Assembly (NCBI GenBank): GCA_036746835.1
Contig: DAIODM010000004.1
Location: 1-60,893, forward strand
Length of the DNA stretch: 60,893 nucleotides
From: Candidatus Onthovivens sp.
Lineage (GTDB): Bacteria; Bacillota_I; Bacilli_A; RFN20; CAG-826
Reading direction: 5' to 3'
The position numbers and the translations under genes are program-made. This document shows positions 1 to 60,893 of this stretch, one piece after another. Within the stretch, counting starts at the first letter, position 1. Each line of letters opens with the position of its first letter. Below the pieces are notes generated by a model. That model did not search any database, was not told where the DNA came from, and was given only the letters and a program-made list of their open reading frames with translations.

Positions 1-262
1 CTTCTATTACGAAAATCTTGCTAACCAGAATTAATTTTTTTAAAGTTATCATATTTACATTTTTAGAATGCTAAATTCGTTCGTTATCTTTTCTCTTTTT
101 GTAATCAAACTAAATTTTAATTTCTTATTTCTAATACGGTAATTGGATATAATTTTTTATCAAATTGTGTATAAATTTAAAATTCTTTGTATATATCTAT
201 TGAAATTCTTTGTATTTATTTCTGTAAATATGCTTTGATACTTTAAAATAGGAGATTCTATT

Positions 263-888
263 ATAGAAAAGAATTTTTTTCACTTGATTGAAAAACAAAT
301 TGAACAAAAGTAAAATCATCAGGCGCCGTTTTGGTGGCGGGACCAAAATTCTGTGGCAAAACAACCACTTGTATGCTTTATCAAAAAAGTTTTATAAAAC
401 TCAACACAAAACAGATTATTGATATCGCGAAGATGAACCCAAAAACTGTTTTAGTTGGAAAAAATCCTCGTTTGATAGACGAATAGCAAACAGTTCCAGA
501 TATTTGGAATCAAGTCAAAAATTCTCTTGATGAAAATTATTCATTCGGACAGTTTATCCTTACTGGAAGTTCTACTCCCGCAGACAAAACTCAAATATAC
601 CATTGTGTTTTGGGCGGAGAAATTCGTCATTATCGTGACAACGCTGGTTTGGAATGTGATGCCGTAATTCATTTACCAAATGGAAAATGGGCAGCTATTG
701 AAATTAAACTGGGAGGTGAAGATTTAATCAATGAAGGGGCAAAATCGCTCAAACTCCTGAACAATAAAATAACAGAAAAAAGTGATGAAAAAGCACCTTC
801 TTTTATGATAATTTTAACCGCTTTCGGACCAATGTATCGACGTAATGATGGAATATATGTTATTCCTATTAATTGTTTAAAGCCATAA
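263..888 (+). pseudogene. Decayed AAA+ ATPase / DUF4143 family gene
   Basis: SD GGAG at 251-254 precedes ATA (263) instead of ATG. A frameshift near 311 gives in-frame TAA. The frame of ORF 610-888 reads KSSGAVLVAGPKFCGKTT (Walker A) and LIDE*Q (TAG at 484-486 where the family has W), then FILTGSS, and joins directly to the C-terminal GGEIRHYRD...ECDAV...AIEIKLG nuclease-like motif. This implies a large in-frame internal deletion near 600-610. Confidence 0.85.
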
Positions 889-949
889 ACTTACACAACA
901 AAAAACCTTTATTTTTTAATTTATATAATTTATTAATTTTAAAAATCCA

Positions 950-2317
950 CTATTTAGTCAATTTTAGGCAAAACAACACTACTGTCTCCACATGAAAAGT
1001 CATTGGAAACATATCAACAGGTTGAACTTTTTCAACCTTATATTTTTTGCTTAAAATTTCTAAATCTCTTGCAAGAGTTGATGGTTCACAAGATACATAA
1101 ACCACTTTCTTAGGTTCAAGATCAAGAACGCTATTTAAGAATTCTGGAGTTGATCCATTGCGTGGAGGATCAAGTAAAACACAATCAATTTTAATCTTAT
1201 CGAGTTTTGCCTTTAGAATATATTTTGTTGCATCATCATTTATAAATTTTACATTCGTAATATTGTTTGCTTTTGCATTGCGAATTCCATCTAAAGTTGC
1301 TTCTTTAACAATCTCAACACTTATAACTTCTTTAGCGTCTTTTGCTGCAATTAAACCAATCGTTCCTATGCCACTATAAGCATCTAAAACAGTTTCGTCT
1401 TTGTTCAACTGTGCAAATTCAAGGGCTTTACTATATAGTTTTTCACATTGAATAGGATTTATTTGATAAAAAGATTTACTAGAAATTCTAAAAGAAAGAC
1501 CACATAAAGTGTCTTCAATAAATCCTTTTCCATAAAGAACTTCTTCGTGTTCTCCAAGAATTACATTAGTATGACGAGGATTTACATTATTAACAACTGT
1601 TGTGATTTCAGGACAGCGAGCAATAAGCTCTTTTACAAAATTATTTCTTCCTGGAAATGTTGGTTTACTAGTTACTAAAACAACCATAATCTCAGGTTTA
1701 TAATGACTTGTTCTAATTAAAACATGTCTTAAAAGACCTACTCCATTATCTTCGTTATATGGAGAGATTTTAAAGCCATACATTAAGTCTTTAATTGTCT
1801 TTAAAATTTTAGGAGCTCTTGTATCTTCAATAAAACATTCATCAATAGGTATTATTTCGTGACTCATTTCACGATAGAATCCACTTATAATTTGATGCTT
1901 AAAATTATAACCTAACGGAACTTGAATTTTGTTTCGATAATTATATGGATTATCCATACCAATCGTATCAAATATTTCAAAATCTTTAAGGTGTCCGATA
2001 CGAGTTAAATCGTTATAAACTTTCTTCTTTTTGTATTCTAATTGAGCTTTATAAGATAACTGTTGAAATTGACATCCACCACACGCTGTACAAACTTTAC
2101 ACTTTGGTTGAATTCTTTCTTTTGATAAACTATAAAGCTTCTTAACACGACCAAAAGCAACTCCAGCACGGTAATACATTATTTCAATATCAGCTTTTTC
2201 ACCAATAAACAAGCCATCAACAAACACGATGGTATCGTCATATTTTACAACACCCTTACCTTCACTACTTAAATCTACACAGGTTCCAGTAAAGATTTCT
2301 TTTCTAAAATTTTTCAT
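950..2317 (-). CDS. rlmD: 23S rRNA (uracil(1939)-C5)-methyltransferase RlmD/RumA
   Basis: N-terminal TRAM domain, CxxCxxCGGC Fe-S motif, SFYQIN, DAYSGIGTIG SAM motif, LDPPR, catalytic YVSC. Confidence 0.93.
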   Translation of the reverse strand: MKNFRKEIFTGTCVDLSSEGKGVVKYDDTIVFVDGLFIGEKADIEIMYYRAGVAFGRVKKLYSLSKERIQPKCKVCTACGGCQFQQLSYKAQLEYKKKKVYNDLTRIGHLKDFEIFDTIGMDNPYNYRNKIQVPLGYNFKHQIISGFYREMSHEIIPIDECFIEDTRAPKILKTIKDLMYGFKISPYNEDNGVGLLRHVLIRTSHYKPEIMVVLVTSKPTFPGRNNFVKELIARCPEITTVVNNVNPRHTNVILGEHEEVLYGKGFIEDTLCGLSFRISSKSFYQINPIQCEKLYSKALEFAQLNKDETVLDAYSGIGTIGLIAAKDAKEVISVEIVKEATLDGIRNAKANNITNVKFINDDATKYILKAKLDKIKIDCVLLDPPRNGSTPEFLNSVLDLEPKKVVYVSCEPSTLARDLEILSKKYKVEKVQPVDMFPMTFHVETVVLFCLKLTK

Positions 2318-2338
2318 AAAGATATAATGCTCTATTTT

Positions 2339-2375
2339 TTTACAATATTCTATAAAATATTGTTATAATATTGTT
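2339..2375 (+). promoter_or_regulatory. Extended -10 promoter of the EAL/GGDEF operon with overlapping repeats
   Basis: TGtTATAAT at 2361-2369 and TTTACA at 2339-2344. Inverted repeat ACAATATT-n6-AATATTGT (2342-2363) and direct repeat AATATTGTT (2356 and 2367). Confidence 0.5.
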
Positions 2376-2383
2376 GCATTATT

Positions 2384-5332
2384 ATGATAAGTGCTTTTAT
2401 TAATGGTTTATTTGCCGCTATTACTATCGTAGCTAGTTCGCTAGGTACTTTTTTAGGAAACGACCAAAGTTATAAAACAAAAGATATTGATGACTCAACA
2501 ACCTTAAGAGATGTTTATCGTGTTGGTGTCTATGATCATGATGGATTTATTTCAAAACAAAAGACAATAAATAATGAAACAGAATATATTGGATATGCAG
2601 CCGATCTTTTTAACTCTATCCAAAATTCTTCCAATTTAAAATTTGAATTTGTAACCGGCAGTCACCAAGAATGTATGGATATGCTTGAAAACGGACAAAT
2701 TGATATTTATCCTGGCGTAATTTATTCAGATGAAAGAGCTCAAAAATATTTATTCTCAAACGAAATTGGTAACTTAAGTGGCGTTCTTTTTACTCTTCCA
2801 GAAAATAAAAACCTCTATCAAGATGACTTTGATTCATATAACGGATTAAAAATTGGTATGATTAGTAACTTTAAAATTAATGAGAGTTTTAAAGATTTTG
2901 CTGATAAAAACGGATTTACATATACTACACATTATTATGATTACATTAATGATGGATTAGCTGCTATGCATTCTGGTGAAATTGATTGTTTCTTTACTGA
3001 CAATACTTTTAGAATCAACCAATACAAAATATTACACACTTTTGAAAATCATCCTTATTACAACATAATCAATAAAAATTTAACTTATTTTAGAGATGTC
3101 TTTAATGCAACACTAAATAAGATTATAAGTGTCTCTCCTGATTTCCTTTATAGTTTGTTTGATAAATATTATTCAACTTCAATCTTTGGTTCAAATATTT
3201 CTTTGACTCGTGAAGAGCAAAATTATATTGACTCCAGAAAAGAAAATCCTGTCCGTGTTGCTTATCGTCAAGCAAACGCTCCACTTGAATCACAAAAAAA
3301 TGATGGCACGATTTCAGGTATAACTAAGGCTCTTTTAGATTATGTAAGCAATGTAACTGGTTTAAAGTATGAATATACTGCTGTTCCAAATACAACTGAT
3401 TTATATAGTGTTTCAGGTAGCGAACTCTTCGCTTCTTATAGTCTTTCAATTGCTAACTTATCTAAATTAGGTTTAAAAACAACCACTCCTATTTTTAAAG
3501 ATTCAATCGTAAGAGTCACAAGACCTAACGCAATTAAAAAAGAAAATGAGGTTATTGCAATCCCATCATTTACTAACGATGAGGCTTTTGATTCCATTAG
3601 ACAAAATCACACTTATAAAGAATTTGATAGTGTTCAAGAATGTTTTAGAGCTGTTAAAAATGGCGAAGTAGAAAGTACTTACCTTAAAGAAACTGTCGCA
3701 AATTATTGGTTAAAAAATATTGTTTACGCCAAATTTGATCATAGTATCGTAAGCGATAGTCTTTATAGTGATTATCGATTTGCTACTACAAGTTCAACTT
3801 CACCTTTATTAATCAGTATTATTGAAAAAGCTATTAAAGGTCTTACTAGTGCTGAAATTTATGAAATTCAATCCAATTACACTAAAGACCGTTTTGTTTA
3901 TACTTTAATTGATAAATTACAATACGATCAAACTTTCCAATATTATTTAATTATTTCAGTCTTCTTTATTGCTGCTATTACAGTTGGTGTTACAAGTTAT
4001 ATTTCCATCAAACGTAACTACATTTCGACCTCTTTTGTCGAAAACACCAAAATGTATAACCGTCAAAACTTCTATAAAGTCTCTCAACAAATGATTAAAG
4101 GAAGTAAGAAAACATTTATCTTTGCGTTGATGCAAATTGATCGTTATCAAGTATTACACGCAACCTTTGGTGATGAAGAAATTCGTAAATATATGTATGA
4201 AATGATGAAGTATATTGAGAAACGTTATCACCGTAAAAATGATTTTAAATATGGATTAACTGATAACGATACATTTGGTTTCTGTTTTGAATACACTCCA
4301 GATAACATGGATGATTTTGCTTTTGCTAGTAAAGAATTGAGTAAGGAGTTATCAAGTAACCTTGGTGGATTCCACATTGGTTTCTACATTATTAAAGATA
4401 ATTCTCAATCCCCTACTTTCTTCTATGATTATGCAAAACTTGCTCTTGAAAAAGCACAAAATAACCAAAGTAAAAACGTTATTTTTGCCTATTACGATGA
4501 ATCAATTATTCAACAAATCCAAGTCAGTAATTACTATTTAAGTGAATTGCCTCGTGCTTTAAAAGAACATGAATTCATTATTTATTTACAACCAAAAGTT
4601 GAAATTGCCACTGGAATTATTAATGGAGCTGAAGCTCTTGTTAGATGGAATCACCCACTAGAAGGTATCATTTCTCCAGGTAAATTCGTTCCTATCTTTG
4701 AACAAAACGGAACTATTGTTGATATTGATAAATATGTTTGGGAAGCTACTTGTGAATTTATTAGTAAAAATAGAAATGAATTAAAAGAATCCGTTCCAAT
4801 TAGTGTTAACTTATCTCGAAGTGATGTTTATTCGTTTGGTATATTTACTTATATTCTCGATTTAGTGAAGAAATACAATATTACTCCAAATGAACTAAGT
4901 TTTGAAATTACTGAATCACTTTATGCTGAAAACCCACAATTAATTAATAACCTTATTAACCGACTCCATAGTTATAACTTTAAAGTCAGTATGGATGATT
5001 TTGGTAGTGCTTACTCTTCACTTAATATGCTTAAGAGTTTCTTAGTTGATGATTTAAAGATTGATCTTACTTTCTTACGAGATACAGAATGGAATAATAT
5101 TGATAAAGATAATGAAACTTTACGTGCTGAATATATTATTAAGAGTGTTGTTACAATGGCTAATGATCTAAAGATGGATTGTATTTGTGAAGGTGTTGAA
5201 ACAAAAGAACAACTTGAAATCGTTAAGCGTACCAATTGTAAAAATGCTCAAGGATTCTTTTATAGTAAACCAGTTCCAACTAACACTTTCTTAGAACTTT
5301 TAAAGAAAGGCTCATTAGATGGAAAGAAATAA
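2384..5332 (+). CDS. Membrane-anchored c-di-GMP phosphodiesterase: signal/anchor, two family-3 solute-binding domains, TM, degenerate GGDEF, EAL
   Basis: EAL motifs intact (YLQPK, EALVRW, SVNLS, FEITES, DDFGSAYSSL, LKID, CEGVE). The GGDEF position reads GLTDNDTF (degenerate). Two PBP-like repeats (RVGVY...; VRVAY...APL). TM segment near aa 520-545. Confidence 0.88.
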   Translation: MISAFINGLFAAITIVASSLGTFLGNDQSYKTKDIDDSTTLRDVYRVGVYDHDGFISKQKTINNETEYIGYAADLFNSIQNSSNLKFEFVTGSHQECMDMLENGQIDIYPGVIYSDERAQKYLFSNEIGNLSGVLFTLPENKNLYQDDFDSYNGLKIGMISNFKINESFKDFADKNGFTYTTHYYDYINDGLAAMHSGEIDCFFTDNTFRINQYKILHTFENHPYYNIINKNLTYFRDVFNATLNKIISVSPDFLYSLFDKYYSTSIFGSNISLTREEQNYIDSRKENPVRVAYRQANAPLESQKNDGTISGITKALLDYVSNVTGLKYEYTAVPNTTDLYSVSGSELFASYSLSIANLSKLGLKTTTPIFKDSIVRVTRPNAIKKENEVIAIPSFTNDEAFDSIRQNHTYKEFDSVQECFRAVKNGEVESTYLKETVANYWLKNIVYAKFDHSIVSDSLYSDYRFATTSSTSPLLISIIEKAIKGLTSAEIYEIQSNYTKDRFVYTLIDKLQYDQTFQYYLIISVFFIAAITVGVTSYISIKRNYISTSFVENTKMYNRQNFYKVSQQMIKGSKKTFIFALMQIDRYQVLHATFGDEEIRKYMYEMMKYIEKRYHRKNDFKYGLTDNDTFGFCFEYTPDNMDDFAFASKELSKELSSNLGGFHIGFYIIKDNSQSPTFFYDYAKLALEKAQNNQSKNVIFAYYDESIIQQIQVSNYYLSELPRALKEHEFIIYLQPKVEIATGIINGAEALVRWNHPLEGIISPGKFVPIFEQNGTIVDIDKYVWEATCEFISKNRNELKESVPISVNLSRSDVYSFGIFTYILDLVKKYNITPNELSFEITESLYAENPQLINNLINRLHSYNFKVSMDDFGSAYSSLNMLKSFLVDDLKIDLTFLRDTEWNNIDKDNETLRAEYIIKSVVTMANDLKMDCICEGVETKEQLEIVKRTNCKNAQGFFYSKPVPTNTFLELLKKGSLDGKK

Positions 5333-6458
5333 TAAACCAGTTAATAAAAAGAAAATTCGTTTCACCACAATTTTAAAGATTGTTTTCTTTGGTGATGATG
5401 ATCCAGAATTTATTGCTCATCAACAAGAAAGTGCGGTTGAATTAAATTTTCCTTCACTACTTATAACTAATATATTAGCTTTATTAAGCCTCATTTTAAT
5501 TTATATTTTAAGTTTCTTTTTAGATATCTATAAAACAACTAATAGAATTGATTTAATCTTTATTATTATTTTTACGCTCTCTTTAATATTCGAAGCAACT
5601 TTTTTAAGAAAGCATCGTAAATATTCTACTTTATGTTATTACTTCTTCATTTATTTAGCTTATCTTTATATTTTAATTGTTTCTAGTGTTTACTTTAGTG
5701 ACACTATGTCCCCATGGCTAAATATAATGATGGCGCTTGTTCCAACTTTATTATTTACCTATCCTTATTTCCACTACTTAACAAACACCACAATGGCCCT
5801 TGTTTATATCGTTCTTTGTTGGATGCTTAAATCTCAAGATATTGCTTTAAGAGAAACAATTATTACAAGTTTAACAATGTCTTGTAGTAATTTCATTACT
5901 TTAATTCTTGTTTACCAAAGAGTCAGCGCATTACGAATTAGACATAAGTTTGAAAGAGATAGTAATACTGATGATTTAACTGGTTTACCAAATAGACGTG
6001 CTATCAATTTAAGAATTGATGAAACTAACGAAAAAACTGGCGAATATATTAGTGGAATGATTATGCTCGATATTGATAACTTTAAAGCATATAACGATAC
6101 TTATGGCCACATTAAAGGTGATCAAGCCTTAATTAAAATTGGCGATGCTTTAGATAAAATCAGCAAAAAATATGGAATCTTTATTGGTCGATATGGTGGC
6201 GAAGAATTCCTTGTTTTGGTTAACTTTATTAATCTTCAAAATATTGAAACAATTGCTCAAGATATCCTTAATACAGTTAAAGAACTAAATATTCAATTTG
6301 AAGATAACCCAAATAAAAATAATAAGATTCTAACGGTTTCCGCTGGTATAGCAAAAGCAGAATCTGGAGATGATGCTCTAGATGTTTTAAATAATGCTGA
6401 TATTGCTTTATACGAATCTAAAAGCAAAGGAAAAGATATTGTTTCTGAAAAGAAATAA
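5319..6458 (+). CDS. Multi-pass membrane diguanylate cyclase (GGDEF)
   Basis: About 6 hydrophobic helices, then DDLTGLPNRR, DIDNFKAYNDTYGHIKGD and RYGGEEF. Overlaps the upstream EAL gene by 14 nt. Confidence 0.9.
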   Translation: MERNNKPVNKKKIRFTTILKIVFFGDDDPEFIAHQQESAVELNFPSLLITNILALLSLILIYILSFFLDIYKTTNRIDLIFIIIFTLSLIFEATFLRKHRKYSTLCYYFFIYLAYLYILIVSSVYFSDTMSPWLNIMMALVPTLLFTYPYFHYLTNTTMALVYIVLCWMLKSQDIALRETIITSLTMSCSNFITLILVYQRVSALRIRHKFERDSNTDDLTGLPNRRAINLRIDETNEKTGEYISGMIMLDIDNFKAYNDTYGHIKGDQALIKIGDALDKISKKYGIFIGRYGGEEFLVLVNFINLQNIETIAQDILNTVKELNIQFEDNPNKNNKILTVSAGIAKAESGDDALDVLNNADIALYESKSKGKDIVSEKK

Positions 6459-8066
6459 TTATTTATTAGTTACTATTTGAGTAGGTTGTGCCATTAAAGA
6501 AGCAACATACTTCACTTCTTCTACAACATTTAGTCTTGGGAAAAGATTTTCTCCCTTAAAGACGACTTTATTATCTAAAAGTTTATTATTTCTAATATTA
6601 TCATAATCACTATCTTTAAGTGTTAAACCAAGTTGTTTATAAATTTCTTTTGATTTATTAACAAGAACTGGTTCAAGAAGTTTACCACCTACAAAAAGAA
6701 CATAAGCTAAATGTGACATAACAGCTTCAAGTTGGTCTTTATTTTTTTCGTCTTTTGCTAAAGCCCAAGGAGCATTGTCATCAATATACTTATTAGCATC
6801 ACTTAAAAGAGTCATAACTTCACTAAAAGCTTCACTAATATGAAGATCATCTAAATAATTTTCATAATTCGTAATCGTTAAAGATATCTTGTTATCTAAA
6901 ACTTTATCCATATCGGTTACACTCTTAAATGATGGAACAACTCCATTAAAGTATTTAACAATCATTGCTACACTTCTAGAAAGTAAATTACCTAAATTAT
7001 TAACAAGATCTGCATTAATACGATCAATATATTGTTCAGGAGTAAAAGTTCCATCTTGTCCAAAAATAATATCTCGAACAAGATAGTATCTTAAAGCATC
7101 AACTCCATATCGTTCAATTAATGGGAATGGAGAAACAACATTACCTCTTGATTTAGACATCTTGCCATCTTTCATCATAATTAATCCATGAACAAAGACA
7201 CGATCTGGAAGTCTCACACCAAGTGACATTAAGAATTCAGGCCAGTATATAGTATGAAATCGAGTAATATCATTACCAATAACATGGATGATTTCACTAT
7301 CTTCGCTTGCCCAATATTTTTGATATAACGAATCATCTTTAGTTCCATATCCTAATGCACTTAAATAATTAAATAAGGCATCAAGCCAAACATAGGCAAC
7401 ATGTTTAGGATTTTCTCTAATTGGAACACCCCAACTAAAACTTGTACGTGAAACACAAAGATCACTTAATCCAGGTTTAATAAAAGTATTAATCATCTCC
7501 GTTTTACGGTTTTCTGGATAAATTAAATTTGGAGTTTCATAATATTTCATTAATTCTGGAAGATATTTTTGAGTTTTAAAGAAATAAGCTTCCTCAGTTG
7601 CTCTTTGAACAGGACGATGACATTCTGGACAAAGATGATCTTCTCCTACTTGAGTATCGGTCCAAAAAGATTCTTCTTGGAAACAATACCAACCTTCATA
7701 CTTTGATAAATAAACATCATCATTATGAAGCATATGAGTAAAAACGTTTTGGACACATTCAACGTGTCTCTCGTCAGTCGTACGAATAAAATCATCATTA
7801 GAGATTTCCATTGCTTTCCAAAGTTCTCTAAATTTAGCGACCATATTATCAACATAAACTTTAGGTTCAACACCTTCCGCTTTTGCTTTCTTTTCTATTT
7901 TTAATCCATGTTCATCAGTACCAGTTAAAAAATAACATTCAAAATGTCGCATTCTTTTATAACGAGCAAAAACATCGCATAAAGTTGTGCAATAAGCATG
8001 ACCAATGTGCGCGTTTCCTGATGGATAATAAATTGGAGTAGTTATATAAAATCTTTTCTTTGCCAT
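6459..8066 (-). CDS. metG: Methionine--tRNA ligase (short form, no C-terminal tRNA-binding domain)
   Basis: FYITTPIYYPSG, HIGH, GTDEHG, KMSKS; SD GGAGG upstream. Confidence 0.96.
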   Translation of the reverse strand: MAKKRFYITTPIYYPSGNAHIGHAYCTTLCDVFARYKRMRHFECYFLTGTDEHGLKIEKKAKAEGVEPKVYVDNMVAKFRELWKAMEISNDDFIRTTDERHVECVQNVFTHMLHNDDVYLSKYEGWYCFQEESFWTDTQVGEDHLCPECHRPVQRATEEAYFFKTQKYLPELMKYYETPNLIYPENRKTEMINTFIKPGLSDLCVSRTSFSWGVPIRENPKHVAYVWLDALFNYLSALGYGTKDDSLYQKYWASEDSEIIHVIGNDITRFHTIYWPEFLMSLGVRLPDRVFVHGLIMMKDGKMSKSRGNVVSPFPLIERYGVDALRYYLVRDIIFGQDGTFTPEQYIDRINADLVNNLGNLLSRSVAMIVKYFNGVVPSFKSVTDMDKVLDNKISLTITNYENYLDDLHISEAFSEVMTLLSDANKYIDDNAPWALAKDEKNKDQLEAVMSHLAYVLFVGGKLLEPVLVNKSKEIYKQLGLTLKDSDYDNIRNNKLLDNKVVFKGENLFPRLNVVEEVKYVASLMAQPTQIVTNK

Positions 8067-8204
8067 ATGAGAGCCTCCCTAAGATTTATTGCTTATAGAT
8101 TATAACAAACATCAGCCTATTTTCCTATATTTATTGATTTTTACAACTAAAAGAAAGAATTTCGTAAAGATTATAAAAATCTATTGTATTAGTATATTAA
8201 CTAT

Positions 8205-8353
8205 AAAAGTCAGACTCCAAGAAAGAACTTTTAAAAACACATCACAACATTTAGCGCACTCCTTTGCGCACTTGTTGAACAAGGCAAAGTTTCTTTCTAG
8301 AATATATCCCTTTTTAGAAGGCGAATTAGACCGTAAGACTAATTCGCTTTTTT
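8205..8353 (+). ncRNA. Candidate structured small RNA (6S-like long hairpin) between metG and rpmE
   Basis: Nested stems 8220-8230/8287-8298, 8245-8249/8273-8277 and 8254-8258/8265-8269 with a central bubble, ending in a + strand intrinsic terminator although no credible + strand CDS lies here. The 5' end is a guess. Confidence 0.35.
8321..8353 (+). terminator. Intrinsic terminator, + strand
   Basis: GCGAATTAG-n9-CTAATTCGC followed by TTTTTT. Confidence 0.75.
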
Positions 8354-8360
8354 AATACAT

Positions 8361-8389
8361 AAAAAAAGACATAACCACGAGGTTATGTC
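8361..8389 (-). terminator. Intrinsic terminator of rpmE
   Basis: GACATAACC-n4-GGTTATGTC stem with a 7-U tract on the - strand. Confidence 0.85.
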
Positions 8390-8412
8390 ATATTTTCTAA
8401 TTAGTTTATAAA

Positions 8413-8634
8413 CTACTTCTTAGCATTAGCATCTTCTAAATGATACTTCTTATTGAACTTATCAACACGGCCATCTGCTTGTGTAAATCTTTGTTTACCA
8501 GTATAGAATGGGTGGCAGTTTGAACAAGTATCAACACGAATTTCATCAAGAGTGGATTCGGTTTCGAAGGTATTTCCGCAGGAAATACAGGTAACCTTAC
8601 ACTTGTGATACTTTGGATGAATGTTTTCTTTCAT
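8413..8634 (-). CDS. rpmE: 50S ribosomal protein L31, zinc-binding type
   Basis: [10 protein letters not shown]...CISCG...[10 protein letters not shown]. The true start is the ATG at 8634 with SD GGAAGGAG; the longer ORF-track start is unlikely. Confidence 0.96.
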
Positions 8635-8692
8635 TTGAATACTCCTTCCGCCTTGATCTACTAAAATTCGATCAAAGAAAGCATGTGTCAAT

Positions 8693-8721
8693 ATTATATT
8701 AGTTAGGTCTTCATTAATCAA
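8693..8721 (-). promoter_or_regulatory. Sigma-A promoter of rpmE
   Basis: TTGATT-17-TATAAT on the - strand. Confidence 0.7.
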
Positions 8722-8869
8722 GCGATATATTTTAACTAAAATTTGGATGATACCTAATTAATTAACACAGTTTTAAAATTAGATAAATGTAAAAGAAAGT
8801 TTACAAAAAACAAAGATTTTTGCTTTATAAATCCTAAATATCATATAAAATCTTTCTAGGAGGTTAGAT

Positions 8870-10276
8870 ATGCTTAGTAAAAATTTAGCTAAAGATGTTT
8901 TAAATACTGCACTTCTTACTGGTGGTGACTTCGCAGAAATTTTTGTCGAAGACACTTTTACAGACAACATTCAAGTTGAAGCTGATAAAGTCGAAACTGT
9001 AGGAGAAAATGAAGTAACAGGTGCTGGTATTCGTATTTTAAAAGGACTTAGAAGTGTTTATGGTTATACAAATGATATGTCAAAAAAAGGATTGCTTACA
9101 CTTGCTAGTAATTTAAGTAAATCTTTTAATGATAAACAAATCAAAAAAGTAGATGAATTAAAGAGTGTTCACGTTAAAAAGAACAATAAACCTATTGATA
9201 GTTACTTAAATGTTGATAAAGGTGAAATCATTAGTTTATTAAGGAAATGTTCTAAAATAATTAAAGATTATGATCAAAGAATCATCCGTGTTTTAACTTT
9301 CTTTTTAACAACTGTTCAAGATATTGAAATCTTTAATAGCGATGGAAAAATATTTAAAGATCATCGTGAACATGCACGTCTTATTATGCAAAGTGTTGCT
9401 AGTGAAAATGGTAAGATTGAAACAAGATTTGATGGTCCAGGAACTCAAAAAGGTTTCTCTTATTTTACAAAAGAAAATGATGTACTAAATCTTGCAAAAG
9501 AGAATGCGAAAAAAGTTATTTTAATGCTTGGAGCTAAAGAATGTCCATCAGGAAAATTCCCAGTTATTATTGGAAATGGTTGGGGTGGCGTTATTTTCCA
9601 CGAAGCATGTGGTCACCAACTTGAAGCTACAAGTGTTGCTAAAAAATTAAGTGTCTTTACAGGTAAAATTGGAGAATATATCGCTAGTCCTATCGTTAGT
9701 GCTTATGATGATGGAACAATGGCTAATGAATGGGGTAGCAATAATATTGATGATGAAGGTTATCAATGTAAGAAAAATCTTTTAATTGAAAATGGTATCT
9801 TAAAAGGTTATTTAGTTGATCCATTTAATACCCGACGTATGCCAGGATTTGTAGCAAATGGTTGTTCACGTCGAGAATCATATAAATATGAACCAACAAG
9901 TCGTATGAGTAACACTTATATTGCTGCTGGTAAATCAACTCCTGAAGAGATTATTAAAAATACAAAGCTTGCAATTCTTGCTGTTTCATTTAATGGCGGA
10001 TCAGTTAGTCCTGCAACTGGCGAATTTAACTTTGGTTGTAGCGAAGCTTATCTTGTTAAAGATGGAAAGATTGTCATGCCACTTAGAGGTGCAACTTTAA
10101 TTGGTAAAGCTAGTGAAATTTTAAAGAATATTGATATGGTTGGTAATGATGTTGGCTTAGGTCAAGGCCTATGTGGTTCAGCTAGTGGCTCAGTTCCAGT
10201 AAATGTTGGACAACCTACTATAAGAATTAGCGAAATCACAGTTGGTGGAAGAGGAGGAGACATTAATGAACTCTAA
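8870..10276 (+). CDS. tldD: TldD family metalloprotease (catalytic subunit)
   Basis: HEACGH zinc motif, DDEG, RRESY...PTSRMSNTY, GLCG...VPVNVGQPT. Confidence 0.92.
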   Translation: MLSKNLAKDVLNTALLTGGDFAEIFVEDTFTDNIQVEADKVETVGENEVTGAGIRILKGLRSVYGYTNDMSKKGLLTLASNLSKSFNDKQIKKVDELKSVHVKKNNKPIDSYLNVDKGEIISLLRKCSKIIKDYDQRIIRVLTFFLTTVQDIEIFNSDGKIFKDHREHARLIMQSVASENGKIETRFDGPGTQKGFSYFTKENDVLNLAKENAKKVILMLGAKECPSGKFPVIIGNGWGGVIFHEACGHQLEATSVAKKLSVFTGKIGEYIASPIVSAYDDGTMANEWGSNNIDDEGYQCKKNLLIENGILKGYLVDPFNTRRMPGFVANGCSRRESYKYEPTSRMSNTYIAAGKSTPEEIIKNTKLAILAVSFNGGSVSPATGEFNFGCSEAYLVKDGKIVMPLRGATLIGKASEILKNIDMVGNDVGLGQGLCGSASGSVPVNVGQPTIRISEITVGGRGGDINEL

Positions 10277-11588
10277 AAAGTTTTTCTTAAAAGCTAAAGA
10301 AGAAGGAATTAGTGTTAGTGAATTAACACTTAATAAAACTACAGATATTTCTTTCTCACTTTTCCATAAAGAATTAGATAACTATACAATGAGTGATCAA
10401 GCGACCGTTAAAGCTCGTGGAATTTATAATGGAAAACTTGGTTATGTTTATACTGAAGATTTAACTAAAAATAATGTTGATTTCTTAATTAATGGAATTA
10501 AGACCACCGCTTCTTTAATTGAAAAGAGTGAAGAACCTATCATTTTTAAGGGTAGTGAAAAGTATCATAAGAAAAATACCTATAATCCTGAACTCAGTAA
10601 TTATCCATTAGAAGATAAAATCAAGAAGTTACGCGAATTAGAAGATTTAATTTATTCTCTTGATAAACGAGTTACAGATGTTGAACTAAGTTATCAAGAA
10701 GAAGAAAATGAAAAAGAATTTTGTAACTCTTATGGATTAAAGTTAAAATCAAAAACTAATTACTTCTATGTTTACGCAAACGCTGTTGCTAAAGATGGAG
10801 AAGAGACTAAAACTGATTATGCTATTTTCCTTGATAATGATTTCTCTAAACTAGATATTAAAGATCTTGCAAAAAAGGTTATTCAAAAAACAATTTCTAA
10901 ATTTAAAGGAACGTCTATTCCAAGTAAAACTTACAAAGCAGTTCTTGATAAAGAAGTTGTTGCCTCTCTTTTAAAAGCTTTAATTAATACTCATTTAAAT
11001 GCTGAAAATGTTCAAAAACACACTAGTTTATTTGTTGGAAAACTCAATGAACCTGTTTTATCTAAGAAGTTAACTATCGAAGAAAAACCAATTGAAAAAT
11101 CAGTTTTCTTCAATTACTTCGATGATGAAGGTGTTGCTACTTATAATAAAAAGTTAATTGATAAAGGTGTCTTAAGAACTTATCTTTATAATCTTCAAAC
11201 GGCTAAAAAAGATAACGTTAATTCAACCGGAAATGGTTATGAAGCCAACAACAAGATTCAAATTGGCACAATTAATTTAACCATTAAACCTGGTAAATTA
11301 AGTGAAGAAGAGTTGTTTGAAAAGATTCAAAATGGTGTTTATATTTCAAGCATCACTGGATTACACGCTGGTTTAAATAATCAATCCGGAGATTTCTCTC
11401 TTGAAGCTCAAGGATTTAAAGTTGAAAACGGCAAGAAAACTACTCCACTTACCTTAATTACTGTTGCTGGAAATATTGTTGCTTTATTTAATAACGTTAT
11501 TGCAGTTGGTAATAATAGTGAGAGATTAGTCTCTTCATTTAGTTCACCATCAGTTGCAGTTCGTGGACTAAAAATTAGTGCTTCTTAG
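10266..11588 (+). CDS. pmbA: PmbA/TldE family partner subunit
   Basis: FDDEGV, GLHAG, SGDFS and TVAGN motifs, no HExxxH. Start moved to the ATG at 10266 after SD GGAGGAG; overlaps the tldD stop. Confidence 0.88.
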   Translation: MNSKKFFLKAKEEGISVSELTLNKTTDISFSLFHKELDNYTMSDQATVKARGIYNGKLGYVYTEDLTKNNVDFLINGIKTTASLIEKSEEPIIFKGSEKYHKKNTYNPELSNYPLEDKIKKLRELEDLIYSLDKRVTDVELSYQEEENEKEFCNSYGLKLKSKTNYFYVYANAVAKDGEETKTDYAIFLDNDFSKLDIKDLAKKVIQKTISKFKGTSIPSKTYKAVLDKEVVASLLKALINTHLNAENVQKHTSLFVGKLNEPVLSKKLTIEEKPIEKSVFFNYFDDEGVATYNKKLIDKGVLRTYLYNLQTAKKDNVNSTGNGYEANNKIQIGTINLTIKPGKLSEEELFEKIQNGVYISSITGLHAGLNNQSGDFSLEAQGFKVENGKKTTPLTLITVAGNIVALFNNVIAVGNNSERLVSSFSSPSVAVRGLKISAS

Positions 11589-11601
11589 TCTATTTTTAAA
11601 T

Positions 11602-11648
11602 AAAAAATACCCATATAACCGTTTATCTTGGTTATATGGGTTTTATTT
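11602..11648. terminator. Bidirectional intrinsic terminator between pmbA and degV
   Basis: CCCATATAACC-n9-GGTTATATGGG (11610-11640) flanked by A-rich and T-rich runs. Confidence 0.8.
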
Positions 11649-11655
11649 TGCTTAA

Positions 11656-12522
11656 TTAATGAGGCTTTACAATATAGAGAATACCAATTGTTTTTGGACC
11701 ACAGTGACTACAAACTGTGCAACCTGCGGTCGTAATATGGATATTTTTAGGATCAAGATATTTAACAATGCGGTCATAAACATATTTATCAAAGCCTTCA
11801 ATACGTCCACTATGAGTAATAAAGACACATGATTTATCAATATATGGAAGATCTTCCATGAATTCATTAATTTGTTCATCAACTGCTTTTTCATATGGTC
11901 CACGTGGCTTTTTATAAACAATAAGTTTGCCATCAACCATCTTAGCAACTGGGTGAATATGTAAGGCATTAGCAACGATCATTGTCATTCCACTACATCT
12001 TCCGCCTCGATAAAGATAAGTTAAAGTTTCGATACAGAATTTAGCACTTACTTCAGGAACTAATGGAGCAACTTTATCATAGATTTCACTAACTGATAAA
12101 CCTTCATCACGATATTGGCACATCTTTAAAACAAGTAAAGCGGTACCAGTTGATAAGTTTCCACTATCTAACACTTTAATTCTTCCTTCAGGAAATTCTT
12201 TGCTTGCTAAAACTGCATTTTGATAGGTAGATGATAATTTACTACCAATTCCTGTAAAAATAATATCATATCCTTCATCTATATAACGTTTAAAAGCAAC
12301 GACAAATTCTCCAACATTAACAGCACCAGTTTTTGGGGTAATTCCTTTAGCTTCTTCAACCTTTTTATATAATGATTCAGCATCAATATCAAATCCATCA
12401 TGATAATCATGGGTATCGCCTTCAAAAGCAACGTGCAAAGGTAAAATTGTAATATTATACTTTGTAAGCATTTCTTTAGTTAAATCGATTGTACTATCTG
12501 CTATTACTATTACCTTATTCAT
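11656..12522 (-). CDS. DegV family fatty-acid-binding protein (FakB-like)
   Basis: IADSTIDL, SSTYQNA, DSGNLSTG, LYRGGR, VCSHCGP. Probable start is the ATG at 12522 after SD GAGG. Confidence 0.9.
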   Translation of the reverse strand: MNKVIVIADSTIDLTKEMLTKYNITILPLHVAFEGDTHDYHDGFDIDAESLYKKVEEAKGITPKTGAVNVGEFVVAFKRYIDEGYDIIFTGIGSKLSSTYQNAVLASKEFPEGRIKVLDSGNLSTGTALLVLKMCQYRDEGLSVSEIYDKVAPLVPEVSAKFCIETLTYLYRGGRCSGMTMIVANALHIHPVAKMVDGKLIVYKKPRGPYEKAVDEQINEFMEDLPYIDKSCVFITHSGRIEGFDKYVYDRIVKYLDPKNIHITTAGCTVCSHCGPKTIGILYIVKPH

Positions 12523-12732
12523 AATTAAAACCTCTAACAAATATTATATATAAAATATTTTTAGTTTTCACAGTTATTTTATCTACACTTTATCAACTCA
12601 AAAACCCTATCATATATGCCTTCTTTTGCAAAAACAAATCTTTATTCCACTATTTATATACATCTTTTTTAAAGTATCTAAACTTATTAATTAAAATTTG
12701 CTAATATATTAGTGTTCAAAAGGGGGATGTTT

Positions 12733-13410
12733 ATGTCAAAGAAAATTAAAGGCGTTAAACAAACTAAAAAAATCTGGCAAGATTTCAAAGCATTTATAAC
12801 ACGCGGAAGTGTCGTTGATATGGCAATAGGCGTTATTATGGGCTCTGCTTTTGGTGCCATTGTTAACGCAGTTGTTAAAATCTTACTTAGTGTCTGCACT
12901 TGGGGTGTCCCTGGTGGTATTAGTGGATTAATTACTGTTTTACCTGCTGCTAATGCTGCTCAAGCTGGATTACCTGGAATTGGTCAATATTTTGATGCAG
13001 GAAATATCGCACAAATGGCACAAGTTTATGCGAACAATAACGGAATTACAATTGATCCAACTAATGCTAGTGATTTACTTAATGTTGAAAATTCACTTAA
13101 GGGTCTCTATACATTACATGGAACAACATATTTCTATAATCAATCAGCTATTATTGATTGGGGAACATTAATCACTGCTGTTATTGATTTCATTATTATT
13201 GCTCTTGTCTTATTTGTTATCTTAAAGATTTTCAGTTACTTAAAGAATAAGAGAGCTGAATTTGAAAAAGAACAACTCGAAAAATTCTATACCGAACATC
13301 CAGAAGAAAGACCAGCACCAGTTGTTCCTGGAAAACCAGCCCCAACTGAAGTTGAACTTTTAACTCAAATTCGTGATCAATTAGCCGCTCAAAATAAAGC
13401 AAAGAAATAA
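12733..13410 (+). CDS. mscL: Large-conductance mechanosensitive channel with an enlarged extracellular loop
   Basis: DFKAFITRGSVVDMAIGVIMGSAF (TM1), IDWGTLITAVIDFIII (TM2) and PTEVELLTQIRDQL. 225 aa from the ATG at 12733 after SD AGGGGG. Confidence 0.9.
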   Translation: MSKKIKGVKQTKKIWQDFKAFITRGSVVDMAIGVIMGSAFGAIVNAVVKILLSVCTWGVPGGISGLITVLPAANAAQAGLPGIGQYFDAGNIAQMAQVYANNNGITIDPTNASDLLNVENSLKGLYTLHGTTYFYNQSAIIDWGTLITAVIDFIIIALVLFVILKIFSYLKNKRAEFEKEQLEKFYTEHPEERPAPVVPGKPAPTEVELLTQIRDQLAAQNKAKK

Positions 13411-13417
13411 AAAATAT

Positions 13418-13451
13418 AGACTCTAAACTACTATGTTTAGAGTCTTTTTTT
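13418..13451 (+). terminator. Intrinsic terminator of mscL
   Basis: AGACTCTAAAC-n6-GTTTAGAGTCT followed by a T run. Confidence 0.85.
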
Positions 13452-13471
13452 ATTGACAATTTTTGTCAATC

Positions 13472-13506
13472 AAAAAAGGAAATAGGCCATAACCTATCTC
13501 CTTTTT
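13472..13506 (-). terminator. Probable terminator of the cysK-cysE operon
   Basis: Imperfect stem GGAAATAGG/CCTATCTCC flanked by A and T runs. Confidence 0.6.
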
Positions 13507-13511
13507 GTTTT

Positions 13512-14264
13512 TTATTCTTTCTTTTCACGCTTCATTATTACTAAGTTTGGTTCTTGAATAGTAACACGAGTATAATCAGGGATCGATTTAGTTAAGAAGA
13601 CGTTTGAGCCAATAATAACGTGATTTCCAATAATTGCATCTCCTCCAAGAATTGAAGCACCACTATAAATTGTTACGTGATTTCCAATAGTTGGATGACG
13701 TTTTACGCCATGTAAACTATGACCACCAGATAGTGATAAAGCACCAAGCGTAACTCCTTGATACATACGACAATAATCACCAATTGTTGTTGTTTCGCCA
13801 ATTACAATACCTGTACCATGATCAATCATAAAGTGATGACCAATAGTTGCACCTGGATGAATATCAATACCAGTCATAAAATGAGCTTCCTCACTTATTA
13901 ATCTAGCAGCAGTTTGAAAGTTTTGTTTATATAAAATATGAGCAATTCTATGATAAAAAATAGCAGTAAATCCTGGATAGACAGAAATAATTTCTTCTAA
14001 ACTATCAGCAGCAGGATCTCCAGCAAAAATTGCTTCTGCATCTTGATCATAAGTTTCTTTTAAACTAAGAGCTTCATTTAAAAACTCATCAGCTTTACTT
14101 TCATCTTTAGAAATGTACTTTAAATATAAGAATTTTATTTGAGCTTTTTCATCATCTAAATCATTAGAATCACCAAAAACACAAGGGTATATAGCCCTTT
14201 TTAATGATTCAATGATTTCAAGAATACCATTTTTATTTGGGAAATTTTTGCAATTTAATTCCAT
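13512..14264 (-). CDS. cysE: Serine O-acetyltransferase
   Basis: [42 protein letters not shown] hexapeptide region. Confidence 0.93.
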
Positions 14265-15157
14265 GAATATCTTTCTCCAGTATCTGGGAATATAACAACA
14301 ATCTTTTTATGATGTAATTTATTGTTTTCAATTGATTGAACAGCTCCGCAAAGCGATGCACCACTTGAAATTCCTACTAATAAACCTTCAAGTTTAGTGA
14401 TGGCTTTTGCCCAATAAATAGCATCATCATCTTTAACCGTAATTACTTTATCAACATACTCAGCTTTATAATTATCAGGTACAAAATTAGCACCTATTCC
14501 TTGTATTTTATGTTTTCCTGCATGACCTTCAGTAATTAAAGGAGATGAAGCAGGTTCAATACCAATAATATTTGTTTTTAAATTATTAGCTTTAAAATAC
14601 TTACCAATTCCACTTATTGTTCCACCAGTTCCGATACCAGCAAAAACATAGTCTAAATCAGCTATATCTTTATGAATTTCAGGACCAGTATGTAAAAAAT
14701 GTGCTTCAACATTACTAGGATTATTAAATTGACCAGCAATTAAACTATTTTTAGTATTAGCGTGGATTTCATTAGCTTTTTCAACGCATTTATCCATTCC
14801 ACCATCTACTAAAATAAGTTCAGCATTGTAATCTTTCATAAGTTCTTTTCGTTGTTCACTCATTGAACTTGGCATGATAATAATTACTTTATTCTTAAAA
14901 TAATTACCAAATGCACTTAAAGCAATTCCAGTGTTTCCACTAGTTGGTTCAATAATAATAGCATCCTTATTAAGTAATCCTTTTTTCTTATAATCAAGAA
15001 GCATATTTAAGGCTACACGATCTTTAATAGAACCAGCTGGATTTTGCTTTTCAAGTTTTGCGTAAATTTCACAATCCGTATGAATAGCATCTTCCACCAT
15101 ATGAAGACGAACAAGTGGAGTATTACCAACAAGATCAACAATTGAATTATAAATCAT
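14255..15157 (-). CDS. cysK: Cysteine synthase A (O-acetylserine sulfhydrylase)
   Basis: NPAGSIKDR (PLP lysine), [35 protein letters not shown]. Confidence 0.95.
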
Positions 15158-16302
15158 TAATAAGTCACCTCAATTTCTTTGTTCTTTTCTCTTAAGAAAG
15201 CAACGGTTTTCTTAAGTAAATTTTCTTCATAATTCTTACTATAAGCAGACTCTTTTTCTAAAGCTTTCTTAACTTGATGTAATTGATTTTCACATTCGCT
15301 ATTACTATTTTCAGCAAGTCCATAATAGAGAATAGAAGTACGAATAGTAAGCATTGAGTAGGTACTCTTTAAATATTCGGTTTCTTTTTCATTTAAGGTT
15401 TCATAGAACTTTTTACCTTCATCAACACCTTTATAAAATAAGAGAATATTTAATTTATAGAGTTTAGCAATTGTTCTAGATTCAAATGATAAATTAGCCT
15501 TACTTTCAATAATCGCGTCTAATAATTTTAAGGATTCTTCATATTTATCAGCTTTAAGATAATTACGAACACTAGCAATATTAACTTCACTTGTGAAATC
15601 AGTTATTTCATCAAATGTTTCATATTTATCAGCATTTTTACCTAAGAATTCATCGCCTTTAATTCCAAGAAGTACGTTATAAGCTTTAATATTTACTTTT
15701 TTATTAAGTAAAACAAGTCGATATCCATCCGTAACTGAATCAAGTTTGGCTGGAGTATAATCATAAATAAATAACATACCGCCAACTGTAACTAAGATAA
15801 GTTGGAAATACTTAAGAAAATCATATGGGTTTTGTCCAGTTCTTGGTTTGGTAATTGTCATATAACAAACAACAAGAAGAGCTGCCTCGATTGCAAAAAG
15901 AAATAATGGAGCAAAAGTAAACATCATTGGATTACTTTTTTCATTAATTGGAGTAATAAGTGTTTCACCAGTTAAACTATCAAAGTTCACTGGAAACTTA
16001 AATTTAACCTTATACTTCTTGCTCTTTTCATCATAATGTTTATAAAAAGCAAAACCTAAAATATTAACTGATAAAATTTTATATTTACCAAACTTAGCAC
16101 CAATCATGTGAGAGATTTCAAAAAGAATTATCTCTAAGATAATTGAAATAATAAGACATACTATAAGGTAACCTGCAACATTCCATCCGTTAATACTGGA
16201 AACCGATCTAAATGCTGGGTTAATTACTGCAAAACCAACAATTGCTGCCACCGCTAACATTAATATGTAAACGATGAAACTAATTACATCTTCTTTAATC
16301 AT
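15157..16302 (-). CDS. Membrane protein, degenerate M50 (site-2 protease)-like, with a helical C-terminal domain
   Basis: About 4 TM helices. FEISH occupies the HExxH position and TDG the third-ligand position. The stop overlaps the cysK start. Confidence 0.55.
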   Translation of the reverse strand: MIKEDVISFIVYILMLAVAAIVGFAVINPAFRSVSSINGWNVAGYLIVCLIISIILEIILFEISHMIGAKFGKYKILSVNILGFAFYKHYDEKSKKYKVKFKFPVNFDSLTGETLITPINEKSNPMMFTFAPLFLFAIEAALLVVCYMTITKPRTGQNPYDFLKYFQLILVTVGGMLFIYDYTPAKLDSVTDGYRLVLLNKKVNIKAYNVLLGIKGDEFLGKNADKYETFDEITDFTSEVNIASVRNYLKADKYEESLKLLDAIIESKANLSFESRTIAKLYKLNILLFYKGVDEGKKFYETLNEKETEYLKSTYSMLTIRTSILYYGLAENSNSECENQLHQVKKALEKESAYSKNYEENLLKKTVAFLREKNKEIEVTY

Positions 16303-16393
16303 AAGAATTCTCCTTACTCAGAACCATCTGACGTGTATTTTAAGTAAGAAACTTAAAATATAATATCACAAAATCAATATCATGAGTATTTAT

Positions 16394-16930
16394 TTACTCG
16401 ATACTGTTTTGATATTTACGGATAATTGCCTTTAAAATATCATCATTAAATAAGTATGACATTTTTAAACAGCCTTCTTTTACACTATATTCACCTTGCA
16501 TAAAATAATAAATACATTGCTCACTTATTGCTTTACTAAAGTATCTCGCAATCTCTTTTTTATCAGTTATTCTAAGGTTATAACGATCTAAAATTTTAGT
16601 TAAAGTTCCATTAGCATAAGTCGCCAAAAAATCTTTTAAAACATCATAAGCATTACTTTTAGCAACAGTCATATTAAATGATTGATCTTTATAAAGGAAG
16701 GTAAAAATATTATTAAAGATTGAAGGGATTGTATCATCAAAAAAGTCACCTACTTTTTGATAAACATAAATTGAGAAAATAACATCATATATATTTTTAA
16801 AATGATAATAAAAGGTTTGTCGCTTAATGTTAAGTTCAGTACAAATCATATTTACATCAATTTCTTCAAGATTATATTTTTCTAAAAGCTTAATAAATGT
16901 ATCTTGAATTTGTTTTTCAGTATTAACCAT
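16394..16930 (-). CDS. TetR/AcrR family transcriptional regulator
   Basis: N-terminal HTH IDVNMICTELNIKRQTFYYHFKNIYDV. Confidence 0.88.
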   Translation of the reverse strand: MVNTEKQIQDTFIKLLEKYNLEEIDVNMICTELNIKRQTFYYHFKNIYDVIFSIYVYQKVGDFFDDTIPSIFNNIFTFLYKDQSFNMTVAKSNAYDVLKDFLATYANGTLTKILDRYNLRITDKKEIARYFSKAISEQCIYYFMQGEYSVKEGCLKMSYLFNDDILKAIIRKYQNSIE

Positions 16931-19367
16931 TTTTTCTCTCCTTCACTTTTTTAATAATGCGTGGAATTAAATAGACTACTAACCACATAAGAAGGAAAAT
17001 TCCTATCATTAATCCAACATATGGAAGGATTGTACTAAAGTTAACTGATAAATCTAATCCTAAAACATTGAAGCCTGAAACATAAGTGAAAATAAACATA
17101 ATGGTAGTTGCAACAAATGAACCAATATAAACAATTGTACGGTATCCATCAAATGGTACGCTGACTTCAAATAAAGGAATAAAACTTGCTAAAGACATAA
17201 AGTAAACTGCTAAAGTTACCATTGATTTAGGTTCCATTTCTTTATTGAAAGCAAATAAGAATAATCCCATGACTTCAAAAGCCATAATTAAGCCATTTAC
17301 TGTAGCGTTTTTGAAAATATTTTTAATAAAACTGCCTTTAACAATTTCATCATTATTCTTTTCAAGTGCTAAGAAGAAGGCGGCAATTCCTATTCCAACA
17401 ACATCCCAACCATAGAAGTGTTGAGGTAAGAATGGATAAGACAAGGAAGTTCCATTTGGATAGAACAAAGTCATTGCTGTAATTAAGAAGAAAATATTAA
17501 CAACGATTGCAAAGAGCGTTTTAGTTAAAAAGAGCGAACATACTCTTTGTAAATTATTAATTTCACGTCTTCCAGCAGCTATAACATCAGGTAAAGAACC
17601 AAAGTCATCACTATATAAAATAATGCTTGCAAGATCTTTAGCTGCTTTATTTGCACAACCAACCGTAATTCCTACATTGCTTGCTTTTAAAGCTAATAAA
17701 TCATTAACACCATCACCAAACATCGCAACAGTATGTTTTTCGTCTTTTAATTCACGAACAAGAATTTCTTTTTGTTCAGGAGAAACACGACCGAAAATAT
17801 TATATTTACTAGCAGCTGCTTTAACTTCATCATCACTTAAACCTAATAAACTAATATATTTGTCACTATTTTGAATTCCAACAGTATTAGCAATTTCTTT
17901 AACAGTTAAAGGATTATCTCCACTAATAACCTTAATATTTACGCCATTTTTAATGAACCAACTAATAATTTCTTTTGCATTATCTCTTAAGCAATCTTGC
18001 ATAATAATGATCGCTAAAGGGGTCATTTCATCAGGAGATTTTCTCTCTTTTATTTCTTCTTTTGAATACCCAACAACCAAAACACGATAACCAAGTTCAC
18101 TATATTTATAAACTTCTTCTTTTACTTTTTTATCTTCTTTAAGAGGAACAAATCCATATGCACCAATCGTAACAGTTCCTACTTCTTTTAATGATGCACT
18201 GCTATATTTATTGTGTGAATCAAATTTAATAGTCCTAAGTGAATCATAAACTGCTTTTTTACCAAACTTATCTTCAAGAGCAATCGCTGTAAAATTACTA
18301 TCATTTATTGCAGCATTGAAACTCGACATAATGACATCAAATTTATCTTTTTTAATCTCATTATTTAACAAAATAACATCATATACTGACATCTTTCCAG
18401 TTGTAATTGTTCCAGTTTTATCAATGCAAAGCGTATCAACACGAGCAAGAGTTTCAATCGAATACATATCTTGAACAAGTACTTTTTTAGTTGAAAGATT
18501 AATAACTCCAACCGTTAAAGTTGTTGAAATTAATAGATACATTCCAGAAGGAATCATCGAAATTAAAGCACCAGCAATTGGCGCAACATTCTTTAAGAAA
18601 TTATCCCATCCATTAAACGCACTTGCCGTCATACCTTTTGAAACAATTGTTGCTACACCAAGCAAAATAACGATTGCACTAATTCCCTTAAAAAGATTAT
18701 TTAATTGAATAAACATTTGAGATTTAGGTGCTTTAAAATCTTTAGTTTTGCTTTGAATTTTATAAGCGTAATTGTCTTTTCCTACACTGGTAACTTTTAT
18801 ATATAAATCGCCATTTAATAAATAAGATCCACTAAGTAATTTAGTTCCAGCAATCTTATGTAATGGTAAAGATTCGCCAGTTAAAATGGATTCATCAACA
18901 TCTGCATCCCCACTTAAAACAAAAGAGTCGCAAGGGATTTGATCTCCAGCTTTCAAGTGCAAAATATCATCAAGAACAATATCATCAACACTAATTTTTT
19001 GTGTCTTAGAATCTCTAATAACTTCAACTTTGTTTTCGTTAATTAAACTTAATTTTTGAAGTTTAGCTTTTGCTTTAAAATCTTGATAAAGATTAATTAC
19101 GGTGTTAGTAATAACAACGATTAAAAAGAAGCAGTTTGTATATTGTTTTGCTGCAAGTAAAAATCCACCAATTATAAAAAGTAAAACGTTATAAAAAGTA
19201 AAAACATTGCGAACGATAATATCAATATATTGGGTTTTTGTTACGTCTTTTACTTTATTATCTAATAATTCACTTTTTCTCTCGTTAACTTGTTCAGTTG
19301 TTAATCCTTCTTTTAGGTTAGGATTAAAGTGAGTAATAGTTGCTGGATCAATTCGATTTTTCTTCAT
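16923..19367 (-). CDS. P-type ATPase (CtpE-like) with atypical TM4 motif
   Basis: LTGES, DKTGT, VISGDN, FGRVSP, GDGVND. TM4 reads MIPSGM instead of the usual PEGL. Confidence 0.88.
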   Translation of the reverse strand: MKKNRIDPATITHFNPNLKEGLTTEQVNERKSELLDNKVKDVTKTQYIDIIVRNVFTFYNVLLFIIGGFLLAAKQYTNCFFLIVVITNTVINLYQDFKAKAKLQKLSLINENKVEVIRDSKTQKISVDDIVLDDILHLKAGDQIPCDSFVLSGDADVDESILTGESLPLHKIAGTKLLSGSYLLNGDLYIKVTSVGKDNYAYKIQSKTKDFKAPKSQMFIQLNNLFKGISAIVILLGVATIVSKGMTASAFNGWDNFLKNVAPIAGALISMIPSGMYLLISTTLTVGVINLSTKKVLVQDMYSIETLARVDTLCIDKTGTITTGKMSVYDVILLNNEIKKDKFDVIMSSFNAAINDSNFTAIALEDKFGKKAVYDSLRTIKFDSHNKYSSASLKEVGTVTIGAYGFVPLKEDKKVKEEVYKYSELGYRVLVVGYSKEEIKERKSPDEMTPLAIIIMQDCLRDNAKEIISWFIKNGVNIKVISGDNPLTVKEIANTVGIQNSDKYISLLGLSDDEVKAAASKYNIFGRVSPEQKEILVRELKDEKHTVAMFGDGVNDLLALKASNVGITVGCANKAAKDLASIILYSDDFGSLPDVIAAGRREINNLQRVCSLFLTKTLFAIVVNIFFLITAMTLFYPNGTSLSYPFLPQHFYGWDVVGIGIAAFFLALEKNNDEIVKGSFIKNIFKNATVNGLIMAFEVMGLFLFAFNKEMEPKSMVTLAVYFMSLASFIPLFEVSVPFDGYRTIVYIGSFVATTIMFIFTYVSGFNVLGLDLSVNFSTILPYVGLMIGIFLLMWLVVYLIPRIIKKVKERKNG

Positions 19368-19370
19368 AAT

Positions 19371-22148
19371 TTACTCCGTTCTTAATGCAATTACTGGATC
19401 TTTTTTACTCGCAATTTGTGCTGGAATTAAACCACTAATTAAAGTGAGTAAAATTGAAATCACAATGAGTAATAAGACGTGATATATACTTAAATCTGCA
19501 ATAGTTCCTAAATTATAATCAGGATATTTAGCATTTAATATTTGGTTAATTGGTATTGTTATAATGTAACTTACCGCACAACCTATGATTCCGCTAATTC
19601 CTCCAATAATACTAGATTCCGCTTCAAATAGTCTTCCAACATCTCTTTTACGTGCACCAACCGCTCTTAAAATTCCAATTTCTTTAGTTCGCTCTAAAAC
19701 GCTCGTATAGGTAATGATTCCTGTCATGACGCAAGATACCGCTAAAGAAATAGAAGCAAATATAATTAATACAACAGATATAACCGTAATCATTTGACCA
19801 ATACCACCAGTAATTTCACTAGCGATATCAGTGTAATTTATTTGCTCACTTTCATTATGTGCGTGATATAAATCTGTTGTATCAGTTGTAATTTTATTAT
19901 ATTCATCAAGTGCTTTTTTAAGTGCGTCTTTCGTTGTTAAATCTTTAGGAAAAATAACAACATTACGAATAACACTATAAGAATTTAAATAAGCATAAAT
20001 TCCAACTAATTTATTAATCGCTTCGACATAATTTCCATTATTATAAAGAGTAATTGAATCGGTTATATATTGTTTAATGAAATCACTATCAGTTAATCCA
20101 TGAGTCAATAAGTCATTATTAATCATTTCACAACCAAACCTTTTTCCATCATTTAAATATGTGTTTAGGTTTGTATAATCGTTATCAATATTAGTAACAC
20201 CTTTAAAAGAAACATATCTTAAAAAAGTTGTATAGAGCGAATTTGTTAAAGAACTTGTTGAAGTAGCACTTAAAATATCGCTTGATACTTCGCTTGCTAA
20301 AGCTAAAAAGTTATTGCTTCCAGTTCCAGTAAAATCTTTAATTAAGTTTGCTTTTAAGAAATCTTGCTTAATAGATCCAGCGTTATTTTTAGTAACAATT
20401 TCTGTTTCTAATCCTTTAAGATAACAAAGACCAACAGTCATTAAAGGAATGGTATTTGTCTTCTTAGGACGTAAAATACCCACTATACTAAGGGTTTTTC
20501 CTAAATTTTCATCAGTGTATAATTTATCAACATCATTAACACCATACTCTTTTAAAGAAGTTTTATGACCATCACCATCTACATAGTCTTTAGTTTTAGA
20601 TTCATAATAAAAACCTTCGTTAGGAAATACTTTATATTTCTTACCTTTAATATTATTTTCCCAAGTTAAAGGTACAACTTTGGTTGATAAAGATGAATCT
20701 TGAACTTCACTACTATCATCATCTTTATTATAAAAACCTAATTTTTTTAACGTATTAAAGTTAATCGAGTTTGTATTATCAATAACTAAAACAAGGTCAT
20801 TATTAGTTTTTGGATAACTTCCAGCAATAACATCATAAGCATCTGTAATATATTTTTCTTCTCCATATAATGGATGAAATAAATTAGTTGGTAATCCAGC
20901 ATAAGAAGAAAGAAGACTATTTACGCTATTTGTTGAAATATAATTAACAACTGCATTATATGAATCACTCTTTTTGTCTAAAGAAGAAGGAAATTCAGTC
21001 ACTAAATTCATCGAATAATAATCAACATAATTAATTAAATATTCATTTACCAACTTCTTATCGTCTCTTAAATAATCTAAAAATTTAAAATAATTCTCAC
21101 TAAAATTATTATATTTATAAGTAGTAGTTGATGATGGATTTACATAAGGATATACATCATTTGTATCAAGATAGGTTTGATTTTGATTGATATCATCGGC
21201 ATTTGTTTTTGTAACACTTGTATAAGCTGGTAAATTAATTGGCGTTTGACTAGCTGTTTCGCTTTCGACTCGATTTACATAATTTGTAAATCCATTAGAT
21301 AAACTTAAAACAAGCGCGACACCAATTATACCAAAAGAAGCTGCAATACTTGTTAAAGCAGTTCGTCCTTTTTTAGTAAATAAATTCTTTAAAGACATAT
21401 TTAAAGCAGTAAAGAAATTCATTGAGGTCTTTTTGCCAACTTCTTTTACTTCTTTGTCTTTTTCTTCATCATTTAAAGGATTACTATCACTAGTTATGAC
21501 GCCATCCTTCATTTTTATAATTCGCGTTGCATACTTGTTTGCCAATTCTTCGTTATGAGTAACCATTATAACAAGATGCTCTTCGCTTAATTTCTTAATT
21601 AAATCCATGACTTGAACGCTTGTTACACTATCAAGAGCGCCCGTTGGTTCATCAGCTAAAATAATTTCAGGATTATTAATTAAAGCACGAGCAATTGCTA
21701 CACGTTGCATTTGCCCACCACTAAGTTGATTAGGATTTTTATTAATAATATCGGCTAATCCAACCTTTTTTAAAACATCAATTGCTCTTTCTCTTCTTTC
21801 TTTACGAGGTACTCCATCAAGAACAAGCGAAAGTTCAACATTTGCTAAAATTGAAAGATGTGGTATTAAATTATAAGTTTGAAAAACAAACCCAATTCGT
21901 TTATTACGATAGTTATCCCAATCTTTACTTTTATAAGTTTTAGTTGATTTACCATCAATTAATAAATTACCTTTTGTATATTGATCAAGACCACCAACAA
22001 TATTTAATAAAGTTGTCTTCCCACAACCAGAAGGACCTAAAATACAGACAAATTCCTTCTTTCTAAACTTTAAAGAGATTCCTTTAAGAGCAGGAAATGG
22101 TTTTTTATCTATTAAATAATCTTTATATATATTTTTAAGTTCAAGCAT
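19371..22148 (-). CDS. Fused ABC ATPase/FtsX-type permease (MacB-like) with a large extracellular domain
   Basis: [29 protein letters not shown]-terminal [14 protein letters not shown] and [10 protein letters not shown]. Confidence 0.9.
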
Positions 22149-22162
22149 AATCTCTCCTAATC

Positions 22163-22186
22163 TTTTATCTATTATAATAGATAAAA
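22163..22186. promoter_or_regulatory. Perfect 24-bp palindrome centred on the -10 box of the ABC/P-type ATPase/TetR operon (candidate operator)
   Basis: TTTTATCTATTATAATAGATAAAA is its own reverse complement and contains TATAAT on both strands. It lies 14 nt upstream of the ATG. Confidence 0.6.
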
Positions 22187-22235
22187 ATTATTTTGACACT
22201 GTAAAAATGAATATTTATATGATTTTAAGGAAATA

Positions 22236-22318
22236 AAAACCACCGCACATCATGCTAGATCTTAAGGCTGCTACATTCCTGTCCTGACCTGGTTCGAAAA
22301 GCACAATCGCGATGGCTT
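22236..22318 (-). ncRNA. ffs: Signal recognition particle RNA, small (4.5S-type)
   Basis: The - strand reads GCCATCGCGATTGTGCTTTTCGAACCAGGTCAGGACAGGAATGTAGCAGCCTTAAGATCTAGCATGATGTGCGGTGGT. It has the helix-8 core CAGG...GGAA...AGCAGC, self-complementary ends and a U tail. Extended -10 TGtTATAAT at 22323-22331. Confidence 0.9.
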
Positions 22319-22347
22319 TATTATTATAACAAATTATTAATTAAATA

Positions 22348-23628
22348 CTATTTCTTAATTGGTTTTAAGACTTTGAGTCCACCCATAAATGGTTGAAGGA
22401 CCTCTGGAATTAAAACACTTCCATCTTCTTGTTGGAATTGTTCAAGAATAGCAGGGAAAATACGAGATGTTGCAAGTCCACTACCATTTAATGTGTGGCA
22501 GAAATGCACCTTACCATCAGCATCTTTATATCTTTCTTTACCTCTACGAGCTTGATAATCACGCGCGTTACTTACACTACTGACTTCCTTATAAATACCC
22601 ATGCTTGGAATCCAAACTTCGATATCATAAGTTCGAGCCATTGAGTGGCTGCAATCGCCAGCTGCAAGTTTAGAAATTTGGAAGTGTAATCCAAGTTTTT
22701 CAACAAGAGTTTGAGCTTTTTTAACAAGTTCAGCAAATGCACGATCACTATCGGTATCACTTGTATATTCAACCATTTCAACTTTATCAAATTGATAACC
22801 ACGAATCATTCCACGTTCTTCAGTACGATAACTACCAGCTTCTTTACGATAGCAAGGAGTGTATGCAAAGTATTTCTTTGGTAAATCAGTTTCTTTTAAA
22901 ATTTCATCACGATGCAAATTAACAAGTGCTGTTTCCGCAGTTGGAAGAAGGAATCGATATGGTTCAAAATCCTTCATAACAAAGACATCTTGTTCAAATT
23001 TTGGGAATTGTCCAGCGGTAAAACCACTATCATAATTTAATAAGTGTGGAGGTAAAATAAAGGTAAAACCATCAGCTAAGTGAGTGGAAATAAAGAAATT
23101 AATTAACGCCCACTCAAGTTGTGCACCTAAACCAGTATAAATCCAGGCACCGCTACCAGCAATTTTGGCCGCACGTTGGTAATCAATTAAACCTAAAGAT
23201 TCCGCAAGTTCAACGTGATCTTTTGGTTTAAATTTAAATTCTGGTTTTTTACCATAAGTATAAATTGGTTTATTGTTTTCTTTTCCACCAGGTAATAAAT
23301 CTCTATCAGGTAAATTTGGAAGAGCAAACCAAATCTTATTAATACCATCTTCAACTTCTTTAAGTTTTTCTTCGGCTTCTTTATTTTTAGCTGCTAATTC
23401 CTTAACTTTAGCAAAAACCGCATTAACATCTCCGCCATTCTTCTTAACTTCAGGAACAGATTTAGAAAGTTTATTTTGTTCGGCTTTGTTACTTTCAGTA
23501 ACTTTTTGAAGCTCTTTTCTTTCATCAACCAACTTAACAAGATCATCAAGATTTACTTCATAAAGTTTACCTTTATAAAGTTTTTCACATTCATCTTTGT
23601 GCTCAATAATGTAATTTAAATCGTTCAT
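22348..23628 (-). CDS. serS: Serine--tRNA ligase
   Basis: N-terminal coiled coil, LPTAET, YRKEAG, RGYQFDKVE, TYDIEVW, HTLNGSGLA. Confidence 0.96.
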   Translation of the reverse strand: MNDLNYIIEHKDECEKLYKGKLYEVNLDDLVKLVDERKELQKVTESNKAEQNKLSKSVPEVKKNGGDVNAVFAKVKELAAKNKEAEEKLKEVEDGINKIWFALPNLPDRDLLPGGKENNKPIYTYGKKPEFKFKPKDHVELAESLGLIDYQRAAKIAGSGAWIYTGLGAQLEWALINFFISTHLADGFTFILPPHLLNYDSGFTAGQFPKFEQDVFVMKDFEPYRFLLPTAETALVNLHRDEILKETDLPKKYFAYTPCYRKEAGSYRTEERGMIRGYQFDKVEMVEYTSDTDSDRAFAELVKKAQTLVEKLGLHFQISKLAAGDCSHSMARTYDIEVWIPSMGIYKEVSSVSNARDYQARRGKERYKDADGKVHFCHTLNGSGLATSRIFPAILEQFQQEDGSVLIPEVLQPFMGGLKVLKPIKK

Positions 23629-23637
23629 AATATTCTC

Positions 23638-24627
23638 CTAAATATTGTTATACATCGTTATTAATTTCTTACCACTATTTAGTAAGGAATTTTCAACCGC
23701 AATTTCTTTTCCTTTTGCAGTTGTAGAAGCTAGTTTACCATCGATAAAAAGGCTAATTCCTTCTTTTAATGAGGCAAAATCATTATAAACATAGCCATTT
23801 TCTTTATCAATTATAATGTCATCAAACACACTCTCTTTTAATGCCATTATTTGCGTATCACAGGCCATTGCTTCATAATTTTGTAAGACATTTCCTTTAT
23901 GAGTGTTAAGGAATAAATATAATTTTGCGTTATAAGCTAAGGAATTATAGACATCTTCATCAAGAGGCAAAGCATAAATTAAGTTTCCTGGAGCTTTTTT
24001 AATGAGTTTTTTAATTTTAAAACTAAGAAAATCATTTTGATAAATTGCAATCCACTTAATTTTTGGGAAAGAAGAAGCTAAATCAAAGACTCTTTTAAAA
24101 GCTTCTTCATCACGATAATCAATTACAGTTACAATAAATCCCCTCTCTTCAGGACACTTTAAATAACGATAAGCAATACTTCTAACATAGGTGTTACTAA
24201 TCATAAATTTAGTAACATTTACTCCATGTTCGAGGACCTCAATCCTGGTAGTTATACCATTCAATATAAGAATTCTTTTTGCTTCTTCGCTAGGTACTAA
24301 AATTAAATTGAGCTCGTTATATAGGGGTATTTCACTTTTTTCAATCGTATATGTCCCATCTAAATGCTTCTCTAAAATTCGTCCATCATGATCTTCTTCA
24401 GAGTAAAATAAACTAATAACTGTTTTACTTCCTTTTTTAATTTCACTACGAAGTTTTTTATAATCTTCAATATCCGTAAAATGAATTAAAGAATAAGATT
24501 CATCATAAAAAGAAACACAATAAGGAGACCCGTTTAATTCAAGAGATCCTTTAAGATTCTTTCTTAAACGGGTTTTTTCAAAGTTGTCATATTTTTTGTT
24601 TGTTTGTGAAACAATGAGTGGCTTCAT
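23638..24627 (-). CDS. Divergent GT-B fold glycosyltransferase (GT4-like)
   Basis: The C-terminal YEAMACDTQI...DIIIDKENGYV resembles the GT4 E-x7-E/EAMA-G-P region, but other motifs are poorly conserved. Confidence 0.55.
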   Translation of the reverse strand: MKPLIVSQTNKKYDNFEKTRLRKNLKGSLELNGSPYCVSFYDESYSLIHFTDIEDYKKLRSEIKKGSKTVISLFYSEEDHDGRILEKHLDGTYTIEKSEIPLYNELNLILVPSEEAKRILILNGITTRIEVLEHGVNVTKFMISNTYVRSIAYRYLKCPEERGFIVTVIDYRDEEAFKRVFDLASSFPKIKWIAIYQNDFLSFKIKKLIKKAPGNLIYALPLDEDVYNSLAYNAKLYLFLNTHKGNVLQNYEAMACDTQIMALKESVFDDIIIDKENGYVYNDFASLKEGISLFIDGKLASTTAKGKEIAVENSLLNSGKKLITMYNNI

Positions 24628-24633
24628 AAATTC

Positions 24634-27252
24634 TTACTTATCTTCTTCTTTATTATCATCTGGAACAGGAGTTTCAATTATATCTTCATCTTCATCAAGT
24701 GAAGCAGCAACATCCTTAATAGATGGAGCGACACTAGTTTCTTCTGTGTTTTCAATTACTTCTTCTTTAGGAGCAATTGTAAATGAAGAAACATTTTCTT
24801 TATCTTTTAAGTTAATAATCTTAACACCTTGAGCATTTCTACCAATTACTCTAACTTGCTCTAAGGTTGTACGAATGGTTTGACCATTATTTGTAATAAC
24901 AATGATGTCTTCGTCGCCATTAACAACTTTTAATCCAACAAGTTTACCTGTCTTATCGGTAACTTTTAAGGTAATAACGCCACCTGCACCACGTTTAGTT
25001 AATCGGTAAGTTGATAAATCACTTAATTTACCTAAACCATTTTCACTAAGAACAAAAGCGTTATTTCCTTCTAAGCTCGTTGCAAGACCAACAAGTTGAC
25101 CACCACTTAACTTCATACCACGGACGCCACTTGCTGTTCTTCCCATACATCTAACATCTTCTTCATTAAAGAAACAGGCTTTACCTTTATCGCTAGCAAG
25201 AATAATCTTAGCGGTTCCATCCGTAACTTTAACTCCAAGTAAATTATCACCATCTTTTAAAGTAATAGCGTACTTTCCATTAACATTAATTCGTTCAAAC
25301 TCTTCAAGTTTAGTACGTTTAACGGTTCCTTTACGAGTAGCAAAGAATAAATACTTATCTTTATAGTCATCGACACTAACCATAGCGGTTATTGTTTCGT
25401 TCTCTTCTAAATTGAGGAGATTAAGGACTGGAATTCCTTTTGATTGACGACTTGCTTCGTTAATTTCATGTCCTCTTTTACGGTAAACTCTACCAAAATT
25501 AGAGAAGAATAAGATATCAGTGTGTGTTTTACTAGTGACCATCTTAGAAACTTCATCGTCACTATAAACCGTCATTCCTTTAACACCACTTCCGCCTCTA
25601 TTTTGAGTTCTAAATTCATTTAAAGACATTCTCTTAATGTAACCTTTTTCGGTTAAAGTAATGACAATATCTTCTTCTGGAATTAAATCTTCATCTTCAA
25701 CACTAACAATTGTGTGAGAGATTTCAGTCTTTCGTTCATCACCATATTTATCACGGATTTCAGTTAATTCTTTAACAACGACATCAACTTCATGATCACG
25801 TGATTCAAGAATAAATTTATCATTAGCAATCGCTTCTTCTAAACCCTTCTTTTCATCAAGTAATTTGCTTGTTTCAATAGCATTTAATCTACCAAGAGTC
25901 ATAGCAACAATTGCTTTTGCTTGTTCATCATCAAAGTTAAATCTTGATTTTAACCAATCAATAAAGACTTGTTGGTTAGCACTTGATTTAGCCTTATCAA
26001 CAACTTCATTAATATTGTCGTGAACAACTAAAAGTGCTTCGACAATATTTAATCTATCGGTTGCTTTCTTCATTAAAAATCTAGTTCGACGATCAATAAC
26101 TTCAACTTGGAAATTTAAATAGTGTTCAAGTAAAGCTTTTAAAGAAAGAACTTTAGGAGCACCATTAACAATACAAAGATTAATAACACCAAAACTAACT
26201 TCGAGTTGAGTATTCTTATAAATTTGATTAAGAATTACTTGAGGAACAGTATCTTTTCGACAATCAATTTCAATATTAACATTCTCTTTACTTAAATCAC
26301 GAATGCCAGTAATTCCATCAATTACTTTATTACGAACAAGTTCACCAATCTTTTCAACAAGATTAGCTTTATTGACTTGATAAGGAATTTCAGTAATTAA
26401 AATCTTACTCTTTTCCCCTTCTTTTTCTTCAATAGTAGCACGACCTCTAAGTCTAAAGGTTCCTCTACCAGTTTCATAAGCATCTTTAATTCCACCAAGG
26501 CCATAAATAATGCCACCAGTAGGGAAGTCAGGACCTTTAATAATCTTCATTAAATCATCAGTCGTAATATCTTTATTTTTTGTTAAAGCAATAACACCAT
26601 TAATGACTTCAGTTAAATTGTGTGGAGGCATTTTTGTTGCCATACCAACTGCAATTCCATCACTTCCATTACAAAGTAAATTTGGGAAACGAGATGGTAA
26701 ACAAGTAGGTTCTTCAAGAGTTCCATCATAGTTTGGAATAAAATCAACAGTGTTTTCATCCATTCCACGAGTCATTTCTAGAGCAATCTTACTAAGTTTA
26801 CATTCGGTGTAACGCATAGCAGCTGCTTCATCGCCATCCATTGAACCAAAGTTACCATGACCAGTAACAAGGGTATAACGCATACTAAATGGTTGAGCTA
26901 AACGGACAAGAGTACTATAAATAGCGGCATCACCGTGTGGGTGATAACTGCCCATAACATCACCAACAACCTTCGCACTTTTTACGAATGGTTTATCAGG
27001 TAAATATCCATTCTCTGCCATTCCAAAAATAACACGTCTATGGACTGGTTTAAATCCATCACGAACATCTGGAAGAGCACGAGCCACAATAACACTCATT
27101 GCATAATCAAGGAATGAATTTTGGACTTCGTTAACAATTTCGGTATCTTTTAAAGCAGGAACAATACCACTTTCAACATCTTCAATTTCTTTTTCTTTAT
27201 CGCTACTAACTTCTTCATTTGTTAGAGCATCATTTTTCTTTTCTTCACTCAT
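24634..27252 (-). CDS. gyrA: DNA gyrase subunit A
   Basis: RALPDVRDGFKPVHRR, YHPHGD, AAMRYTE (catalytic Tyr), GyrA-box QNRGGSG, beta-pinwheel repeats. Start at ATG 27252 after SD AGGAG. Confidence 0.97.
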   Translation of the reverse strand: MSEEKKNDALTNEEVSSDKEKEIEDVESGIVPALKDTEIVNEVQNSFLDYAMSVIVARALPDVRDGFKPVHRRVIFGMAENGYLPDKPFVKSAKVVGDVMGSYHPHGDAAIYSTLVRLAQPFSMRYTLVTGHGNFGSMDGDEAAAMRYTECKLSKIALEMTRGMDENTVDFIPNYDGTLEEPTCLPSRFPNLLCNGSDGIAVGMATKMPPHNLTEVINGVIALTKNKDITTDDLMKIIKGPDFPTGGIIYGLGGIKDAYETGRGTFRLRGRATIEEKEGEKSKILITEIPYQVNKANLVEKIGELVRNKVIDGITGIRDLSKENVNIEIDCRKDTVPQVILNQIYKNTQLEVSFGVINLCIVNGAPKVLSLKALLEHYLNFQVEVIDRRTRFLMKKATDRLNIVEALLVVHDNINEVVDKAKSSANQQVFIDWLKSRFNFDDEQAKAIVAMTLGRLNAIETSKLLDEKKGLEEAIANDKFILESRDHEVDVVVKELTEIRDKYGDERKTEISHTIVSVEDEDLIPEEDIVITLTEKGYIKRMSLNEFRTQNRGGSGVKGMTVYSDDEVSKMVTSKTHTDILFFSNFGRVYRKRGHEINEASRQSKGIPVLNLLNLEENETITAMVSVDDYKDKYLFFATRKGTVKRTKLEEFERINVNGKYAITLKDGDNLLGVKVTDGTAKIILASDKGKACFFNEEDVRCMGRTASGVRGMKLSGGQLVGLATSLEGNNAFVLSENGLGKLSDLSTYRLTKRGAGGVITLKVTDKTGKLVGLKVVNGDEDIIVITNNGQTIRTTLEQVRVIGRNAQGVKIINLKDKENVSSFTIAPKEEVIENTEETSVAPSIKDVAASLDEDEDIIETPVPDDNKEEDK

Positions 27253-27263
27253 TGTTCTCACTC

Positions 27264-29345
27264 CTATACATCAAGATTCTTTACAAACTTGGCATTAAGC
27301 TCAATAAACTCAGTACGTGGAGTAACTTCTTCTCCCATTAAGTTATTGAAGACTTGATCGGCAGCTATTGCATCATCAACTGTTACTCTAAGCATTTTAC
27401 GTTTAGTTGGATCCATAGTTGTTTCTTCAAGTTGAGAAGGATCCATTTCACCTAAACCTTTGTAACGTTGAATTGGATAGTTTGCTTTAATATCTAATTG
27501 TTTTCTTAAGACATCTAATTGTTCATCGTTATAGCAATAATAATCTTTATTCTTGTAAACAAGTTTATAAAGAGGAGGTTGTGCAATATAAACATAACCT
27601 TTATCAATTAATGGTTTCATAAAACGATGGAAGAAAGTAAGTAAAAGGATACGAATGTGACTACCATCAACATCAGCATCCGTCATAATAACAACTTTAT
27701 GATAACGAATTTTTGTAACATCAAATTCAGCACCATATCCGCCACCAATTGCGTTAATCATGTTACCAATTTCACCATTATCAAAGATTCTATGTTCTTG
27801 TGCTTTTTGAACGTTTAAAATCTTACCACGAAGTGGAAGGATTGCTTGGAAATGCGAATCACGACCAAGTTTAGCACTGCCACCTGCAGAATTACCTTCT
27901 ACGATAAATAATTCACATTCTTCTGGATTATTACTACTACAATCACTTAATTTTCCAGGAAGAGTTGAAATCTCAAGACTATTTTTACGACGAGTATTAT
28001 CCCTAGCAGCACGAGCTGCAAGACGAGCATCATAAGCGCCTTTAACTTTCTTCATGATTTCAAGCGCATTGGCTTTATTCTCAAGAAGATATCGTTCAAG
28101 TTGCTCACCAACAACATTATTAACAAGTTTTTTAACTTCAAGATTACCTAATTTACCCTTAGTTTGTCCTTCATATTGAGGATTTGGGTGTTTAATACTA
28201 ATAATTGCAGTTAAACCTTCACTACAATCATCAAAATTAAGTTTTTCTTTATCTTGGTCTTTTAAAATCTTTGCATTACGGGCATAAGAATTAAAGACAC
28301 GAACAAGCGCTAAAGCAAAACCTTCTTCGTGCATTCCACCATCTCCAGTAGCAACATTATTACAATAAGAATAAATCTTATGGTTGTAGCTTGAAGTGAA
28401 TTGCATGGCGACATCAGCGAAAATTAATTCTTCAACACCACTATCATCGAATTTTTCAGCACCACTAAAATCCATAATGTCTTTAACAATTGGATTACTA
28501 TCTTGGTTTAAAAATTCGACATATTCTTTAATTCCACCATCATACTTATAGTGGGCTTCTTGAATAGGATCTTCACGATAATCAAAAAGATTAATCTTTA
28601 ACGATTTATTTAAGAAAGCCATTTGTCTAATACGATTATTAATGGTTTCGTAATTATAAATTGTGGTTTCCTTAAAGATTTTTGGATCTGGAGAGAAAGT
28701 AACTTCTGTTCCATGTTCATCTTTAGAACAAACCCCAATTTTCTTTAAAGGCGCTACAGCATGTCCGCCATTTTCAAAGCGAATATAATAAATTCCACCA
28801 TCTTTATGAACGGTAACATCCACCCAACGTGATAAAGCATTGACGACACTAGCGCCAACACCATGAAGACCACCGGATACTTTATATCCGCCACCTTCAC
28901 CAAACTTACCACCAGCGTGAAGAATTGTATAAACGGTTTCAACACCTGATTTACCAGTTTTACCAACAGTATCAACTGGAATACCACGTCCATTATCCTT
29001 AACAGTAATGGTTTCACCTTTATTAATGCTAACAGTTATTTCATTACAATATCCTGCTAAAGCTTCATCGATTGAGTTATCGACGATTTCCCAAACAAGG
29101 TGATGTAAACCTGTCGAAGAAGTTGAACCAATATACATGCCTGGTCTTTTTCTAACTGCTTCAAGTCCTTCAAGAACACTAATATTTTGAGCAGTATAAC
29201 TTGCATCAGCTTTTTCAAGTTTACTTTCATCAACGTTCTCGATAACTTCATCACTAAGGCCTTTAGTGACTCCTTCTTCGAGTTTTTCTTCTTCAGGAGT
29301 TTCTTCTCCCATCTTCTCTAATTCTTTTTCGTTCTTTTCTGGCAT
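27264..29345 (-). CDS. gyrB: DNA gyrase subunit B
   Basis: LEAVRKRPGMYIG, EIVDNSIDE, GLHGVG, PLRGK, MTDADVDG, RYKGLGEM. Start at ATG 29345 after SD AAGGAG. Confidence 0.97.
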   Translation of the reverse strand: MPEKNEKELEKMGEETPEEEKLEEGVTKGLSDEVIENVDESKLEKADASYTAQNISVLEGLEAVRKRPGMYIGSTSSTGLHHLVWEIVDNSIDEALAGYCNEITVSINKGETITVKDNGRGIPVDTVGKTGKSGVETVYTILHAGGKFGEGGGYKVSGGLHGVGASVVNALSRWVDVTVHKDGGIYYIRFENGGHAVAPLKKIGVCSKDEHGTEVTFSPDPKIFKETTIYNYETINNRIRQMAFLNKSLKINLFDYREDPIQEAHYKYDGGIKEYVEFLNQDSNPIVKDIMDFSGAEKFDDSGVEELIFADVAMQFTSSYNHKIYSYCNNVATGDGGMHEEGFALALVRVFNSYARNAKILKDQDKEKLNFDDCSEGLTAIISIKHPNPQYEGQTKGKLGNLEVKKLVNNVVGEQLERYLLENKANALEIMKKVKGAYDARLAARAARDNTRRKNSLEISTLPGKLSDCSSNNPEECELFIVEGNSAGGSAKLGRDSHFQAILPLRGKILNVQKAQEHRIFDNGEIGNMINAIGGGYGAEFDVTKIRYHKVVIMTDADVDGSHIRILLLTFFHRFMKPLIDKGYVYIAQPPLYKLVYKNKDYYCYNDEQLDVLRKQLDIKANYPIQRYKGLGEMDPSQLEETTMDPTKRKMLRVTVDDAIAADQVFNNLMGEEVTPRTEFIELNAKFVKNLDV

Positions 29346-29346
29346 A

Positions 29347-30423
29347 CTATTCTTCTCCTTTACTAAGTTCACCATCTTTAATTTCAAGATAATTCGCCCC
29401 ATCTATATCAACTTTACTAGTTGAGGTAATAAATACCTGACTAAGTTTCTTTAAGTAATTAATTAAGCTTGTTTGATGATTAAGGTCTAACTCACTTAAA
29501 ACATCATCTAAAATCACAACTGGTTTGTTTTTATAATCTTCAATAAGTTCGTATGGAGCAAGTTTTAAAGATAGAACACAAAGTCTATTTTCTCCTTGGC
29601 TACCATAAACTCCGACATTTTTATGACGTAAAGTAATAAAGAAATCTTCTTTTTGAATTCCTTTGGTTGTTTGTTTACGTTTTAAATCGAGTTCCAAAGT
29701 ATTATCAAATTCTTTTTTAGCTAATTCTTTATAATTCTTAGACGAATTTATAAAGGGAATATAGTTAATCTCTACCTCATCTTTTGATCCGCTTATTTCT
29801 GAATAAACTTTTTTAAATGCTTTATTAAGTTCTTTTAAATAAGCTAATCGATACTCATAAATTTCACGCGAGACATCAATCATCTGACTAGTTATTACTT
29901 CAAGTAAGTCTCTATTTACATCAAATCCTTTAAGTAAATCATTTCTTTGTTTTAGTAATTTTTCATAATTAGTAACTTCTTCAAGATAACTTTTACTGAC
30001 TTTAGAAATCGCTAAATCAAGGAATAATCGACGACTTTTAGGTTGATCTTTTAATAGATTAACTTCTCGTGGAATAAAGTAGATTGCATTAAAGACACTA
30101 CTTAATTCGCTTATTTTATGGATTTGTTTTTTGTTTATAGCGATTTTTTTACCATCGCTAGTTAAATATACCTCAATCTCTTTTTTTGCTTCGCCAACAC
30201 TAATAGAAGCAAAAATAGAAGCAAAATTACTTTCGTGATTAATTAAATTTAAGTCATTACTTGTTCTAAAAGACCTTGCTAATGAAAGAAAATAAATTCC
30301 TTCAACTAAAGATGTCTTCCCGCTAGCGTTATTTCCATAGATGAAGTTAATTCCTTCTAAAAAAGAAACACTAGTTTTTAAATAATTACGAAAATTGATT
30401 AATTTTAAAGAAGTAATAATCAT
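29347..30423 (-). CDS. recF: DNA replication/repair protein RecF
   Basis: NFRNY, GNNASGKT, YGSQGENR, ILDDVLSELD; canonical position. Confidence 0.95.
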   Translation of the reverse strand: MIITSLKLINFRNYLKTSVSFLEGINFIYGNNASGKTSLVEGIYFLSLARSFRTSNDLNLINHESNFASIFASISVGEAKKEIEVYLTSDGKKIAINKKQIHKISELSSVFNAIYFIPREVNLLKDQPKSRRLFLDLAISKVSKSYLEEVTNYEKLLKQRNDLLKGFDVNRDLLEVITSQMIDVSREIYEYRLAYLKELNKAFKKVYSEISGSKDEVEINYIPFINSSKNYKELAKKEFDNTLELDLKRKQTTKGIQKEDFFITLRHKNVGVYGSQGENRLCVLSLKLAPYELIEDYKNKPVVILDDVLSELDLNHQTSLINYLKKLSQVFITSTSKVDIDGANYLEIKDGELSKGEE

Positions 30424-30650
30424 TTGGTAATTTCAAAAAACAACGAGTTATCAATTATAACTTTTGTTCCTGGATAGAGTTTTTTGCCTCTCTCTTTATG
30501 GTTTTCACCATCAATTAAAATCTCGTGAGCTAAAATATATTCTTTAGCTTCTCCACCATTTTTGATTACACTTTCGAACTTTAAAAGTTGACCTAAAGTA
30601 ATGTAATCGGTAGTAATTGCGACAGGTTTAAACTCTATATTTTTATCCAT
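30420..30650 (-). CDS. yaaA: S4-domain RNA-binding protein YaaA/RlbA
   Basis: YITLGQLLK...GGEAK...RGKKLYPG; ATGA overlap with recF. Confidence 0.93.
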   Translation of the reverse strand: MDKNIEFKPVAITTDYITLGQLLKFESVIKNGGEAKEYILAHEILIDGENHKERGKKLYPGTKVIIDNSLFFEITK

Positions 30651-30656
30651 AAATAA

Positions 30657-30683
30657 CTCCTTTAATATTATATATTAAAGGAG
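30657..30683 (-). promoter_or_regulatory. 12-bp inverted repeat pairing the yaaA Shine-Dalgarno with an upstream anti-SD, centred on a -10 box
   Basis: The - strand reads CTCCTTTAATAT-ATA-ATATTAAAGGAG-ttattt-ATG, with TATAAT at 30672-30667. Confidence 0.6.
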
Positions 30684-30700
30684 CACATTTTTAAAGCAAA

Positions 30701-30727
30701 AATAAAAGGGGGACTATCCCCCTATTA
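30701..30727 (-). terminator. Intrinsic terminator after dnaN
   Basis: GGGGG-n5-CCCCC followed by TTTTATTTT on the - strand. Confidence 0.7.
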
Positions 30728-30746
30728 GTTTAGTAATTTTTACGTT

Positions 30747-31868
30747 CTAATACGTTCTGACTGGAGTAATTATTTGAATTACGTTTTGATCAGCTTTATT
30801 AGTAACAGTAAATGGTTTCATTTCACCGATAAATGAAATTAAAACATCTTCAGATTTAACAGCTCTAATAGCACTAGCAACATAAGCGCTATTAAAACTA
30901 ATTTCTAATCTTTCGCCTTGATACTTAAATAAATTAAGTGATTCAACTGCACTACCAAATTGTTGAGATTTACTAGAAATTTCAACTTTTGAATCACTCA
31001 TCGAAATTTTAACAACATTTTCTCGATCAACACTAAGTAAACTAACACGATCCATCGCGTTAAGGAATTCGCTAGCATTAACTTCAAGGAAATAGAAGAA
31101 TGACTTTGGAATAATGTTTCTAGTATTTGGATATTCGCCACCAATTAATCTAGAAACAATGACACAATCCTTTAAAACAAAAAGAACTTTCTTATCACTA
31201 ACAAAAATATCGATGTCTTCTTCATCAGTGATAGATTTTAAAGTTTCAAGTAAGGTTTTGCATGGAATATTAGCACTAAATCTTTCTTGGATATTAACAC
31301 TTAATTTTCTTAAAGCTAAACGAGCACCATCAGTTGCAGTTAAAGTTAAAATACCAGCTTCACCAGTAAAATTAATAGCAGTTAAGATAGTTTGCGCCTC
31401 TTTAACACTTGCTGCAAATGCAACTTGGTTAACAGCATCAACAAAATCTTGTCGTTTAATTTTTAATTCAGTTCCAGTCTTAGAAAAATCAATATCTTGA
31501 TATTCTTCAGCCCTGATTGAATTTAATTTAAAAACACTCTTATCATTAGCGATTTTTGCAACACTATCATCTAAAAGTTCAAAAGTTACTTCATTACCAT
31601 CAATCTTACGAACAATATCACTAATAATTTTCGCATTAATTAAAATTGATCCTTGACGGACATCACGAATAATTTCTTTATCGTTTCTAAAAAGAGGAAT
31701 TAGTTGTGAAATTGAAATATCTCCATTACTTCCTGTAAGTTGAAGACCATTATTATCTAAAACAAGTTTTACATTTTGAAGGGTTGGTAAAACAGGTTTT
31801 GGATTAATAATTTTACAAACATTAAGAAGACCTTTTGTAAATTCATCTTTGTTAATAGTAAATTTCAT
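30747..31868 (-). CDS. dnaN: DNA polymerase III beta sliding clamp
   Basis: 373 aa; ATDGARL, LIGGEYP, ISFNSAY, IITPVRTY; downstream of dnaA. Confidence 0.96.
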   Translation of the reverse strand: MKFTINKDEFTKGLLNVCKIINPKPVLPTLQNVKLVLDNNGLQLTGSNGDISISQLIPLFRNDKEIIRDVRQGSILINAKIISDIVRKIDGNEVTFELLDDSVAKIANDKSVFKLNSIRAEEYQDIDFSKTGTELKIKRQDFVDAVNQVAFAASVKEAQTILTAINFTGEAGILTLTATDGARLALRKLSVNIQERFSANIPCKTLLETLKSITDEEDIDIFVSDKKVLFVLKDCVIVSRLIGGEYPNTRNIIPKSFFYFLEVNASEFLNAMDRVSLLSVDRENVVKISMSDSKVEISSKSQQFGSAVESLNLFKYQGERLEISFNSAYVASAIRAVKSEDVLISFIGEMKPFTVTNKADQNVIQIITPVRTY

Positions 31869-31897
31869 ATATTATTTCCTTCTTTCTTAAATACTTA

Positions 31898-31947
31898 TAT
31901 TAATAATAATAAGCTCTGTTGATAATGTGGAAAACTTATTTTGATAA
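31898..31947. other. oriC unwinding element: tandem DnaA boxes, GC spacer, DnaA-trios
   Basis: TAA x4 (31901-31912), GCTC, TGTTGATAA (31917-31925) and TGTGGAAAA (31926-31934), matching the architecture of the B. subtilis dnaA-dnaN basal unwinding site. Confidence 0.8.
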
Positions 31948-31976
31948 ATAATTTTAGCATATTAGAGATTCAAATA

Positions 31977-33341
31977 CTACGCACTAATTCGCTTTTTTAA
32001 TTCATCAATAACAGTCTTAGTTTGCTTATCATCTTTTAACATCTCTTCCACCTTTTCTATACTATGCATGATGGTTGTATGATCACGGTTTGAGAAAATC
32101 TCACCAATTTGTTTTAAAGATACATCGAGTAAATTACGAATTAGGTAAATTGAAATGTGACGAGCATTTACAATTTGACCAGTTTTAATTTTTCCAGTAA
32201 TTTGTGAGACGCTTAGATTATAGTAACTAGCAACAACATTTAATATCTTTTGAGCACTAACTTTACTCTTACTATCACCTAAATCAATTAAGGATTGAAG
32301 AGCATCGACTGCAATATCCATTGTAATATGATCTGCATGATTCATATTTGCGTAGAATAAGAGTCTATTTAAAGCTCCTTCAAGGTCACGAATTGAGTTT
32401 TTAAATTTATCAGCAAGTAAGAATAAAACATCATCATTAAACATTGAAATAGATAGACCAGAACCCTCAATTTTCTTTTTTAAGATGTCTTCACACATTT
32501 CAGTAGTTGGCTTTAAAATAGAAATTTGAAGACCACTTGCGAAACGAGTTTGAAGTCTTGGATCAAGTTCTTTTAATTCGCTTGGAGACCTATCACTTGT
32601 TAAGACAAGTTGCTTATTATTTGCTTTCATATGTTCGAAGATATTGAAGAAAAATTCTTCTGTTGATTTCTTATTTTGGAAGAATTGAATATCATCGATA
32701 AGTAAAACATCAAACGATTTAATATAATCTCTAAATTCATCACTATCTCTTTGATTATGAATTGAGTTTTGGTACTCTTCAAAGAAGGCTTGTGATGAGC
32801 AATATAATACCTTTAAAGTAGGATTAGTTTCCTTAATATAATTACCAATTGCGTTTAATAAATGTGTTTTTCCAAGACCGGATTGGCTATATATAAATAA
32901 AGGATTATAGAGCTTGCCTGGAGTTGAAGCGACAATAAGACTTGCTTGAGAAGCTTCTTTATTACTAGGACCAACGACAAAATTATCAAATGTAAAGTTA
33001 GGTGAGATCTCAGAATTTTGAAAAAACTTAGGATGAGTATCAGCAACTATTTCAGTTGGAGTTTGATTCTTTAAATCACTATTATTTACGAAAGTAACTT
33101 CAAAATTTGTTCCAGTTAAATTATCAACTGTTTGAGTAACTAAATCCTCATATTTATCGTGTAAAATTGTAGTAACAAGACTAGAATCACACGCTACAAT
33201 CATTTCTTTTCCATTTATTGAATAGATATAAGTATCTTTAAAGAATACGTCAAAAATTCGACTATCGTTGATTTGTTTAGATAATTCATTTAAGACACGA
33301 TTCCATAAAGAAGCAATTTCACTTAATGTACTTGCATTCAT
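31977..33341 (-). CDS. dnaA: Chromosomal replication initiator DnaA
   Basis: FTFDNFVVG, YNPLFIY, GLGKTHLL, LLIDDIQF, RDLEGAL, RDHTTIMHS. Probable start is ATG 33341. Confidence 0.97.
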   Translation of the reverse strand: MNASTLSEIASLWNRVLNELSKQINDSRIFDVFFKDTYIYSINGKEMIVACDSSLVTTILHDKYEDLVTQTVDNLTGTNFEVTFVNNSDLKNQTPTEIVADTHPKFFQNSEISPNFTFDNFVVGPSNKEASQASLIVASTPGKLYNPLFIYSQSGLGKTHLLNAIGNYIKETNPTLKVLYCSSQAFFEEYQNSIHNQRDSDEFRDYIKSFDVLLIDDIQFFQNKKSTEEFFFNIFEHMKANNKQLVLTSDRSPSELKELDPRLQTRFASGLQISILKPTTEMCEDILKKKIEGSGLSISMFNDDVLFLLADKFKNSIRDLEGALNRLLFYANMNHADHITMDIAVDALQSLIDLGDSKSKVSAQKILNVVASYYNLSVSQITGKIKTGQIVNARHISIYLIRNLLDVSLKQIGEIFSNRDHTTIMHSIEKVEEMLKDDKQTKTVIDELKKRISA

Positions 33342-33373
33342 AATACACACCCCAAAAGTATATATATGATAGC

Positions 33374-33637
33374 ATATCCACAATTTAATTGGTTGTAATT
33401 TTTGTTCAATTTTTAGTTATCCACATTTTAGATGCCAAAAAGCCCTTAAAATAGGCTTATGCACACCTTCCACAAAATGATTATGTGGAAAAATATGTGG
33501 AAAACTTTTATAAACATGTATTTGGTGGATTGTGTTTATCGCTTTCCACCATCTAAACTTTATCCACAAAGAAATTGTATTGATTACTATCAACTTAATA
33601 ATTAGTTTTCGACCATTAAAAATAAGCGTTTTCCACC
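33374..33637. other. oriC DnaA-box cluster (dnaA-rpmH intergenic)
   Basis: Matches to TT(A/T)TNCACA: 33417-25, 33457-65, 33560-68, and reverse 33484-92 and 33496-504. One-mismatch boxes at 33374-82, 33508-16 and 33629-37. Gene orientation diverges here. Confidence 0.92.
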
Positions 33638-33706
33638 CATTTGTTCATAGTAGATTTCTAGTAGGTTTGTCCCCAAATGAGCCTAAAAATAAAAGAAAAA
33701 CATGTT

Positions 33707-33735
33707 TTGACATATATATGTAAAACATATATAAT
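33707..33735 (+). promoter_or_regulatory. Consensus sigma-A promoter of the rpmH operon
   Basis: TTGACA (33707-12), 17-nt spacer, TATAAT (33730-35). Confidence 0.9.
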
Positions 33736-33765
33736 TTACAAGCAAGTTTGTAAAGGAGAACGAAT

Positions 33766-33912
33766 ATGAATAGAAAAGGAACTTACCAACCAAGCAAATT
33801 ACATAAGATGAGAACTCACGGATTCAGAAGTAGAATGTCTACTGAAACTGGTCGTAAGGTTTTAGCCTCTAGACGTAGAAAAGGAAGAAAAGAATTAACA
33901 GTTTCTTTGTAG
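33766..33912 (+). CDS. rpmH: 50S ribosomal protein L34 (absent from ORF track)
   Basis: [48 protein letters not shown] (48 aa), SD AAGGAG. Confidence 0.97.
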
Positions 33913-33919
33913 TTTTTTA

Positions 33920-34258
33920 ATGAAAAAAATCAATCGTGTCAAAAAATATCGAGAATTCCACGAGATATTAAATAATCGAGAAACTTGTGAACGAGGTAAT
34001 GTCTTCACAGTTTGTTACAAGAAAAACGATTTTGGATTTGAACGATATGGTCTTCTAGTTACTAAGAAGAATGGAATTGCTGTAATTAGAAACAAAATTA
34101 AACGACAAGTTAGGATGATGGTTGATAAAGCTAGTGATTTTACTCGATCAATCGATGTGATAATTGTTGTTAAACAAAGATATGATACAAAACAATATTT
34201 AGAAAATGAAAAAGAACTAACTTTACTTCTATCTAAAATTAGGAGCAAAAATGAATAA
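33920..34258 (+). CDS. rnpA: Ribonuclease P protein component
   Basis: GLLVTKK...AVIRNKIKRQVR RNR motif; follows rpmH. Confidence 0.93.
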   Translation: MKKINRVKKYREFHEILNNRETCERGNVFTVCYKKNDFGFERYGLLVTKKNGIAVIRNKIKRQVRMMVDKASDFTRSIDVIIVVKQRYDTKQYLENEKELTLLLSKIRSKNE

Positions 34259-36008
34259 TAAAACCAAGAAAATAATCGGTACTGCAGTCGCAATTATGAC
34301 CTTAGGGGTCTTAACCGCCTGTAATTCATTTTGTGATGACCAAGATGCTAGTAGTTATCGATACGGATACGATTCGATAAATACTAGTTTTTTTGATTCA
34401 CGAACTGACGCATTAACCTATTTAAACACATTAGTACCAACAGGTTATGTCAAATTTAGTTTAAATACGATGACTTATGATGAGACTGGTGCAGAAATTA
34501 ATGTTGTAAGCAAGGAAACCTTTAATGGAACCAAACTTTATTACATTCATCCATGCACATTAACTATTAAAGCTTCAACTGCTAAAAGCGATGGTACTTT
34601 TGCTGAAAGTACTGTTATAGTTGGTAAGAATAGCTTTATTAAAACACTTGAATCCACCGCTACTAGTAGCAAGATTAACTTACCTTACAATGCTTATTAT
34701 GAAGAACTTGATAATAAAGCACTTGATAGAATGTTAAGTGTTGCTAAGAGCGAAAACGATAGCGTTTATGGTTCAAAAACAAAAGCTGATTTAACCTTTA
34801 AAGATATATATGGATATAGTTTTACTGATTTTATGAGTTATAAAAAAGAACCAAGCAACAGTGCGTTAATTAAAAAGATGCTTGAAGGCAGTGATGATAA
34901 TATTGGCCGTAACAACTCATTACTTGTTCGTTATGGTTATACTAAATTCTATGATTCACTTACTCCAAACGATCATTACACCTATATTAATAAATGGAAT
35001 GATCAAATTGTTGCAAGTCATGATGCAAGTTTTGGTATGAATACTGATTTCTTCAAACTTTATAAAACAAGTCTTGATCAAAAAGTTGGTACTCTTCAAA
35101 CCTGTATTTCTATTGAAGATGATGGATTATATGGTCATATTTCAAATGATCCATTAAATGAAACTGTTGTTATTAGTAACAAAGCCGAAAATGGTTTCAT
35201 GGCTGGTTGGGGTGCTGCTTTTAGTAAACATGGATTCCTTGAAGGATTACTTGTTTATCCAATCGCTTATGGTGTTGAAGCTTTATCACATAGTTTTGGA
35301 ATGAATGGTTATGGTCAAATTTGGGCTGTTTTAATTGTTACTGTTATTATTCGTTTATTCTTTATGTTAATTACTTTACCAGCAACAATTTCACAACAAA
35401 AGATGACTTATTTACAACCTGAAATTACTAAATTACAACAAAAATATCCAAATTCTCAAACCAATCAATATGAGAAACAAAGATTTGCTCAAGCACAAAT
35501 GGCCTTATATAAAAAGAATAAGATCCATCCATTTATGACTTTTGCTGTTATGATTGTTCAATTCCCATTATTTATTTGTGTTTGGAACGCTTTAACTGGT
35601 AGTGCTTCACTTAGTCGTGATAGCGTCTTAGGTTTATACTTAAGTGATACCATTTGGAACGTTTTATCAAATGTTAGCGGTTGGCCAAACCTTGGTGGTT
35701 GGTGGACTGCACTTGTTTTGATTTTATTAATGTCTGGTGCACAAATTGTTGCAATGCTTTTACCACAATGGCTCAATAAAAAGAGAGTTGATAGCGTTAA
35801 AAAGACTGTTGTAAGTGCTGCAACTGATCAAAATCAAAGTCAAATGAAGATGATGAGTTGGATTATGACTGGTTTCATTATTATCATGGGCTTCACTTTA
35901 CCATCCGCAATGGGTGTTTATTGGTTAGCAGGAGCTCTTTTCCAAATTGCTCAAACCGTCATTACTCAAGTTATTATCGGTAAAACAATTAATAAGAAGG
36001 CTGAATAA
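34251..36008 (+). CDS. yidC: Membrane protein insertase YidC, lipoprotein form with a large extracellular N-domain
   Basis: Lipobox LTAC. C-terminal core TVIIRLFFMLI, LQPEITKLQQKYP, QFPLFI, PSAMGVYW. Confidence 0.92.
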   Translation: MNNKTKKIIGTAVAIMTLGVLTACNSFCDDQDASSYRYGYDSINTSFFDSRTDALTYLNTLVPTGYVKFSLNTMTYDETGAEINVVSKETFNGTKLYYIHPCTLTIKASTAKSDGTFAESTVIVGKNSFIKTLESTATSSKINLPYNAYYEELDNKALDRMLSVAKSENDSVYGSKTKADLTFKDIYGYSFTDFMSYKKEPSNSALIKKMLEGSDDNIGRNNSLLVRYGYTKFYDSLTPNDHYTYINKWNDQIVASHDASFGMNTDFFKLYKTSLDQKVGTLQTCISIEDDGLYGHISNDPLNETVVISNKAENGFMAGWGAAFSKHGFLEGLLVYPIAYGVEALSHSFGMNGYGQIWAVLIVTVIIRLFFMLITLPATISQQKMTYLQPEITKLQQKYPNSQTNQYEKQRFAQAQMALYKKNKIHPFMTFAVMIVQFPLFICVWNALTGSASLSRDSVLGLYLSDTIWNVLSNVSGWPNLGGWWTALVLILLMSGAQIVAMLLPQWLNKKRVDSVKKTVVSAATDQNQSQMKMMSWIMTGFIIIMGFTLPSAMGVYWLAGALFQIAQTVITQVIIGKTINKKAE

Positions 36009-36010
36009 AA

Positions 36011-36703
36011 ATGAAATTATATACTGCAAAAACTCTTGAACTTGCTCTTGATGAAGCAAGCAAAGAGTTAAATATTCCTGTTGAAGATTTACTTTATACT
36101 GTCGAAGAAGAAAAGAAGACTCTCTTCTCAAGAAAAGTTACGATTGGCATTAGCGAAACTAGCGATGTTATTGAGTATGCTGAAACTTATGTAAGGGATG
36201 TTATTCATGCTCTTGGACTTGAAGTTAGTTTAAAAACTGTTTATAGCGACGATATCATTAAAATTTTAATTGAAACCAACCACAATAGTCTTTTAATTGG
36301 ACATAATGGCGATACTTTACAATCCTTAAATGAATTAGCTAAACTCGCTGTTAGTGTAAAATTTAAAAGAAAATTTAGAATTTTACTTGATATTGGTGAT
36401 TATAAAGATAAGAAGTACAGTCGTGTTGTTTATATGGCTAAAAAGACTGCACATGAAGTTCAAAAAACTCATGTTGATGTTAAGCTTGAACCAATGACTC
36501 CAGATGAGAGAAAGAAAGTTCATAACGCTTTATCAACTTTTGGTAATATTAAGACTGAATCAATTGGTGATGGGAAAGATCGTGCGATTGTTGTTAAGTA
36601 TGTCGTTAATAAGAATCCAAATCCAACCACTAACGAACCTGTAGCAGAAGAAGCTTCATCAAACGAAGAAGAGTCCACTACTACCGAAGAATCAAGCAAA
36701 TAG
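36011..36703 (+). CDS. jag: RNA-binding protein Jag/KhpB/EloR (Jag_N, KH, R3H)
   Basis: AKTLELAL, LLIGHNGDTLQSL, LDIGDY, PMTPDERKKVHNAL. Confidence 0.92.
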   Translation: MKLYTAKTLELALDEASKELNIPVEDLLYTVEEEKKTLFSRKVTIGISETSDVIEYAETYVRDVIHALGLEVSLKTVYSDDIIKILIETNHNSLLIGHNGDTLQSLNELAKLAVSVKFKRKFRILLDIGDYKDKKYSRVVYMAKKTAHEVQKTHVDVKLEPMTPDERKKVHNALSTFGNIKTESIGDGKDRAIVVKYVVNKNPNPTTNEPVAEEASSNEEESTTTEESSK

Positions 36704-36740
36704 TTAACTTTCAATATATTAAATAGTGTAGAATAGAATC

Positions 36741-38072
36741 ATGTTTGAAACTATTGTTGCTTTAGCAACCCCACCAATGCGTAGTGCATTAGCAATCGTT
36801 CGTCTTTCAGGAGATGATTGTTTTAAAGTTGTTTCAAAATTCTTTTCAAAAGATTTAAATAATATAACTACGAATGGAATCCATCATGGATTTATTTTAG
36901 ATAACAAAGAAACTGTTGATGAGGTCGTGCTTTTAACATATAAAGCACCACATTCATTTACTGGTGAAGATAGCGTTGAAATTATTACTCATGGGTCGCT
37001 ATTAATTACTAATAAAGTTATCGAATTAGCTTTAAAAAATGGCGCTAAGATGGCTGAAAGAGGCGAATATACTAGTCGTGCCTATATGCATGGAAAAATG
37101 GATCTTGTTCAAGCCGAATCTATTAATGATTTAATTAATGCAGAATCAGAAGAGAGCAAGAAAATTTCGATGATGTCCTTAAAAGGTGAAACTAGCGAAT
37201 TAATTAAGCCACTTAAAACAAGTTTAGGTGATTTATTAAGTTTGATTGAAGTTAATATTAATTATCCTGAATACACCGATATAGAAGAAGCTAACCAAGA
37301 AAAAGTTATTAAAACTTGTAACGAAAACATCACTTATATTGATAAATTAATAAAAAATGGTGAAAAAGGCAAAATTATTAAAGATGGTATTAATGTAGCA
37401 ATTGTTGGTAAACCAAATGTTGGCAAGTCAAGTATATTAAATGCCCTTTTAGGTGAAGAAAAAGCAATTGTTACCAATATAAAAGGTACAACTAGAGATG
37501 TCGTTGAAGGCAAATTTATTCTAAATGGCATCGTGATTAATCTTTATGATACCGCTGGTATTAGAGAAAGCAACGATGTTATCGAAGAAAAAGGAATTAT
37601 TAAGAGTGAAGAGACTCTTAAGAAAGCCGATATTGTTTTAGCTGTTTTTGATTCCACTTCTTTTGATGATGAAGATAAGAGGATCCTTGAACTAATCAAA
37701 GATAAACAAACCATAATTGTTTATAATAAAAAAGATTTAATCAATAAAGAATTAGAAAAGAAAGATGTTTTATATATTAGTGCTTTAAATAAAGATATTG
37801 AGCCTTTAAAGAACAAAATCATTTCTATTTTGGGATTATCAAAAGAAAACTATGATACTCCATCAATTAGCAATTCTCGTGAAATTGGAATATTAGGAAA
37901 TATTAAAGTTTCACTTAATAAAGCATTAGAGGATGCAAAAAATAACGTTCCAATCGATTTAATTAACGTTAGCATTCAAGATGCCTACCTTAAAGTTTTA
38001 TCGATAACTGGAGAAGATCATGATTTTGATATAGCAAACGAGATATTCTCGCGTTTTTGCTTAGGTAAATAA
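36741..38072 (+). CDS. mnmE: tRNA modification GTPase MnmE
   Basis: ETIVALATP, SFTGEDSVE, GKPNVGKSS, GTTRD, DTAGIR, C-terminal FCLGK. Confidence 0.96.
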   Translation: MFETIVALATPPMRSALAIVRLSGDDCFKVVSKFFSKDLNNITTNGIHHGFILDNKETVDEVVLLTYKAPHSFTGEDSVEIITHGSLLITNKVIELALKNGAKMAERGEYTSRAYMHGKMDLVQAESINDLINAESEESKKISMMSLKGETSELIKPLKTSLGDLLSLIEVNINYPEYTDIEEANQEKVIKTCNENITYIDKLIKNGEKGKIIKDGINVAIVGKPNVGKSSILNALLGEEKAIVTNIKGTTRDVVEGKFILNGIVINLYDTAGIRESNDVIEEKGIIKSEETLKKADIVLAVFDSTSFDDEDKRILELIKDKQTIIVYNKKDLINKELEKKDVLYISALNKDIEPLKNKIISILGLSKENYDTPSISNSREIGILGNIKVSLNKALEDAKNNVPIDLINVSIQDAYLKVLSITGEDHDFDIANEIFSRFCLGK

Positions 38073-38074
38073 AG

Positions 38075-38854
38075 ATGATCTTTGATACACACATCCATCT
38101 TAATGATGAGAAGCTAATTAATAATCTAGATGAGTATATAAATAATGCGAATAAATTAGGTATTACTAATTTTCTTTGTGTTGGTTGGGATGTTGAAAGC
38201 AGTAAGAAAGCAATTGAGATAGCCCATAAATATAATGGCGTATATGCTGCGGTTGCAGTAATGCCTACAGAATGGAAGCAATATAATAAAGATACAATAC
38301 CTGAATTAAGAGAATTAGCTAAAGATTCCAAGGTTGTTGCAATAGGCGAAATAGGTCTCGACTATTATTGGGAAAAAACCGACGAAATTAAAGCCATTCA
38401 AAAAGAAATGTTTATTGCTGAAATTAAACTTGCAAACGAACTCAACTTACCTGTCTCTATACACTGTAGAGACGCCTATCAAGATTGTTTAGAAATATTA
38501 AAAAGTTTCCACGTGAAAAGAAAAAGTGTAATGCATTGTTACTCTGGATCGCTTGAAATGGGACGTGAATTTATTAAGAATAATTTTGTGTTAGCGTTCG
38601 GTGGAACACTGACCTATAAAAACAGTTTAAACACCCAAAAAGTTTTTGATAATACTGAAGTGAATAATATAGTGTTTGAAACTGATGCACCATACCTTAC
38701 ACCACAAAAATATAGAGGTCAAACCAATATCCCTCAGTACATCTATGAGACTGTATTATATGCTGCTAATCGAAAGAATATGAATATTGATGATATAGAA
38801 AATATAACTTACGAAACAAGTAGAAAAATCTTTTCACGTGAAAACTATGAGTAA
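38075..38854 (+). CDS. tatD: TatD family nuclease
   Basis: DTHIH, GEIGLDYYW, IHCRDA, MHCYSG, FETDAPYL. Confidence 0.93.
   Translation: MIFDTHIHLNDEKLINNLDEYINNANKLGITNFLCVGWDVESSKKAIEIAHKYNGVYAAVAVMPTEWKQYNKDTIPELRELAKDSKVVAIGEIGLDYYWEKTDEIKAIQKEMFIAEIKLANELNLPVSIHCRDAYQDCLEILKSFHVKRKSVMHCYSGSLEMGREFIKNNFVLAFGGTLTYKNSLNTQKVFDNTEVNNIVFETDAPYLTPQKYRGQTNIPQYIYETVLYAANRKNMNIDDIENITYETSRKIFSRENYE
38505..38520. other. parS-like palindrome 1
   Basis: GTTTCCACGTGAAAAG versus parS consensus TGTTNCACGTGAAACA; core matches, outer bases differ. Confidence 0.4.
38830..38845. other. parS-like palindrome 2
   Basis: CTTTTCACGTGAAAAC, containing the perfect 14-bp palindrome TTTTCACGTGAAAA. Confidence 0.45.
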
Positions 38855-39389
38855 TAAAATTAAAGAGTTGATTGTAGTAGAAGGTAAGTCAGACATAGAC
38901 TTTTTATGTTCATTTTTAGATGCTGATTTATATCAAGTTCATGGTAGTGCAATTTCAAAAGATGATATAGTCTTTTTAAAGAAGGCTAACGATACAAGAG
39001 GCATAATAATCTTAACTGATCCTGATTTTCCAGGTTTAAAAATAAGAAATACCATCTTAAAAGAAATACCTAATTGTAAACAAGCATTTGTCAGAAAAGA
39101 AGTCTCAATTAAACATCATAAAGTTGGTGTTGCGGAGTCTACAAAAGATGAAGTTAAAAATGCACTAAAAAATGTCATTACTTTTAGTGAAAAACCTATC
39201 AATAATTATAAGAGCTCTGATTTATATGATTTAGGTCTTATTGGATCAACCGATTCAATAAGCAAAAGAAAATATTTATGTGAAAAATTAAATATTGGCT
39301 ATTCTAATGGTAAAGAATTATTGTTAAAATTAAACTCACTTACAATTAGTTTAGATGAAATAAAGGAAATTTTGAAAAATGCTAACTAG
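38838..39389 (+). CDS. rnmV: Ribonuclease M5 (5S rRNA maturase, Toprim)
   Basis: IVVEGKSD, ILTDPDFPG, GVAES, LNIGYSNGK. The start could be ATG 38847. Confidence 0.92.
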   Translation: MKTMSNKIKELIVVEGKSDIDFLCSFLDADLYQVHGSAISKDDIVFLKKANDTRGIIILTDPDFPGLKIRNTILKEIPNCKQAFVRKEVSIKHHKVGVAESTKDEVKNALKNVITFSEKPINNYKSSDLYDLGLIGSTDSISKRKYLCEKLNIGYSNGKELLLKLNSLTISLDEIKEILKNAN

Positions 39390-40203
39390 AGATGAAATTA
39401 AAGATTACTTTCAACTAGAAAATTCTCATGCTAAGAAAGAGCTTGGACAAAATTTTTTATGTAATCAAAAAACAATTGATGAAATTGTAAGTCTTGTTGA
39501 TGTTCAAAAAGACGATGTTTTATTAGAAATCGGTCCAGGTCTTGGAGCATTAACTAATGATTTAATAGGAAAAACTAAAAATTATACAGTTGTTGAATAT
39601 GATGCTAAGTTTGTAGATTATTTAACAAGAGCATATGGTGATAAAGATATTAAAATTGTTAAAAACAATATTTTAAAATACAAAGAATTTGATGCAAATA
39701 AGGTAGTTGGGAACCTTCCTTACTATATTACTAGCGACATTCTTTTATATTTAGCACTAAATTATCATAAATTAGATCGAGCAGTTTTAATGATGCAAAG
39801 AGAAGCTTATAAAAGAATTACTGCTAAACAAGGAACAAAAGATTATAACGCATTAAATATTGTCCTTGATTATTGCTTTAAAATCACAACAAATATGATT
39901 GTTGTTAAAACGAGTTTTTTCCCAATGCCACAAGTTGATTCTGTAGTTTTAACATTTTCAAAAAAGAATGATGCTGACAACACATTTATTAAACCATTAC
40001 TTACTTGTACTAGAGCAATGTTTTTAAATAGGAGAAAGACAATTTTCAATAATTTAAACAGTTTAGTTAAGAACAAAGATCAAACAAATGAAATTTTAAA
40101 ATCCTTAAATTTTGGACCTTCAATGAGAGCCGAAGAATTGACACTTAATGATTTTATCAATTTGACCAATGTTCTATTGAAACTCGAAATTATAAAATTA
40201 TAA
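39379..40203 (+). CDS. rsmA: 16S rRNA dimethyladenosine transferase RsmA/KsgA
   Basis: KKELGQNFL, EIGPGLG, VGNLPYYI, MRAEEL. Confidence 0.95.
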   Translation: MLTRDEIKDYFQLENSHAKKELGQNFLCNQKTIDEIVSLVDVQKDDVLLEIGPGLGALTNDLIGKTKNYTVVEYDAKFVDYLTRAYGDKDIKIVKNNILKYKEFDANKVVGNLPYYITSDILLYLALNYHKLDRAVLMMQREAYKRITAKQGTKDYNALNIVLDYCFKITTNMIVVKTSFFPMPQVDSVVLTFSKKNDADNTFIKPLLTCTRAMFLNRRKTIFNNLNSLVKNKDQTNEILKSLNFGPSMRAEELTLNDFINLTNVLLKLEIIKL

Positions 40204-40214
40204 TTAATATAAAT

Positions 40215-41087
40215 ATGATAAAGAAAGCACATGCTAAATTAAATTTAGCCTTAAATATAGTGGGTTTAAGACCCGATGGATATCATGATATTGAAACAAT
40301 CATGTTACCTTTAGATTTACACGATTCAATTGAATTAAATATTGCATCAAATCGTTCAGCGGATGATTTCGTTGTTTGCGATAATTATAATGTTGGAATT
40401 TCTAAATATAATTTATGTCACAAAGCTATTAATATTGCTCGTCAAAAATGGGGTTTTAAACAACATTTTGATATTTTTATTCATAAAAACATCTTTTTAC
40501 AATCTGGTTTAGGTGGTGGAAGTGCTGATGCTGCCGTTGTTTTAAAATCTATCGTTAAAATTTTAAATATTAAAACTACCAACGAAGAATTAATCGAAGT
40601 TGCTCGTCAAATTGGATCAGATGTTCCGTTTATGTTATTTAATAAACCAGCGGTTGTTAGCGGAGTCGGTGAACATATTGAATATTTTGATTTCGATAAT
40701 AAATATAGAAACTATTACATTTTGCTTGTTAAGCCTTTAGCAGGTTTATCAACAACTGCAGTTTATACAGAATATGAAAAATGCGAAAAGAAATTCTATG
40801 ATATAAAAGCTTGTAAAGAAGCTTTTATTAAAGGTGAACCTATCAAAGATTTAATTGGTAATAGTCTTGAAAATCCAGCATTTTCATTACTTCCTGAACT
40901 TGCTGAACTAAAAAAATCATTAGTTGAATATGGTTTTGAATTAGTTTTTATGACAGGTGGTGGAAGTTGTATGGTTGCGATGACCGATAATAAACATTTA
41001 GCTAATAAAGCTTTAAAACATTATTTTATGGATAAAGAACATTACGAAGCTGAATTGACTGGTTTTTATCGAAAAAAGGATAAATAA
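40215..41087 (+). CDS. ispE: 4-diphosphocytidyl-2C-methyl-D-erythritol kinase
   Basis: AKLNLAL, DGYHDIET, KNIFLQSGLGGGSADAA, IGSDVPF, MTGGGS. Confidence 0.92.
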   Translation: MIKKAHAKLNLALNIVGLRPDGYHDIETIMLPLDLHDSIELNIASNRSADDFVVCDNYNVGISKYNLCHKAINIARQKWGFKQHFDIFIHKNIFLQSGLGGGSADAAVVLKSIVKILNIKTTNEELIEVARQIGSDVPFMLFNKPAVVSGVGEHIEYFDFDNKYRNYYILLVKPLAGLSTTAVYTEYEKCEKKFYDIKACKEAFIKGEPIKDLIGNSLENPAFSLLPELAELKKSLVEYGFELVFMTGGGSCMVAMTDNKHLANKALKHYFMDKEHYEAELTGFYRKKDK

Positions 41088-41088
41088 A

Positions 41089-41343
41089 ATGTTAGTACTA
41101 GATAGTTTTGGTAAAAATATCTTTATTGGAGATGAACAAGTTGGCTATATCGATCGATATGGAAACATGTTTGTTAATGGGAAGAAACTTTGTGTATTAA
41201 CTGAAGATGGAAAGATGATGATTGAAGAAAGATTTCTTGCTGGATATGTTGATGAATGTGGTGATATCTATTTTAAAGATAAAAAAGTTGGTCATATTAT
41301 GGCCAACAATGACTTTTATTTCTCACCAAAAGCTCTTGGATAA
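41089..41343 (+). CDS. Small hypothetical protein built from about 16-17 aa beta-hairpin repeats (beta-flower-like)
   Basis: Repeats GKNIFIGDEQVGYID / GNMFVNGKKLCVLTE / GKMMIEERFLAGYVD / GDIYFKDKKVGHIM; starts 1 nt after the ispE stop. Confidence 0.65.
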   Translation: MLVLDSFGKNIFIGDEQVGYIDRYGNMFVNGKKLCVLTEDGKMMIEERFLAGYVDECGDIYFKDKKVGHIMANNDFYFSPKALG

Positions 41344-41805
41344 TTACTGATTTTTAATAACTTGATTTAAATATAAAGCGACCTTATCAGCGTCTAAACA
41401 ATAGCGAACAATAAGGTCTTTTTTATTGGTGTTTTTAAACTTAAAAACTACAACCGATTCTTGGCTATTTAAAAATTTTCTATGCTCTACACTTTGAATG
41501 TCTTTATAAGAAAATTCTTCATAATTATTTTTAGTTTTATAAACTCTTAAGTGATCAATTGAAGTGGTGATTAAAGGGTCAGGTCTAACAAGATAAATAG
41601 TAATGAAAACTACAACAACAAGAGAAAAGAGGGCACTTACTATGCCTAAAACGAGTAAAAGAATATTTATAGAAGCATTTTTATCATTTGGAAAAGCTGG
41701 AAATAAACAAACAAAAGTACAAATAATTAAAAAGAATAGTGGGAATAAAAATACCCATATAAAATCAACATTCTTTTTGGCTAATTCTCTAAATTCATTC
41801 ATCAT
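41344..41805 (-). CDS. Hypothetical membrane protein (2 TM plus possible PH-like domain)
   Basis: Two hydrophobic helices followed by a beta-rich soluble part; ATGA overlap with the AraC-GH39 stop. Confidence 0.7.
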   Translation of the reverse strand: MMNEFRELAKKNVDFIWVFLFPLFFLIICTFVCLFPAFPNDKNASINILLLVLGIVSALFSLVVVVFITIYLVRPDPLITTSIDHLRVYKTKNNYEEFSYKDIQSVEHRKFLNSQESVVVFKFKNTNKKDLIVRYCLDADKVALYLNQVIKNQ

Positions 41806-44288
41806 TCATGGTCCTTCTTTAATATAATTATGACTTGGAATTCTAATGGATCAAGTGAGGTGGAAACAGAAACCTTTCCATCTTTTACTTTTAAGGTTTG
41901 TTGACGATAACCAGGTGCGGTTTTAAGCTTAAGACTCATGATTTCTTCTTTGTTCCAGAAGTTGAATGCACCTTCTTTAAGCCATTCATCATAAACACTT
42001 CCTTCTTTTCTATTTACGAAAAGTTTTTTACAAACAACATAATTAGAATTGATGTTTGAAATATTAAAATTAAGTTCAAGTGGAGCAAGATTATCATAAA
42101 TTGAATAACGTGAAGTTTGAGTTACGTTATATCTTTCTCCTGAACGATAACGCTCGTTATAATGCTTGTAATTATGAGTTACAATTATGATTTGTTTGTC
42201 ATCTCTAGTTACAATATAGTTATCGCCAATTGCTAATATTTCTGACTTTAATAAAGATAGGAAAGCAAAAGCAAAATAAGATGGTTTCTTTACATTATTA
42301 TATGTTGTTAAACCAAGTCCACCATGTAAAAAGTTGTCTGGAATTGCTTGCTCTAATATAAAATCTGTAAGACACCAAGGTGTGTAATTATAGAAATTTT
42401 TATAATTTTCAATGTAGTTTTTAATGAAGAAATCTCCATTAAATAAAGTATCATTAATTAAATTTCTATGGGAGAATGTTGCGTTAAATTCACCAAGATA
42501 AATTGGTAAATCAATGTTTATATCATGAAGAATAGTTTCAATGCTGTTGTAATAATCTAAAAGGGCATGCTCACTTTTTTTGAACACTTCATTTGTAGAA
42601 GAATTTGGAATATAAGCAGTACTGTATTCATTATGATAGTAGTGAACTTCAATAAATTGAGGTAAACGATCATTCATTTTGCATAATTTTAAAAACTCAA
42701 TTCCCCAATCTATTTGATCTTTGCTGCATAAAATCATTGGAGAACCACCAAATTTTGCATCAGGAATATATTTCTTTAAAACATCAAAAGTTACTTTATA
42801 AAAATTAAAGAATTCTTGAGGCGTACCTATTCTAAATAATCCAAGTTCACTATCAGGTTCATTCCATAATGTATAAATCCATTTATTAACTTCGTTCATT
42901 CCATAACGATAAATAATGTGCTCTAAATATGCACTTAATAAATCAGTCCAATCACTTAAATTTTCAGGTAAAGAAACAATGGAAGTCCCATTAAAAATAG
43001 TATTGTATTTATTTTTTGCTAATAGAGCAGGCATAAAATCCATTTGAACGATAGGTCTTAAATTATGTTCTCTTAAAAAATCATAAACCATATCGAGCAA
43101 AACAAATGAATAGAAAAATTTTCCATCTTTTTTAGTAACAGTCATCATTTCATCATTAAACATGCCATGGAAATTTACATATCTAAAACCAATATCACGG
43201 ACAGCATCAAGCAAAGTTTCTTGAATATCTTTCATTAAAAGTTCTTTTGCTCGGCCAACTCCAACTGAAATATTTGAAATATTTCTTTGATATTCTTTAA
43301 CTTCGTTTGCATCAAAATCTACATTGATGGTGTCTTTTTGTTGGTTTAAATTTGCTTCTTTAAAATCAGAAGTATAGTTATCAGCGTTTTTAAAGAATTT
43401 AGATAAAGCAGCGAGTTTAGTATCTTCAGAAAGCTTTAAATAATTTACTTCTTCATCTGAATCATTGTTCTTTTCTAGAGTGTGATCTTTTCGGTATTCA
43501 CTAGGTAAAGTGCCATATTTTTTCCTAAAAGCACGAACAAAAGTTCGTGGCTCATCATATCCATTTCTAAAAGCAACATCTACGATTGAATCATTACAAT
43601 TTAATAAATCTCTTAAAGTTTTTTCTAGTCTTACTGAAGAGTAATAATCTAAGAAACTGATGCCAACATTTTTCTTAAAGAAACTTGAAAAATATTGTGG
43701 TGTAACTCCCGCTTTATCAGCGACGTCTTCAAGAGATAAATTCTCGTTATAATGTTCATTAATATATTGAGTTATTTCTTTTAATTTACCTAAATTCTTA
43801 TTAACTTTTATATCGCTACTCGTATCAATAAAGTTTTCAGTTAAGTTATCAAGCAGAGAATTAAGGCAAATCAAATTTTTAAGTCCATACTTGTTAGGTA
43901 AACTATCAATTCTAATTAAAGAGATAATATCTTTTCTTAATTTTTCAAATTCTTTATCGTGATTTTTGTCAGTTGTAGTGTTCACATTAAATCTTATAGA
44001 ATCATCGTTTACGATCTTTAAAAATTCTTGATAATCAATTTGAACAGCAACAAGAGTTGCTCCATCCTTACTATATAAAGAGTGAATATCACACGTATTT
44101 ATAAGGATTAAATCATTTTCATCAAGTTTATATTGAACATTATTAATTGAAATGTCGGCTTTTCCATTGATATCAAACAAAATCTCAATGGCATTGTGCC
44201 AATGAGCATTAACATTCCCTATCTTGTGTAAAAAGACTTTAACAGGGACTACGTTTTTAAAATCTATAATCTCGTATCTTTCTTCCAT
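41802..44288 (-). CDS. AraC family regulator fused to a GH39-like glycoside hydrolase domain
   Basis: Cupin HWHNAIEI; double HTH (LSLEDVA...YFSSFFKK; GYDEPRTFVRAFRKKYG); GH39 motifs FHGMFND, WNEP, EVHYY, GEFN, GGLGL...KKPSY. Confidence 0.88.
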   Translation of the reverse strand: MEERYEIIDFKNVVPVKVFLHKIGNVNAHWHNAIEILFDINGKADISINNVQYKLDENDLILINTCDIHSLYSKDGATLVAVQIDYQEFLKIVNDDSIRFNVNTTTDKNHDKEFEKLRKDIISLIRIDSLPNKYGLKNLICLNSLLDNLTENFIDTSSDIKVNKNLGKLKEITQYINEHYNENLSLEDVADKAGVTPQYFSSFFKKNVGISFLDYYSSVRLEKTLRDLLNCNDSIVDVAFRNGYDEPRTFVRAFRKKYGTLPSEYRKDHTLEKNNDSDEEVNYLKLSEDTKLAALSKFFKNADNYTSDFKEANLNQQKDTINVDFDANEVKEYQRNISNISVGVGRAKELLMKDIQETLLDAVRDIGFRYVNFHGMFNDEMMTVTKKDGKFFYSFVLLDMVYDFLREHNLRPIVQMDFMPALLAKNKYNTIFNGTSIVSLPENLSDWTDLLSAYLEHIIYRYGMNEVNKWIYTLWNEPDSELGLFRIGTPQEFFNFYKVTFDVLKKYIPDAKFGGSPMILCSKDQIDWGIEFLKLCKMNDRLPQFIEVHYYHNEYSTAYIPNSSTNEVFKKSEHALLDYYNSIETILHDINIDLPIYLGEFNATFSHRNLINDTLFNGDFFIKNYIENYKNFYNYTPWCLTDFILEQAIPDNFLHGGLGLTTYNNVKKPSYFAFAFLSLLKSEILAIGDNYIVTRDDKQIIIVTHNYKHYNERYRSGERYNVTQTSRYSIYDNLAPLELNFNISNINSNYVVCKKLFVNRKEGSVYDEWLKEGAFNFWNKEEIMSLKLKTAPGYRQQTLKVKDGKVSVSTSLDPLEFQVIIILKKDHE

Positions 44289-44442
44289 GACTATATTATA
44301 GTTATATTTTTTGATTATTGAACTTATTTCGTTAAATAAGTGACAAATTTTAATCTACTTTTAGGTAAATACCTGCTTACTTTCCTTTTACAATGCCTTT
44401 TTTTATTAATTTTTTGTACTAAAGTCCATTAAAACTGGTACG

Positions 44443-44456
44443 TGAAAGCGCTTACA
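44443..44456. promoter_or_regulatory. cre/LacI-family operator upstream of the sugar operon
   Basis: TGAAAGCGCTTACA matches the CcpA cre consensus TGWAANCGNTNWCA at all defined positions. Confidence 0.75.
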
Positions 44457-44509
44457 ATCTTATAAAATTATGGCAGTTAGATGTGGAAATGTCCTAAAAG
44501 GAGGTTGCA

Positions 44510-46084
44510 ATGGCAAACGAAGTAATTTTCGAGGTTAAAGATTGCTCAAAGCACTTTGGCCCAACAACAGCGCTCAATCACGTTAATTTCACTATTAGAA
44601 GAGGTGAGATTACTGGTTTGATTGGAGAAAATGGTAGTGGTAAGTCAACTCTTTCGGCTATCATGACTGGTATTTATGACCGCAACGGCGGTGAAATGTT
44701 TTTTAAAGGACAACCATGGGAACCAAAATCAATGATTTGGTCCATGAATAATGGAATAGGCATTATTGTCCAAGAAAAAGGAACTATTAGCAATATTACA
44801 GTTGCTGAAAATATATTCTTAGGTGAAGCTTCCAAATTCTCACTTTTTAAAACTAAAAAAGGAAAATGCTGGGGTCCAGTAATTCGTAAGAGAATGAATG
44901 AAGCGGCTGATAAAGTCCTTAAAGATATGGGAGAAACTAAGTTTACTGGTGCTACTCCAATTAATATGATCAACTTCCAAGATCAAAAATTAATTGAAAT
45001 TGCAAAAGTCATTGCTAAGAATCCTGACATTCTTATTGTTGATGAAACAAGTACTGCTCTTTCTCAACACGGACGTGACATCCTTTATAACTTAATTCAT
45101 AAGATGAGAGATGAGAATAAAGCCGTTGTCTTCATTTCTCACGATTTAGATGAAATTATGGAACAATGCGATACCTTAACAGTCTTACGTGATGGAAACA
45201 TTATTCGTACCTTTGATAAAAAGAAAGGTGAATATGATCCAGATAAGATTAAGGAAAGCATGATTGGTCGTGAACTTAAAGGTGATTATTATCGAAGCGA
45301 TTATGATGGAAGTTTCGATGAAAACAAAGTTGTCTTATCGATGAAACACGCAGTCATTGGTCCTAATATTAAAGATTTTAATCTTAAACTTCATAAAGGT
45401 GAAATTCTTGGTATTGGTGGTCTTAGTGAATGTGGAATGCACGTAATTGGAAAAGCATTATTTGGAGCAATTCCTCTCGATGCTGGTACAGTCTTTGCTT
45501 ATAAAAAGATTGTAGATAAGAAAACTGGCAAAGAAGTTATTAAAGGTTTCCCAATCGATAGTCCAGATCATGCAATTGAAGCTGGAATTGGTTACGCCTC
45601 AAAAGATCGTGATATCGAATCGCTCAACTTAGATGCTCCAATTAAAGATAATATTGCAATTGCTGGTCTTGATAAATTTGCTACTGCTAAATTCTTCATG
45701 GATCCTCGTAAAGAAAAAGCATATGTTAAAAAACAAGCTGATTTCTTATCAATTAAATGTGCATCTTTGGATCAATATGTTAGTGCACTTAGTGGTGGTA
45801 ACAAACAAAAAGTTGCCTTCGCTAAATGGATTGGAAAAGACTGTGATATCTTGATTCTTGATTGTCCAACCCGTGGTGTCGATATTGGTGTTAAACAAGC
45901 AATGTATCAACTTATGTATTCATTAAAGAAACAAGGTAAGTCAATCATTATGATTAGTGAAGAGCTTGCTGAGTTAATCGGAATGAGCGACACACTCGCA
46001 GTTATTAAAGATGGTAAGTTAACTAAGACATTCCCAAGAAGCAAAGATCTTAGTGAATCAGATATCATCAAATACATGATTTAA
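44510..46084 (+). CDS. Sugar ABC transporter ATP-binding protein (CUT2, RbsA/MglA-like, two NBDs)
   Basis: GENGSGKST, VDETSTAL, ISHDLDE, LSGGNKQKV, DCPTRGVDIG. Confidence 0.93.
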   Translation: MANEVIFEVKDCSKHFGPTTALNHVNFTIRRGEITGLIGENGSGKSTLSAIMTGIYDRNGGEMFFKGQPWEPKSMIWSMNNGIGIIVQEKGTISNITVAENIFLGEASKFSLFKTKKGKCWGPVIRKRMNEAADKVLKDMGETKFTGATPINMINFQDQKLIEIAKVIAKNPDILIVDETSTALSQHGRDILYNLIHKMRDENKAVVFISHDLDEIMEQCDTLTVLRDGNIIRTFDKKKGEYDPDKIKESMIGRELKGDYYRSDYDGSFDENKVVLSMKHAVIGPNIKDFNLKLHKGEILGIGGLSECGMHVIGKALFGAIPLDAGTVFAYKKIVDKKTGKEVIKGFPIDSPDHAIEAGIGYASKDRDIESLNLDAPIKDNIAIAGLDKFATAKFFMDPRKEKAYVKKQADFLSIKCASLDQYVSALSGGNKQKVAFAKWIGKDCDILILDCPTRGVDIGVKQAMYQLMYSLKKQGKSIIMISEELAELIGMSDTLAVIKDGKLTKTFPRSKDLSESDIIKYMI

Positions 46085-46096
46085 AAGGAGGAAATT

Positions 46097-47182
46097 ATGT
46101 CATTAAAAGATTTAATAAAAAATAAAAAAACTACTGAAACTCCTAAACCACAAGAAAATGGTGCGGTTGTAGTTGAGACTCAAGAAGAGAAAAAGGCAAA
46201 AACACTTAAAGCCTTCACTCGTCAAAAGTTAATTGGTAGTTTCTTACCATTTGTCGGATTAATCGTTCTATTTGTTCTTTATTCAGTAATTATTATTAAC
46301 GAAGGTTACTTATATGAAGATGCAATTTGGGCAACATTCGATCGTGGTGTCTATATTGCAATCATGGCAATCGGTGCAAGTTTCTTATTCACCCTTGGTC
46401 AATTCGATTTATCACTTGGTAGTGCAATGGGTTTAAGTGCTGCCGCTGCTCTTCTTGTTTATAGAGGAACTGGAAATATTGGATTAACTATTGTCGTTTG
46501 TATCGTTACAGCTATTGTCGTTAGTTTACTTAATATTCTCTTCTCATCAATCTTACGAGTTCCAATCTTCATTATGTCTATCGCAATGATGACGGTTCTC
46601 CAAAAGGTTATCTTAGGTTTAATTAGTGCCTTCTCAACGTCTGGTGAATCAAGTATTAACTTATCACCAAACCCATTCAATGACACTTTCCTTTATACCA
46701 AATGGTTTAGATTGATAGTCCTTATTGTATATTTCATTGTTTGTTTCTTTATCTTCAGATATTTAAAGTTTGGTCGTAAAGCAAAATTCTTAGGTGGAAA
46801 CCCATTCTGCGCAAGATTAACTGGTATTTCTCCAAGAACTAATTCAATTATTGCCTTCTTAATTTGTGCTGTTGGTGTTGGTCTTACGTCACTTGTCTTC
46901 ATTTGTGAAACTCCAATTGTAACAAGTGCAACCGGAACTACATATGGTATGGATATCATGGTCGCTATTGTTATCGGTGGTATGCCAATGTCAGGTGGTG
47001 CTCGTAGTAAGATTACTGCTTCTGTCTGTGGTGCATTTACTCTTGCTTTCCTTGAAGCGGTCTTAAGATCGTTCCCAGAAACAAGTGGTGAAGGAATGAT
47101 TCAAATCGTTAAAGCTGTGTTGTTTATTGTTTTGGTCTTTATGTCTAGTTGGTCTTATCGTGGTAAGACGCTTCCTAGATAA
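46097..47182 (+). CDS. Sugar ABC transporter permease 1 (RbsC-like)
   Basis: Multi-TM; GQFDLSLGS, FGRKAKFLGGNP...ARLTGI, VAIVIGGMPMSGG. Confidence 0.9.
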   Translation: MSLKDLIKNKKTTETPKPQENGAVVVETQEEKKAKTLKAFTRQKLIGSFLPFVGLIVLFVLYSVIIINEGYLYEDAIWATFDRGVYIAIMAIGASFLFTLGQFDLSLGSAMGLSAAAALLVYRGTGNIGLTIVVCIVTAIVVSLLNILFSSILRVPIFIMSIAMMTVLQKVILGLISAFSTSGESSINLSPNPFNDTFLYTKWFRLIVLIVYFIVCFFIFRYLKFGRKAKFLGGNPFCARLTGISPRTNSIIAFLICAVGVGLTSLVFICETPIVTSATGTTYGMDIMVAIVIGGMPMSGGARSKITASVCGAFTLAFLEAVLRSFPETSGEGMIQIVKAVLFIVLVFMSSWSYRGKTLPR

Positions 47183-47220
47183 AAATATATTTCACTTTTT
47201 AAGGGAGGAATTAAAATTCT

Positions 47221-48648
47221 ATGAAAAAAATGAAAAGTGTATTAGTCAGTAGTGCTGCGATTGGTATTCTTTGTGCCGGTCTCGTTGGTTGTGGAAATAG
47301 TAATGGTGGTAAAATCCGTATTGGATTTATTAACCCAGATACAGGCGGTGGTGAAACTGTTGCTTGGGCAAGTTATGTAAGTGATTATTTAACTAAAGCT
47401 TATAGCGATAAGTATCAATTCTATGTTTAAACTTTCAACGCTTTTACATCAACTACAAACTCAACAACTGAGTGCAAAGATATGTTAGCAAAAGGTTGTA
47501 AAGCCATTGTCGAAATTGGTTATGGTACTGAAGCTAACTTTACTGCTTGTAAAGAAAAAGGTGCTTATTATTGCGCCGTTGGTTCATCACCAAATAATAA
47601 AACTAAATTAACCAGTGCTGAATGGGGCAGCATTAATGATCACTTCGTCGGTGTTTTAGGACCAAGTCTCGATCAAGAAGCTCAAGCTGGTTACGATATG
47701 GCTGATCACTATATTAAACAAGGATTAAAAGATTTCGGAATTTATGGTTGTGTCATCGGATATGCTCAATCTTATGGGGTTACCGTTCACGCTTGGCGTG
47801 TTGCCGGTATGCTTAAGAGAATGCTTGAAGATGCTCCAGATTCAACTACTCAATATTGCGCATTTGATAATGGTAGTGGTAAGCAAGTTGGCTTCACCAA
47901 GAATAGTACCATTGATGAAATGGAAGGCATTATTGCTGGTCGAAGTAACTTCTATGGTGTTGATGCAAATGGTAAACAATGGGCCGTCGGTGATATTTGC
48001 AAAGTCGGACCATATAGAATCAATTATTGGCAACAAAACGTTGCTGATACCACTTTAAATGATGCAGAAGAGGTTTATTTTACCACTGATAAAGCTGGTA
48101 ATAATAATCCAGATTCAACCTTCAAAGCCCAAGTAATTTTAGGTAGTGCCAGTGCTTATGGTATGTTTGCTAAAAAGGGAAGATGTGTCATTGGTAGTGA
48201 TGGTAAGGTCGATTTAGGTATTGCTGAAGTCGAGTCCTTCGCTGATGCTAATAAAGCCGCCATGCAAAGTGGTTATATTACCTATGAATGTGGCAAGATG
48301 AACAGCTGTATTGGTCCTGCTTTCGCTGCTGTCTTCAGTGCTTTAAATGGTCGTAACTTTGGTGTTGATGCAGCTGGTAAAGCTGAATTAATGGTTGGTA
48401 GTCAAGGTTTCTGGAATGTTGGTAGTGTTAGTGAGTTTGAAGAATTAGCAACTTTTGATGCTTATGCTACTCACCCAGCCTATTCAAGAGCTTTACTTGA
48501 AACTATGACTTATAAGACTGAAGCCGAAACTGATCCAGATGGTAAGACATATCCAGTTAACAACATTACTAAGGATGAATTCTTAGCTAAGTTCAACGCT
48601 TATACTTACGCTGATGTTAAAGCTGCTCGTACTGCTGCTGAAGCTTAA
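47221..48648 (+). pseudogene. Sugar ABC substrate-binding lipoprotein interrupted by one in-frame TAA
   Basis: ORFs 47221-47430 and 47482-48648 share a frame. TAA at 47428-47430 is the only break (QFYV*TFNAFTSTTNSTTECKDMLAKG). Lipobox LVGC. The restored product would be 475 codons. May be a sequencing or strain variant. Confidence 0.8.
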
Positions 48649-48696
48649 TCAATTAAATAAATTATAGATGAGACTAGCTTATTAATTACGAAAGGG

Positions 48697-48722
48697 TCCT
48701 GGCCTAATAAAATAGGCCAGGA
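48697..48722 (+). other. Intra-operon stem-loop after the SBP gene
   Basis: TCCTGGCCTA-ATAAAA-TAGGCCAGGA, no U tract. Confidence 0.65.
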
Positions 48723-48736
48723 ACTATGGTGAAAAT

Positions 48737-49837
48737 ATGGAAAGAAACAAAGGATTAGATTTAACTACTAAAAAAGGAAAGATCCTTTTCAAATTAATGA
48801 ATATTGGAAAAGCTCTTATTCTTCCTGTAGTTATAACTTTAATTTTCCTTGTCACAACAAGCGCACAAGGATTACAACTTTTTAGCGAATACACAGATTA
48901 TCAAATCTTTACTCGTCAAGTGGTTGTTGCATTACTTATTGCTTTCGCATTTGGTATGCACATGTCACAAGGTCGTATGGATTTCTCAATTGGTGCAACA
49001 ATGATTTTAGGAGAAATTATTACAACTCAACTCATGGTTAAAATGGGTTTATTAACTAATACATTCCTCTTCTTCATTCTTATTGTTACGATTACCTGTG
49101 CATTATCGGTTATCGGTGGTCTTGTTTACGTACTTTTCCGTATTCCACCTATGATTAGTGGCTTAGGTATGACCTTACTCTATGAAGGAATTGCTTATAA
49201 CTTAAATGAAAAAGCATCGGGAACTTCACGTTTCGATCTTGTTTCAAATAACTTTGCAGTTACCTTTAATGGAATTGGTGAAATGCTTATTTTAGCTGCG
49301 ATTATCATAATTATTATGATTGGAATCTATCGATATTCTAAATGGAGTTTCGATAGTGCTTTATTACAAAATGGTCAATTACAAGCAGTTCAATGTGGTG
49401 TTAAAGAAGTTCCAAATACTTTAATTGGATACGCTTTAGCTGGTGTTTTAATTGGTATTGCTGGATTCGTTACTGTTGGAAATGCGACTATTTTAACTGC
49501 ATCTGTTGGCTTTGGTTCTACTGCAACTACAATGAGCGCAATGCTCCCAATGTTTATTGGTGGATTTATTTCATCCTTTGTACCTTATCCAGTTGCTATT
49601 TGTCTTGGTGCTATAAGTTCAACTATGCTCTCTTATGGTTTAGGAAAAACCTTCATTATGAAAGATGGTTCAACCTATGCTTCAATTATTAACGCTTTAT
49701 TCTTACTCTTCTTCTTAGCTTATATGTTTAATCAATATAAGATCAAAGAAGTGTTACATATTAGGTCCTTCATTGCTAATAAAAAGCTAAGAAGGCTCTC
49801 AAGAAAGAAATGGAAGGTCTTGAATAATGAATACTGA
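48737..49837 (+). CDS. Sugar ABC transporter permease 2
   Basis: Multi-TM; GRMDFSIGA, RIPPMISGLG, AVQCGV, PMFIGG. Confidence 0.88.
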   Translation: MERNKGLDLTTKKGKILFKLMNIGKALILPVVITLIFLVTTSAQGLQLFSEYTDYQIFTRQVVVALLIAFAFGMHMSQGRMDFSIGATMILGEIITTQLMVKMGLLTNTFLFFILIVTITCALSVIGGLVYVLFRIPPMISGLGMTLLYEGIAYNLNEKASGTSRFDLVSNNFAVTFNGIGEMLILAAIIIIIMIGIYRYSKWSFDSALLQNGQLQAVQCGVKEVPNTLIGYALAGVLIGIAGFVTVGNATILTASVGFGSTATTMSAMLPMFIGGFISSFVPYPVAICLGAISSTMLSYGLGKTFIMKDGSTYASIINALFLLFFLAYMFNQYKIKEVLHIRSFIANKKLRRLSRKKWKVLNNEY

Positions 49838-51557
49838 AAAAATTAAAGAATTAAAAGGGAAACCTTTTTATCTTAAAGATGAAGATATCAAGTGGATTAA
49901 TGATACGCTTAACTCAATGACTTTAGATGAGAAGATTGGTCAATTATTCCATCTTGTTGCATATTCTAGTGAAGAAAAAGTCCTCGAACATATGGTCAAA
50001 GATTTACATATTAATGGCTTAATGGTCAGAGGCGGAATGCCTATTGAAGAAGTTTGCTTTGTTACTAATTATCTTCAAAAGAATAGTAAAATTCCTTGTT
50101 TAATTAGTGCTAACCTTGAAAGTGGTGGCAGTGGTTGTGTTAAGGAAGGTACTCAAGTTGGTAAACAAATGCAAATTGGTGCTACTGATAAAGTTGAAAA
50201 TGCAACTTTATTAGCTCACGTTTGTGGCGAAGAAGCTAATGCAGTTGGCGTAAATTGGGCTTTTGCTCCAGTTAGTGATATTGATCTTAATTGGCGTAAT
50301 CCAATTACCAATACTCGTTTATATTGCAATGATTATAAAAAAGTTGCTGCATATACTACTGCTTATATTAAAGAAGTTCAAAAACTCGGTTTACTTGGTT
50401 GTGGAAAACACTTCCCAGGAGATGGAGTTGATGAAAGAGATCAACATCTTGTCGCTAGTGTAAACAGTTTATCTCGCGAAGATTGGATGAAGATGTATGG
50501 TCATATTTATAAGACACAAATTGAAAATGGTGTTAAGACCATCATGGTTGGACATATTCTTCAACCAGCATGGGAGAAATATTTAACTCCAGGTTTAAAA
50601 GATAAAGATTGTATGCCAGGAACCTTAAGTAAAGGTTTAGTCACTGGTTTACTTCGTGGTGAACTTGGTTTTAAAGGTATGATTACAACCGATGCTACAA
50701 CAATGGCTGGTATGACAACAATGATGCGTAGAGATCTTGCAGTTCCTACTACAATTGCGATTGGTTGCGATTGTTTCTTATTTACTAAGAACCTTGATGA
50801 AGATTATAAGTTCATGATGGAAGGTTATAAAAAAGGAATTATTACTCCAGAAAGACTTGATGATGCAGTTACGAATGTTTTAGCCGCTAAAGCCTCAATT
50901 GGTTTACATAAAGCAAAAGCTAATGGATCAATTATTAAAGATCCAGTTGCTGCTAGTAAAGTTGTTGGTTGTAAAGAATTCCAAGATGATGCAAAGATGA
51001 TTGCTGATAATTGCATCACTATTATTAAGGAAGAGAAGGGTGTTTTACCTCTTTCACCAAAGAAATACAAGAAAGTATTACTTTATGGACTTGAAGTTGA
51101 AGCACCAAATGTCTTTGGTTTCACAAATGATAGTATTATTAATGATTTCCAAAAGAAGCTTGAAAAAGAAGGATTTGAAGTTACAAGATTCTCTCCTCAA
51201 AAAGCTCTTAAAGAAGGTATGTTACAAGGCGTAGAAGATATGAAGAAGAATTATGATTTACTTCTTTATTGTGCTAACCTTGCAACTAAATCAAATCAAA
51301 CATCTATTAGAATTGAATGGCATATTCCATTTGGAACAGATGTTCCAGCTTATGTAAAAGAAGTTCCAACTGTCTTCGTAAGTTTAGAGAATCCATATCA
51401 CTTGATTGATGTTCCTCGTGTTGAAACATTTATTAATACATATGGCGGCAGCCAATACGTTCTTGATGCTTTAATTGAAAAGTTAATGGGAAGAAGTAAG
51501 TTTACTGGTAAAGACCCAGTTGATTCATTCTGCGGCATGTGGGATACTCACTTATAA
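49827..51557 (+). CDS. GH3 glycosidase of the His acid/base (NagZ-like) group; predicted beta-glycoside phosphorylase
   Basis: ANLESG, WAFAPVSDI, NPITNTR, KHFPGDGVDERDQH (50406-50447), IMVGHI, nucleophile TTDATTM. Confidence 0.85.
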   Translation: MNTEKIKELKGKPFYLKDEDIKWINDTLNSMTLDEKIGQLFHLVAYSSEEKVLEHMVKDLHINGLMVRGGMPIEEVCFVTNYLQKNSKIPCLISANLESGGSGCVKEGTQVGKQMQIGATDKVENATLLAHVCGEEANAVGVNWAFAPVSDIDLNWRNPITNTRLYCNDYKKVAAYTTAYIKEVQKLGLLGCGKHFPGDGVDERDQHLVASVNSLSREDWMKMYGHIYKTQIENGVKTIMVGHILQPAWEKYLTPGLKDKDCMPGTLSKGLVTGLLRGELGFKGMITTDATTMAGMTTMMRRDLAVPTTIAIGCDCFLFTKNLDEDYKFMMEGYKKGIITPERLDDAVTNVLAAKASIGLHKAKANGSIIKDPVAASKVVGCKEFQDDAKMIADNCITIIKEEKGVLPLSPKKYKKVLLYGLEVEAPNVFGFTNDSIINDFQKKLEKEGFEVTRFSPQKALKEGMLQGVEDMKKNYDLLLYCANLATKSNQTSIRIEWHIPFGTDVPAYVKEVPTVFVSLENPYHLIDVPRVETFINTYGGSQYVLDALIEKLMGRSKFTGKDPVDSFCGMWDTHL

Positions 51558-51558
51558 T

Positions 51559-52197
51559 ATGAAATATAGTGGAGTAATTTTTGATTTAGATGGTGTTATT
51601 TGTTTTACTGATGAATATCACTATCTATCTTGGAAAGCTATTGCAGATAAAGAAGGAATTTACTTTGATCGAACAATAAATAATCGTCTTAGAGGTGTTA
51701 GTCGAATGGCTTCTCTTGATATTATTTTAGAGAAAGCAAATAAGACATATAGTGAACAAGAAAAAGTTGCTCTTGCAACTGAAAAGAATGAGATATATAA
51801 GGGTTATTTAGTTAAAATGACTCCGAAAGATGTCTCTAGCGATGTTTTAAAAACACTAAAAACTTTACGTGCAAAAGGTATTAAAATTGCAATTGGTTCA
51901 TCAAGCAAAAACACTAAATTAATTTTAAAACAAATCGGTTTACTTGATGCGTTTGATGAGATTGCTGATGGTAATGATATTACACACAGCAAACCAGACC
52001 CTGAAGTATTCCTTTGTGCAGCAAAGAAAATCAAAGAAGATCCAAAAGATTGTATTGTTGTTGAAGATGCTTATGCTGGAATTGATGCAGCAAATGCTGG
52101 ACATTTTACTAGCGTAGCAATTGGTGATGCAGCTAACTATGACAAAGCCAATTATAAGATAAAGAAGTTAAGCGATATTTTAAAAATTATTAAATAA
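51559..52197 (+). CDS. pgmB: Beta-phosphoglucomutase (HAD family)
   Basis: IFDLDGVICFTDEYHYLSWK, RLRGVSRMASL, GSSSKN, SKPDPEVF, VEDAYAG. Start at ATG 51559, 1 nt after the GH3 stop. Confidence 0.92.
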   Translation: MKYSGVIFDLDGVICFTDEYHYLSWKAIADKEGIYFDRTINNRLRGVSRMASLDIILEKANKTYSEQEKVALATEKNEIYKGYLVKMTPKDVSSDVLKTLKTLRAKGIKIAIGSSSKNTKLILKQIGLLDAFDEIADGNDITHSKPDPEVFLCAAKKIKEDPKDCIVVEDAYAGIDAANAGHFTSVAIGDAANYDKANYKIKKLSDILKIIK

Positions 52198-52205
52198 GGA
52201 GCATT

Positions 52206-52991
52206 ATGGCACACATTGAAATTAATTTTATAAGCGCTACTTTTACTCGAGCTGTTGATGTATTACTTATTTTACCAAGCCGAACAACTATGGAAGGCAT
52301 GATGGATAAAGGTCAAACTTTAAAAAATCACTATCAAAGTGTTAAAGATAAGAAATTCCCTTTACTCATTCTTCTTCATGGTATGGCTAACAACTTTAAA
52401 ACTTGGGCAAATTATGCTCGTGTTGAATTATATGCTGAAGAGCATAACATTGCGATTGCAATGGTAAGTGGTGAAAATAAGTTTTATTTAAATAATAAAG
52501 CTGACAAATGGTATGACTTTATTGAATATGAACTTAAAGATTATTTATATGGCACATTCCCAATTTCTAGCGATCCAAAAAATAACTATATTGCTGGATT
52601 AAGTATGGGTGGATTTGGTGCTTTATATCATGGTATCAGTAATCCAAAAGCTTATGCTGCAATTGGTTCATTTAGTGGTGCTATTCATATTGATGGAAAA
52701 GGATTTGAAAATATGGGTGTTGAACCTGAATTTACTCCAATTCCTGAAATGGCTTTAAAGAACAAGAAAGATTTACCTCCACTTTATGTTGCTTGTGGAA
52801 GCGATGATTTCTTATATCAAGCTAATGTCGATTTTGCAAAATTTTTAGATGATAATAAGATTAAAAATTATCATGAATTTGTTCCAGGATTTACTCATGA
52901 ATGGAGATTCTGGGATCTTGAACTTGAAAAATTCTTAGACTGGATTCCTCGTAGTGATGATTATAAAGAAGTCAGCAAGAGAAAAGTTTAA
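52206..52991 (+). CDS. Alpha/beta-hydrolase esterase (tributyrin esterase/CE1-like)
   Basis: LLHG, GLSMGG nucleophile elbow, CGSDD, HEWRFW. Confidence 0.88.
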   Translation: MAHIEINFISATFTRAVDVLLILPSRTTMEGMMDKGQTLKNHYQSVKDKKFPLLILLHGMANNFKTWANYARVELYAEEHNIAIAMVSGENKFYLNNKADKWYDFIEYELKDYLYGTFPISSDPKNNYIAGLSMGGFGALYHGISNPKAYAAIGSFSGAIHIDGKGFENMGVEPEFTPIPEMALKNKKDLPPLYVACGSDDFLYQANVDFAKFLDDNKIKNYHEFVPGFTHEWRFWDLELEKFLDWIPRSDDYKEVSKRKV

Positions 52992-53006
52992 ACAATAATA
53001 TAAATA

Positions 53007-53033
53007 TAGGCCCTTTTCTTGTGAAAGGGCCTA
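53007..53033 (+). other. Intra-operon stem-loop
   Basis: TAGGCCCTTTT-CTTGT-GAAAGGGCCTA, no U tract. Confidence 0.65.
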
Positions 53034-53055
53034 ATTAATATTCGGAGGATTATAT

Positions 53056-55302
53056 ATGGATAAATTAGCAAAAACAATAAATTCAATGTCAATCGAAGAC
53101 AAATTAAAAACTGTACACGGTTCTAGTTTTTGGTTATTTAATAGTTATAGCAAAGATGTAAATCCTGTTAGTTGTACGGATGGACCAAACGGAATTAGAA
53201 AACAAAAAAGAGATGGGGATAATCTATTAATTTCTCAAAATTATGTTGAATGTACAACTTTTCCAACTGGTTCAACTTTTGCGTGTTCGTTTGATAAAGA
53301 GTTAGTTAATAAAATGGCTAAAGCATTAGCAATGGAATTCCAATTCTATAATGTTAATGTTTTATTAGGTCCTGCTGCTTGTATTAAAAGAAATCCATTA
53401 TGTGGTCGTAATTTCGAATATTTAAGTGAAGATCCTATTCTAAGCGGATATATAGCTGGAAATTATATTAAAGGAGCTGAATCTACTGGAACGGGGACTA
53501 GTTTAAAGCATTATGTAGCCAATAACCAAGAATTTGGTAGACAAATTAATTCCTCAACAATGTCTATTAAATGTTTAAGAGATATTTATACTAGAGGTTT
53601 TGAGATTGCTGCTCGAATTGGTAAACCTGCAACTATCATGGTTTCTTATAATAAGATTAATGGTGTTTATGCTTGTGAAAATAGTTACATTATGCAACAA
53701 GTAATGAGAAAAGAAGTGGGATATGAAGGGTTTTTCATTAGCGATTGGACTGGCGTTAGTAATCCTCTTGCTTCAATTAAAGCAGGTTTAAATGTTGAAA
53801 TGCCTGAAAGAAATTATGGTCCTAATTTCTATGAATTAGCTTATAAAGAAGGAAAAATTAAGGAAGATGATTTAAATGAACTTCTTCGTTATTACATTCC
53901 TTTTATTGATAAATATAGTAAAACTTATAATATTAAATCTATTGATTTTGAAGAGAATTTAAAATTAGCAGTTGAGGTTGCTGAAAACTCAATTGTTCTT
54001 GCAAAAAATGAAGAAAATTTCTTCCCACTATCTAAAGAAGAATCTCTCATTGTTTTAGGCAATCGTGCTAAACATATGGCTTATTTAGGTGGCGGAAGTA
54101 GTATGACAAACTCTCATCATAAACCTGACTTCATAAAAGTTTTGACTGACAATAATGTCAATTATAAATTTTTCGATTGTTATGATAAAAAAGGAAATTT
54201 AGATTTAAATTGTCTTAAGGAAATTAATAATGAAAAGGTTCTTGTTTTCTTAGGAACTGGTGATTTCGAAGAGAGCGAAGGCTTCGACCGAAAAGATATG
54301 AAATTACCTCCATACGAATTGAAATTAATGGAAGAATTAGCAAAAATAACGAAGAATGTAGGTGTTATTGTCGAATCTGGTTCAGTTGTTGAGCTTCCAT
54401 TCTTAGATAATATTAAAGGTTTATTTATTCCATATTTCGCTGGAGAAGGTGAAGATTATGCTTTATATAATTTAATTTATGGAAAGACTAATCCAAGCGG
54501 TAAACTTGCTGAAACCTGGATTAAAAAATATGAAGATTGTCCAAGTTCGTCATCTTATGATAAAGATGTTTATAACTCATATTATGATGAAGATATTTAT
54601 GTAGGATATCGATATTATGATAAGCATAATATCAAAGTTAATTTTCCATTCGGTCATGGTCTATCTTATACTAAATTTAAATTAAATTTATTAAGAACAG
54701 CCGTTAGTAAAGCCCATATTAAATGTGAAATCGAAGTTACTAATTTAGGTGATACTAAAGGTAAAGAAGTAATTGAAATTTATCTTGGAAAGAAAGATTC
54801 AAAAATCTATAGAGCTCCTCGTGAATTAGTAGGATTTAGTAAAGTTGAGGTTTTTCCTCATAGTAAAAAGAGAGTTATTGTGACAATTGATAACCTTGAT
54901 TTAAGGGTTTATGATCCTTCAACTAACAAATTAACCTTAGAAAATGGAAATTATGAATTATATTTAGGTGATTCTTCTCGATGTGATTTTATTGAAGAGA
55001 AAATAACTTTAGTCGGAGAGAATATTAAACCTTATGAACTTGTTGGACCTGATCATTCTTTGGTTTTTAAAGAAACAAAGGACATGAACATATTAGCATC
55101 AACCGTTTCAGAAACGCCTACATTTAAAGCGATACTTAAAAATGCTGGATTTACTGAAGATGTTCTACATCATAGTTTCTTCAAAGATGGTTTTTTCAAA
55201 AATCTAATTCGTGGTCTATCTGGATTAGGTTCGATTGATTATTGTGATGTTGAAAGACTACTTCCTCAGATGCTTAAGGAACTTGAAAATAGTAAAAAAT
55301 AA
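53056..55302 (+). CDS. GH3 beta-glucosidase (BglX-like, with FnIII domain)
   Basis: TDGPNGIR, PLCGRNFEYLSEDP, KHYVANNQE, nucleophile SDW, ESEGFDR, NPSGKL, VGYRYYD, FPFGHGLSYT. Confidence 0.92.
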   Translation: MDKLAKTINSMSIEDKLKTVHGSSFWLFNSYSKDVNPVSCTDGPNGIRKQKRDGDNLLISQNYVECTTFPTGSTFACSFDKELVNKMAKALAMEFQFYNVNVLLGPAACIKRNPLCGRNFEYLSEDPILSGYIAGNYIKGAESTGTGTSLKHYVANNQEFGRQINSSTMSIKCLRDIYTRGFEIAARIGKPATIMVSYNKINGVYACENSYIMQQVMRKEVGYEGFFISDWTGVSNPLASIKAGLNVEMPERNYGPNFYELAYKEGKIKEDDLNELLRYYIPFIDKYSKTYNIKSIDFEENLKLAVEVAENSIVLAKNEENFFPLSKEESLIVLGNRAKHMAYLGGGSSMTNSHHKPDFIKVLTDNNVNYKFFDCYDKKGNLDLNCLKEINNEKVLVFLGTGDFEESEGFDRKDMKLPPYELKLMEELAKITKNVGVIVESGSVVELPFLDNIKGLFIPYFAGEGEDYALYNLIYGKTNPSGKLAETWIKKYEDCPSSSSYDKDVYNSYYDEDIYVGYRYYDKHNIKVNFPFGHGLSYTKFKLNLLRTAVSKAHIKCEIEVTNLGDTKGKEVIEIYLGKKDSKIYRAPRELVGFSKVEVFPHSKKRVIVTIDNLDLRVYDPSTNKLTLENGNYELYLGDSSRCDFIEEKITLVGENIKPYELVGPDHSLVFKETKDMNILASTVSETPTFKAILKNAGFTEDVLHHSFFKDGFFKNLIRGLSGLGSIDYCDVERLLPQMLKELENSKK

Positions 55303-55319
55303 AAAAGAAGGGGATATAT

Positions 55320-56819
55320 ATGGATAATTTAATTGTTAAGACAAATTGTGGAGATGTTAAAGGCTATAAAGTTAAAGATGTTTTTAGATTTGAAGGTATT
55401 CCATTTGCTGAAAAACCTGTTCGTTTTAAAAGATCAGTTGAACTTAAAAAGTTTGATAAATTAATTGATGCAAAAGAACCTGCTGGTAGCTGCTATCAAT
55501 TTGGTCCTAATTTTGATGGAGATACGACTCCCAATGAATCAGAAGATTGTTTATATTTAAACGTTTTTACCAAAGAAACAAAAACTAAAAAACCAGTTTT
55601 CGTTTGGATTCATGGTGGTGGTTTTTTAACTGGATGTAGTTATTATCCAATGTATGATGGAACTAGTTTTGCAAAAAACGATGAAGTATATGTAAGTATT
55701 AATTATCGTTTAGGTGTTTTTGGATTTTATGATTTCCATCTTTTAAGCAAAGATTTTGATGAAAACATTGGTATTTATGATCAAATTGTTGCTTTAAATT
55801 GGATTAAACATAATATTGAAGCATTTGGTGGAGATCCTAATAATATTACAATTTGTGGTGAATCAGCTGGTGGAATTAGTGTTTTAACTTTACTTGCTTC
55901 ACCAACTACAAAAGGTTTATATAATAAAGCAATTGTTGAATCAAGTTTACCATATTGTATTTTTGGTAAAGAACAAGCGAAGATTTATGTTGATGCTTTC
56001 TTAAAAGTAAGTGGTATCGATGAAAAACATTTAAATAAATTAAATGAATTATATCCTAAAAAGATTATTGAATTAAATGGTCTAGCGATGGCTCTTGTAA
56101 ATAAAGATCATCCAGGATTTAATATTGCTTCTCCAGTTTGTGGAACCGATATTCTCCCTTACGATATTATTGAAGCGAATAAAAGAAGAATTAATGATAA
56201 TGTAAAACTTATTATTGGTACCAATAGAGATGAAGGTACTTTATTCTGCCAAAATAACGAACACAGTATGTTCCCATATGGATGGGATAAAGTTGGTACT
56301 ATGCTTACTTTAACAAAACACGATGATATTCTTCCTTCATTAAAAGAATACTATGATAAAACTTGGAAAGATTATGAATTCCATCAACTTGCTTACGATA
56401 CTTTATTTATTAGAGGAGCTTTAAACGTTGCAGAAACTCGAAGTGTTTATAGTGATGTCTATGTTTTTAGATTTGATTACGCTCTTCCAATAACAAAGAA
56501 ACTTGGCTTTAAAGCATGTCATGCTCTTGAGATGTCTTTCGTTTTAGGAACAACTGATTCAATGGCTGATCATCATCCATTCTTTAGACCAGGATATGAT
56601 AAAGTTGAAGTCAAAGAAGTTGAAAAACAAATGAATGATGCTTGGATTAACTTTGCTAAAAATGGTGATCCAAAAGGTGATAGTTTAATTGTTCCATGGC
56701 CTAAATATAATTACGAAACTAAACTTGCTCATGCTTTTAATGTTGAGCCATCGATTATTAGTTATAAAGATTATGAGCCAGTTAAGCTTCTTGACGATAT
56801 TAGAATTTGGACGCACTAA
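55320..56819 (+). CDS. Type-B carboxylesterase/lipase (p-nitrobenzyl esterase-like)
   Basis: GIPFA, SEDCLYLNV, VWIHGGGF, GESAGG (Ser), GTNRDEG (Glu), CHALE (His). Confidence 0.92.
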   Translation: MDNLIVKTNCGDVKGYKVKDVFRFEGIPFAEKPVRFKRSVELKKFDKLIDAKEPAGSCYQFGPNFDGDTTPNESEDCLYLNVFTKETKTKKPVFVWIHGGGFLTGCSYYPMYDGTSFAKNDEVYVSINYRLGVFGFYDFHLLSKDFDENIGIYDQIVALNWIKHNIEAFGGDPNNITICGESAGGISVLTLLASPTTKGLYNKAIVESSLPYCIFGKEQAKIYVDAFLKVSGIDEKHLNKLNELYPKKIIELNGLAMALVNKDHPGFNIASPVCGTDILPYDIIEANKRRINDNVKLIIGTNRDEGTLFCQNNEHSMFPYGWDKVGTMLTLTKHDDILPSLKEYYDKTWKDYEFHQLAYDTLFIRGALNVAETRSVYSDVYVFRFDYALPITKKLGFKACHALEMSFVLGTTDSMADHHPFFRPGYDKVEVKEVEKQMNDAWINFAKNGDPKGDSLIVPWPKYNYETKLAHAFNVEPSIISYKDYEPVKLLDDIRIWTH

Positions 56820-56832
56820 TATTAATAAAATG

Positions 56833-56861
56833 TATAGAGATTATTATTTTTAATCTCTATA
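56833..56861 (+). other. Intergenic stem-loop before the exporter genes
   Basis: TATAGAGATTA-n7-TAATCTCTATA. Confidence 0.55.
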
Positions 56862-56886
56862 ATTTAAGACGTTTAGAGGGTTTATT

Positions 56887-58641
56887 ATGATCTGGAAATT
56901 ACTAAAGAGTTTAAGGGAATATAAAGTTCCTTCGCTCCTATCTATCTTATTTATTGTTTTAGAGGTTGCTTGTGATATAGCTCTTCCATTTATTATCCAA
57001 TTTTTAATTGATAATTTAACAACTGGAGATTATGGGAAGTTATATTTATTCGGTGGTCTTCTTGTAGCGATATCATTAATATCGCTTCTTTTTGGTTTCT
57101 TTGCGGCTAAATTTGCAAGTAAAGCTTCGACAGGTTTTGCTAAAAACTTACGAAAAGATCTTTTCTATAAAGTACAAGATTTTAGTTTTAGTAATATTGA
57201 TAAGTTTTCTAGTTCAAGTTTAGTAACTCGTATGACAACCGATATTCAATGGGTTCAAATGGCCTATGGAATGATTATTCGTGGTGCCTTTAGAGCTCCT
57301 TTAATGTTTGTTTTTTCAATTGTCGCAGCATTCTTTATTAATGCTCAACTAGCTTGGATATTTGTTATTATGACTCCTATTATTGGTGGAATTTTAGTTT
57401 TGCTTGCAAAATTAGCCCATCCTATTTTTGATAAAGTTTTCACTAAATATGATGCTTTAAACGCAAGCGTTGAAGAAAATATTCGTGGTATTCGAACCGT
57501 AAAAACTTATGTACGTGAAGATTATGAAAAGAAAAAGTTTGGTAATGCGAGTGATGAAATTACTAAAAACTTTATTAAAGCAAACAAGATTCTTGCTTGG
57601 CAAAACCCAACAATGAACGTTGCAATGCACGTATCAATTACTTTAATTAGTGTTTTAGGCGCTTACCTTGTAACTTCAACTTATAAAAGTTATGATCCAC
57701 AAAACGGAATTGTTTATGGAGCACTAAGTACTGGTCAAATTTCTAGTTTAATTACTTATGGAGTTCAATCTTTCGTTTCTTTAATGTTTTTAACAATGAT
57801 TGGCGTAATGGTTGTTATTTCAATCACTTCTATGCGACGTATTGTTGAAGTATTAGACGAAGTCCCTGATATTAAAGATAAAGAAAATGCTTTGACTACT
57901 ATAAAAGATGGAAGTATTAGTTTTAATGATGTTAATTTTAAATACAAACAAGATGCTGAAAAGTATGCTTTAAAAAATATTAATTTGAGTATTAAAAGTG
58001 GTGACTTTATTGGAATTTTAGGTGCTACTGGTTCTAGTAAAACTACGCTTGTTAGTTTAATTTCACGTTTATACGATACGACTACAGGTGAGGTTAAAGT
58101 AGGCGGCATCAATGTTAAAGATTACAATTTAAAAACTTTAAGAGATAATGTTTCAGTTGTTCTTCAAAAGAATTTGCTTTTTAGTGGAACAATTAAAGAA
58201 AATTTACGTTGGGGAAACCCAAGTGCTACTGATGAAGAAATAATTCACGCTTGTAAATTAGCTCAAGCTGATGAATTTATTCGTTCGTTTCCTGATGGAT
58301 ATGATACCCATATTGAACAAAATGGTAATAACGTAAGCGGTGGTCAAAAACAACGTTTGTGTATTGCTCGTGCACTTTTAAAGAATCCTAAAATTTTAAT
58401 TCTTGATGATTCTACCAGTGCAGTTGATACAAAAACTGATGCCTTAATTCGTAAATCTTTTAAAGAAGAAATCCCACATTGTACACGAATTGTTATTGCT
58501 CAACGTGTAGCTTCTCTTCAAGATGCTGACCAGATTTTTATTATGGATAATGGAACTATTGTCGCTCGTGGAACTCATGATGAATTATTAAAGACTAGTG
58601 ATATTTATCGCGAAACATACGAGATGCAAAATAGGGATTAG
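56887..58641 (+). CDS. Heterodimeric ABC exporter subunit, degenerate-site type (TM287-like)
   Basis: TMD plus NBD with GATGSSKTT, SGGQKQR, ILDDSTSAVD (Asp for the catalytic Glu) and IAQR (Gln switch). Confidence 0.92.
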   Translation: MIWKLLKSLREYKVPSLLSILFIVLEVACDIALPFIIQFLIDNLTTGDYGKLYLFGGLLVAISLISLLFGFFAAKFASKASTGFAKNLRKDLFYKVQDFSFSNIDKFSSSSLVTRMTTDIQWVQMAYGMIIRGAFRAPLMFVFSIVAAFFINAQLAWIFVIMTPIIGGILVLLAKLAHPIFDKVFTKYDALNASVEENIRGIRTVKTYVREDYEKKKFGNASDEITKNFIKANKILAWQNPTMNVAMHVSITLISVLGAYLVTSTYKSYDPQNGIVYGALSTGQISSLITYGVQSFVSLMFLTMIGVMVVISITSMRRIVEVLDEVPDIKDKENALTTIKDGSISFNDVNFKYKQDAEKYALKNINLSIKSGDFIGILGATGSSKTTLVSLISRLYDTTTGEVKVGGINVKDYNLKTLRDNVSVVLQKNLLFSGTIKENLRWGNPSATDEEIIHACKLAQADEFIRSFPDGYDTHIEQNGNNVSGGQKQRLCIARALLKNPKILILDDSTSAVDTKTDALIRKSFKEEIPHCTRIVIAQRVASLQDADQIFIMDNGTIVARGTHDELLKTSDIYRETYEMQNRD

Positions 58642-58653
58642 GAGGATCACGAT

Positions 58654-60570
58654 ATGGCAGAAGAAAAAATGAATAAAAAGATTGATCGTGGTGCTTTATC
58701 CCGTTTAATCAAATATATATTTAAAAAACACAAAGTATCGGTAATTATAATTATTGTTTGTGTTTTGCTTTCAAGTGTTTTAAATATGTCTAGCTCAATT
58801 TTCCTTGAGCAAATCGTTGATCAAATTATTATGCCTTGTATTAAACAAGGACTTAAATTTGAAGATTTTAGAAGTCAATTAATGGTAATTTTGTTCACGA
58901 TGATTGGAATGTATAGTGCAGGAATTATCACCACAATTATTTATGGTCAAATTATGGCAAGCTTAAGTGAAACCATTAATAACGAGCTACGTAAAGAGAT
59001 GTTTGATAGTATGGAAGTTCTTCCAATTAAGTTCTTCGATACCCATGCATATGGTGATGTGATGTCTCTTTATACTAATGATATTGATACCTTATCGCAA
59101 TTTATTAGTAATTCACTTATTCAAATAGTTTCTACAGTTTTCACTCTTACTTATGTTGTTTGTATTATGCTTTATTACTCAATTTGGATGCTTCTTGTTG
59201 TTTTGCTTGGCGCAGCTTTAATGCTTGGCGCTAGTAAAACATTTGCTGGAAAAAGTATTCATTATTTTAGAGCCCAACAAAAAGAAACCGGATCAACTGA
59301 AGGTTATATTGAAGAGATTATGAATGGTGAAAAAGTTGTTAAAGTTTTCACCCATGAAGATGAAGTAAAAGAAGAATTTAATAAGCATAATGAAGACTTA
59401 TTTAAAGTTTCAGAAAATGCAACTTTCTATAGTAACGTTTTAGGACCTGTTTTGATGAATATATCTAACTTTGTCTATGTTATTGTTGCTATTGCGGGTA
59501 GTATTTTAATTTTCACAGGTTGTTTCAATATTAGTTTAAGAGGTTATGAAGCTAGTCTTTCAGTAGGTATTGTTATTAGTTTCTTAACTTTAACTCGTCA
59601 ATTTGCTCAATCTATAAACAATATTTCTCAACAGATTGGTATTATTGCTCAAGCAAGTGCAGGAGCTTCTCGTGTCTTCAATATGATTGATCAAAAACCA
59701 GAAGAAGATGATGGGTATGTTACTCTTGTAAATGTAAAAATTGGTCAAAATAACGAACTTATTGAGACAAAAGAAAGAACAAATATTTGGGCTTGGAAGC
59801 ATCCTCATCATGAAGGCGGAATTACTTATACTTTACTTAAAGGTGAGATTGTTTTAAATCATGTAGACTTTGGTTACGTTCCAGAAAAGATTGTTCTTCA
59901 TGACGTTACAATTGATGCAAAAGCTGGAGAAAGAATTGCTTTTGTTGGAGCAACTGGAGCTGGAAAAACTACTATTACGAATTTAATTAATAGGTTCTAT
60001 GATATTCAAGATGGCAAGATTCGTTATGATGGAATAAATATTAATAAGATTAAGAAGAGTGATTTAAGAAAATCACTTGGTGTTGTTCTTCAAGATACAA
60101 GTTTATTTACAGGAACCGTTCTTGAAAATATAAGATATGGTAGGCTTGATGCAACGGATGAAGAAGTTTATGAAGCGGCAAAGATTGCTAATGCTTATGA
60201 CTTTATTACTCGTCTACCTCAAGGATTTAATACAATGCTTACTAGTGATGGAGCGAACTTATCGCAAGGTCAACGTCAATTATTATCAATTGCTCGTTGT
60301 GCAGTCGCAAATACTCCAGCAATGATTCTTGATGAAGCTACTTCCTCAATTGATACTCGTACCGAACAACTTGTTCAAGAAGGTACTAATAAACTTATGG
60401 CTGGTCGTACTGTTTTTGTTATAGCTCACCGTCTTTCAACTGTTCAAAATAGTAATAACATTATTGTTTTGGATCATGGACGAATTATCGAAGAAGGAAC
60501 CCATGATGATTTAATTAAGAAGAAGGGTGTTTACTATCAACTTTATACTGGTGCTTTTGAACTCGAATAA
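58654..60570 (+). CDS. Heterodimeric ABC exporter subunit, consensus-site type (TM288-like)
   Basis: GATGAGKTT, LSQGQRQ, ILDEATSSID, AHRLST. Confidence 0.92.
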   Translation: MAEEKMNKKIDRGALSRLIKYIFKKHKVSVIIIIVCVLLSSVLNMSSSIFLEQIVDQIIMPCIKQGLKFEDFRSQLMVILFTMIGMYSAGIITTIIYGQIMASLSETINNELRKEMFDSMEVLPIKFFDTHAYGDVMSLYTNDIDTLSQFISNSLIQIVSTVFTLTYVVCIMLYYSIWMLLVVLLGAALMLGASKTFAGKSIHYFRAQQKETGSTEGYIEEIMNGEKVVKVFTHEDEVKEEFNKHNEDLFKVSENATFYSNVLGPVLMNISNFVYVIVAIAGSILIFTGCFNISLRGYEASLSVGIVISFLTLTRQFAQSINNISQQIGIIAQASAGASRVFNMIDQKPEEDDGYVTLVNVKIGQNNELIETKERTNIWAWKHPHHEGGITYTLLKGEIVLNHVDFGYVPEKIVLHDVTIDAKAGERIAFVGATGAGKTTITNLINRFYDIQDGKIRYDGININKIKKSDLRKSLGVVLQDTSLFTGTVLENIRYGRLDATDEEVYEAAKIANAYDFITRLPQGFNTMLTSDGANLSQGQRQLLSIARCAVANTPAMILDEATSSIDTRTEQLVQEGTNKLMAGRTVFVIAHRLSTVQNSNNIIVLDHGRIIEEGTHDDLIKKKGVYYQLYTGAFELE

Positions 60571-60572
60571 TT

Positions 60573-60607
60573 AAAAAAGAAAACTACAAATTGTAGTTTT
60601 CTTTTAT
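60573..60607. terminator. Bidirectional intrinsic terminator
   Basis: AAAAGAAAACTACA-AAT-TGTAGTTTTCTTTT between convergent genes. Confidence 0.8.
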
Positions 60608-60635
60608 TATAAGGAGGTCATTCCATTATAATTAA

Positions 60636-60893
60636 TTAAATGAGGTAGTTTTTAGTTGCCTCTACTGCTTTAGACATATATTCTTCTTTATAACTAAATG
60701 ATTCATTATAAAAACAATGGTTAGCATCATCAACCTTTATAAGTTCTGCATTTTTATAACAGGTTAGTGCTTTTTCGCTTACGCTAAGAGGAACGACAAC
60801 ATCTTTTGTTCCATGAATTAAAAGAATTTTATAGTTAATATTTTGCATATCTTTATAAGGATCGTAATTATAAATATCAGCGTAATAACATTT
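60636..60893 (-). CDS. C-terminal part of an alpha/beta hydrolase (cinnamoyl/feruloyl esterase-like), truncated by the window edge
   Basis: The frame stays open to 60893: KCYYADIYNYDPYKDMQNINYKILLIHGTKDVVVP...DDANHCF (catalytic Asp and His). Confidence 0.75.
   Translation of the reverse strand, partial: KCYYADIYNYDPYKDMQNINYKILLIHGTKDVVVPLSVSEKALTCYKNAELIKVDDANHCFYNESFSYKEEYMSKAVEATKNYLI

Follow-up and report, generated by a model that had tools for sequence, protein, structure and literature searches.

A putative core operon for import, de-acylation and phosphorolysis of decorated beta-glucosides, with a lineage-specific extension, in Candidatus Onthovivens

The window, the whole 60,893-nucleotide stretch of Candidatus Onthovivens sp. 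DNA analysed here, from a low-GC bacterium of gut or digester type, carries what we take, with a probability of roughly 0.6, to be a conserved core operon for the import, de-acylation and phosphorolysis of decorated beta-glucosides, followed by a lineage-specific downstream extension (Table 1). In the core (41802-52991), an AraC-GH39 regulator would control a CUT2-type ABC importer that brings in a small beta-D-glucoside whose glucose bears a decoration. A cytoplasmic esterase would strip the acyl decoration, presumably before the glucoside is cleaved. A BglP-type GH3 enzyme acting with phosphate would then yield beta-glucose 1-phosphate, with retention, and an aglycone or remaining sugar, and beta-phosphoglucomutase (beta-PGM) would convert the former to glucose 6-phosphate, sparing the ATP of a kinase. 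The extension (53056-60570), restricted to a narrow lineage, comprises a hydrolytic GH3, a type-B carboxylesterase and a TM287/288-type exporter; it probably widens the range of decorated glycosides handled and may dispose of the released hydrophobic product. Occurrence of the core in dozens of species points to a natural function for an enzyme family that is still poorly understood.

Table 1 Features of the locus, in window positions
Feature	Position	Strand	Basis or remark
Small protein, 153 aa, two predicted membrane helices	41344..41805	-	Overlaps regulator stop
AraC-GH39 regulator, 828 aa (AraC cupin, two HTH, full GH39-like domain)	41802..44288	-	Pfam
Divergent intergenic control region, 221 nt	44289..44509	.	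Between regulator and transporter operon
CUT2-type ABC ATPase, two fused nucleotide-binding domains, 524 aa	44510..46084	+	PF00005 twice; RbsA 370 bits
CUT2 permease 1, 361 aa	46097..47182	+	BPD_transp_2
Lipoprotein substrate-binding protein, TAA-interrupted	47221..48648	+	Divergent CUT2-type, Peripla_BP_4-like
CUT2 permease 2, 366 aa	48737..49837	+	Weak MglC/AlsC similarity; BPD_transp_2 matched by relatives
Putative GH3 retaining beta-glucoside phosphorylase, BglP clade, 576 aa	49827..51557	+	5VQD full-length match
Beta-PGM, 212 aa from ATG	51559..52197	+	TIGR01990; ORF opens at TTG 51520
Cytoplasmic esterase, esterase D/CE1-like, 261 aa	52206..52991	+	PF00756; GLSMG motif
GC-rich hairpin, 11 bp stem	53007..53033	+	Esterase-GH3 intergenic gap
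Cytoplasmic hydrolytic-type GH3, 748 aa (N and C domains, Fn3-like)	53056..55302	+	SDW nucleophile motif
Type-B carboxylesterase, PnbA-like, 499 aa	55320..56819	+	PF00135 311 bits; GESAG motif; PnbA E 1e-77
ABC exporter half-transporter A, TM287-like	56887..58641	+	Degenerate ATP site: Walker A GATGSSKT, Walker B ILILDD
ABC exporter half-transporter B, TM288-like	58654..60570	+	Canonical Walker A/B; signature non-canonical (LSQGQ)
14-bp hairpin, T runs both sides	60575..60605	.	Bidirectional terminator at end of co-oriented run
Convergent alpha/beta hydrolase, C-terminal fragment (Peptidase_S9/DLH-like)	60634..60893	-	Cut by contig end

Every gene listed in an earlier, sequence-only reading of this DNA was found, co-oriented and, where so claimed, cytoplasmic, with an N-terminal signal peptide in none of the five enzymes. 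From importer through GH3, beta-PGM, esterases and second GH3 to exporter, the co-oriented genes are separated by gaps of at most 88 nt. The identical 11-gene order, exporter included, recurs in four relatives (L001, L008, L105 and L108; approximately 77-85% nucleotide identity), and the arrangement is not due to chance. GC content is 33.5-36% over 44-52 kb versus 28-32% elsewhere.

To our knowledge, BglP is the sole structurally characterised GH3 beta-glucoside phosphorylase. It is described as a retaining enzyme from a bioreactor metagenome (PDB 5VQD/5VQE; Macdonald et al. 2018, cited in PMC8950772). The 576-aa GH3 of the window aligns with BglP (5VQD) from end to end (E 1.6e-141, 476 bits), shares 43% identity with the authentic BglP gene, and possesses the KHFPGDGVDERDQH motif with an Asp205/His207 dyad together with the nucleophile Asp289; all three residues are invariant across 12 relatives. 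The retained dyad and end-to-end match bear out the original assignment as a phosphorylase-type GH3, and homology combined with the beta-PGM linkage suggests that the enzyme is phosphorolytic. Three phosphate-recognition positions are reported for GH3 phosphorylases in PMC10913872. The downstream gene scores 237 bits against TIGR01990, above the equivalog cut-off of 189.4, and carries a DLDGV motif, identifying it by profile as a true beta-PGM.

A NagZ-like N-acetylglucosaminidase of cell-wall recycling, surrounded by functionally unrelated neighbours, might also be considered, given that the best NCBIfam match of the N-terminal domain is a beta-N-acetylhexosaminidase, that NagZ and YbbD are the next-best PDB matches, and that BglP also turns over pNP-GlcNAc (PMC8950772). 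We regard this as very improbable: the match to NagZ, at 95 bits, falls short of the cut-off of 207, YbbD reaches 158 bits against 476 for BglP, beta-PGM lies next to the GH3 in 48 of 77 loci, and MurNAc/GlcNAc catabolic genes are absent from the cluster.

Conservation was assessed over 77 species-level loci by scoring the run of same-strand genes around the GH3 phosphorylase. Beta-PGM was present in 48 of these runs, as well as in BglP's own locus, upholding the proposed coupling of the two enzymes, and a CUT2-type permease in 31. An AraC-GH39 regulator lay within 10 kb of the phosphorylase in 37/77. Esterases of four alpha/beta-hydrolase families (PF00756, BD-FAE, Abhydrolase_3 and COesterase) occurred in 24 runs, and a GH78 rhamnosidase occupied that slot in 12 others, accompanied by RhaB/A/D rhamnose catabolism genes in four; the earlier proposal of intracellular de-acylation is thereby strengthened. 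A clade of 12 species, all of them with CUT2, beta-PGM and esterase genes, is the sister group of the window and L008 in the GH3 tree; it adjoins a further clade whose operons all carry CUT2 and GH78. Sister clades have an alpha-L-rhamnosidase in place of the esterase, sometimes with RhaB/A/D, and the operon family therefore appears to be tuned through an exchangeable decoration-removing enzyme. From these counts we conclude that the core is real and widespread, and that it represents a type of operon, apparently not described before, for beta-glucosides with acyl or rhamnosyl decorations.

The exporter behaves differently. The sequence-only reading had envisaged a single 16-kb pathway for plant aryl or terpenoid glycosides, with the exporter as an integral part that removes a toxic aglycone. 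Several features would suit such a pathway: the short gaps within the co-oriented run, whose sole strong terminator follows the second exporter gene; the synteny of the cluster, exporter included, in the four relatives; and a gap of only 16 nt between carboxylesterase and exporter in L001. MATE pumps also lie within 10 kb of the phosphorylase in 10/77 loci, and in BglP's locus the gene after beta-PGM is of the MFS type. Yet the exporter pair was found in the GH3 run of one of the 77 loci, the window's own narrow lineage, and in L004 (81% GH3 identity) the exporter and the second GH3 are both missing. Three of four ~60% relatives sampled are stand-alone MarR-EXPA-EXPB operons in housekeeping contexts with no glycosidase near. 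MarR regulators are frequent sensors of phenolics, which speaks for the 16-kb pathway; heterodimeric ABC and MATE pumps are, however, widespread in Bacillota, and closeness on the genome says little about a role in export. A hairpin conserved between core and extension also argues against a single unit. We consider the full 16-kb pathway unlikely. The phosphorylase, beta-PGM and de-acylation elements of the reading are supported, whereas aglycone export as a conserved step is not; if the exporter does remove a toxic aglycone, this would be peculiar to the window's lineage.

The two exporter halves pair one-to-one with chains A and B of 3QF4 (E 1e-124 and 1e-123) and show the pattern of one degenerate and one consensus ATP site seen in the heterodimeric type-IV exporters TM287/288, EfrCD, LmrCD and BmrCD. 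The window's pair has lost the MarR gene found ahead of three of the four ~60% relatives, and sits behind the carboxylesterase gene. The run does contain the hydrolytic GH3 and type-B esterase, as had been described, but these are largely lineage-specific and set apart from the core by the hairpin. This GH3 scores 494 bits against NF041610, under the cut-off of 1300, and is nearest to cellobiose- and xyloside-type enzymes; it could be a beta-glucosidase, beta-xylosidase or alpha-L-arabinopyranosidase.

The importer had been correctly recognised and comprises an ATPase, two permeases and a binding-protein gene, but a stop codon in the last had been overlooked. The ATPase scores 356-370 bits with RbsA, XylG and GguA models, all under equivalog cut-offs. 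The binding protein, approximately 475 aa in relatives and carrying an insertion of around 90 aa, is broken off by a stop codon in frame (TAA, 47428-47430) at a position that encodes Ser (TCA) in relatives. As sequenced, the lipoprotein anchor is severed from the binding domain; uptake may be impaired in this one genome, or the base may have been miscalled. Searched alone, the protein had no match in Pfam or the PDB. A profile built from 27 relatives matched ribose- and galactofuranose-binding proteins in the PDB (E 1e-8), and 17 of the 27 matched PF13407, placing it, through this profile, with CUT2 binding proteins. CUT2 ligands are normally monosaccharide-sized, and a glycoside of 400-600 Da would be an unusual cargo; this and the premature stop both count against our preferred explanation.

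The substrate may alternatively be an oligosaccharide, either an acetylated or feruloylated beta-gluco- or xylo-oligosaccharide or one of rhamnose and glucose (e.g. gellan-type Glc-Rha-Glc). The GH3 phosphorylase would then trim terminal beta-glucose, with no toxic product to export. Bacillus sp. GL1 provides a precedent in a gellan pathway with a beta-glucosidase and a rhamnosidase. The similarities of the second GH3, the kinship of the PF00756 esterase with feruloyl esterases and CE1 enzymes, the beta-xylosidase-like sensor domain of the regulator, the CUT1 oligosaccharide-type importer of BglP's locus and a GH88 gene flanking a Halalkalibacter locus all accord with this. One review states that BglP phosphorolyses cello-oligosaccharides (PMC8950772), which would favour such a substrate, but its Table 1 lists aryl glucosides only. 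Further against oligosaccharides, CUT2 importers typically serve small ligands, and no endo-glycanase, lyase or carbohydrate-binding module was found in the window or surveyed loci. Most carriers of the operon come from the guts of herbivores and humans or are rhizosphere bacilli, with Caproicibacter fermentans EA1, Paenibacillus montaniterrae J40TS1 and Anaerobium acetethylicum GluBS11 among the cultured ones, and flavonoid-deglycosylating Catenibacillus genomes are described in PMC11170127 as holding unusually many intracellular GH39, GH3 and GH78 genes. We regard oligosaccharides as a possible but less probable substrate. For the decorated-glucoside operon, a plant-derived compound is made more plausible by the rhamnosidase variants and herbivore-gut distribution, and plant phenolic, secoiridoid or saponin glycosides are compatible.

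Comparison with known systems sets the operon apart. The authentic BglP locus (100% identity) was located; its enzyme belongs to the same clade, aligns at full length and keeps the dyad and nucleophile, and its gene is followed directly by beta-PGM and preceded by an ABC importer. By contrast, that importer is of CUT1 type, a YesMN-type two-component system is present and an MFS gene follows beta-PGM, while esterase, rhamnosidase, AraC-GH39 regulator and ABC exporter are missing. No description of BglP's natural substrate or operon was found in the searchable literature. Operons coupling GH65 alpha-glucoside phosphorylases (maltose, trehalose, kojibiose and nigerose phosphorylases) to beta-PGM (PMC11442529) similarly phosphorolyse an imported glucoside to beta-glucose 1-phosphate and thence glucose 6-phosphate, saving ATP. 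GH65 enzymes, however, invert and act on alpha-glucosides, whereas the window GH3 is predicted to retain and act on beta-glucosides, and the GH65 operons lack a slot for a decoration-removing esterase or rhamnosidase.

Aryl beta-glucosides are handled by PTS and phospho-beta-glucosidase systems (bgl, arb, asc; GH1, GH4), which share with the window intracellular cleavage and salicin- or arbutin-like candidate substrates. These phosphorylate during transport, whereas the window cluster, devoid of any PTS component, GH1 or GH4, would capture energy by phosphorolysis after ABC import. The assertion that Gram-positive routes use the PTS instead was too narrow, since other known routes pair ABC or MFS uptake with GH1/GH3 hydrolases or use GH94 phosphorylases. 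Gut flavonoid rhamnoglucoside routes of the Catenibacillus type (PMC11170127) resemble the window operon in their cytoplasmic GH78, GH3 and GH39 sets, their herbivore or human gut setting and the removal of the outer sugar first and glucose next; they differ in being hydrolytic, and the window operon has esterases, with the GH78 version in sister clades.

As predicted, a divergent regulator with a glycosidase domain exists, although it lies before the start of the 16-kb stretch proposed. Its GH39-like domain retains both catalytic glutamates (WNEP and EFN motifs) when aligned to XynB 1PX8 (E160, E277). A promoter scan of the divergent control region gave nothing above chance, and no promoter is assigned. 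The hairpin in the esterase-GH3 gap is kept in L001 and L002 with a differing loop, and likely acts, where core and extension meet, as a processing site or partial terminator. The supposed convergent third esterase is present as a C-terminal alpha/beta-hydrolase piece whose position is not conserved: its homologue in L105 (14708-14980) has an HD-domain gene in between, and the piece lies outside the conserved cluster. The 153-aa protein gene adjoins the regulator in L001 and L008 also (cluster c33) and is probably co-transcribed with it.

Gene identities across the cluster were established through Pfam, NCBIfam and PDB sequence searches. Eleven plus-strand genes fill positions 44510-60570 with no gap larger than 88 nt, and the gene inventory of the sequence-only reading proved correct, as did the absence of signal peptides from all five enzymes when their sequences were checked. 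The CUT2 ATPase contains two ABC_tran stretches and matched the RbsA, XylG and GguA models at 356-370 bits, and the importer permeases matched PF02653 together with the RbsC/MglC models. The beta-phosphoglucomutase (beta-PGM) possesses an FDLDGV motif (HAD DxD) at its N-terminus, while the type-B carboxylesterase carries the nucleophile elbow GESAG at residue 180. The cluster differs from PTS/phospho-beta-glucosidase systems, which represent a different solution: neither PTS EII components nor a GH1 or GH4 6-phospho-beta-glucosidase was found within 41.3-60.9 kb.

Features of the glycoside cluster in the window (positions in nt)
Feature	Position	Strand	Match or remark
AraC regulator with GH39-like domain	41802-44288	-	divergent, upstream of the run
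CUT2-type fused double ATPase	44510-46084	+	RbsA model, 370 bits
BPD_transp_2-type permease (first)	46097-47182	+	Pfam/NCBIfam
Lipoprotein binding protein	47221-48648	+	in-frame TAA in window copy
BPD_transp_2-type permease (second)	48737-49837	+	Pfam/NCBIfam
GH3 phosphorylase, 576 aa	49827-51557	+	BglP (5VQD)
beta-phosphoglucomutase	51559-52197	+	TIGR01990, 237.1 bits (cut-off 189.4)
PF00756 esterase	52206-52991	+	
GH3 with Fn3-like domain, 748 aa	53056-55302	+	
Type-B carboxylesterase	55320-56819	+	PF00135, 310.8 bits; PnbA 1QE3, E 1.3e-77
Two ABC half-transporters	56887-58641 and 58654-60570	+	TM287, TM288
alpha/beta-hydrolase fragment	contig end	convergent	

In the PDB sequence search, the 576-aa GH3 aligned end-to-end (residues 10-576) with BglP, a retaining beta-glucoside phosphorylase from a bioreactor metagenome, at 476 bits (E 1.6e-141), and with NagZ/YbbD at only 158 bits. 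It shares 43% identity with the authentic BglP gene. BglP is already known, belongs to the same enzyme family and is the sole GH3 beta-glucoside phosphorylase with a characterised structure. The catalytic dyad of the window enzyme, D205 and H207 within KHFPGDGVDERDQH, aligns with D232/H234 of YbbD, and the nucleophile D289 resides in a TTDAT motif; all three residues are invariant in an alignment of the phosphorylase (12 relatives). Replacement of a carboxylate by histidine has been linked to phosphorolysis (PMC8950772; PMC8819650), and three active-site positions for phosphate recognition in GH3 phosphorylases have been reported (Franceus et al. 2021, mentioned in PMC10913872). A separate candidate, that the enzyme is a NagZ engaged in cell-wall recycling, was rejected on the search scores and the gene context.

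An exact-sequence lookup of the window GH3 returned no match, and a homology search was used to find its relatives. Scanning one genome for each species yielded 80 loci, of which the 77 at species level are used for all counts; locus ORFs were clustered by BLASTP, cluster representatives were annotated with Pfam, and components were counted in the run of same-strand genes that includes the GH3 phosphorylase. The recurrent order was a divergent regulator followed by ATPase, permease, binding protein, permease, GH3 phosphorylase, a slot of varying content and beta-PGM. beta-PGM was present in 48/77 runs, a CUT2 permease in 31, an alpha/beta-hydrolase esterase in 24 and a GH78 rhamnosidase in 12, with RhaB/RhaA/RhaD genes (4), a hydrolytic GH3 (3) and a MATE pump (2) being rarer. 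A regulator lay within 10 kb of the phosphorylase in 37 of the 77 loci. The esterases are co-conserved with the phosphorylase. They fall into four families (PF00756, BD-FAE, Abhydrolase_3 and COesterase), so that recruitment into the operon has occurred repeatedly. In a neighbour-joining tree of the GH3 enzymes, the window and L008, a related locus from another genome, are sister to a clade of 12 species, every member of which combines CUT2, beta-PGM and an esterase; this clade in turn adjoins one with CUT2 and GH78 operons. Three Acholeplasmatales loci carry a free-standing GH39 enzyme after the second permease. Among carriers, rumen, horse, goat, reindeer, rabbit, chicken and human gut genomes predominate, together with rhizosphere bacilli.

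The authentic BglP gene was located at 100% identity in three loci (L088, L097 and L104; JGI Ga0172378, Ga0172377 and Ga0265294), and these metagenomes are the same ones that contain the sister genome of the window (L001, L003). There, BglP follows an AraC-type response regulator, a histidine kinase, a CUT1 binding protein and two permeases, and is itself followed by beta-PGM and an MFS transporter. The phosphorylase/beta-PGM pair thus forms the invariant element, and the transporters and trimming enzymes are variable. Retaining phosphorolysis of a beta-glucoside gives beta-glucose 1-phosphate (beta-Glc1P), on which the adjoining beta-PGM acts; from the recurrence of beta-PGM both in the runs and in the BglP locus, phosphate-dependent release of beta-Glc1P is predicted for the window enzyme. 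The logic of pairing a phosphorylase with beta-PGM is already known from GH65 operons.

The operon is most likely to work in five steps, a reading to which we assign a probability of roughly 60%. A small beta-glucoside whose glucose is acylated would be taken up, and its acyl group would be removed by the cytoplasmic esterase. The GH3 enzyme would then split the glucosidic bond through retaining phosphorolysis, beta-PGM would convert the resulting beta-Glc1P to Glc6P, and the remaining moiety would be released. The GH78 variants, some of them accompanied by rhamnose catabolism genes, imply that related operons import compounds containing both alpha-L-rhamnose and beta-D-glucose. As for the class of substrate, we favour plant diglycosides and acyl-glucosides, given that the listed substrates of BglP are aryl glucosides (PMC8950772), that carriers occupy the habitats described, and that genomes of flavonoid-deglycosylating Catenibacillus are rich in intracellular GH39, GH3 and GH78 genes (PMC11170127). 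None of these three lines identifies the aglycone, and oligosaccharides are a serious rival as substrates, which we regard as possible rather than probable.

Four of the related loci extend the GH3 phosphorylase operon into genes for an FGGY kinase and L-rhamnose isomerase (L018, L024, L025 and L078). Three of these also encode a class II aldolase (L018, L024 and L025); GH78 is found in L018, L025 and L078, and L024 possesses a BD-FAE esterase instead. Such an extended arrangement amounts to a complete rhamnoglucoside catabolic operon. In another genome (L006, GCA_942493145.1), positions 5815-6645 encode a protein whose N-terminal domain is of the bacterial chalcone-isomerase type (PF18232), some 3.4 kb upstream of a GH3 phosphorylase/beta-PGM pair; this may point to a link with flavonoid degradation, or may be a coincidence.

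Every gene of the cluster is intact apart from that for the binding protein, in which an in-frame TAA (47428-47430) separates the lipoprotein signal peptide from the remainder of the protein. The codon there is TCA (Ser) in relatives, and L001 has an intact copy of the gene (7401-8828). An alternative genetic code was rejected as the cause, because all other ORFs read normally by table 11 and the relatives have a serine codon; the TAA is either a miscalled consensus base or a recent nonsense mutation that disables uptake here. The window binding protein alone matched no Pfam model and no PDB sequence, including by phmmer against the PDB, and a word-indexed homology search recovered only 5 proteins. 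A profile built from 27 locus-derived relatives, however, aligned at E ~1e-8 with CUT2 proteins that bind ribose or galactofuranose, and Peripla_BP_4 (PF13407) was matched by 17 of these 27. In the lineage of the window the protein is ~475 aa in length, with an extra segment of ~90 aa. Directly 3' of its gene lies a GC-rich hairpin (48650-48736, GGGTCCTGGCCTA...TAGGCCAGGAAC). Hairpins of this kind are characteristic of the 3' stabilisers by which ABC operons raise the level of binding-protein mRNA.

The GH39-like domain of the divergent regulator retains both catalytic glutamates of XynB (WNEP and EFN). AraC proteins fused to a full GH39 are encoded in the window, in L001, L005 and L007, and in about 30 further loci. 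Judged by sequence, these fusions may be catalytically active sensor-regulators and are candidate glycoside sensors. The best NCBIfam relative of the window regulator is AryK of S. aureus, at 148 bits against a cut-off of 850. Our literature searches, of partial coverage, returned no account of such AraC-GH39 fusions. Overlapping the end of the regulator gene on the minus strand (41344-41805) is a gene whose 153-aa product is predicted to have two membrane helices; in the Acholeplasmatales loci L010, L011 and L017 its place is taken by small membrane proteins unrelated to it.

The half-transporters at the end of the run matched TM287 and TM288 one-to-one (3QF4_A, E 1e-124; 3QF4_B, E 1e-123) and belong with the heterodimeric type-IV ABC exporters. 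As is typical, one ATP site of the pair is degenerate and the other consensus, with motifs GATGSSKT and ILILDD in EXPA, and GATGAGKT, MILDE and the signature LSQGQ in EXPB. The proposal that import, de-acylation, phosphorolysis and aglycone export form one pathway did not hold for this exporter, which shares a run with the phosphorylase in 1/77 cases, that of the window. The whole cluster is kept in L105, L106 and L108, relatives with 81-93% exporter identity, and neither the second GH3 nor the exporter is present in L004, whose GH3 identity is 81%. In three of four sampled exporter relatives at ~60% identity, all three independent, the pair stands alone as MarR-EXPA-EXPB among housekeeping genes; in the fourth, genes for a BD-FAE esterase and an MBL-fold protein precede it. 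Furthermore, a GC-rich hairpin (53007-53033) marks the boundary between the first esterase and the second GH3, and is kept in L001 with a differing loop. The G+C content of the core operon (44001-52000) is 33.5-36%, as against 28-32% in the extension and the surrounding chromosome, which is compatible with a separate origin of the core. The variable downstream half, the boundary hairpin and this difference in G+C content therefore argue for a conserved core with a lineage-specific extension, and not for one ancient pathway. Export of the aglycone in the lineage of the window is possible but unlikely, conservation giving it no support. MATE pumps, found within 10 kb of the phosphorylase in 10/77 loci, were rejected as support for efflux since this frequency is too near the Bacillota background.

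Knowledge of GH3 beta-glucoside phosphorylases comes from a single metagenomic enzyme, for which artificial aryl glucosides served as assay substrates, and their cellular role is not stated in the searchable literature. The conserved context (ABC importer, beta-PGM and a slot holding an esterase or GH78 with rhamnose genes) offers a concrete hypothesis for their natural role and a short list of testable substrates, and cultured carrier strains exist. Operons of the esterase type occur in Caproicibacter fermentans EA1, Paenibacillus montaniterrae J40TS1 and P. rubinfantis MT18, and those of the GH78 type in Anaerobium acetethylicum GluBS11 and Halalkalibacter sp. APA_J-10(15). Our searches returned no account of the GH3-phosphorylase operon or its exchangeable esterase/rhamnosidase slot, a result that reflects incomplete literature coverage and is not proof of novelty. 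Tentatively, BglP-clade GH3 enzymes could be the central catalysts of a widespread, undescribed route in which anaerobic Bacillota use phosphorolysis to take glucose from decorated plant secondary-metabolite glucosides. The exchangeable esterase/GH78/GH39 slot would set the substrate range, AraC-GH39 proteins would act as glycoside sensors and, in the lineage of the window, a captured MarR-type multidrug pump would remove the aglycone. Candidate substrates for such a route are acyl- or rhamnosyl-substituted aryl or terpenoid beta-glucosides and, possibly, 1-O-acyl-glucose esters, which have good leaving groups in common. If the substrates are indeed plant glycosides, the route would provide gut and rumen Bacillota with an ATP-saving deglycosylation of dietary polyphenols and saponins, would bear on the bioavailability of these compounds, and would make phosphorylases available for the synthesis of beta-glucosides from beta-Glc1P.

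The contig spans 60.9 kb at ~30% G+C. gyrA, gyrB and dnaA (31977-33383) on the minus strand, and yidC (34251-36008) on the plus strand, mark an origin region at 24634-36008, with the minimum of cumulative GC skew at ~32-34 kb, inside this chromosomal origin region. The glycoside cluster begins ~10 kb to its right on the leading strand. No promoter was assigned, as a promoter scan gave 72 sites against 96.7 expected. Terminator-like sites numbered 12 against 7.7 expected, and two intergenic hairpins among them were used, one conserved and the other at the end of the run. Rfam revealed no riboswitch or leader RNA in the cluster; its sole match in the window was the bacterial small SRP RNA (RF00169, 60 bits) at 22228-22323 on the minus strand. 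Elsewhere, positions 2384-5332 encode a 982-aa protein in which an extracellular SBP_bac_3 solute-binding domain is joined to an EAL domain (c-di-GMP phosphodiesterase) at the C-terminus.

What the first reader, a model, noticed from the sequence alone, without database searches (positions are those of the whole stretch)
49827..52197. GH3 phosphorylase-type enzyme coupled to beta-phosphoglucomutase
The GH3 has the His acid/base loop as KHFPGDGxxxxDQH, not the NagZ GHG...DSH. Characterised enzymes of this type (Cellulomonas fimi Nag3, metagenomic BglP) are retaining phosphorylases giving beta-sugar-1-phosphate, and as I recall Gln at this position favours glucosides. The next gene, 1 nt away, is beta-PGM, which accepts only beta-G1P and normally accompanies GH65 enzymes; no GH65 is in the window. 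The context therefore independently supports a beta-glucoside to beta-G1P to G6P route.
Basis: partly seen in the sequence, partly recalled or inferred. Interest (0 to 1): 0.75.

Follow-up and report, generated by a model that had tools for sequence, protein, structure and literature searches.

The report
GH3 beta-glucoside phosphorylase with beta-phosphoglucomutase
A sugar-uptake operon encodes an enzyme that probably splits beta-glucosides with phosphate rather than water, followed directly by the enzyme that feeds the product into glycolysis; it is a new copy of an arrangement already present around the two characterised enzymes of this type.

Summary
ORF 49827-51557 encodes a 576-aa GH3 with the loop KHFPGDGVDERDQH. 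One nucleotide downstream, 51559-52197 encodes a beta-phosphoglucomutase (TIGR01990, 237 bits against a cutoff of 189). No GH65 lies in the window.

The GH3 is 48% identical to Cellulomonas fimi Nag3 and 43% to BglP (PDB 5VQD/5VQE), full length in both cases. Both are reported retaining phosphorylases. The predicted fold matches 5VQE at TM 0.89.

Both characterised enzymes are themselves followed by a beta-PGM gene with a 4-nt overlap. The C. fimi nag3 locus has the same operon as this window:
- an AraC-GH39 fusion regulator
- a CUT2-type ABC importer
- the GH3
- beta-PGM

Among 80 species-level loci of this GH3 clade, 53 carry beta-PGM within 8 kb, always on the same strand. Thirty are directly adjacent. 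None has a detectable GH65.

The commonest accessory genes are esterases and GH78 rhamnosidases. This hints at acylated or rhamnosylated beta-glucosides as the natural substrates.

This is a new member of a known kind. The transporter's binding-protein gene carries an in-frame stop codon.

The parts
41802..44288 (-). Divergently transcribed AraC-family regulator (cupin plus HTH_18) fused to a full GH39 beta-xylosidase-like domain; the probable sensor and activator of the operon.
   Evidence: Pfam hits: AraC_binding, HTH_18, and Glyco_hydro_39 at E 6e-59. PDB GH39 beta-xylosidases 1PX8 and 1W91 match at E 1e-51 over residues 341-706. The same fusion lies next to the GH3 in 29 loci, including 28 of the 80 genome loci, and also in C. 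fimi. Both candidate catalytic Glu residues (E477 in WNEP, E600 in GEFN) are kept in 26 of 29.
44510..46084 (+). ABC transporter ATPase with two nucleotide-binding domains, CUT2 (ribose/xylose) type.
   Evidence: Pfam ABC_tran in two stretches. NCBIfam RbsA, XylG and GguA score 355-370 bits, all below their cutoffs. Clustered homologues lie in 31 loci, the window included.
46097..47182 (+). ABC permease 1 (BPD_transp_2).
   Evidence: Pfam BPD_transp_2, E 1.5e-25. Clustered homologues in 30 loci, the window included.
47222..48648 (+). Lipoprotein solute-binding protein gene (lipobox LVGC) interrupted by an in-frame TAA at 47428-47430. An ATG at 47482 restarts a 388-aa ORF that lacks the signal peptide.
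   Evidence: tblastn with the intact 475-aa orthologue of L001 gives 71% identity across the stop, where L001 has Ser. The DNA was read directly. A family profile reaches CUT2 type-I binding proteins only distantly (YtfQ, E 7.5e-10).
48737..49837 (+). ABC permease 2; overlaps the GH3 start by 11 nt.
   Evidence: Weak NCBIfam MglC and AlsC permease hits. Clustered homologues in 28 loci, the window included. The overlap was read.
49827..51557 (+). GH3 of the Nag3/BglP clade; predicted cytoplasmic retaining beta-glucoside phosphorylase.
   Evidence: Full-length identity: 48% to C. fimi Nag3 and 43% to BglP. PDB phmmer gives 5VQD at E 1.6e-141. The AlphaFold model (pLDDT 82) matches 5VQE at TM 0.89/0.91. 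No N-terminal signal peptide is visible in the sequence.
50406..50447 (+). Acid/base loop K194-H207, KHFPGDGVDERDQH: Asp205/His207 dyad with Gln206 between them.
   Evidence: Invariant in the 19-sequence alignment A1. D-Q-H is present in 238 of 240 fetched homologues. It aligns to the D-S-H of B. subtilis NagZ.
50691..50693 (+). Asp289, the predicted catalytic nucleophile (motif TTDAT).
   Evidence: Invariant in A1. It aligns with the TDA motif of BglP and with Asp318 of B. subtilis NagZ, the residue mutated in PDB entries 4GYJ and 3LK6.
51559..52197 (+). Beta-phosphoglucomutase (pgmB), 1 nt after the GH3 stop codon.
   Evidence: TIGR01990 scores 237.4 bits against a cutoff of 189.4. PDB beta-PGMs match at E 2e-48 to 1e-35. 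The DxD motif (D9, D11) and T17, H21, G46-V47-S48-R49, K76, S114, N118, K145, E169-D170 are invariant across 49 GH3-linked homologues.
52206..52991 (+). Esterase (PF00756 family), probably the last gene of the operon.
   Evidence: Pfam Esterase, E 4e-17. PDB esterases 4RGY and 6VH9 and ferulic acid esterases 7XRT and 8BBP match. Homologues lie between or after GH3 and pgmB in 6 other loci (cluster c11).
53007..53033 (.). 11-bp GC-containing hairpin; a possible bidirectional terminator separating the operon from the next unit.
   Evidence: Best-scoring terminator-like site in 41-61 kb, found on both strands. The T-run is poor, so this is tentative.
53056..55302 (+). Second GH3, of the classical three-domain hydrolytic beta-glucosidase (BglB-like) type with an Fn3-like domain.
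   Evidence: Pfam Glyco_hydro_3, Glyco_hydro_3_C and Fn3-like. PDB beta-glucosidases 8J9F and 7MS2 match at E 1e-130. NCBIfam exo-alpha-(1->6)-L-arabinopyranosidase scores 494 bits, well below its cutoff of 1300.
55320..56819 (+). Type-B carboxylesterase.
   Evidence: Pfam COesterase, E 3e-92. COesterase-family genes occur in 10 of 124 co-directional neighbours of the GH3 elsewhere.

Best explanation
Genes 44510-52991, with the divergent regulator at 41802-44288, form a catabolic operon for an imported beta-glucoside.

Proposed steps:
1. A CUT2-type ABC importer brings the glycoside into the cytoplasm.
2. In the GH3 (49827-51557), Asp289 attacks the anomeric carbon and forms a glucosyl-enzyme. 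The His207/Asp205 dyad, uncharged at the relevant step unlike the usual Glu, lets phosphate enter in place of water. The glucosyl group passes to phosphate with net retention, giving beta-glucose 1-phosphate plus the aglycone.
3. The translationally linked beta-phosphoglucomutase (51559-52197) converts beta-G1P to glucose 6-phosphate through its Asp9 phospho-enzyme. This saves the ATP that hydrolysis followed by a kinase would cost.
4. The esterases and the second, hydrolytic GH3 downstream probably strip decorations from the substrate.

What is shown here: clade membership, conservation of the catalytic residues, the operon layout, and the conserved GH3-pgmB linkage.

What is inferred: phosphorolysis by this particular protein, by homology to Nag3 and BglP; the catabolic direction; and the substrate class. 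The substrate class is possibly acylated and/or rhamnosylated plant-type beta-glucosides, inferred from the neighbour census.
For: Homology and structure:
- Full-length homology to the two characterised GH3 phosphorylases: 48% to Nag3, 43% to BglP, and E 1.6e-141 to 5VQD.
- The predicted fold matches 5VQE at TM 0.89, against 0.78 or less for NagZ structures.
- The loop is identical to that of Nag3, and D-Q-H occurs in 238 of 240 clade members.

Beta-PGM:
- It scores above the TIGR01990 equivalog cutoff, with all catalytic residues conserved.

Linkage:
- 53 of 80 species loci have beta-PGM within 8 kb, always on the same strand. Thirty are adjacent and 18 have one gene between.
- 48 of 49 linked HAD proteins match TIGR01990 at roughly its cutoff.
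- Nag3 and BglP are each followed by beta-PGM with a 4-nt overlap.
- The C. fimi nag3 locus has the same ABC / GH3 / pgmB / AraC-GH39 arrangement.

Absence of the usual partner:
- No GH65 in the window.
- None detected among 54 large and 124 co-directional neighbours in other genomes.

Literature:
- Nag3 and BglP yield beta-Glc1P and beta-GlcNAc1P (PMC8950772, PMC7519651).
- Phosphate markedly affects the C. fimi enzyme but not NagZ-type enzymes (PMC6987092).
Against: - No biochemistry exists for this protein.
- A His/Asp dyad alone does not guarantee phosphorylase activity. R. marinus and H. seropedicae NagZ-type enzymes are hydrolases (PMC6987092). Franceus et al. 2021, as summarised in PMC10913872, tie phosphate recognition to three active-site positions that I could not identify or check.
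- 23 of 80 clade loci have no beta-PGM within the 2-8 kb of flank available on each side.
- The binding-protein gene of the importer carries an in-frame stop, so the pathway may be impaired in this organism, unless the stop is an assembly error.
- The natural substrate of this clade is not established. CUT2 transporters usually carry monosaccharide-sized ligands.
Confidence: 0.78

Rival explanations
1. The GH3 works in vivo mainly as an ordinary hydrolase (beta-glucosidase or N-acetylglucosaminidase, as databases annotate it). On this view beta-PGM is next to it for another reason, for example to serve a GH65 phosphorylase encoded elsewhere.
For: - Sources name close homologues 'beta-N-acetylhexosaminidase'.
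- NagZ is the best NCBIfam match, at 94.7 bits.
- Some His/Asp GH3 enzymes are pure hydrolases (PMC6987092).
- The rest of this genome is not available to check for a GH65.
Against: - The NagZ score is far below its cutoff of 207.
- The clade's two characterised members are phosphorylases (PMC8950772).
- Same-strand linkage to beta-PGM in 53 of 80 species, with no GH65 found nearby, is hard to explain if the GH3 makes no beta-G1P.
Confidence: 0.12
2. The enzyme acts on beta-GlcNAc substrates, for example GlcNAc-anhydroMurNAc from peptidoglycan recycling. PMC8950772 gives this as the preferred reaction of Nag3.
For: - The review assigns Nag3 a peptidoglycan-recycling reaction.
- Nag3 and BglP both accept GlcNAc donors in vitro (Table 1 of PMC8950772).
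Against: - Gln206 replaces the Ser/Thr of the NagZ D-S-H loop. By my recollection of Macdonald et al. 2018, Gln to Ser switches BglP from glucoside to GlcNAc-ide specificity.
- The partner enzyme is a beta-PGM equivalog, which acts on beta-G1P.
- The operon holds an ABC sugar importer, esterases and, in other genomes, GH78 rhamnosidases and rhaBAD. It holds no murein-recycling genes.
Confidence: 0.04
3. The pair runs in the synthetic direction: G6P to beta-G1P to a beta-glucoside, by reverse phosphorolysis, to make a glucosylated product.
For: Glycoside phosphorolysis is reversible. Both characterised enzymes catalyse reverse phosphorolysis in vitro (Table 1 of PMC8950772).
Against: The genes sit behind an ABC importer with a lipoprotein binding protein, and alongside esterases, rhamnosidases, rhamnose catabolic genes and ROK kinases. 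That is the signature of a catabolic locus.
Confidence: 0.03

Closest known systems
Cellulomonas fimi Nag3 (P0243; 'beta-N-acetylglucosaminidase/beta-glucosidase'; shown to be a phosphorylase by Macdonald et al. 2015, JBC 290:4887)
   Same: - 48% identity over the full length.
- Identical KHFPGDGVDERDQH loop.
- Same two-domain size (564 against 576 aa).
- Same operon: CUT2 ATPase, permease, unusual binding protein, permease, GH3, beta-PGM, and an AraC-GH39 fusion regulator.
   Different: - High-GC actinobacterium against a roughly 30% GC 'Bacilli' lineage.
- In C. fimi the regulator lies downstream on the same strand, with a GH78 rhamnosidase and a LacI gene flanking the locus.
- In the window the regulator is divergent, and the accessory genes are two esterases and a BglB-like GH3.
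- The window's binding-protein gene has a premature stop.
BglP (AUG44408.1; PDB 5VQD/5VQE), a metagenomic retaining beta-glucoside phosphorylase (Macdonald et al. 2018, JBC 293:3451)
   Same: - 43% identity over the full length.
- Predicted fold TM 0.89-0.91.
- D-Q-H dyad loop and TDA nucleophile motif.
- Followed by a beta-PGM-type gene with a 4-nt overlap.
   Different: - BglP's loop is DYRDQH rather than DERDQH.
- Its transporter is CUT1 type (SBP_bac_1 plus two BPD_transp_1), with a two-component system instead of AraC-GH39.
- Its HAD neighbour scores exactly at the TIGR01990 cutoff.
- Relatives in Erysipelotrichaceae insert a ROK kinase between GH3 and beta-PGM.
GH65 phosphorylase / beta-PGM systems (for example maltose, trehalose and kojibiose phosphorylase operons)
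   Same: The metabolic logic is the same: phosphorolysis gives beta-G1P, and beta-PGM then gives G6P. This saves one ATP per glucose (PMC11442529).
   Different: - GH65 enzymes invert alpha-glucosides through a single displacement, on an (alpha/alpha)6 fold.
- Here a retaining (beta/alpha)8 GH3 would act on beta-glucosides through a covalent intermediate.
- No GH65 is present in the window or in the neighbourhoods examined.
NagZ-type GH3 beta-N-acetylglucosaminidases (B. subtilis YbbD; PDB 3BMX, 4GYJ)
   Same: - Same GH3 subfamily fold (TM 0.78).
- His/Asp dyad on the same loop.
- Same Asp nucleophile.
   Different: - Only 23-24% identity.
- The loop is KHFPGHG....DSH rather than KHFPGDG....DQH.
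- The NagZ NCBIfam model scores 94.7 against a cutoff of 207.
- NagZ enzymes belong to murein recycling, not to a sugar-import operon.

Membership tests
GH3 retaining beta-glycoside phosphorylases (Nag3/BglP clade) | GH3 two-domain architecture: an N-terminal (beta/alpha)8 barrel plus a C-terminal alpha/beta domain, about 565-575 aa, with no Fn3 domain. | tested here: met
   Pfam Glyco_hydro_3 covers residues 32-352. Glyco_hydro_3_C gives a weak, below-cutoff match over 397-565. The AlphaFold model matches 5VQE and 5VQD at TM 0.89-0.91 over 566-571 alignment columns.
GH3 retaining beta-glycoside phosphorylases (Nag3/BglP clade) | An Asp/His dyad as acid/base in place of Glu, on the KHFPG-x-G-x4-D-x-H loop. 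| tested here: met
   K194-H207 reads KHFPGDGVDERDQH. The loop is invariant in A1 and identical to that of Nag3.
GH3 retaining beta-glycoside phosphorylases (Nag3/BglP clade) | Gln between the dyad Asp and His; associated with glucoside rather than GlcNAc-ide specificity in BglP. | tested here: met
   Gln206 is present, and D-Q-H occurs in 238 of 240 homologues. The functional meaning rests on my memory of the abstract of Macdonald et al. 2018, which could not be checked here.
GH3 retaining beta-glycoside phosphorylases (Nag3/BglP clade) | The catalytic Asp nucleophile. | tested here: met
   Asp289 in TTDAT aligns with BglP and with NagZ Asp318. It is invariant in A1.
GH3 retaining beta-glycoside phosphorylases (Nag3/BglP clade) | The three phosphate-recognition positions defined by Franceus et al. 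2021. | not tested
   The positions are mentioned only in summary in PMC10913872. The primary paper is not held, so the residues could not be identified.
GH3 retaining beta-glycoside phosphorylases (Nag3/BglP clade) | Phosphate-dependent cleavage that yields beta-glucose 1-phosphate with retention. | not testable with these tools
   This needs an enzyme assay.
Beta-phosphoglucomutase (TIGR01990, EC 5.4.2.6) | A score above the curated equivalog cutoff. | tested here: met
   237.4 bits against 189.4.
Beta-phosphoglucomutase (TIGR01990, EC 5.4.2.6) | The HAD DxD nucleophile and acid motif, plus the cap and core substrate-binding residues of L. lactis beta-PGM. | tested here: met
   D9, D11, T17, H21, G46, V47, R49, K76, S114, N118, K145, E169 and D170 are invariant across 49 GH3-linked homologues. 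The correspondence to the L. lactis residues (D8, D10, T16, H20, and so on) is from my own knowledge. L. lactis 1LVH matches at E 1e-38.
NagZ (murein-recycling beta-N-acetylglucosaminidase, NF003740) | An equivalog score above the cutoff, and a D-(S/T)-H loop. | tested here: not met
   94.7 bits against a cutoff of 207. The loop has Gln, not Ser or Thr.
GH65 / beta-PGM operon | A GH65 phosphorylase encoded beside beta-PGM. | tested here: not met
   No GH65 Pfam domain is found in any window ORF of 150 aa or more. No GH65 family appears in the 25 families listed for the 54 large neighbours or for the 124 co-directional neighbours. Only 25 of the 88 and 117 matched families were shown, so a weak hit could be hidden. 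The rest of the genome is not available.

The most novel reading that the evidence does not exclude
The conserved module would be a widespread, energy-conserving pathway dedicated to small decorated beta-glucosides. The module comprises an AraC-GH39 fusion regulator, an unusual CUT2 ABC importer, a GH3 phosphorylase and beta-PGM, usually with esterases and/or GH78 rhamnosidases. Candidate substrates are acylated and/or 6-O-glycosylated phenolic or terpenoid glucosides of plant origin.

If so, this would supply the long-missing physiological substrates of the Nag3/BglP enzymes. It would also overturn the peptidoglycan-recycling role currently assigned to Nag3. The GH39-like domain of the regulator would act as the ligand sensor, and possibly as a processing enzyme.
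Probability: 0.3. Interest if true: 0.6.

Novelty: new member of a known kind. Interest (0 to 1): 0.35.

Why it matters
GH3 phosphorylases are the only known retaining phosphorylases acting on beta-glycosides. According to a 2022 review (PMC8950772), only two have been characterised, and neither has an established natural substrate.

This window adds nothing new in kind. The comparative work it prompted does add three things:
- The clade is very large. More than 6,000 proteins reached E <= 1e-30 among the 8,000 candidates scored for the window GH3, though that threshold is loose enough to admit other GH3 subfamilies. All 240 homologues fetched (the best 120 of two searches) are at least 43% identical to their query, and 238 of them carry D-Q-H.
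- It is genetically wired to beta-PGM in most species sampled, including the two characterised enzymes.
- Its recurrent neighbours (esterases, rhamnosidases, an AraC-GH39 regulator) give concrete substrate hypotheses.

For anaerobic fermenters, one ATP saved per glucoside is physiologically meaningful. The enzymes are also of interest for making beta-glucose 1-phosphate and beta-glucosides.

Tried and rejected
- **Primary papers.** I tried to read Macdonald et al. 2018 (PMC5836126), Macdonald et al. 2015 (PMC4335228) and, indirectly, Franceus et al. 2021. None is held. As a result, three things could not be checked: whether the authors already noted the beta-PGM neighbour, which Gln they mutated, and which three positions bind phosphate.
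- **Literature searches.** Eight full-text searches found no held paper that describes the GH3-pgmB linkage or the operon.
- **GH65 in C. fimi.** I looked for it in the genome paper and its supplements and found nothing usable.
- **The binding protein.** It gave no Pfam hit. A family profile gave only distant PDB matches to CUT2 binding proteins such as YtfQ and the ribose-binding protein, so the ligand could not be inferred. I did not model it, because the rules allow only a single truncated window sequence.
- **NagZ-type control.** The chance expectation for the linkage is therefore argued rather than measured.
- **Promoter scan.** The consensus scan is uninformative in this AT-rich DNA: it found fewer sites than the shuffles did.
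- **TTG start at 51520.** I considered it for pgmB and rejected it. It adds 13 residues that overlap the GH3 and are absent from homologues.

Full report
**The observation.** The ORF at 49827-51557 (+) encodes a 576-aa protein. It matches Pfam Glyco_hydro_3 (E 1e-53) and gives a weak, below-cutoff match to Glyco_hydro_3_C. Residues 194-207 read KHFPGDGVDERDQH, while the aligned loop of B. subtilis NagZ (YbbD) reads KHFPGHGDTDVDSH.

The GH3 ends with TAA at 51555-51557. One base later, an ATG at 51559 opens MKYSGVIFDLDGV.... This 212-aa product scores 237.4 bits on the NCBIfam equivalog TIGR01990, beta-phosphoglucomutase, against a cutoff of 189.4. Its best PDB matches are all beta-PGMs.

I ran Pfam on all 41 window ORFs of at least 150 aa, and none has a GH65 domain.

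**What the GH3 is.** A search of PDB sequences gives one outstanding hit: 5VQD/5VQE, 'beta-glucoside phosphorylase BglX', which is BglP (E 1.6e-141, full length).
- BLASTP identity to the 100%-identical database copy of BglP (P0121) is 43%.
- An AlphaFold model built from 19 homologues has mean pLDDT 82. It matches 5VQE and 5VQD at TM 0.89-0.91, while NagZ structures reach 0.78 at most.
- A homology search seeded with the Actinotalea member of the clade returned the protein that NCBI names 'beta-N-acetylglucosaminidase/beta-glucosidase [Cellulomonas fimi]'. This is Nag3 (P0243). It carries exactly the window's loop, KHFPGDGVDERDQH, and is 48% identical over the full length.

The window protein therefore lies inside the clade that holds both characterised GH3 phosphorylases. 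A 2022 review lists these as the only two characterised (PMC8950772). Both make beta-glucose 1-phosphate (PMC7519651).

The clade is large and uniform. More than 6,000 database proteins reach E <= 1e-30 among the 8,000 candidates scored, although that threshold also admits other GH3 subfamilies. Of the 240 homologues fetched, 238 have D-Q-H.

The NagZ equivalog model scores only 94.7 bits against a cutoff of 207. This matters because the earlier generalisation that all His/Asp GH3 enzymes are phosphorylases has been disputed. NagZ-type enzymes from R. marinus and H. seropedicae are not phosphorylases, whereas phosphate markedly affects the C. fimi enzyme (PMC6987092). Membership of the Nag3/BglP clade, rather than the dyad alone, is what supports the prediction.

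**The link to beta-PGM.** I scanned one genome per species (GTDB) with clade-specific patterns and kept 80 loci, 46-84% identical to the window GH3. They come mostly from Bacillota (Clostridia, Paenibacillus, Christensenellaceae, Erysipelotrichales, Acholeplasmatales), with some from Actinomycetota, a Treponema and an Anaerolineae MAG.

tblastn with the window's beta-PGM gave these counts:

| Position of the beta-PGM homologue | Loci |
|---|---|
| Within 200 nt of the GH3 | 30 |
| One gene between | 18 |
| Further away, within 8 kb | 5 |
| None found, both flanks at least 2 kb | 23 |
| None found, one flank under 2 kb (uninformative) | 4 |

- All 53 homologues are 41-71% identical, near full length, and on the same strand as the GH3.
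- 48 of 49 aligned candidates match TIGR01990 at about its cutoff E-value. The catalytic and substrate-binding residues are invariant across them.
- Beta-PGM is normally a single-copy gene, so by my estimate chance linkage within 8 kb would be well under 1%. I could not measure a NagZ control.

The two characterised enzymes show the same linkage.
- On JGI metagenome contigs that encode a protein identical to BglP, the next gene overlaps it by 4 nt. It is a 210-aa HAD protein that scores exactly at the TIGR01990 cutoff.
- In C. fimi CP002666, Nag3 is followed, again with a 4-nt overlap, by a 214-aa protein scoring 221 bits on TIGR01990.
- No GH65 family appears among the 25 families listed for 54 large neighbouring ORFs or for 124 co-directional neighbours.

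**The wider operon.** Clustering all ORFs of the loci showed a recurrent module in about 30 species:
- a divergent AraC-family regulator of about 830 aa, fused to a GH39 domain
- a CUT2-type ABC system: a double-NBD ATPase, a permease, a lipoprotein binding protein and a second permease
- the GH3
- often one accessory gene
- beta-PGM

The window has exactly this order (41802-52197). C. fimi has the same components around nag3.

In the window the genes are tightly packed. Permease 2 overlaps the GH3 by 11 nt. GH3 and pgmB are 1 nt apart, and pgmB and the esterase are 8 nt apart. The best terminator-like hairpin follows the esterase at 53007-53033.

A Pfam census of 124 co-directional neighbours of the GH3 in other genomes shows which accessory genes are commonest:

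| Pfam family in co-directional neighbours | Count of 124 |
|---|---|
| Abhydrolase_3 / BD-FAE esterases | 23 |
| GH78 alpha-L-rhamnosidases | 11 |
| COesterase | 10 |

Several loci also carry rhaB, rhaA and rhaD.

The window itself adds three further genes:
- a PF00756 esterase with ferulic-acid-esterase relatives in the PDB
- a classical BglB-like GH3 beta-glucosidase
- a type-B carboxylesterase

In the BglP subclade, Erysipelotrichaceae loci insert a ROK kinase between GH3 and pgmB. That would fit a sugar leaving group there.

My inference, marked as such, is that the clade degrades imported beta-glucosides whose decorations differ between lineages. In the window's subclade these are probably acyl- and/or rhamnosyl-decorated small glucosides. 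This sits poorly with the peptidoglycan-recycling reaction that PMC8950772 attributes to Nag3.

**Mechanism.**
- Inferred by homology: Asp289 forms the glucosyl-enzyme, and the Asp205/His207 dyad admits phosphate, which attacks to give beta-G1P with retention.
- Shown by family membership: beta-PGM, with Asp9 and Asp11, isomerises beta-G1P to G6P.
- The GH3 sequence shows no signal peptide, which is consistent with cytoplasmic phosphorolysis.
- The benefit is one ATP per glucose compared with hydrolysis plus a kinase.

**Caveats.**
- There is no biochemistry for this protein.
- The three phosphate-recognition positions of Franceus et al. 2021 could not be checked.
- The Gln-specificity claim rests on my memory of an abstract.
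- The rest of the genome is unavailable for a GH65 check.
- The binding-protein gene (47222-48648) has an in-frame TAA at 47428-47430, where the orthologue in the closest MAG has Ser. Import may be defective here, or the base call may be wrong.

**Novelty.** The enzyme type has been known since 2015 and 2018, and the window is a new member. I found no held paper that describes the pgmB linkage or the conserved operon.

I rate the finding as a correct and well-supported annotation of modest interest (0.35). Its more interesting, untested extension is the substrate and regulator hypothesis for the whole clade.

Noticed in passing
window 47222-48648 (stop codon at 47428-47430): The ABC transporter's lipoprotein binding-protein gene has an in-frame TAA at codon 70. 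The orthologue in the closest MAG (L001, 71% identical) is intact and has Ser at that position. A 388-aa ORF restarts at 47482 without the signal peptide. This is either a pseudogene or an assembly error.
   Followed up: partly
window 41802-44288 (-); also L089 10356-12914 and 28 of the 80 genome loci: An AraC-type regulator fused to a full GH39 beta-xylosidase-like domain is conserved next to the GH3/pgmB genes. Both candidate catalytic glutamates are retained in 26 of 29 members, and the other three have Gln at both positions. It also resembles the N-terminal half of staphylococcal AryK/Rsp-type regulators (NCBIfam, 148 bits, below cutoff). It may be an enzyme-derived ligand sensor that is still catalytically competent.
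   Followed up: partly
window 47222-48648; alignment A6: The binding proteins of this transporter family are 370-475 aa long (about 385-400 aa typically). Some members have no Pfam hit, others only a weak Peripla_BP_4 hit. A family profile matches solved CUT2 binding proteins only distantly (YtfQ, E 7.5e-10). This is a divergent subfamily with an unknown ligand.
   Followed up: partly
window 24634-36008: The window spans the chromosomal replication origin. The genes gyrA, gyrB, recF, dnaN and dnaA lie on the minus strand. Seven DnaA-box-like sites (two perfect TTATCCACA) lie at 33374-33568. Then rpmH, rnpA, yidC, jag and mnmE follow on the plus strand. GC skew changes sign at about 32-34 kb.
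   Followed up: partly
window 34251-36008: The YidC homologue is 585 aa long. It has a lipoprotein-like N-terminus and a region of about 350 aa with no Pfam hit ahead of the 60KD_IMP domain (residues 357-573). From my own knowledge, this is unusually long for a low-GC Gram-positive lineage.
   Followed up: no
window 53056-55302: A second GH3 of the classical hydrolytic three-domain beta-glucosidase type lies two genes downstream of the phosphorylase-type GH3 (E 1e-130 to PDB 8J9F and 7MS2). The locus therefore pairs a hydrolytic and a putatively phosphorolytic GH3.
   Followed up: partly
L087 9714-11533; L088 10108-11952: In Erysipelotrichaceae relatives of BglP, a ROK-family kinase sits between the GH3 and beta-PGM. 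This would suit a substrate whose leaving group is itself a sugar that needs phosphorylation.
   Followed up: no
L086 (Breznakiella homolactica CP067089.2) and 23 of the 80 genome loci: A sizeable minority of D-Q-H GH3 genes have no beta-PGM within the sequence examined. In Breznakiella the next gene is an MFS transporter. Their beta-PGM may be encoded elsewhere, or these enzymes may be used differently.
   Followed up: no
window 2384-6458: A 982-aa protein combining SBP_bac_3 and EAL domains is followed by an overlapping GGDEF protein, forming a cyclic-di-GMP signalling pair.
   Followed up: no
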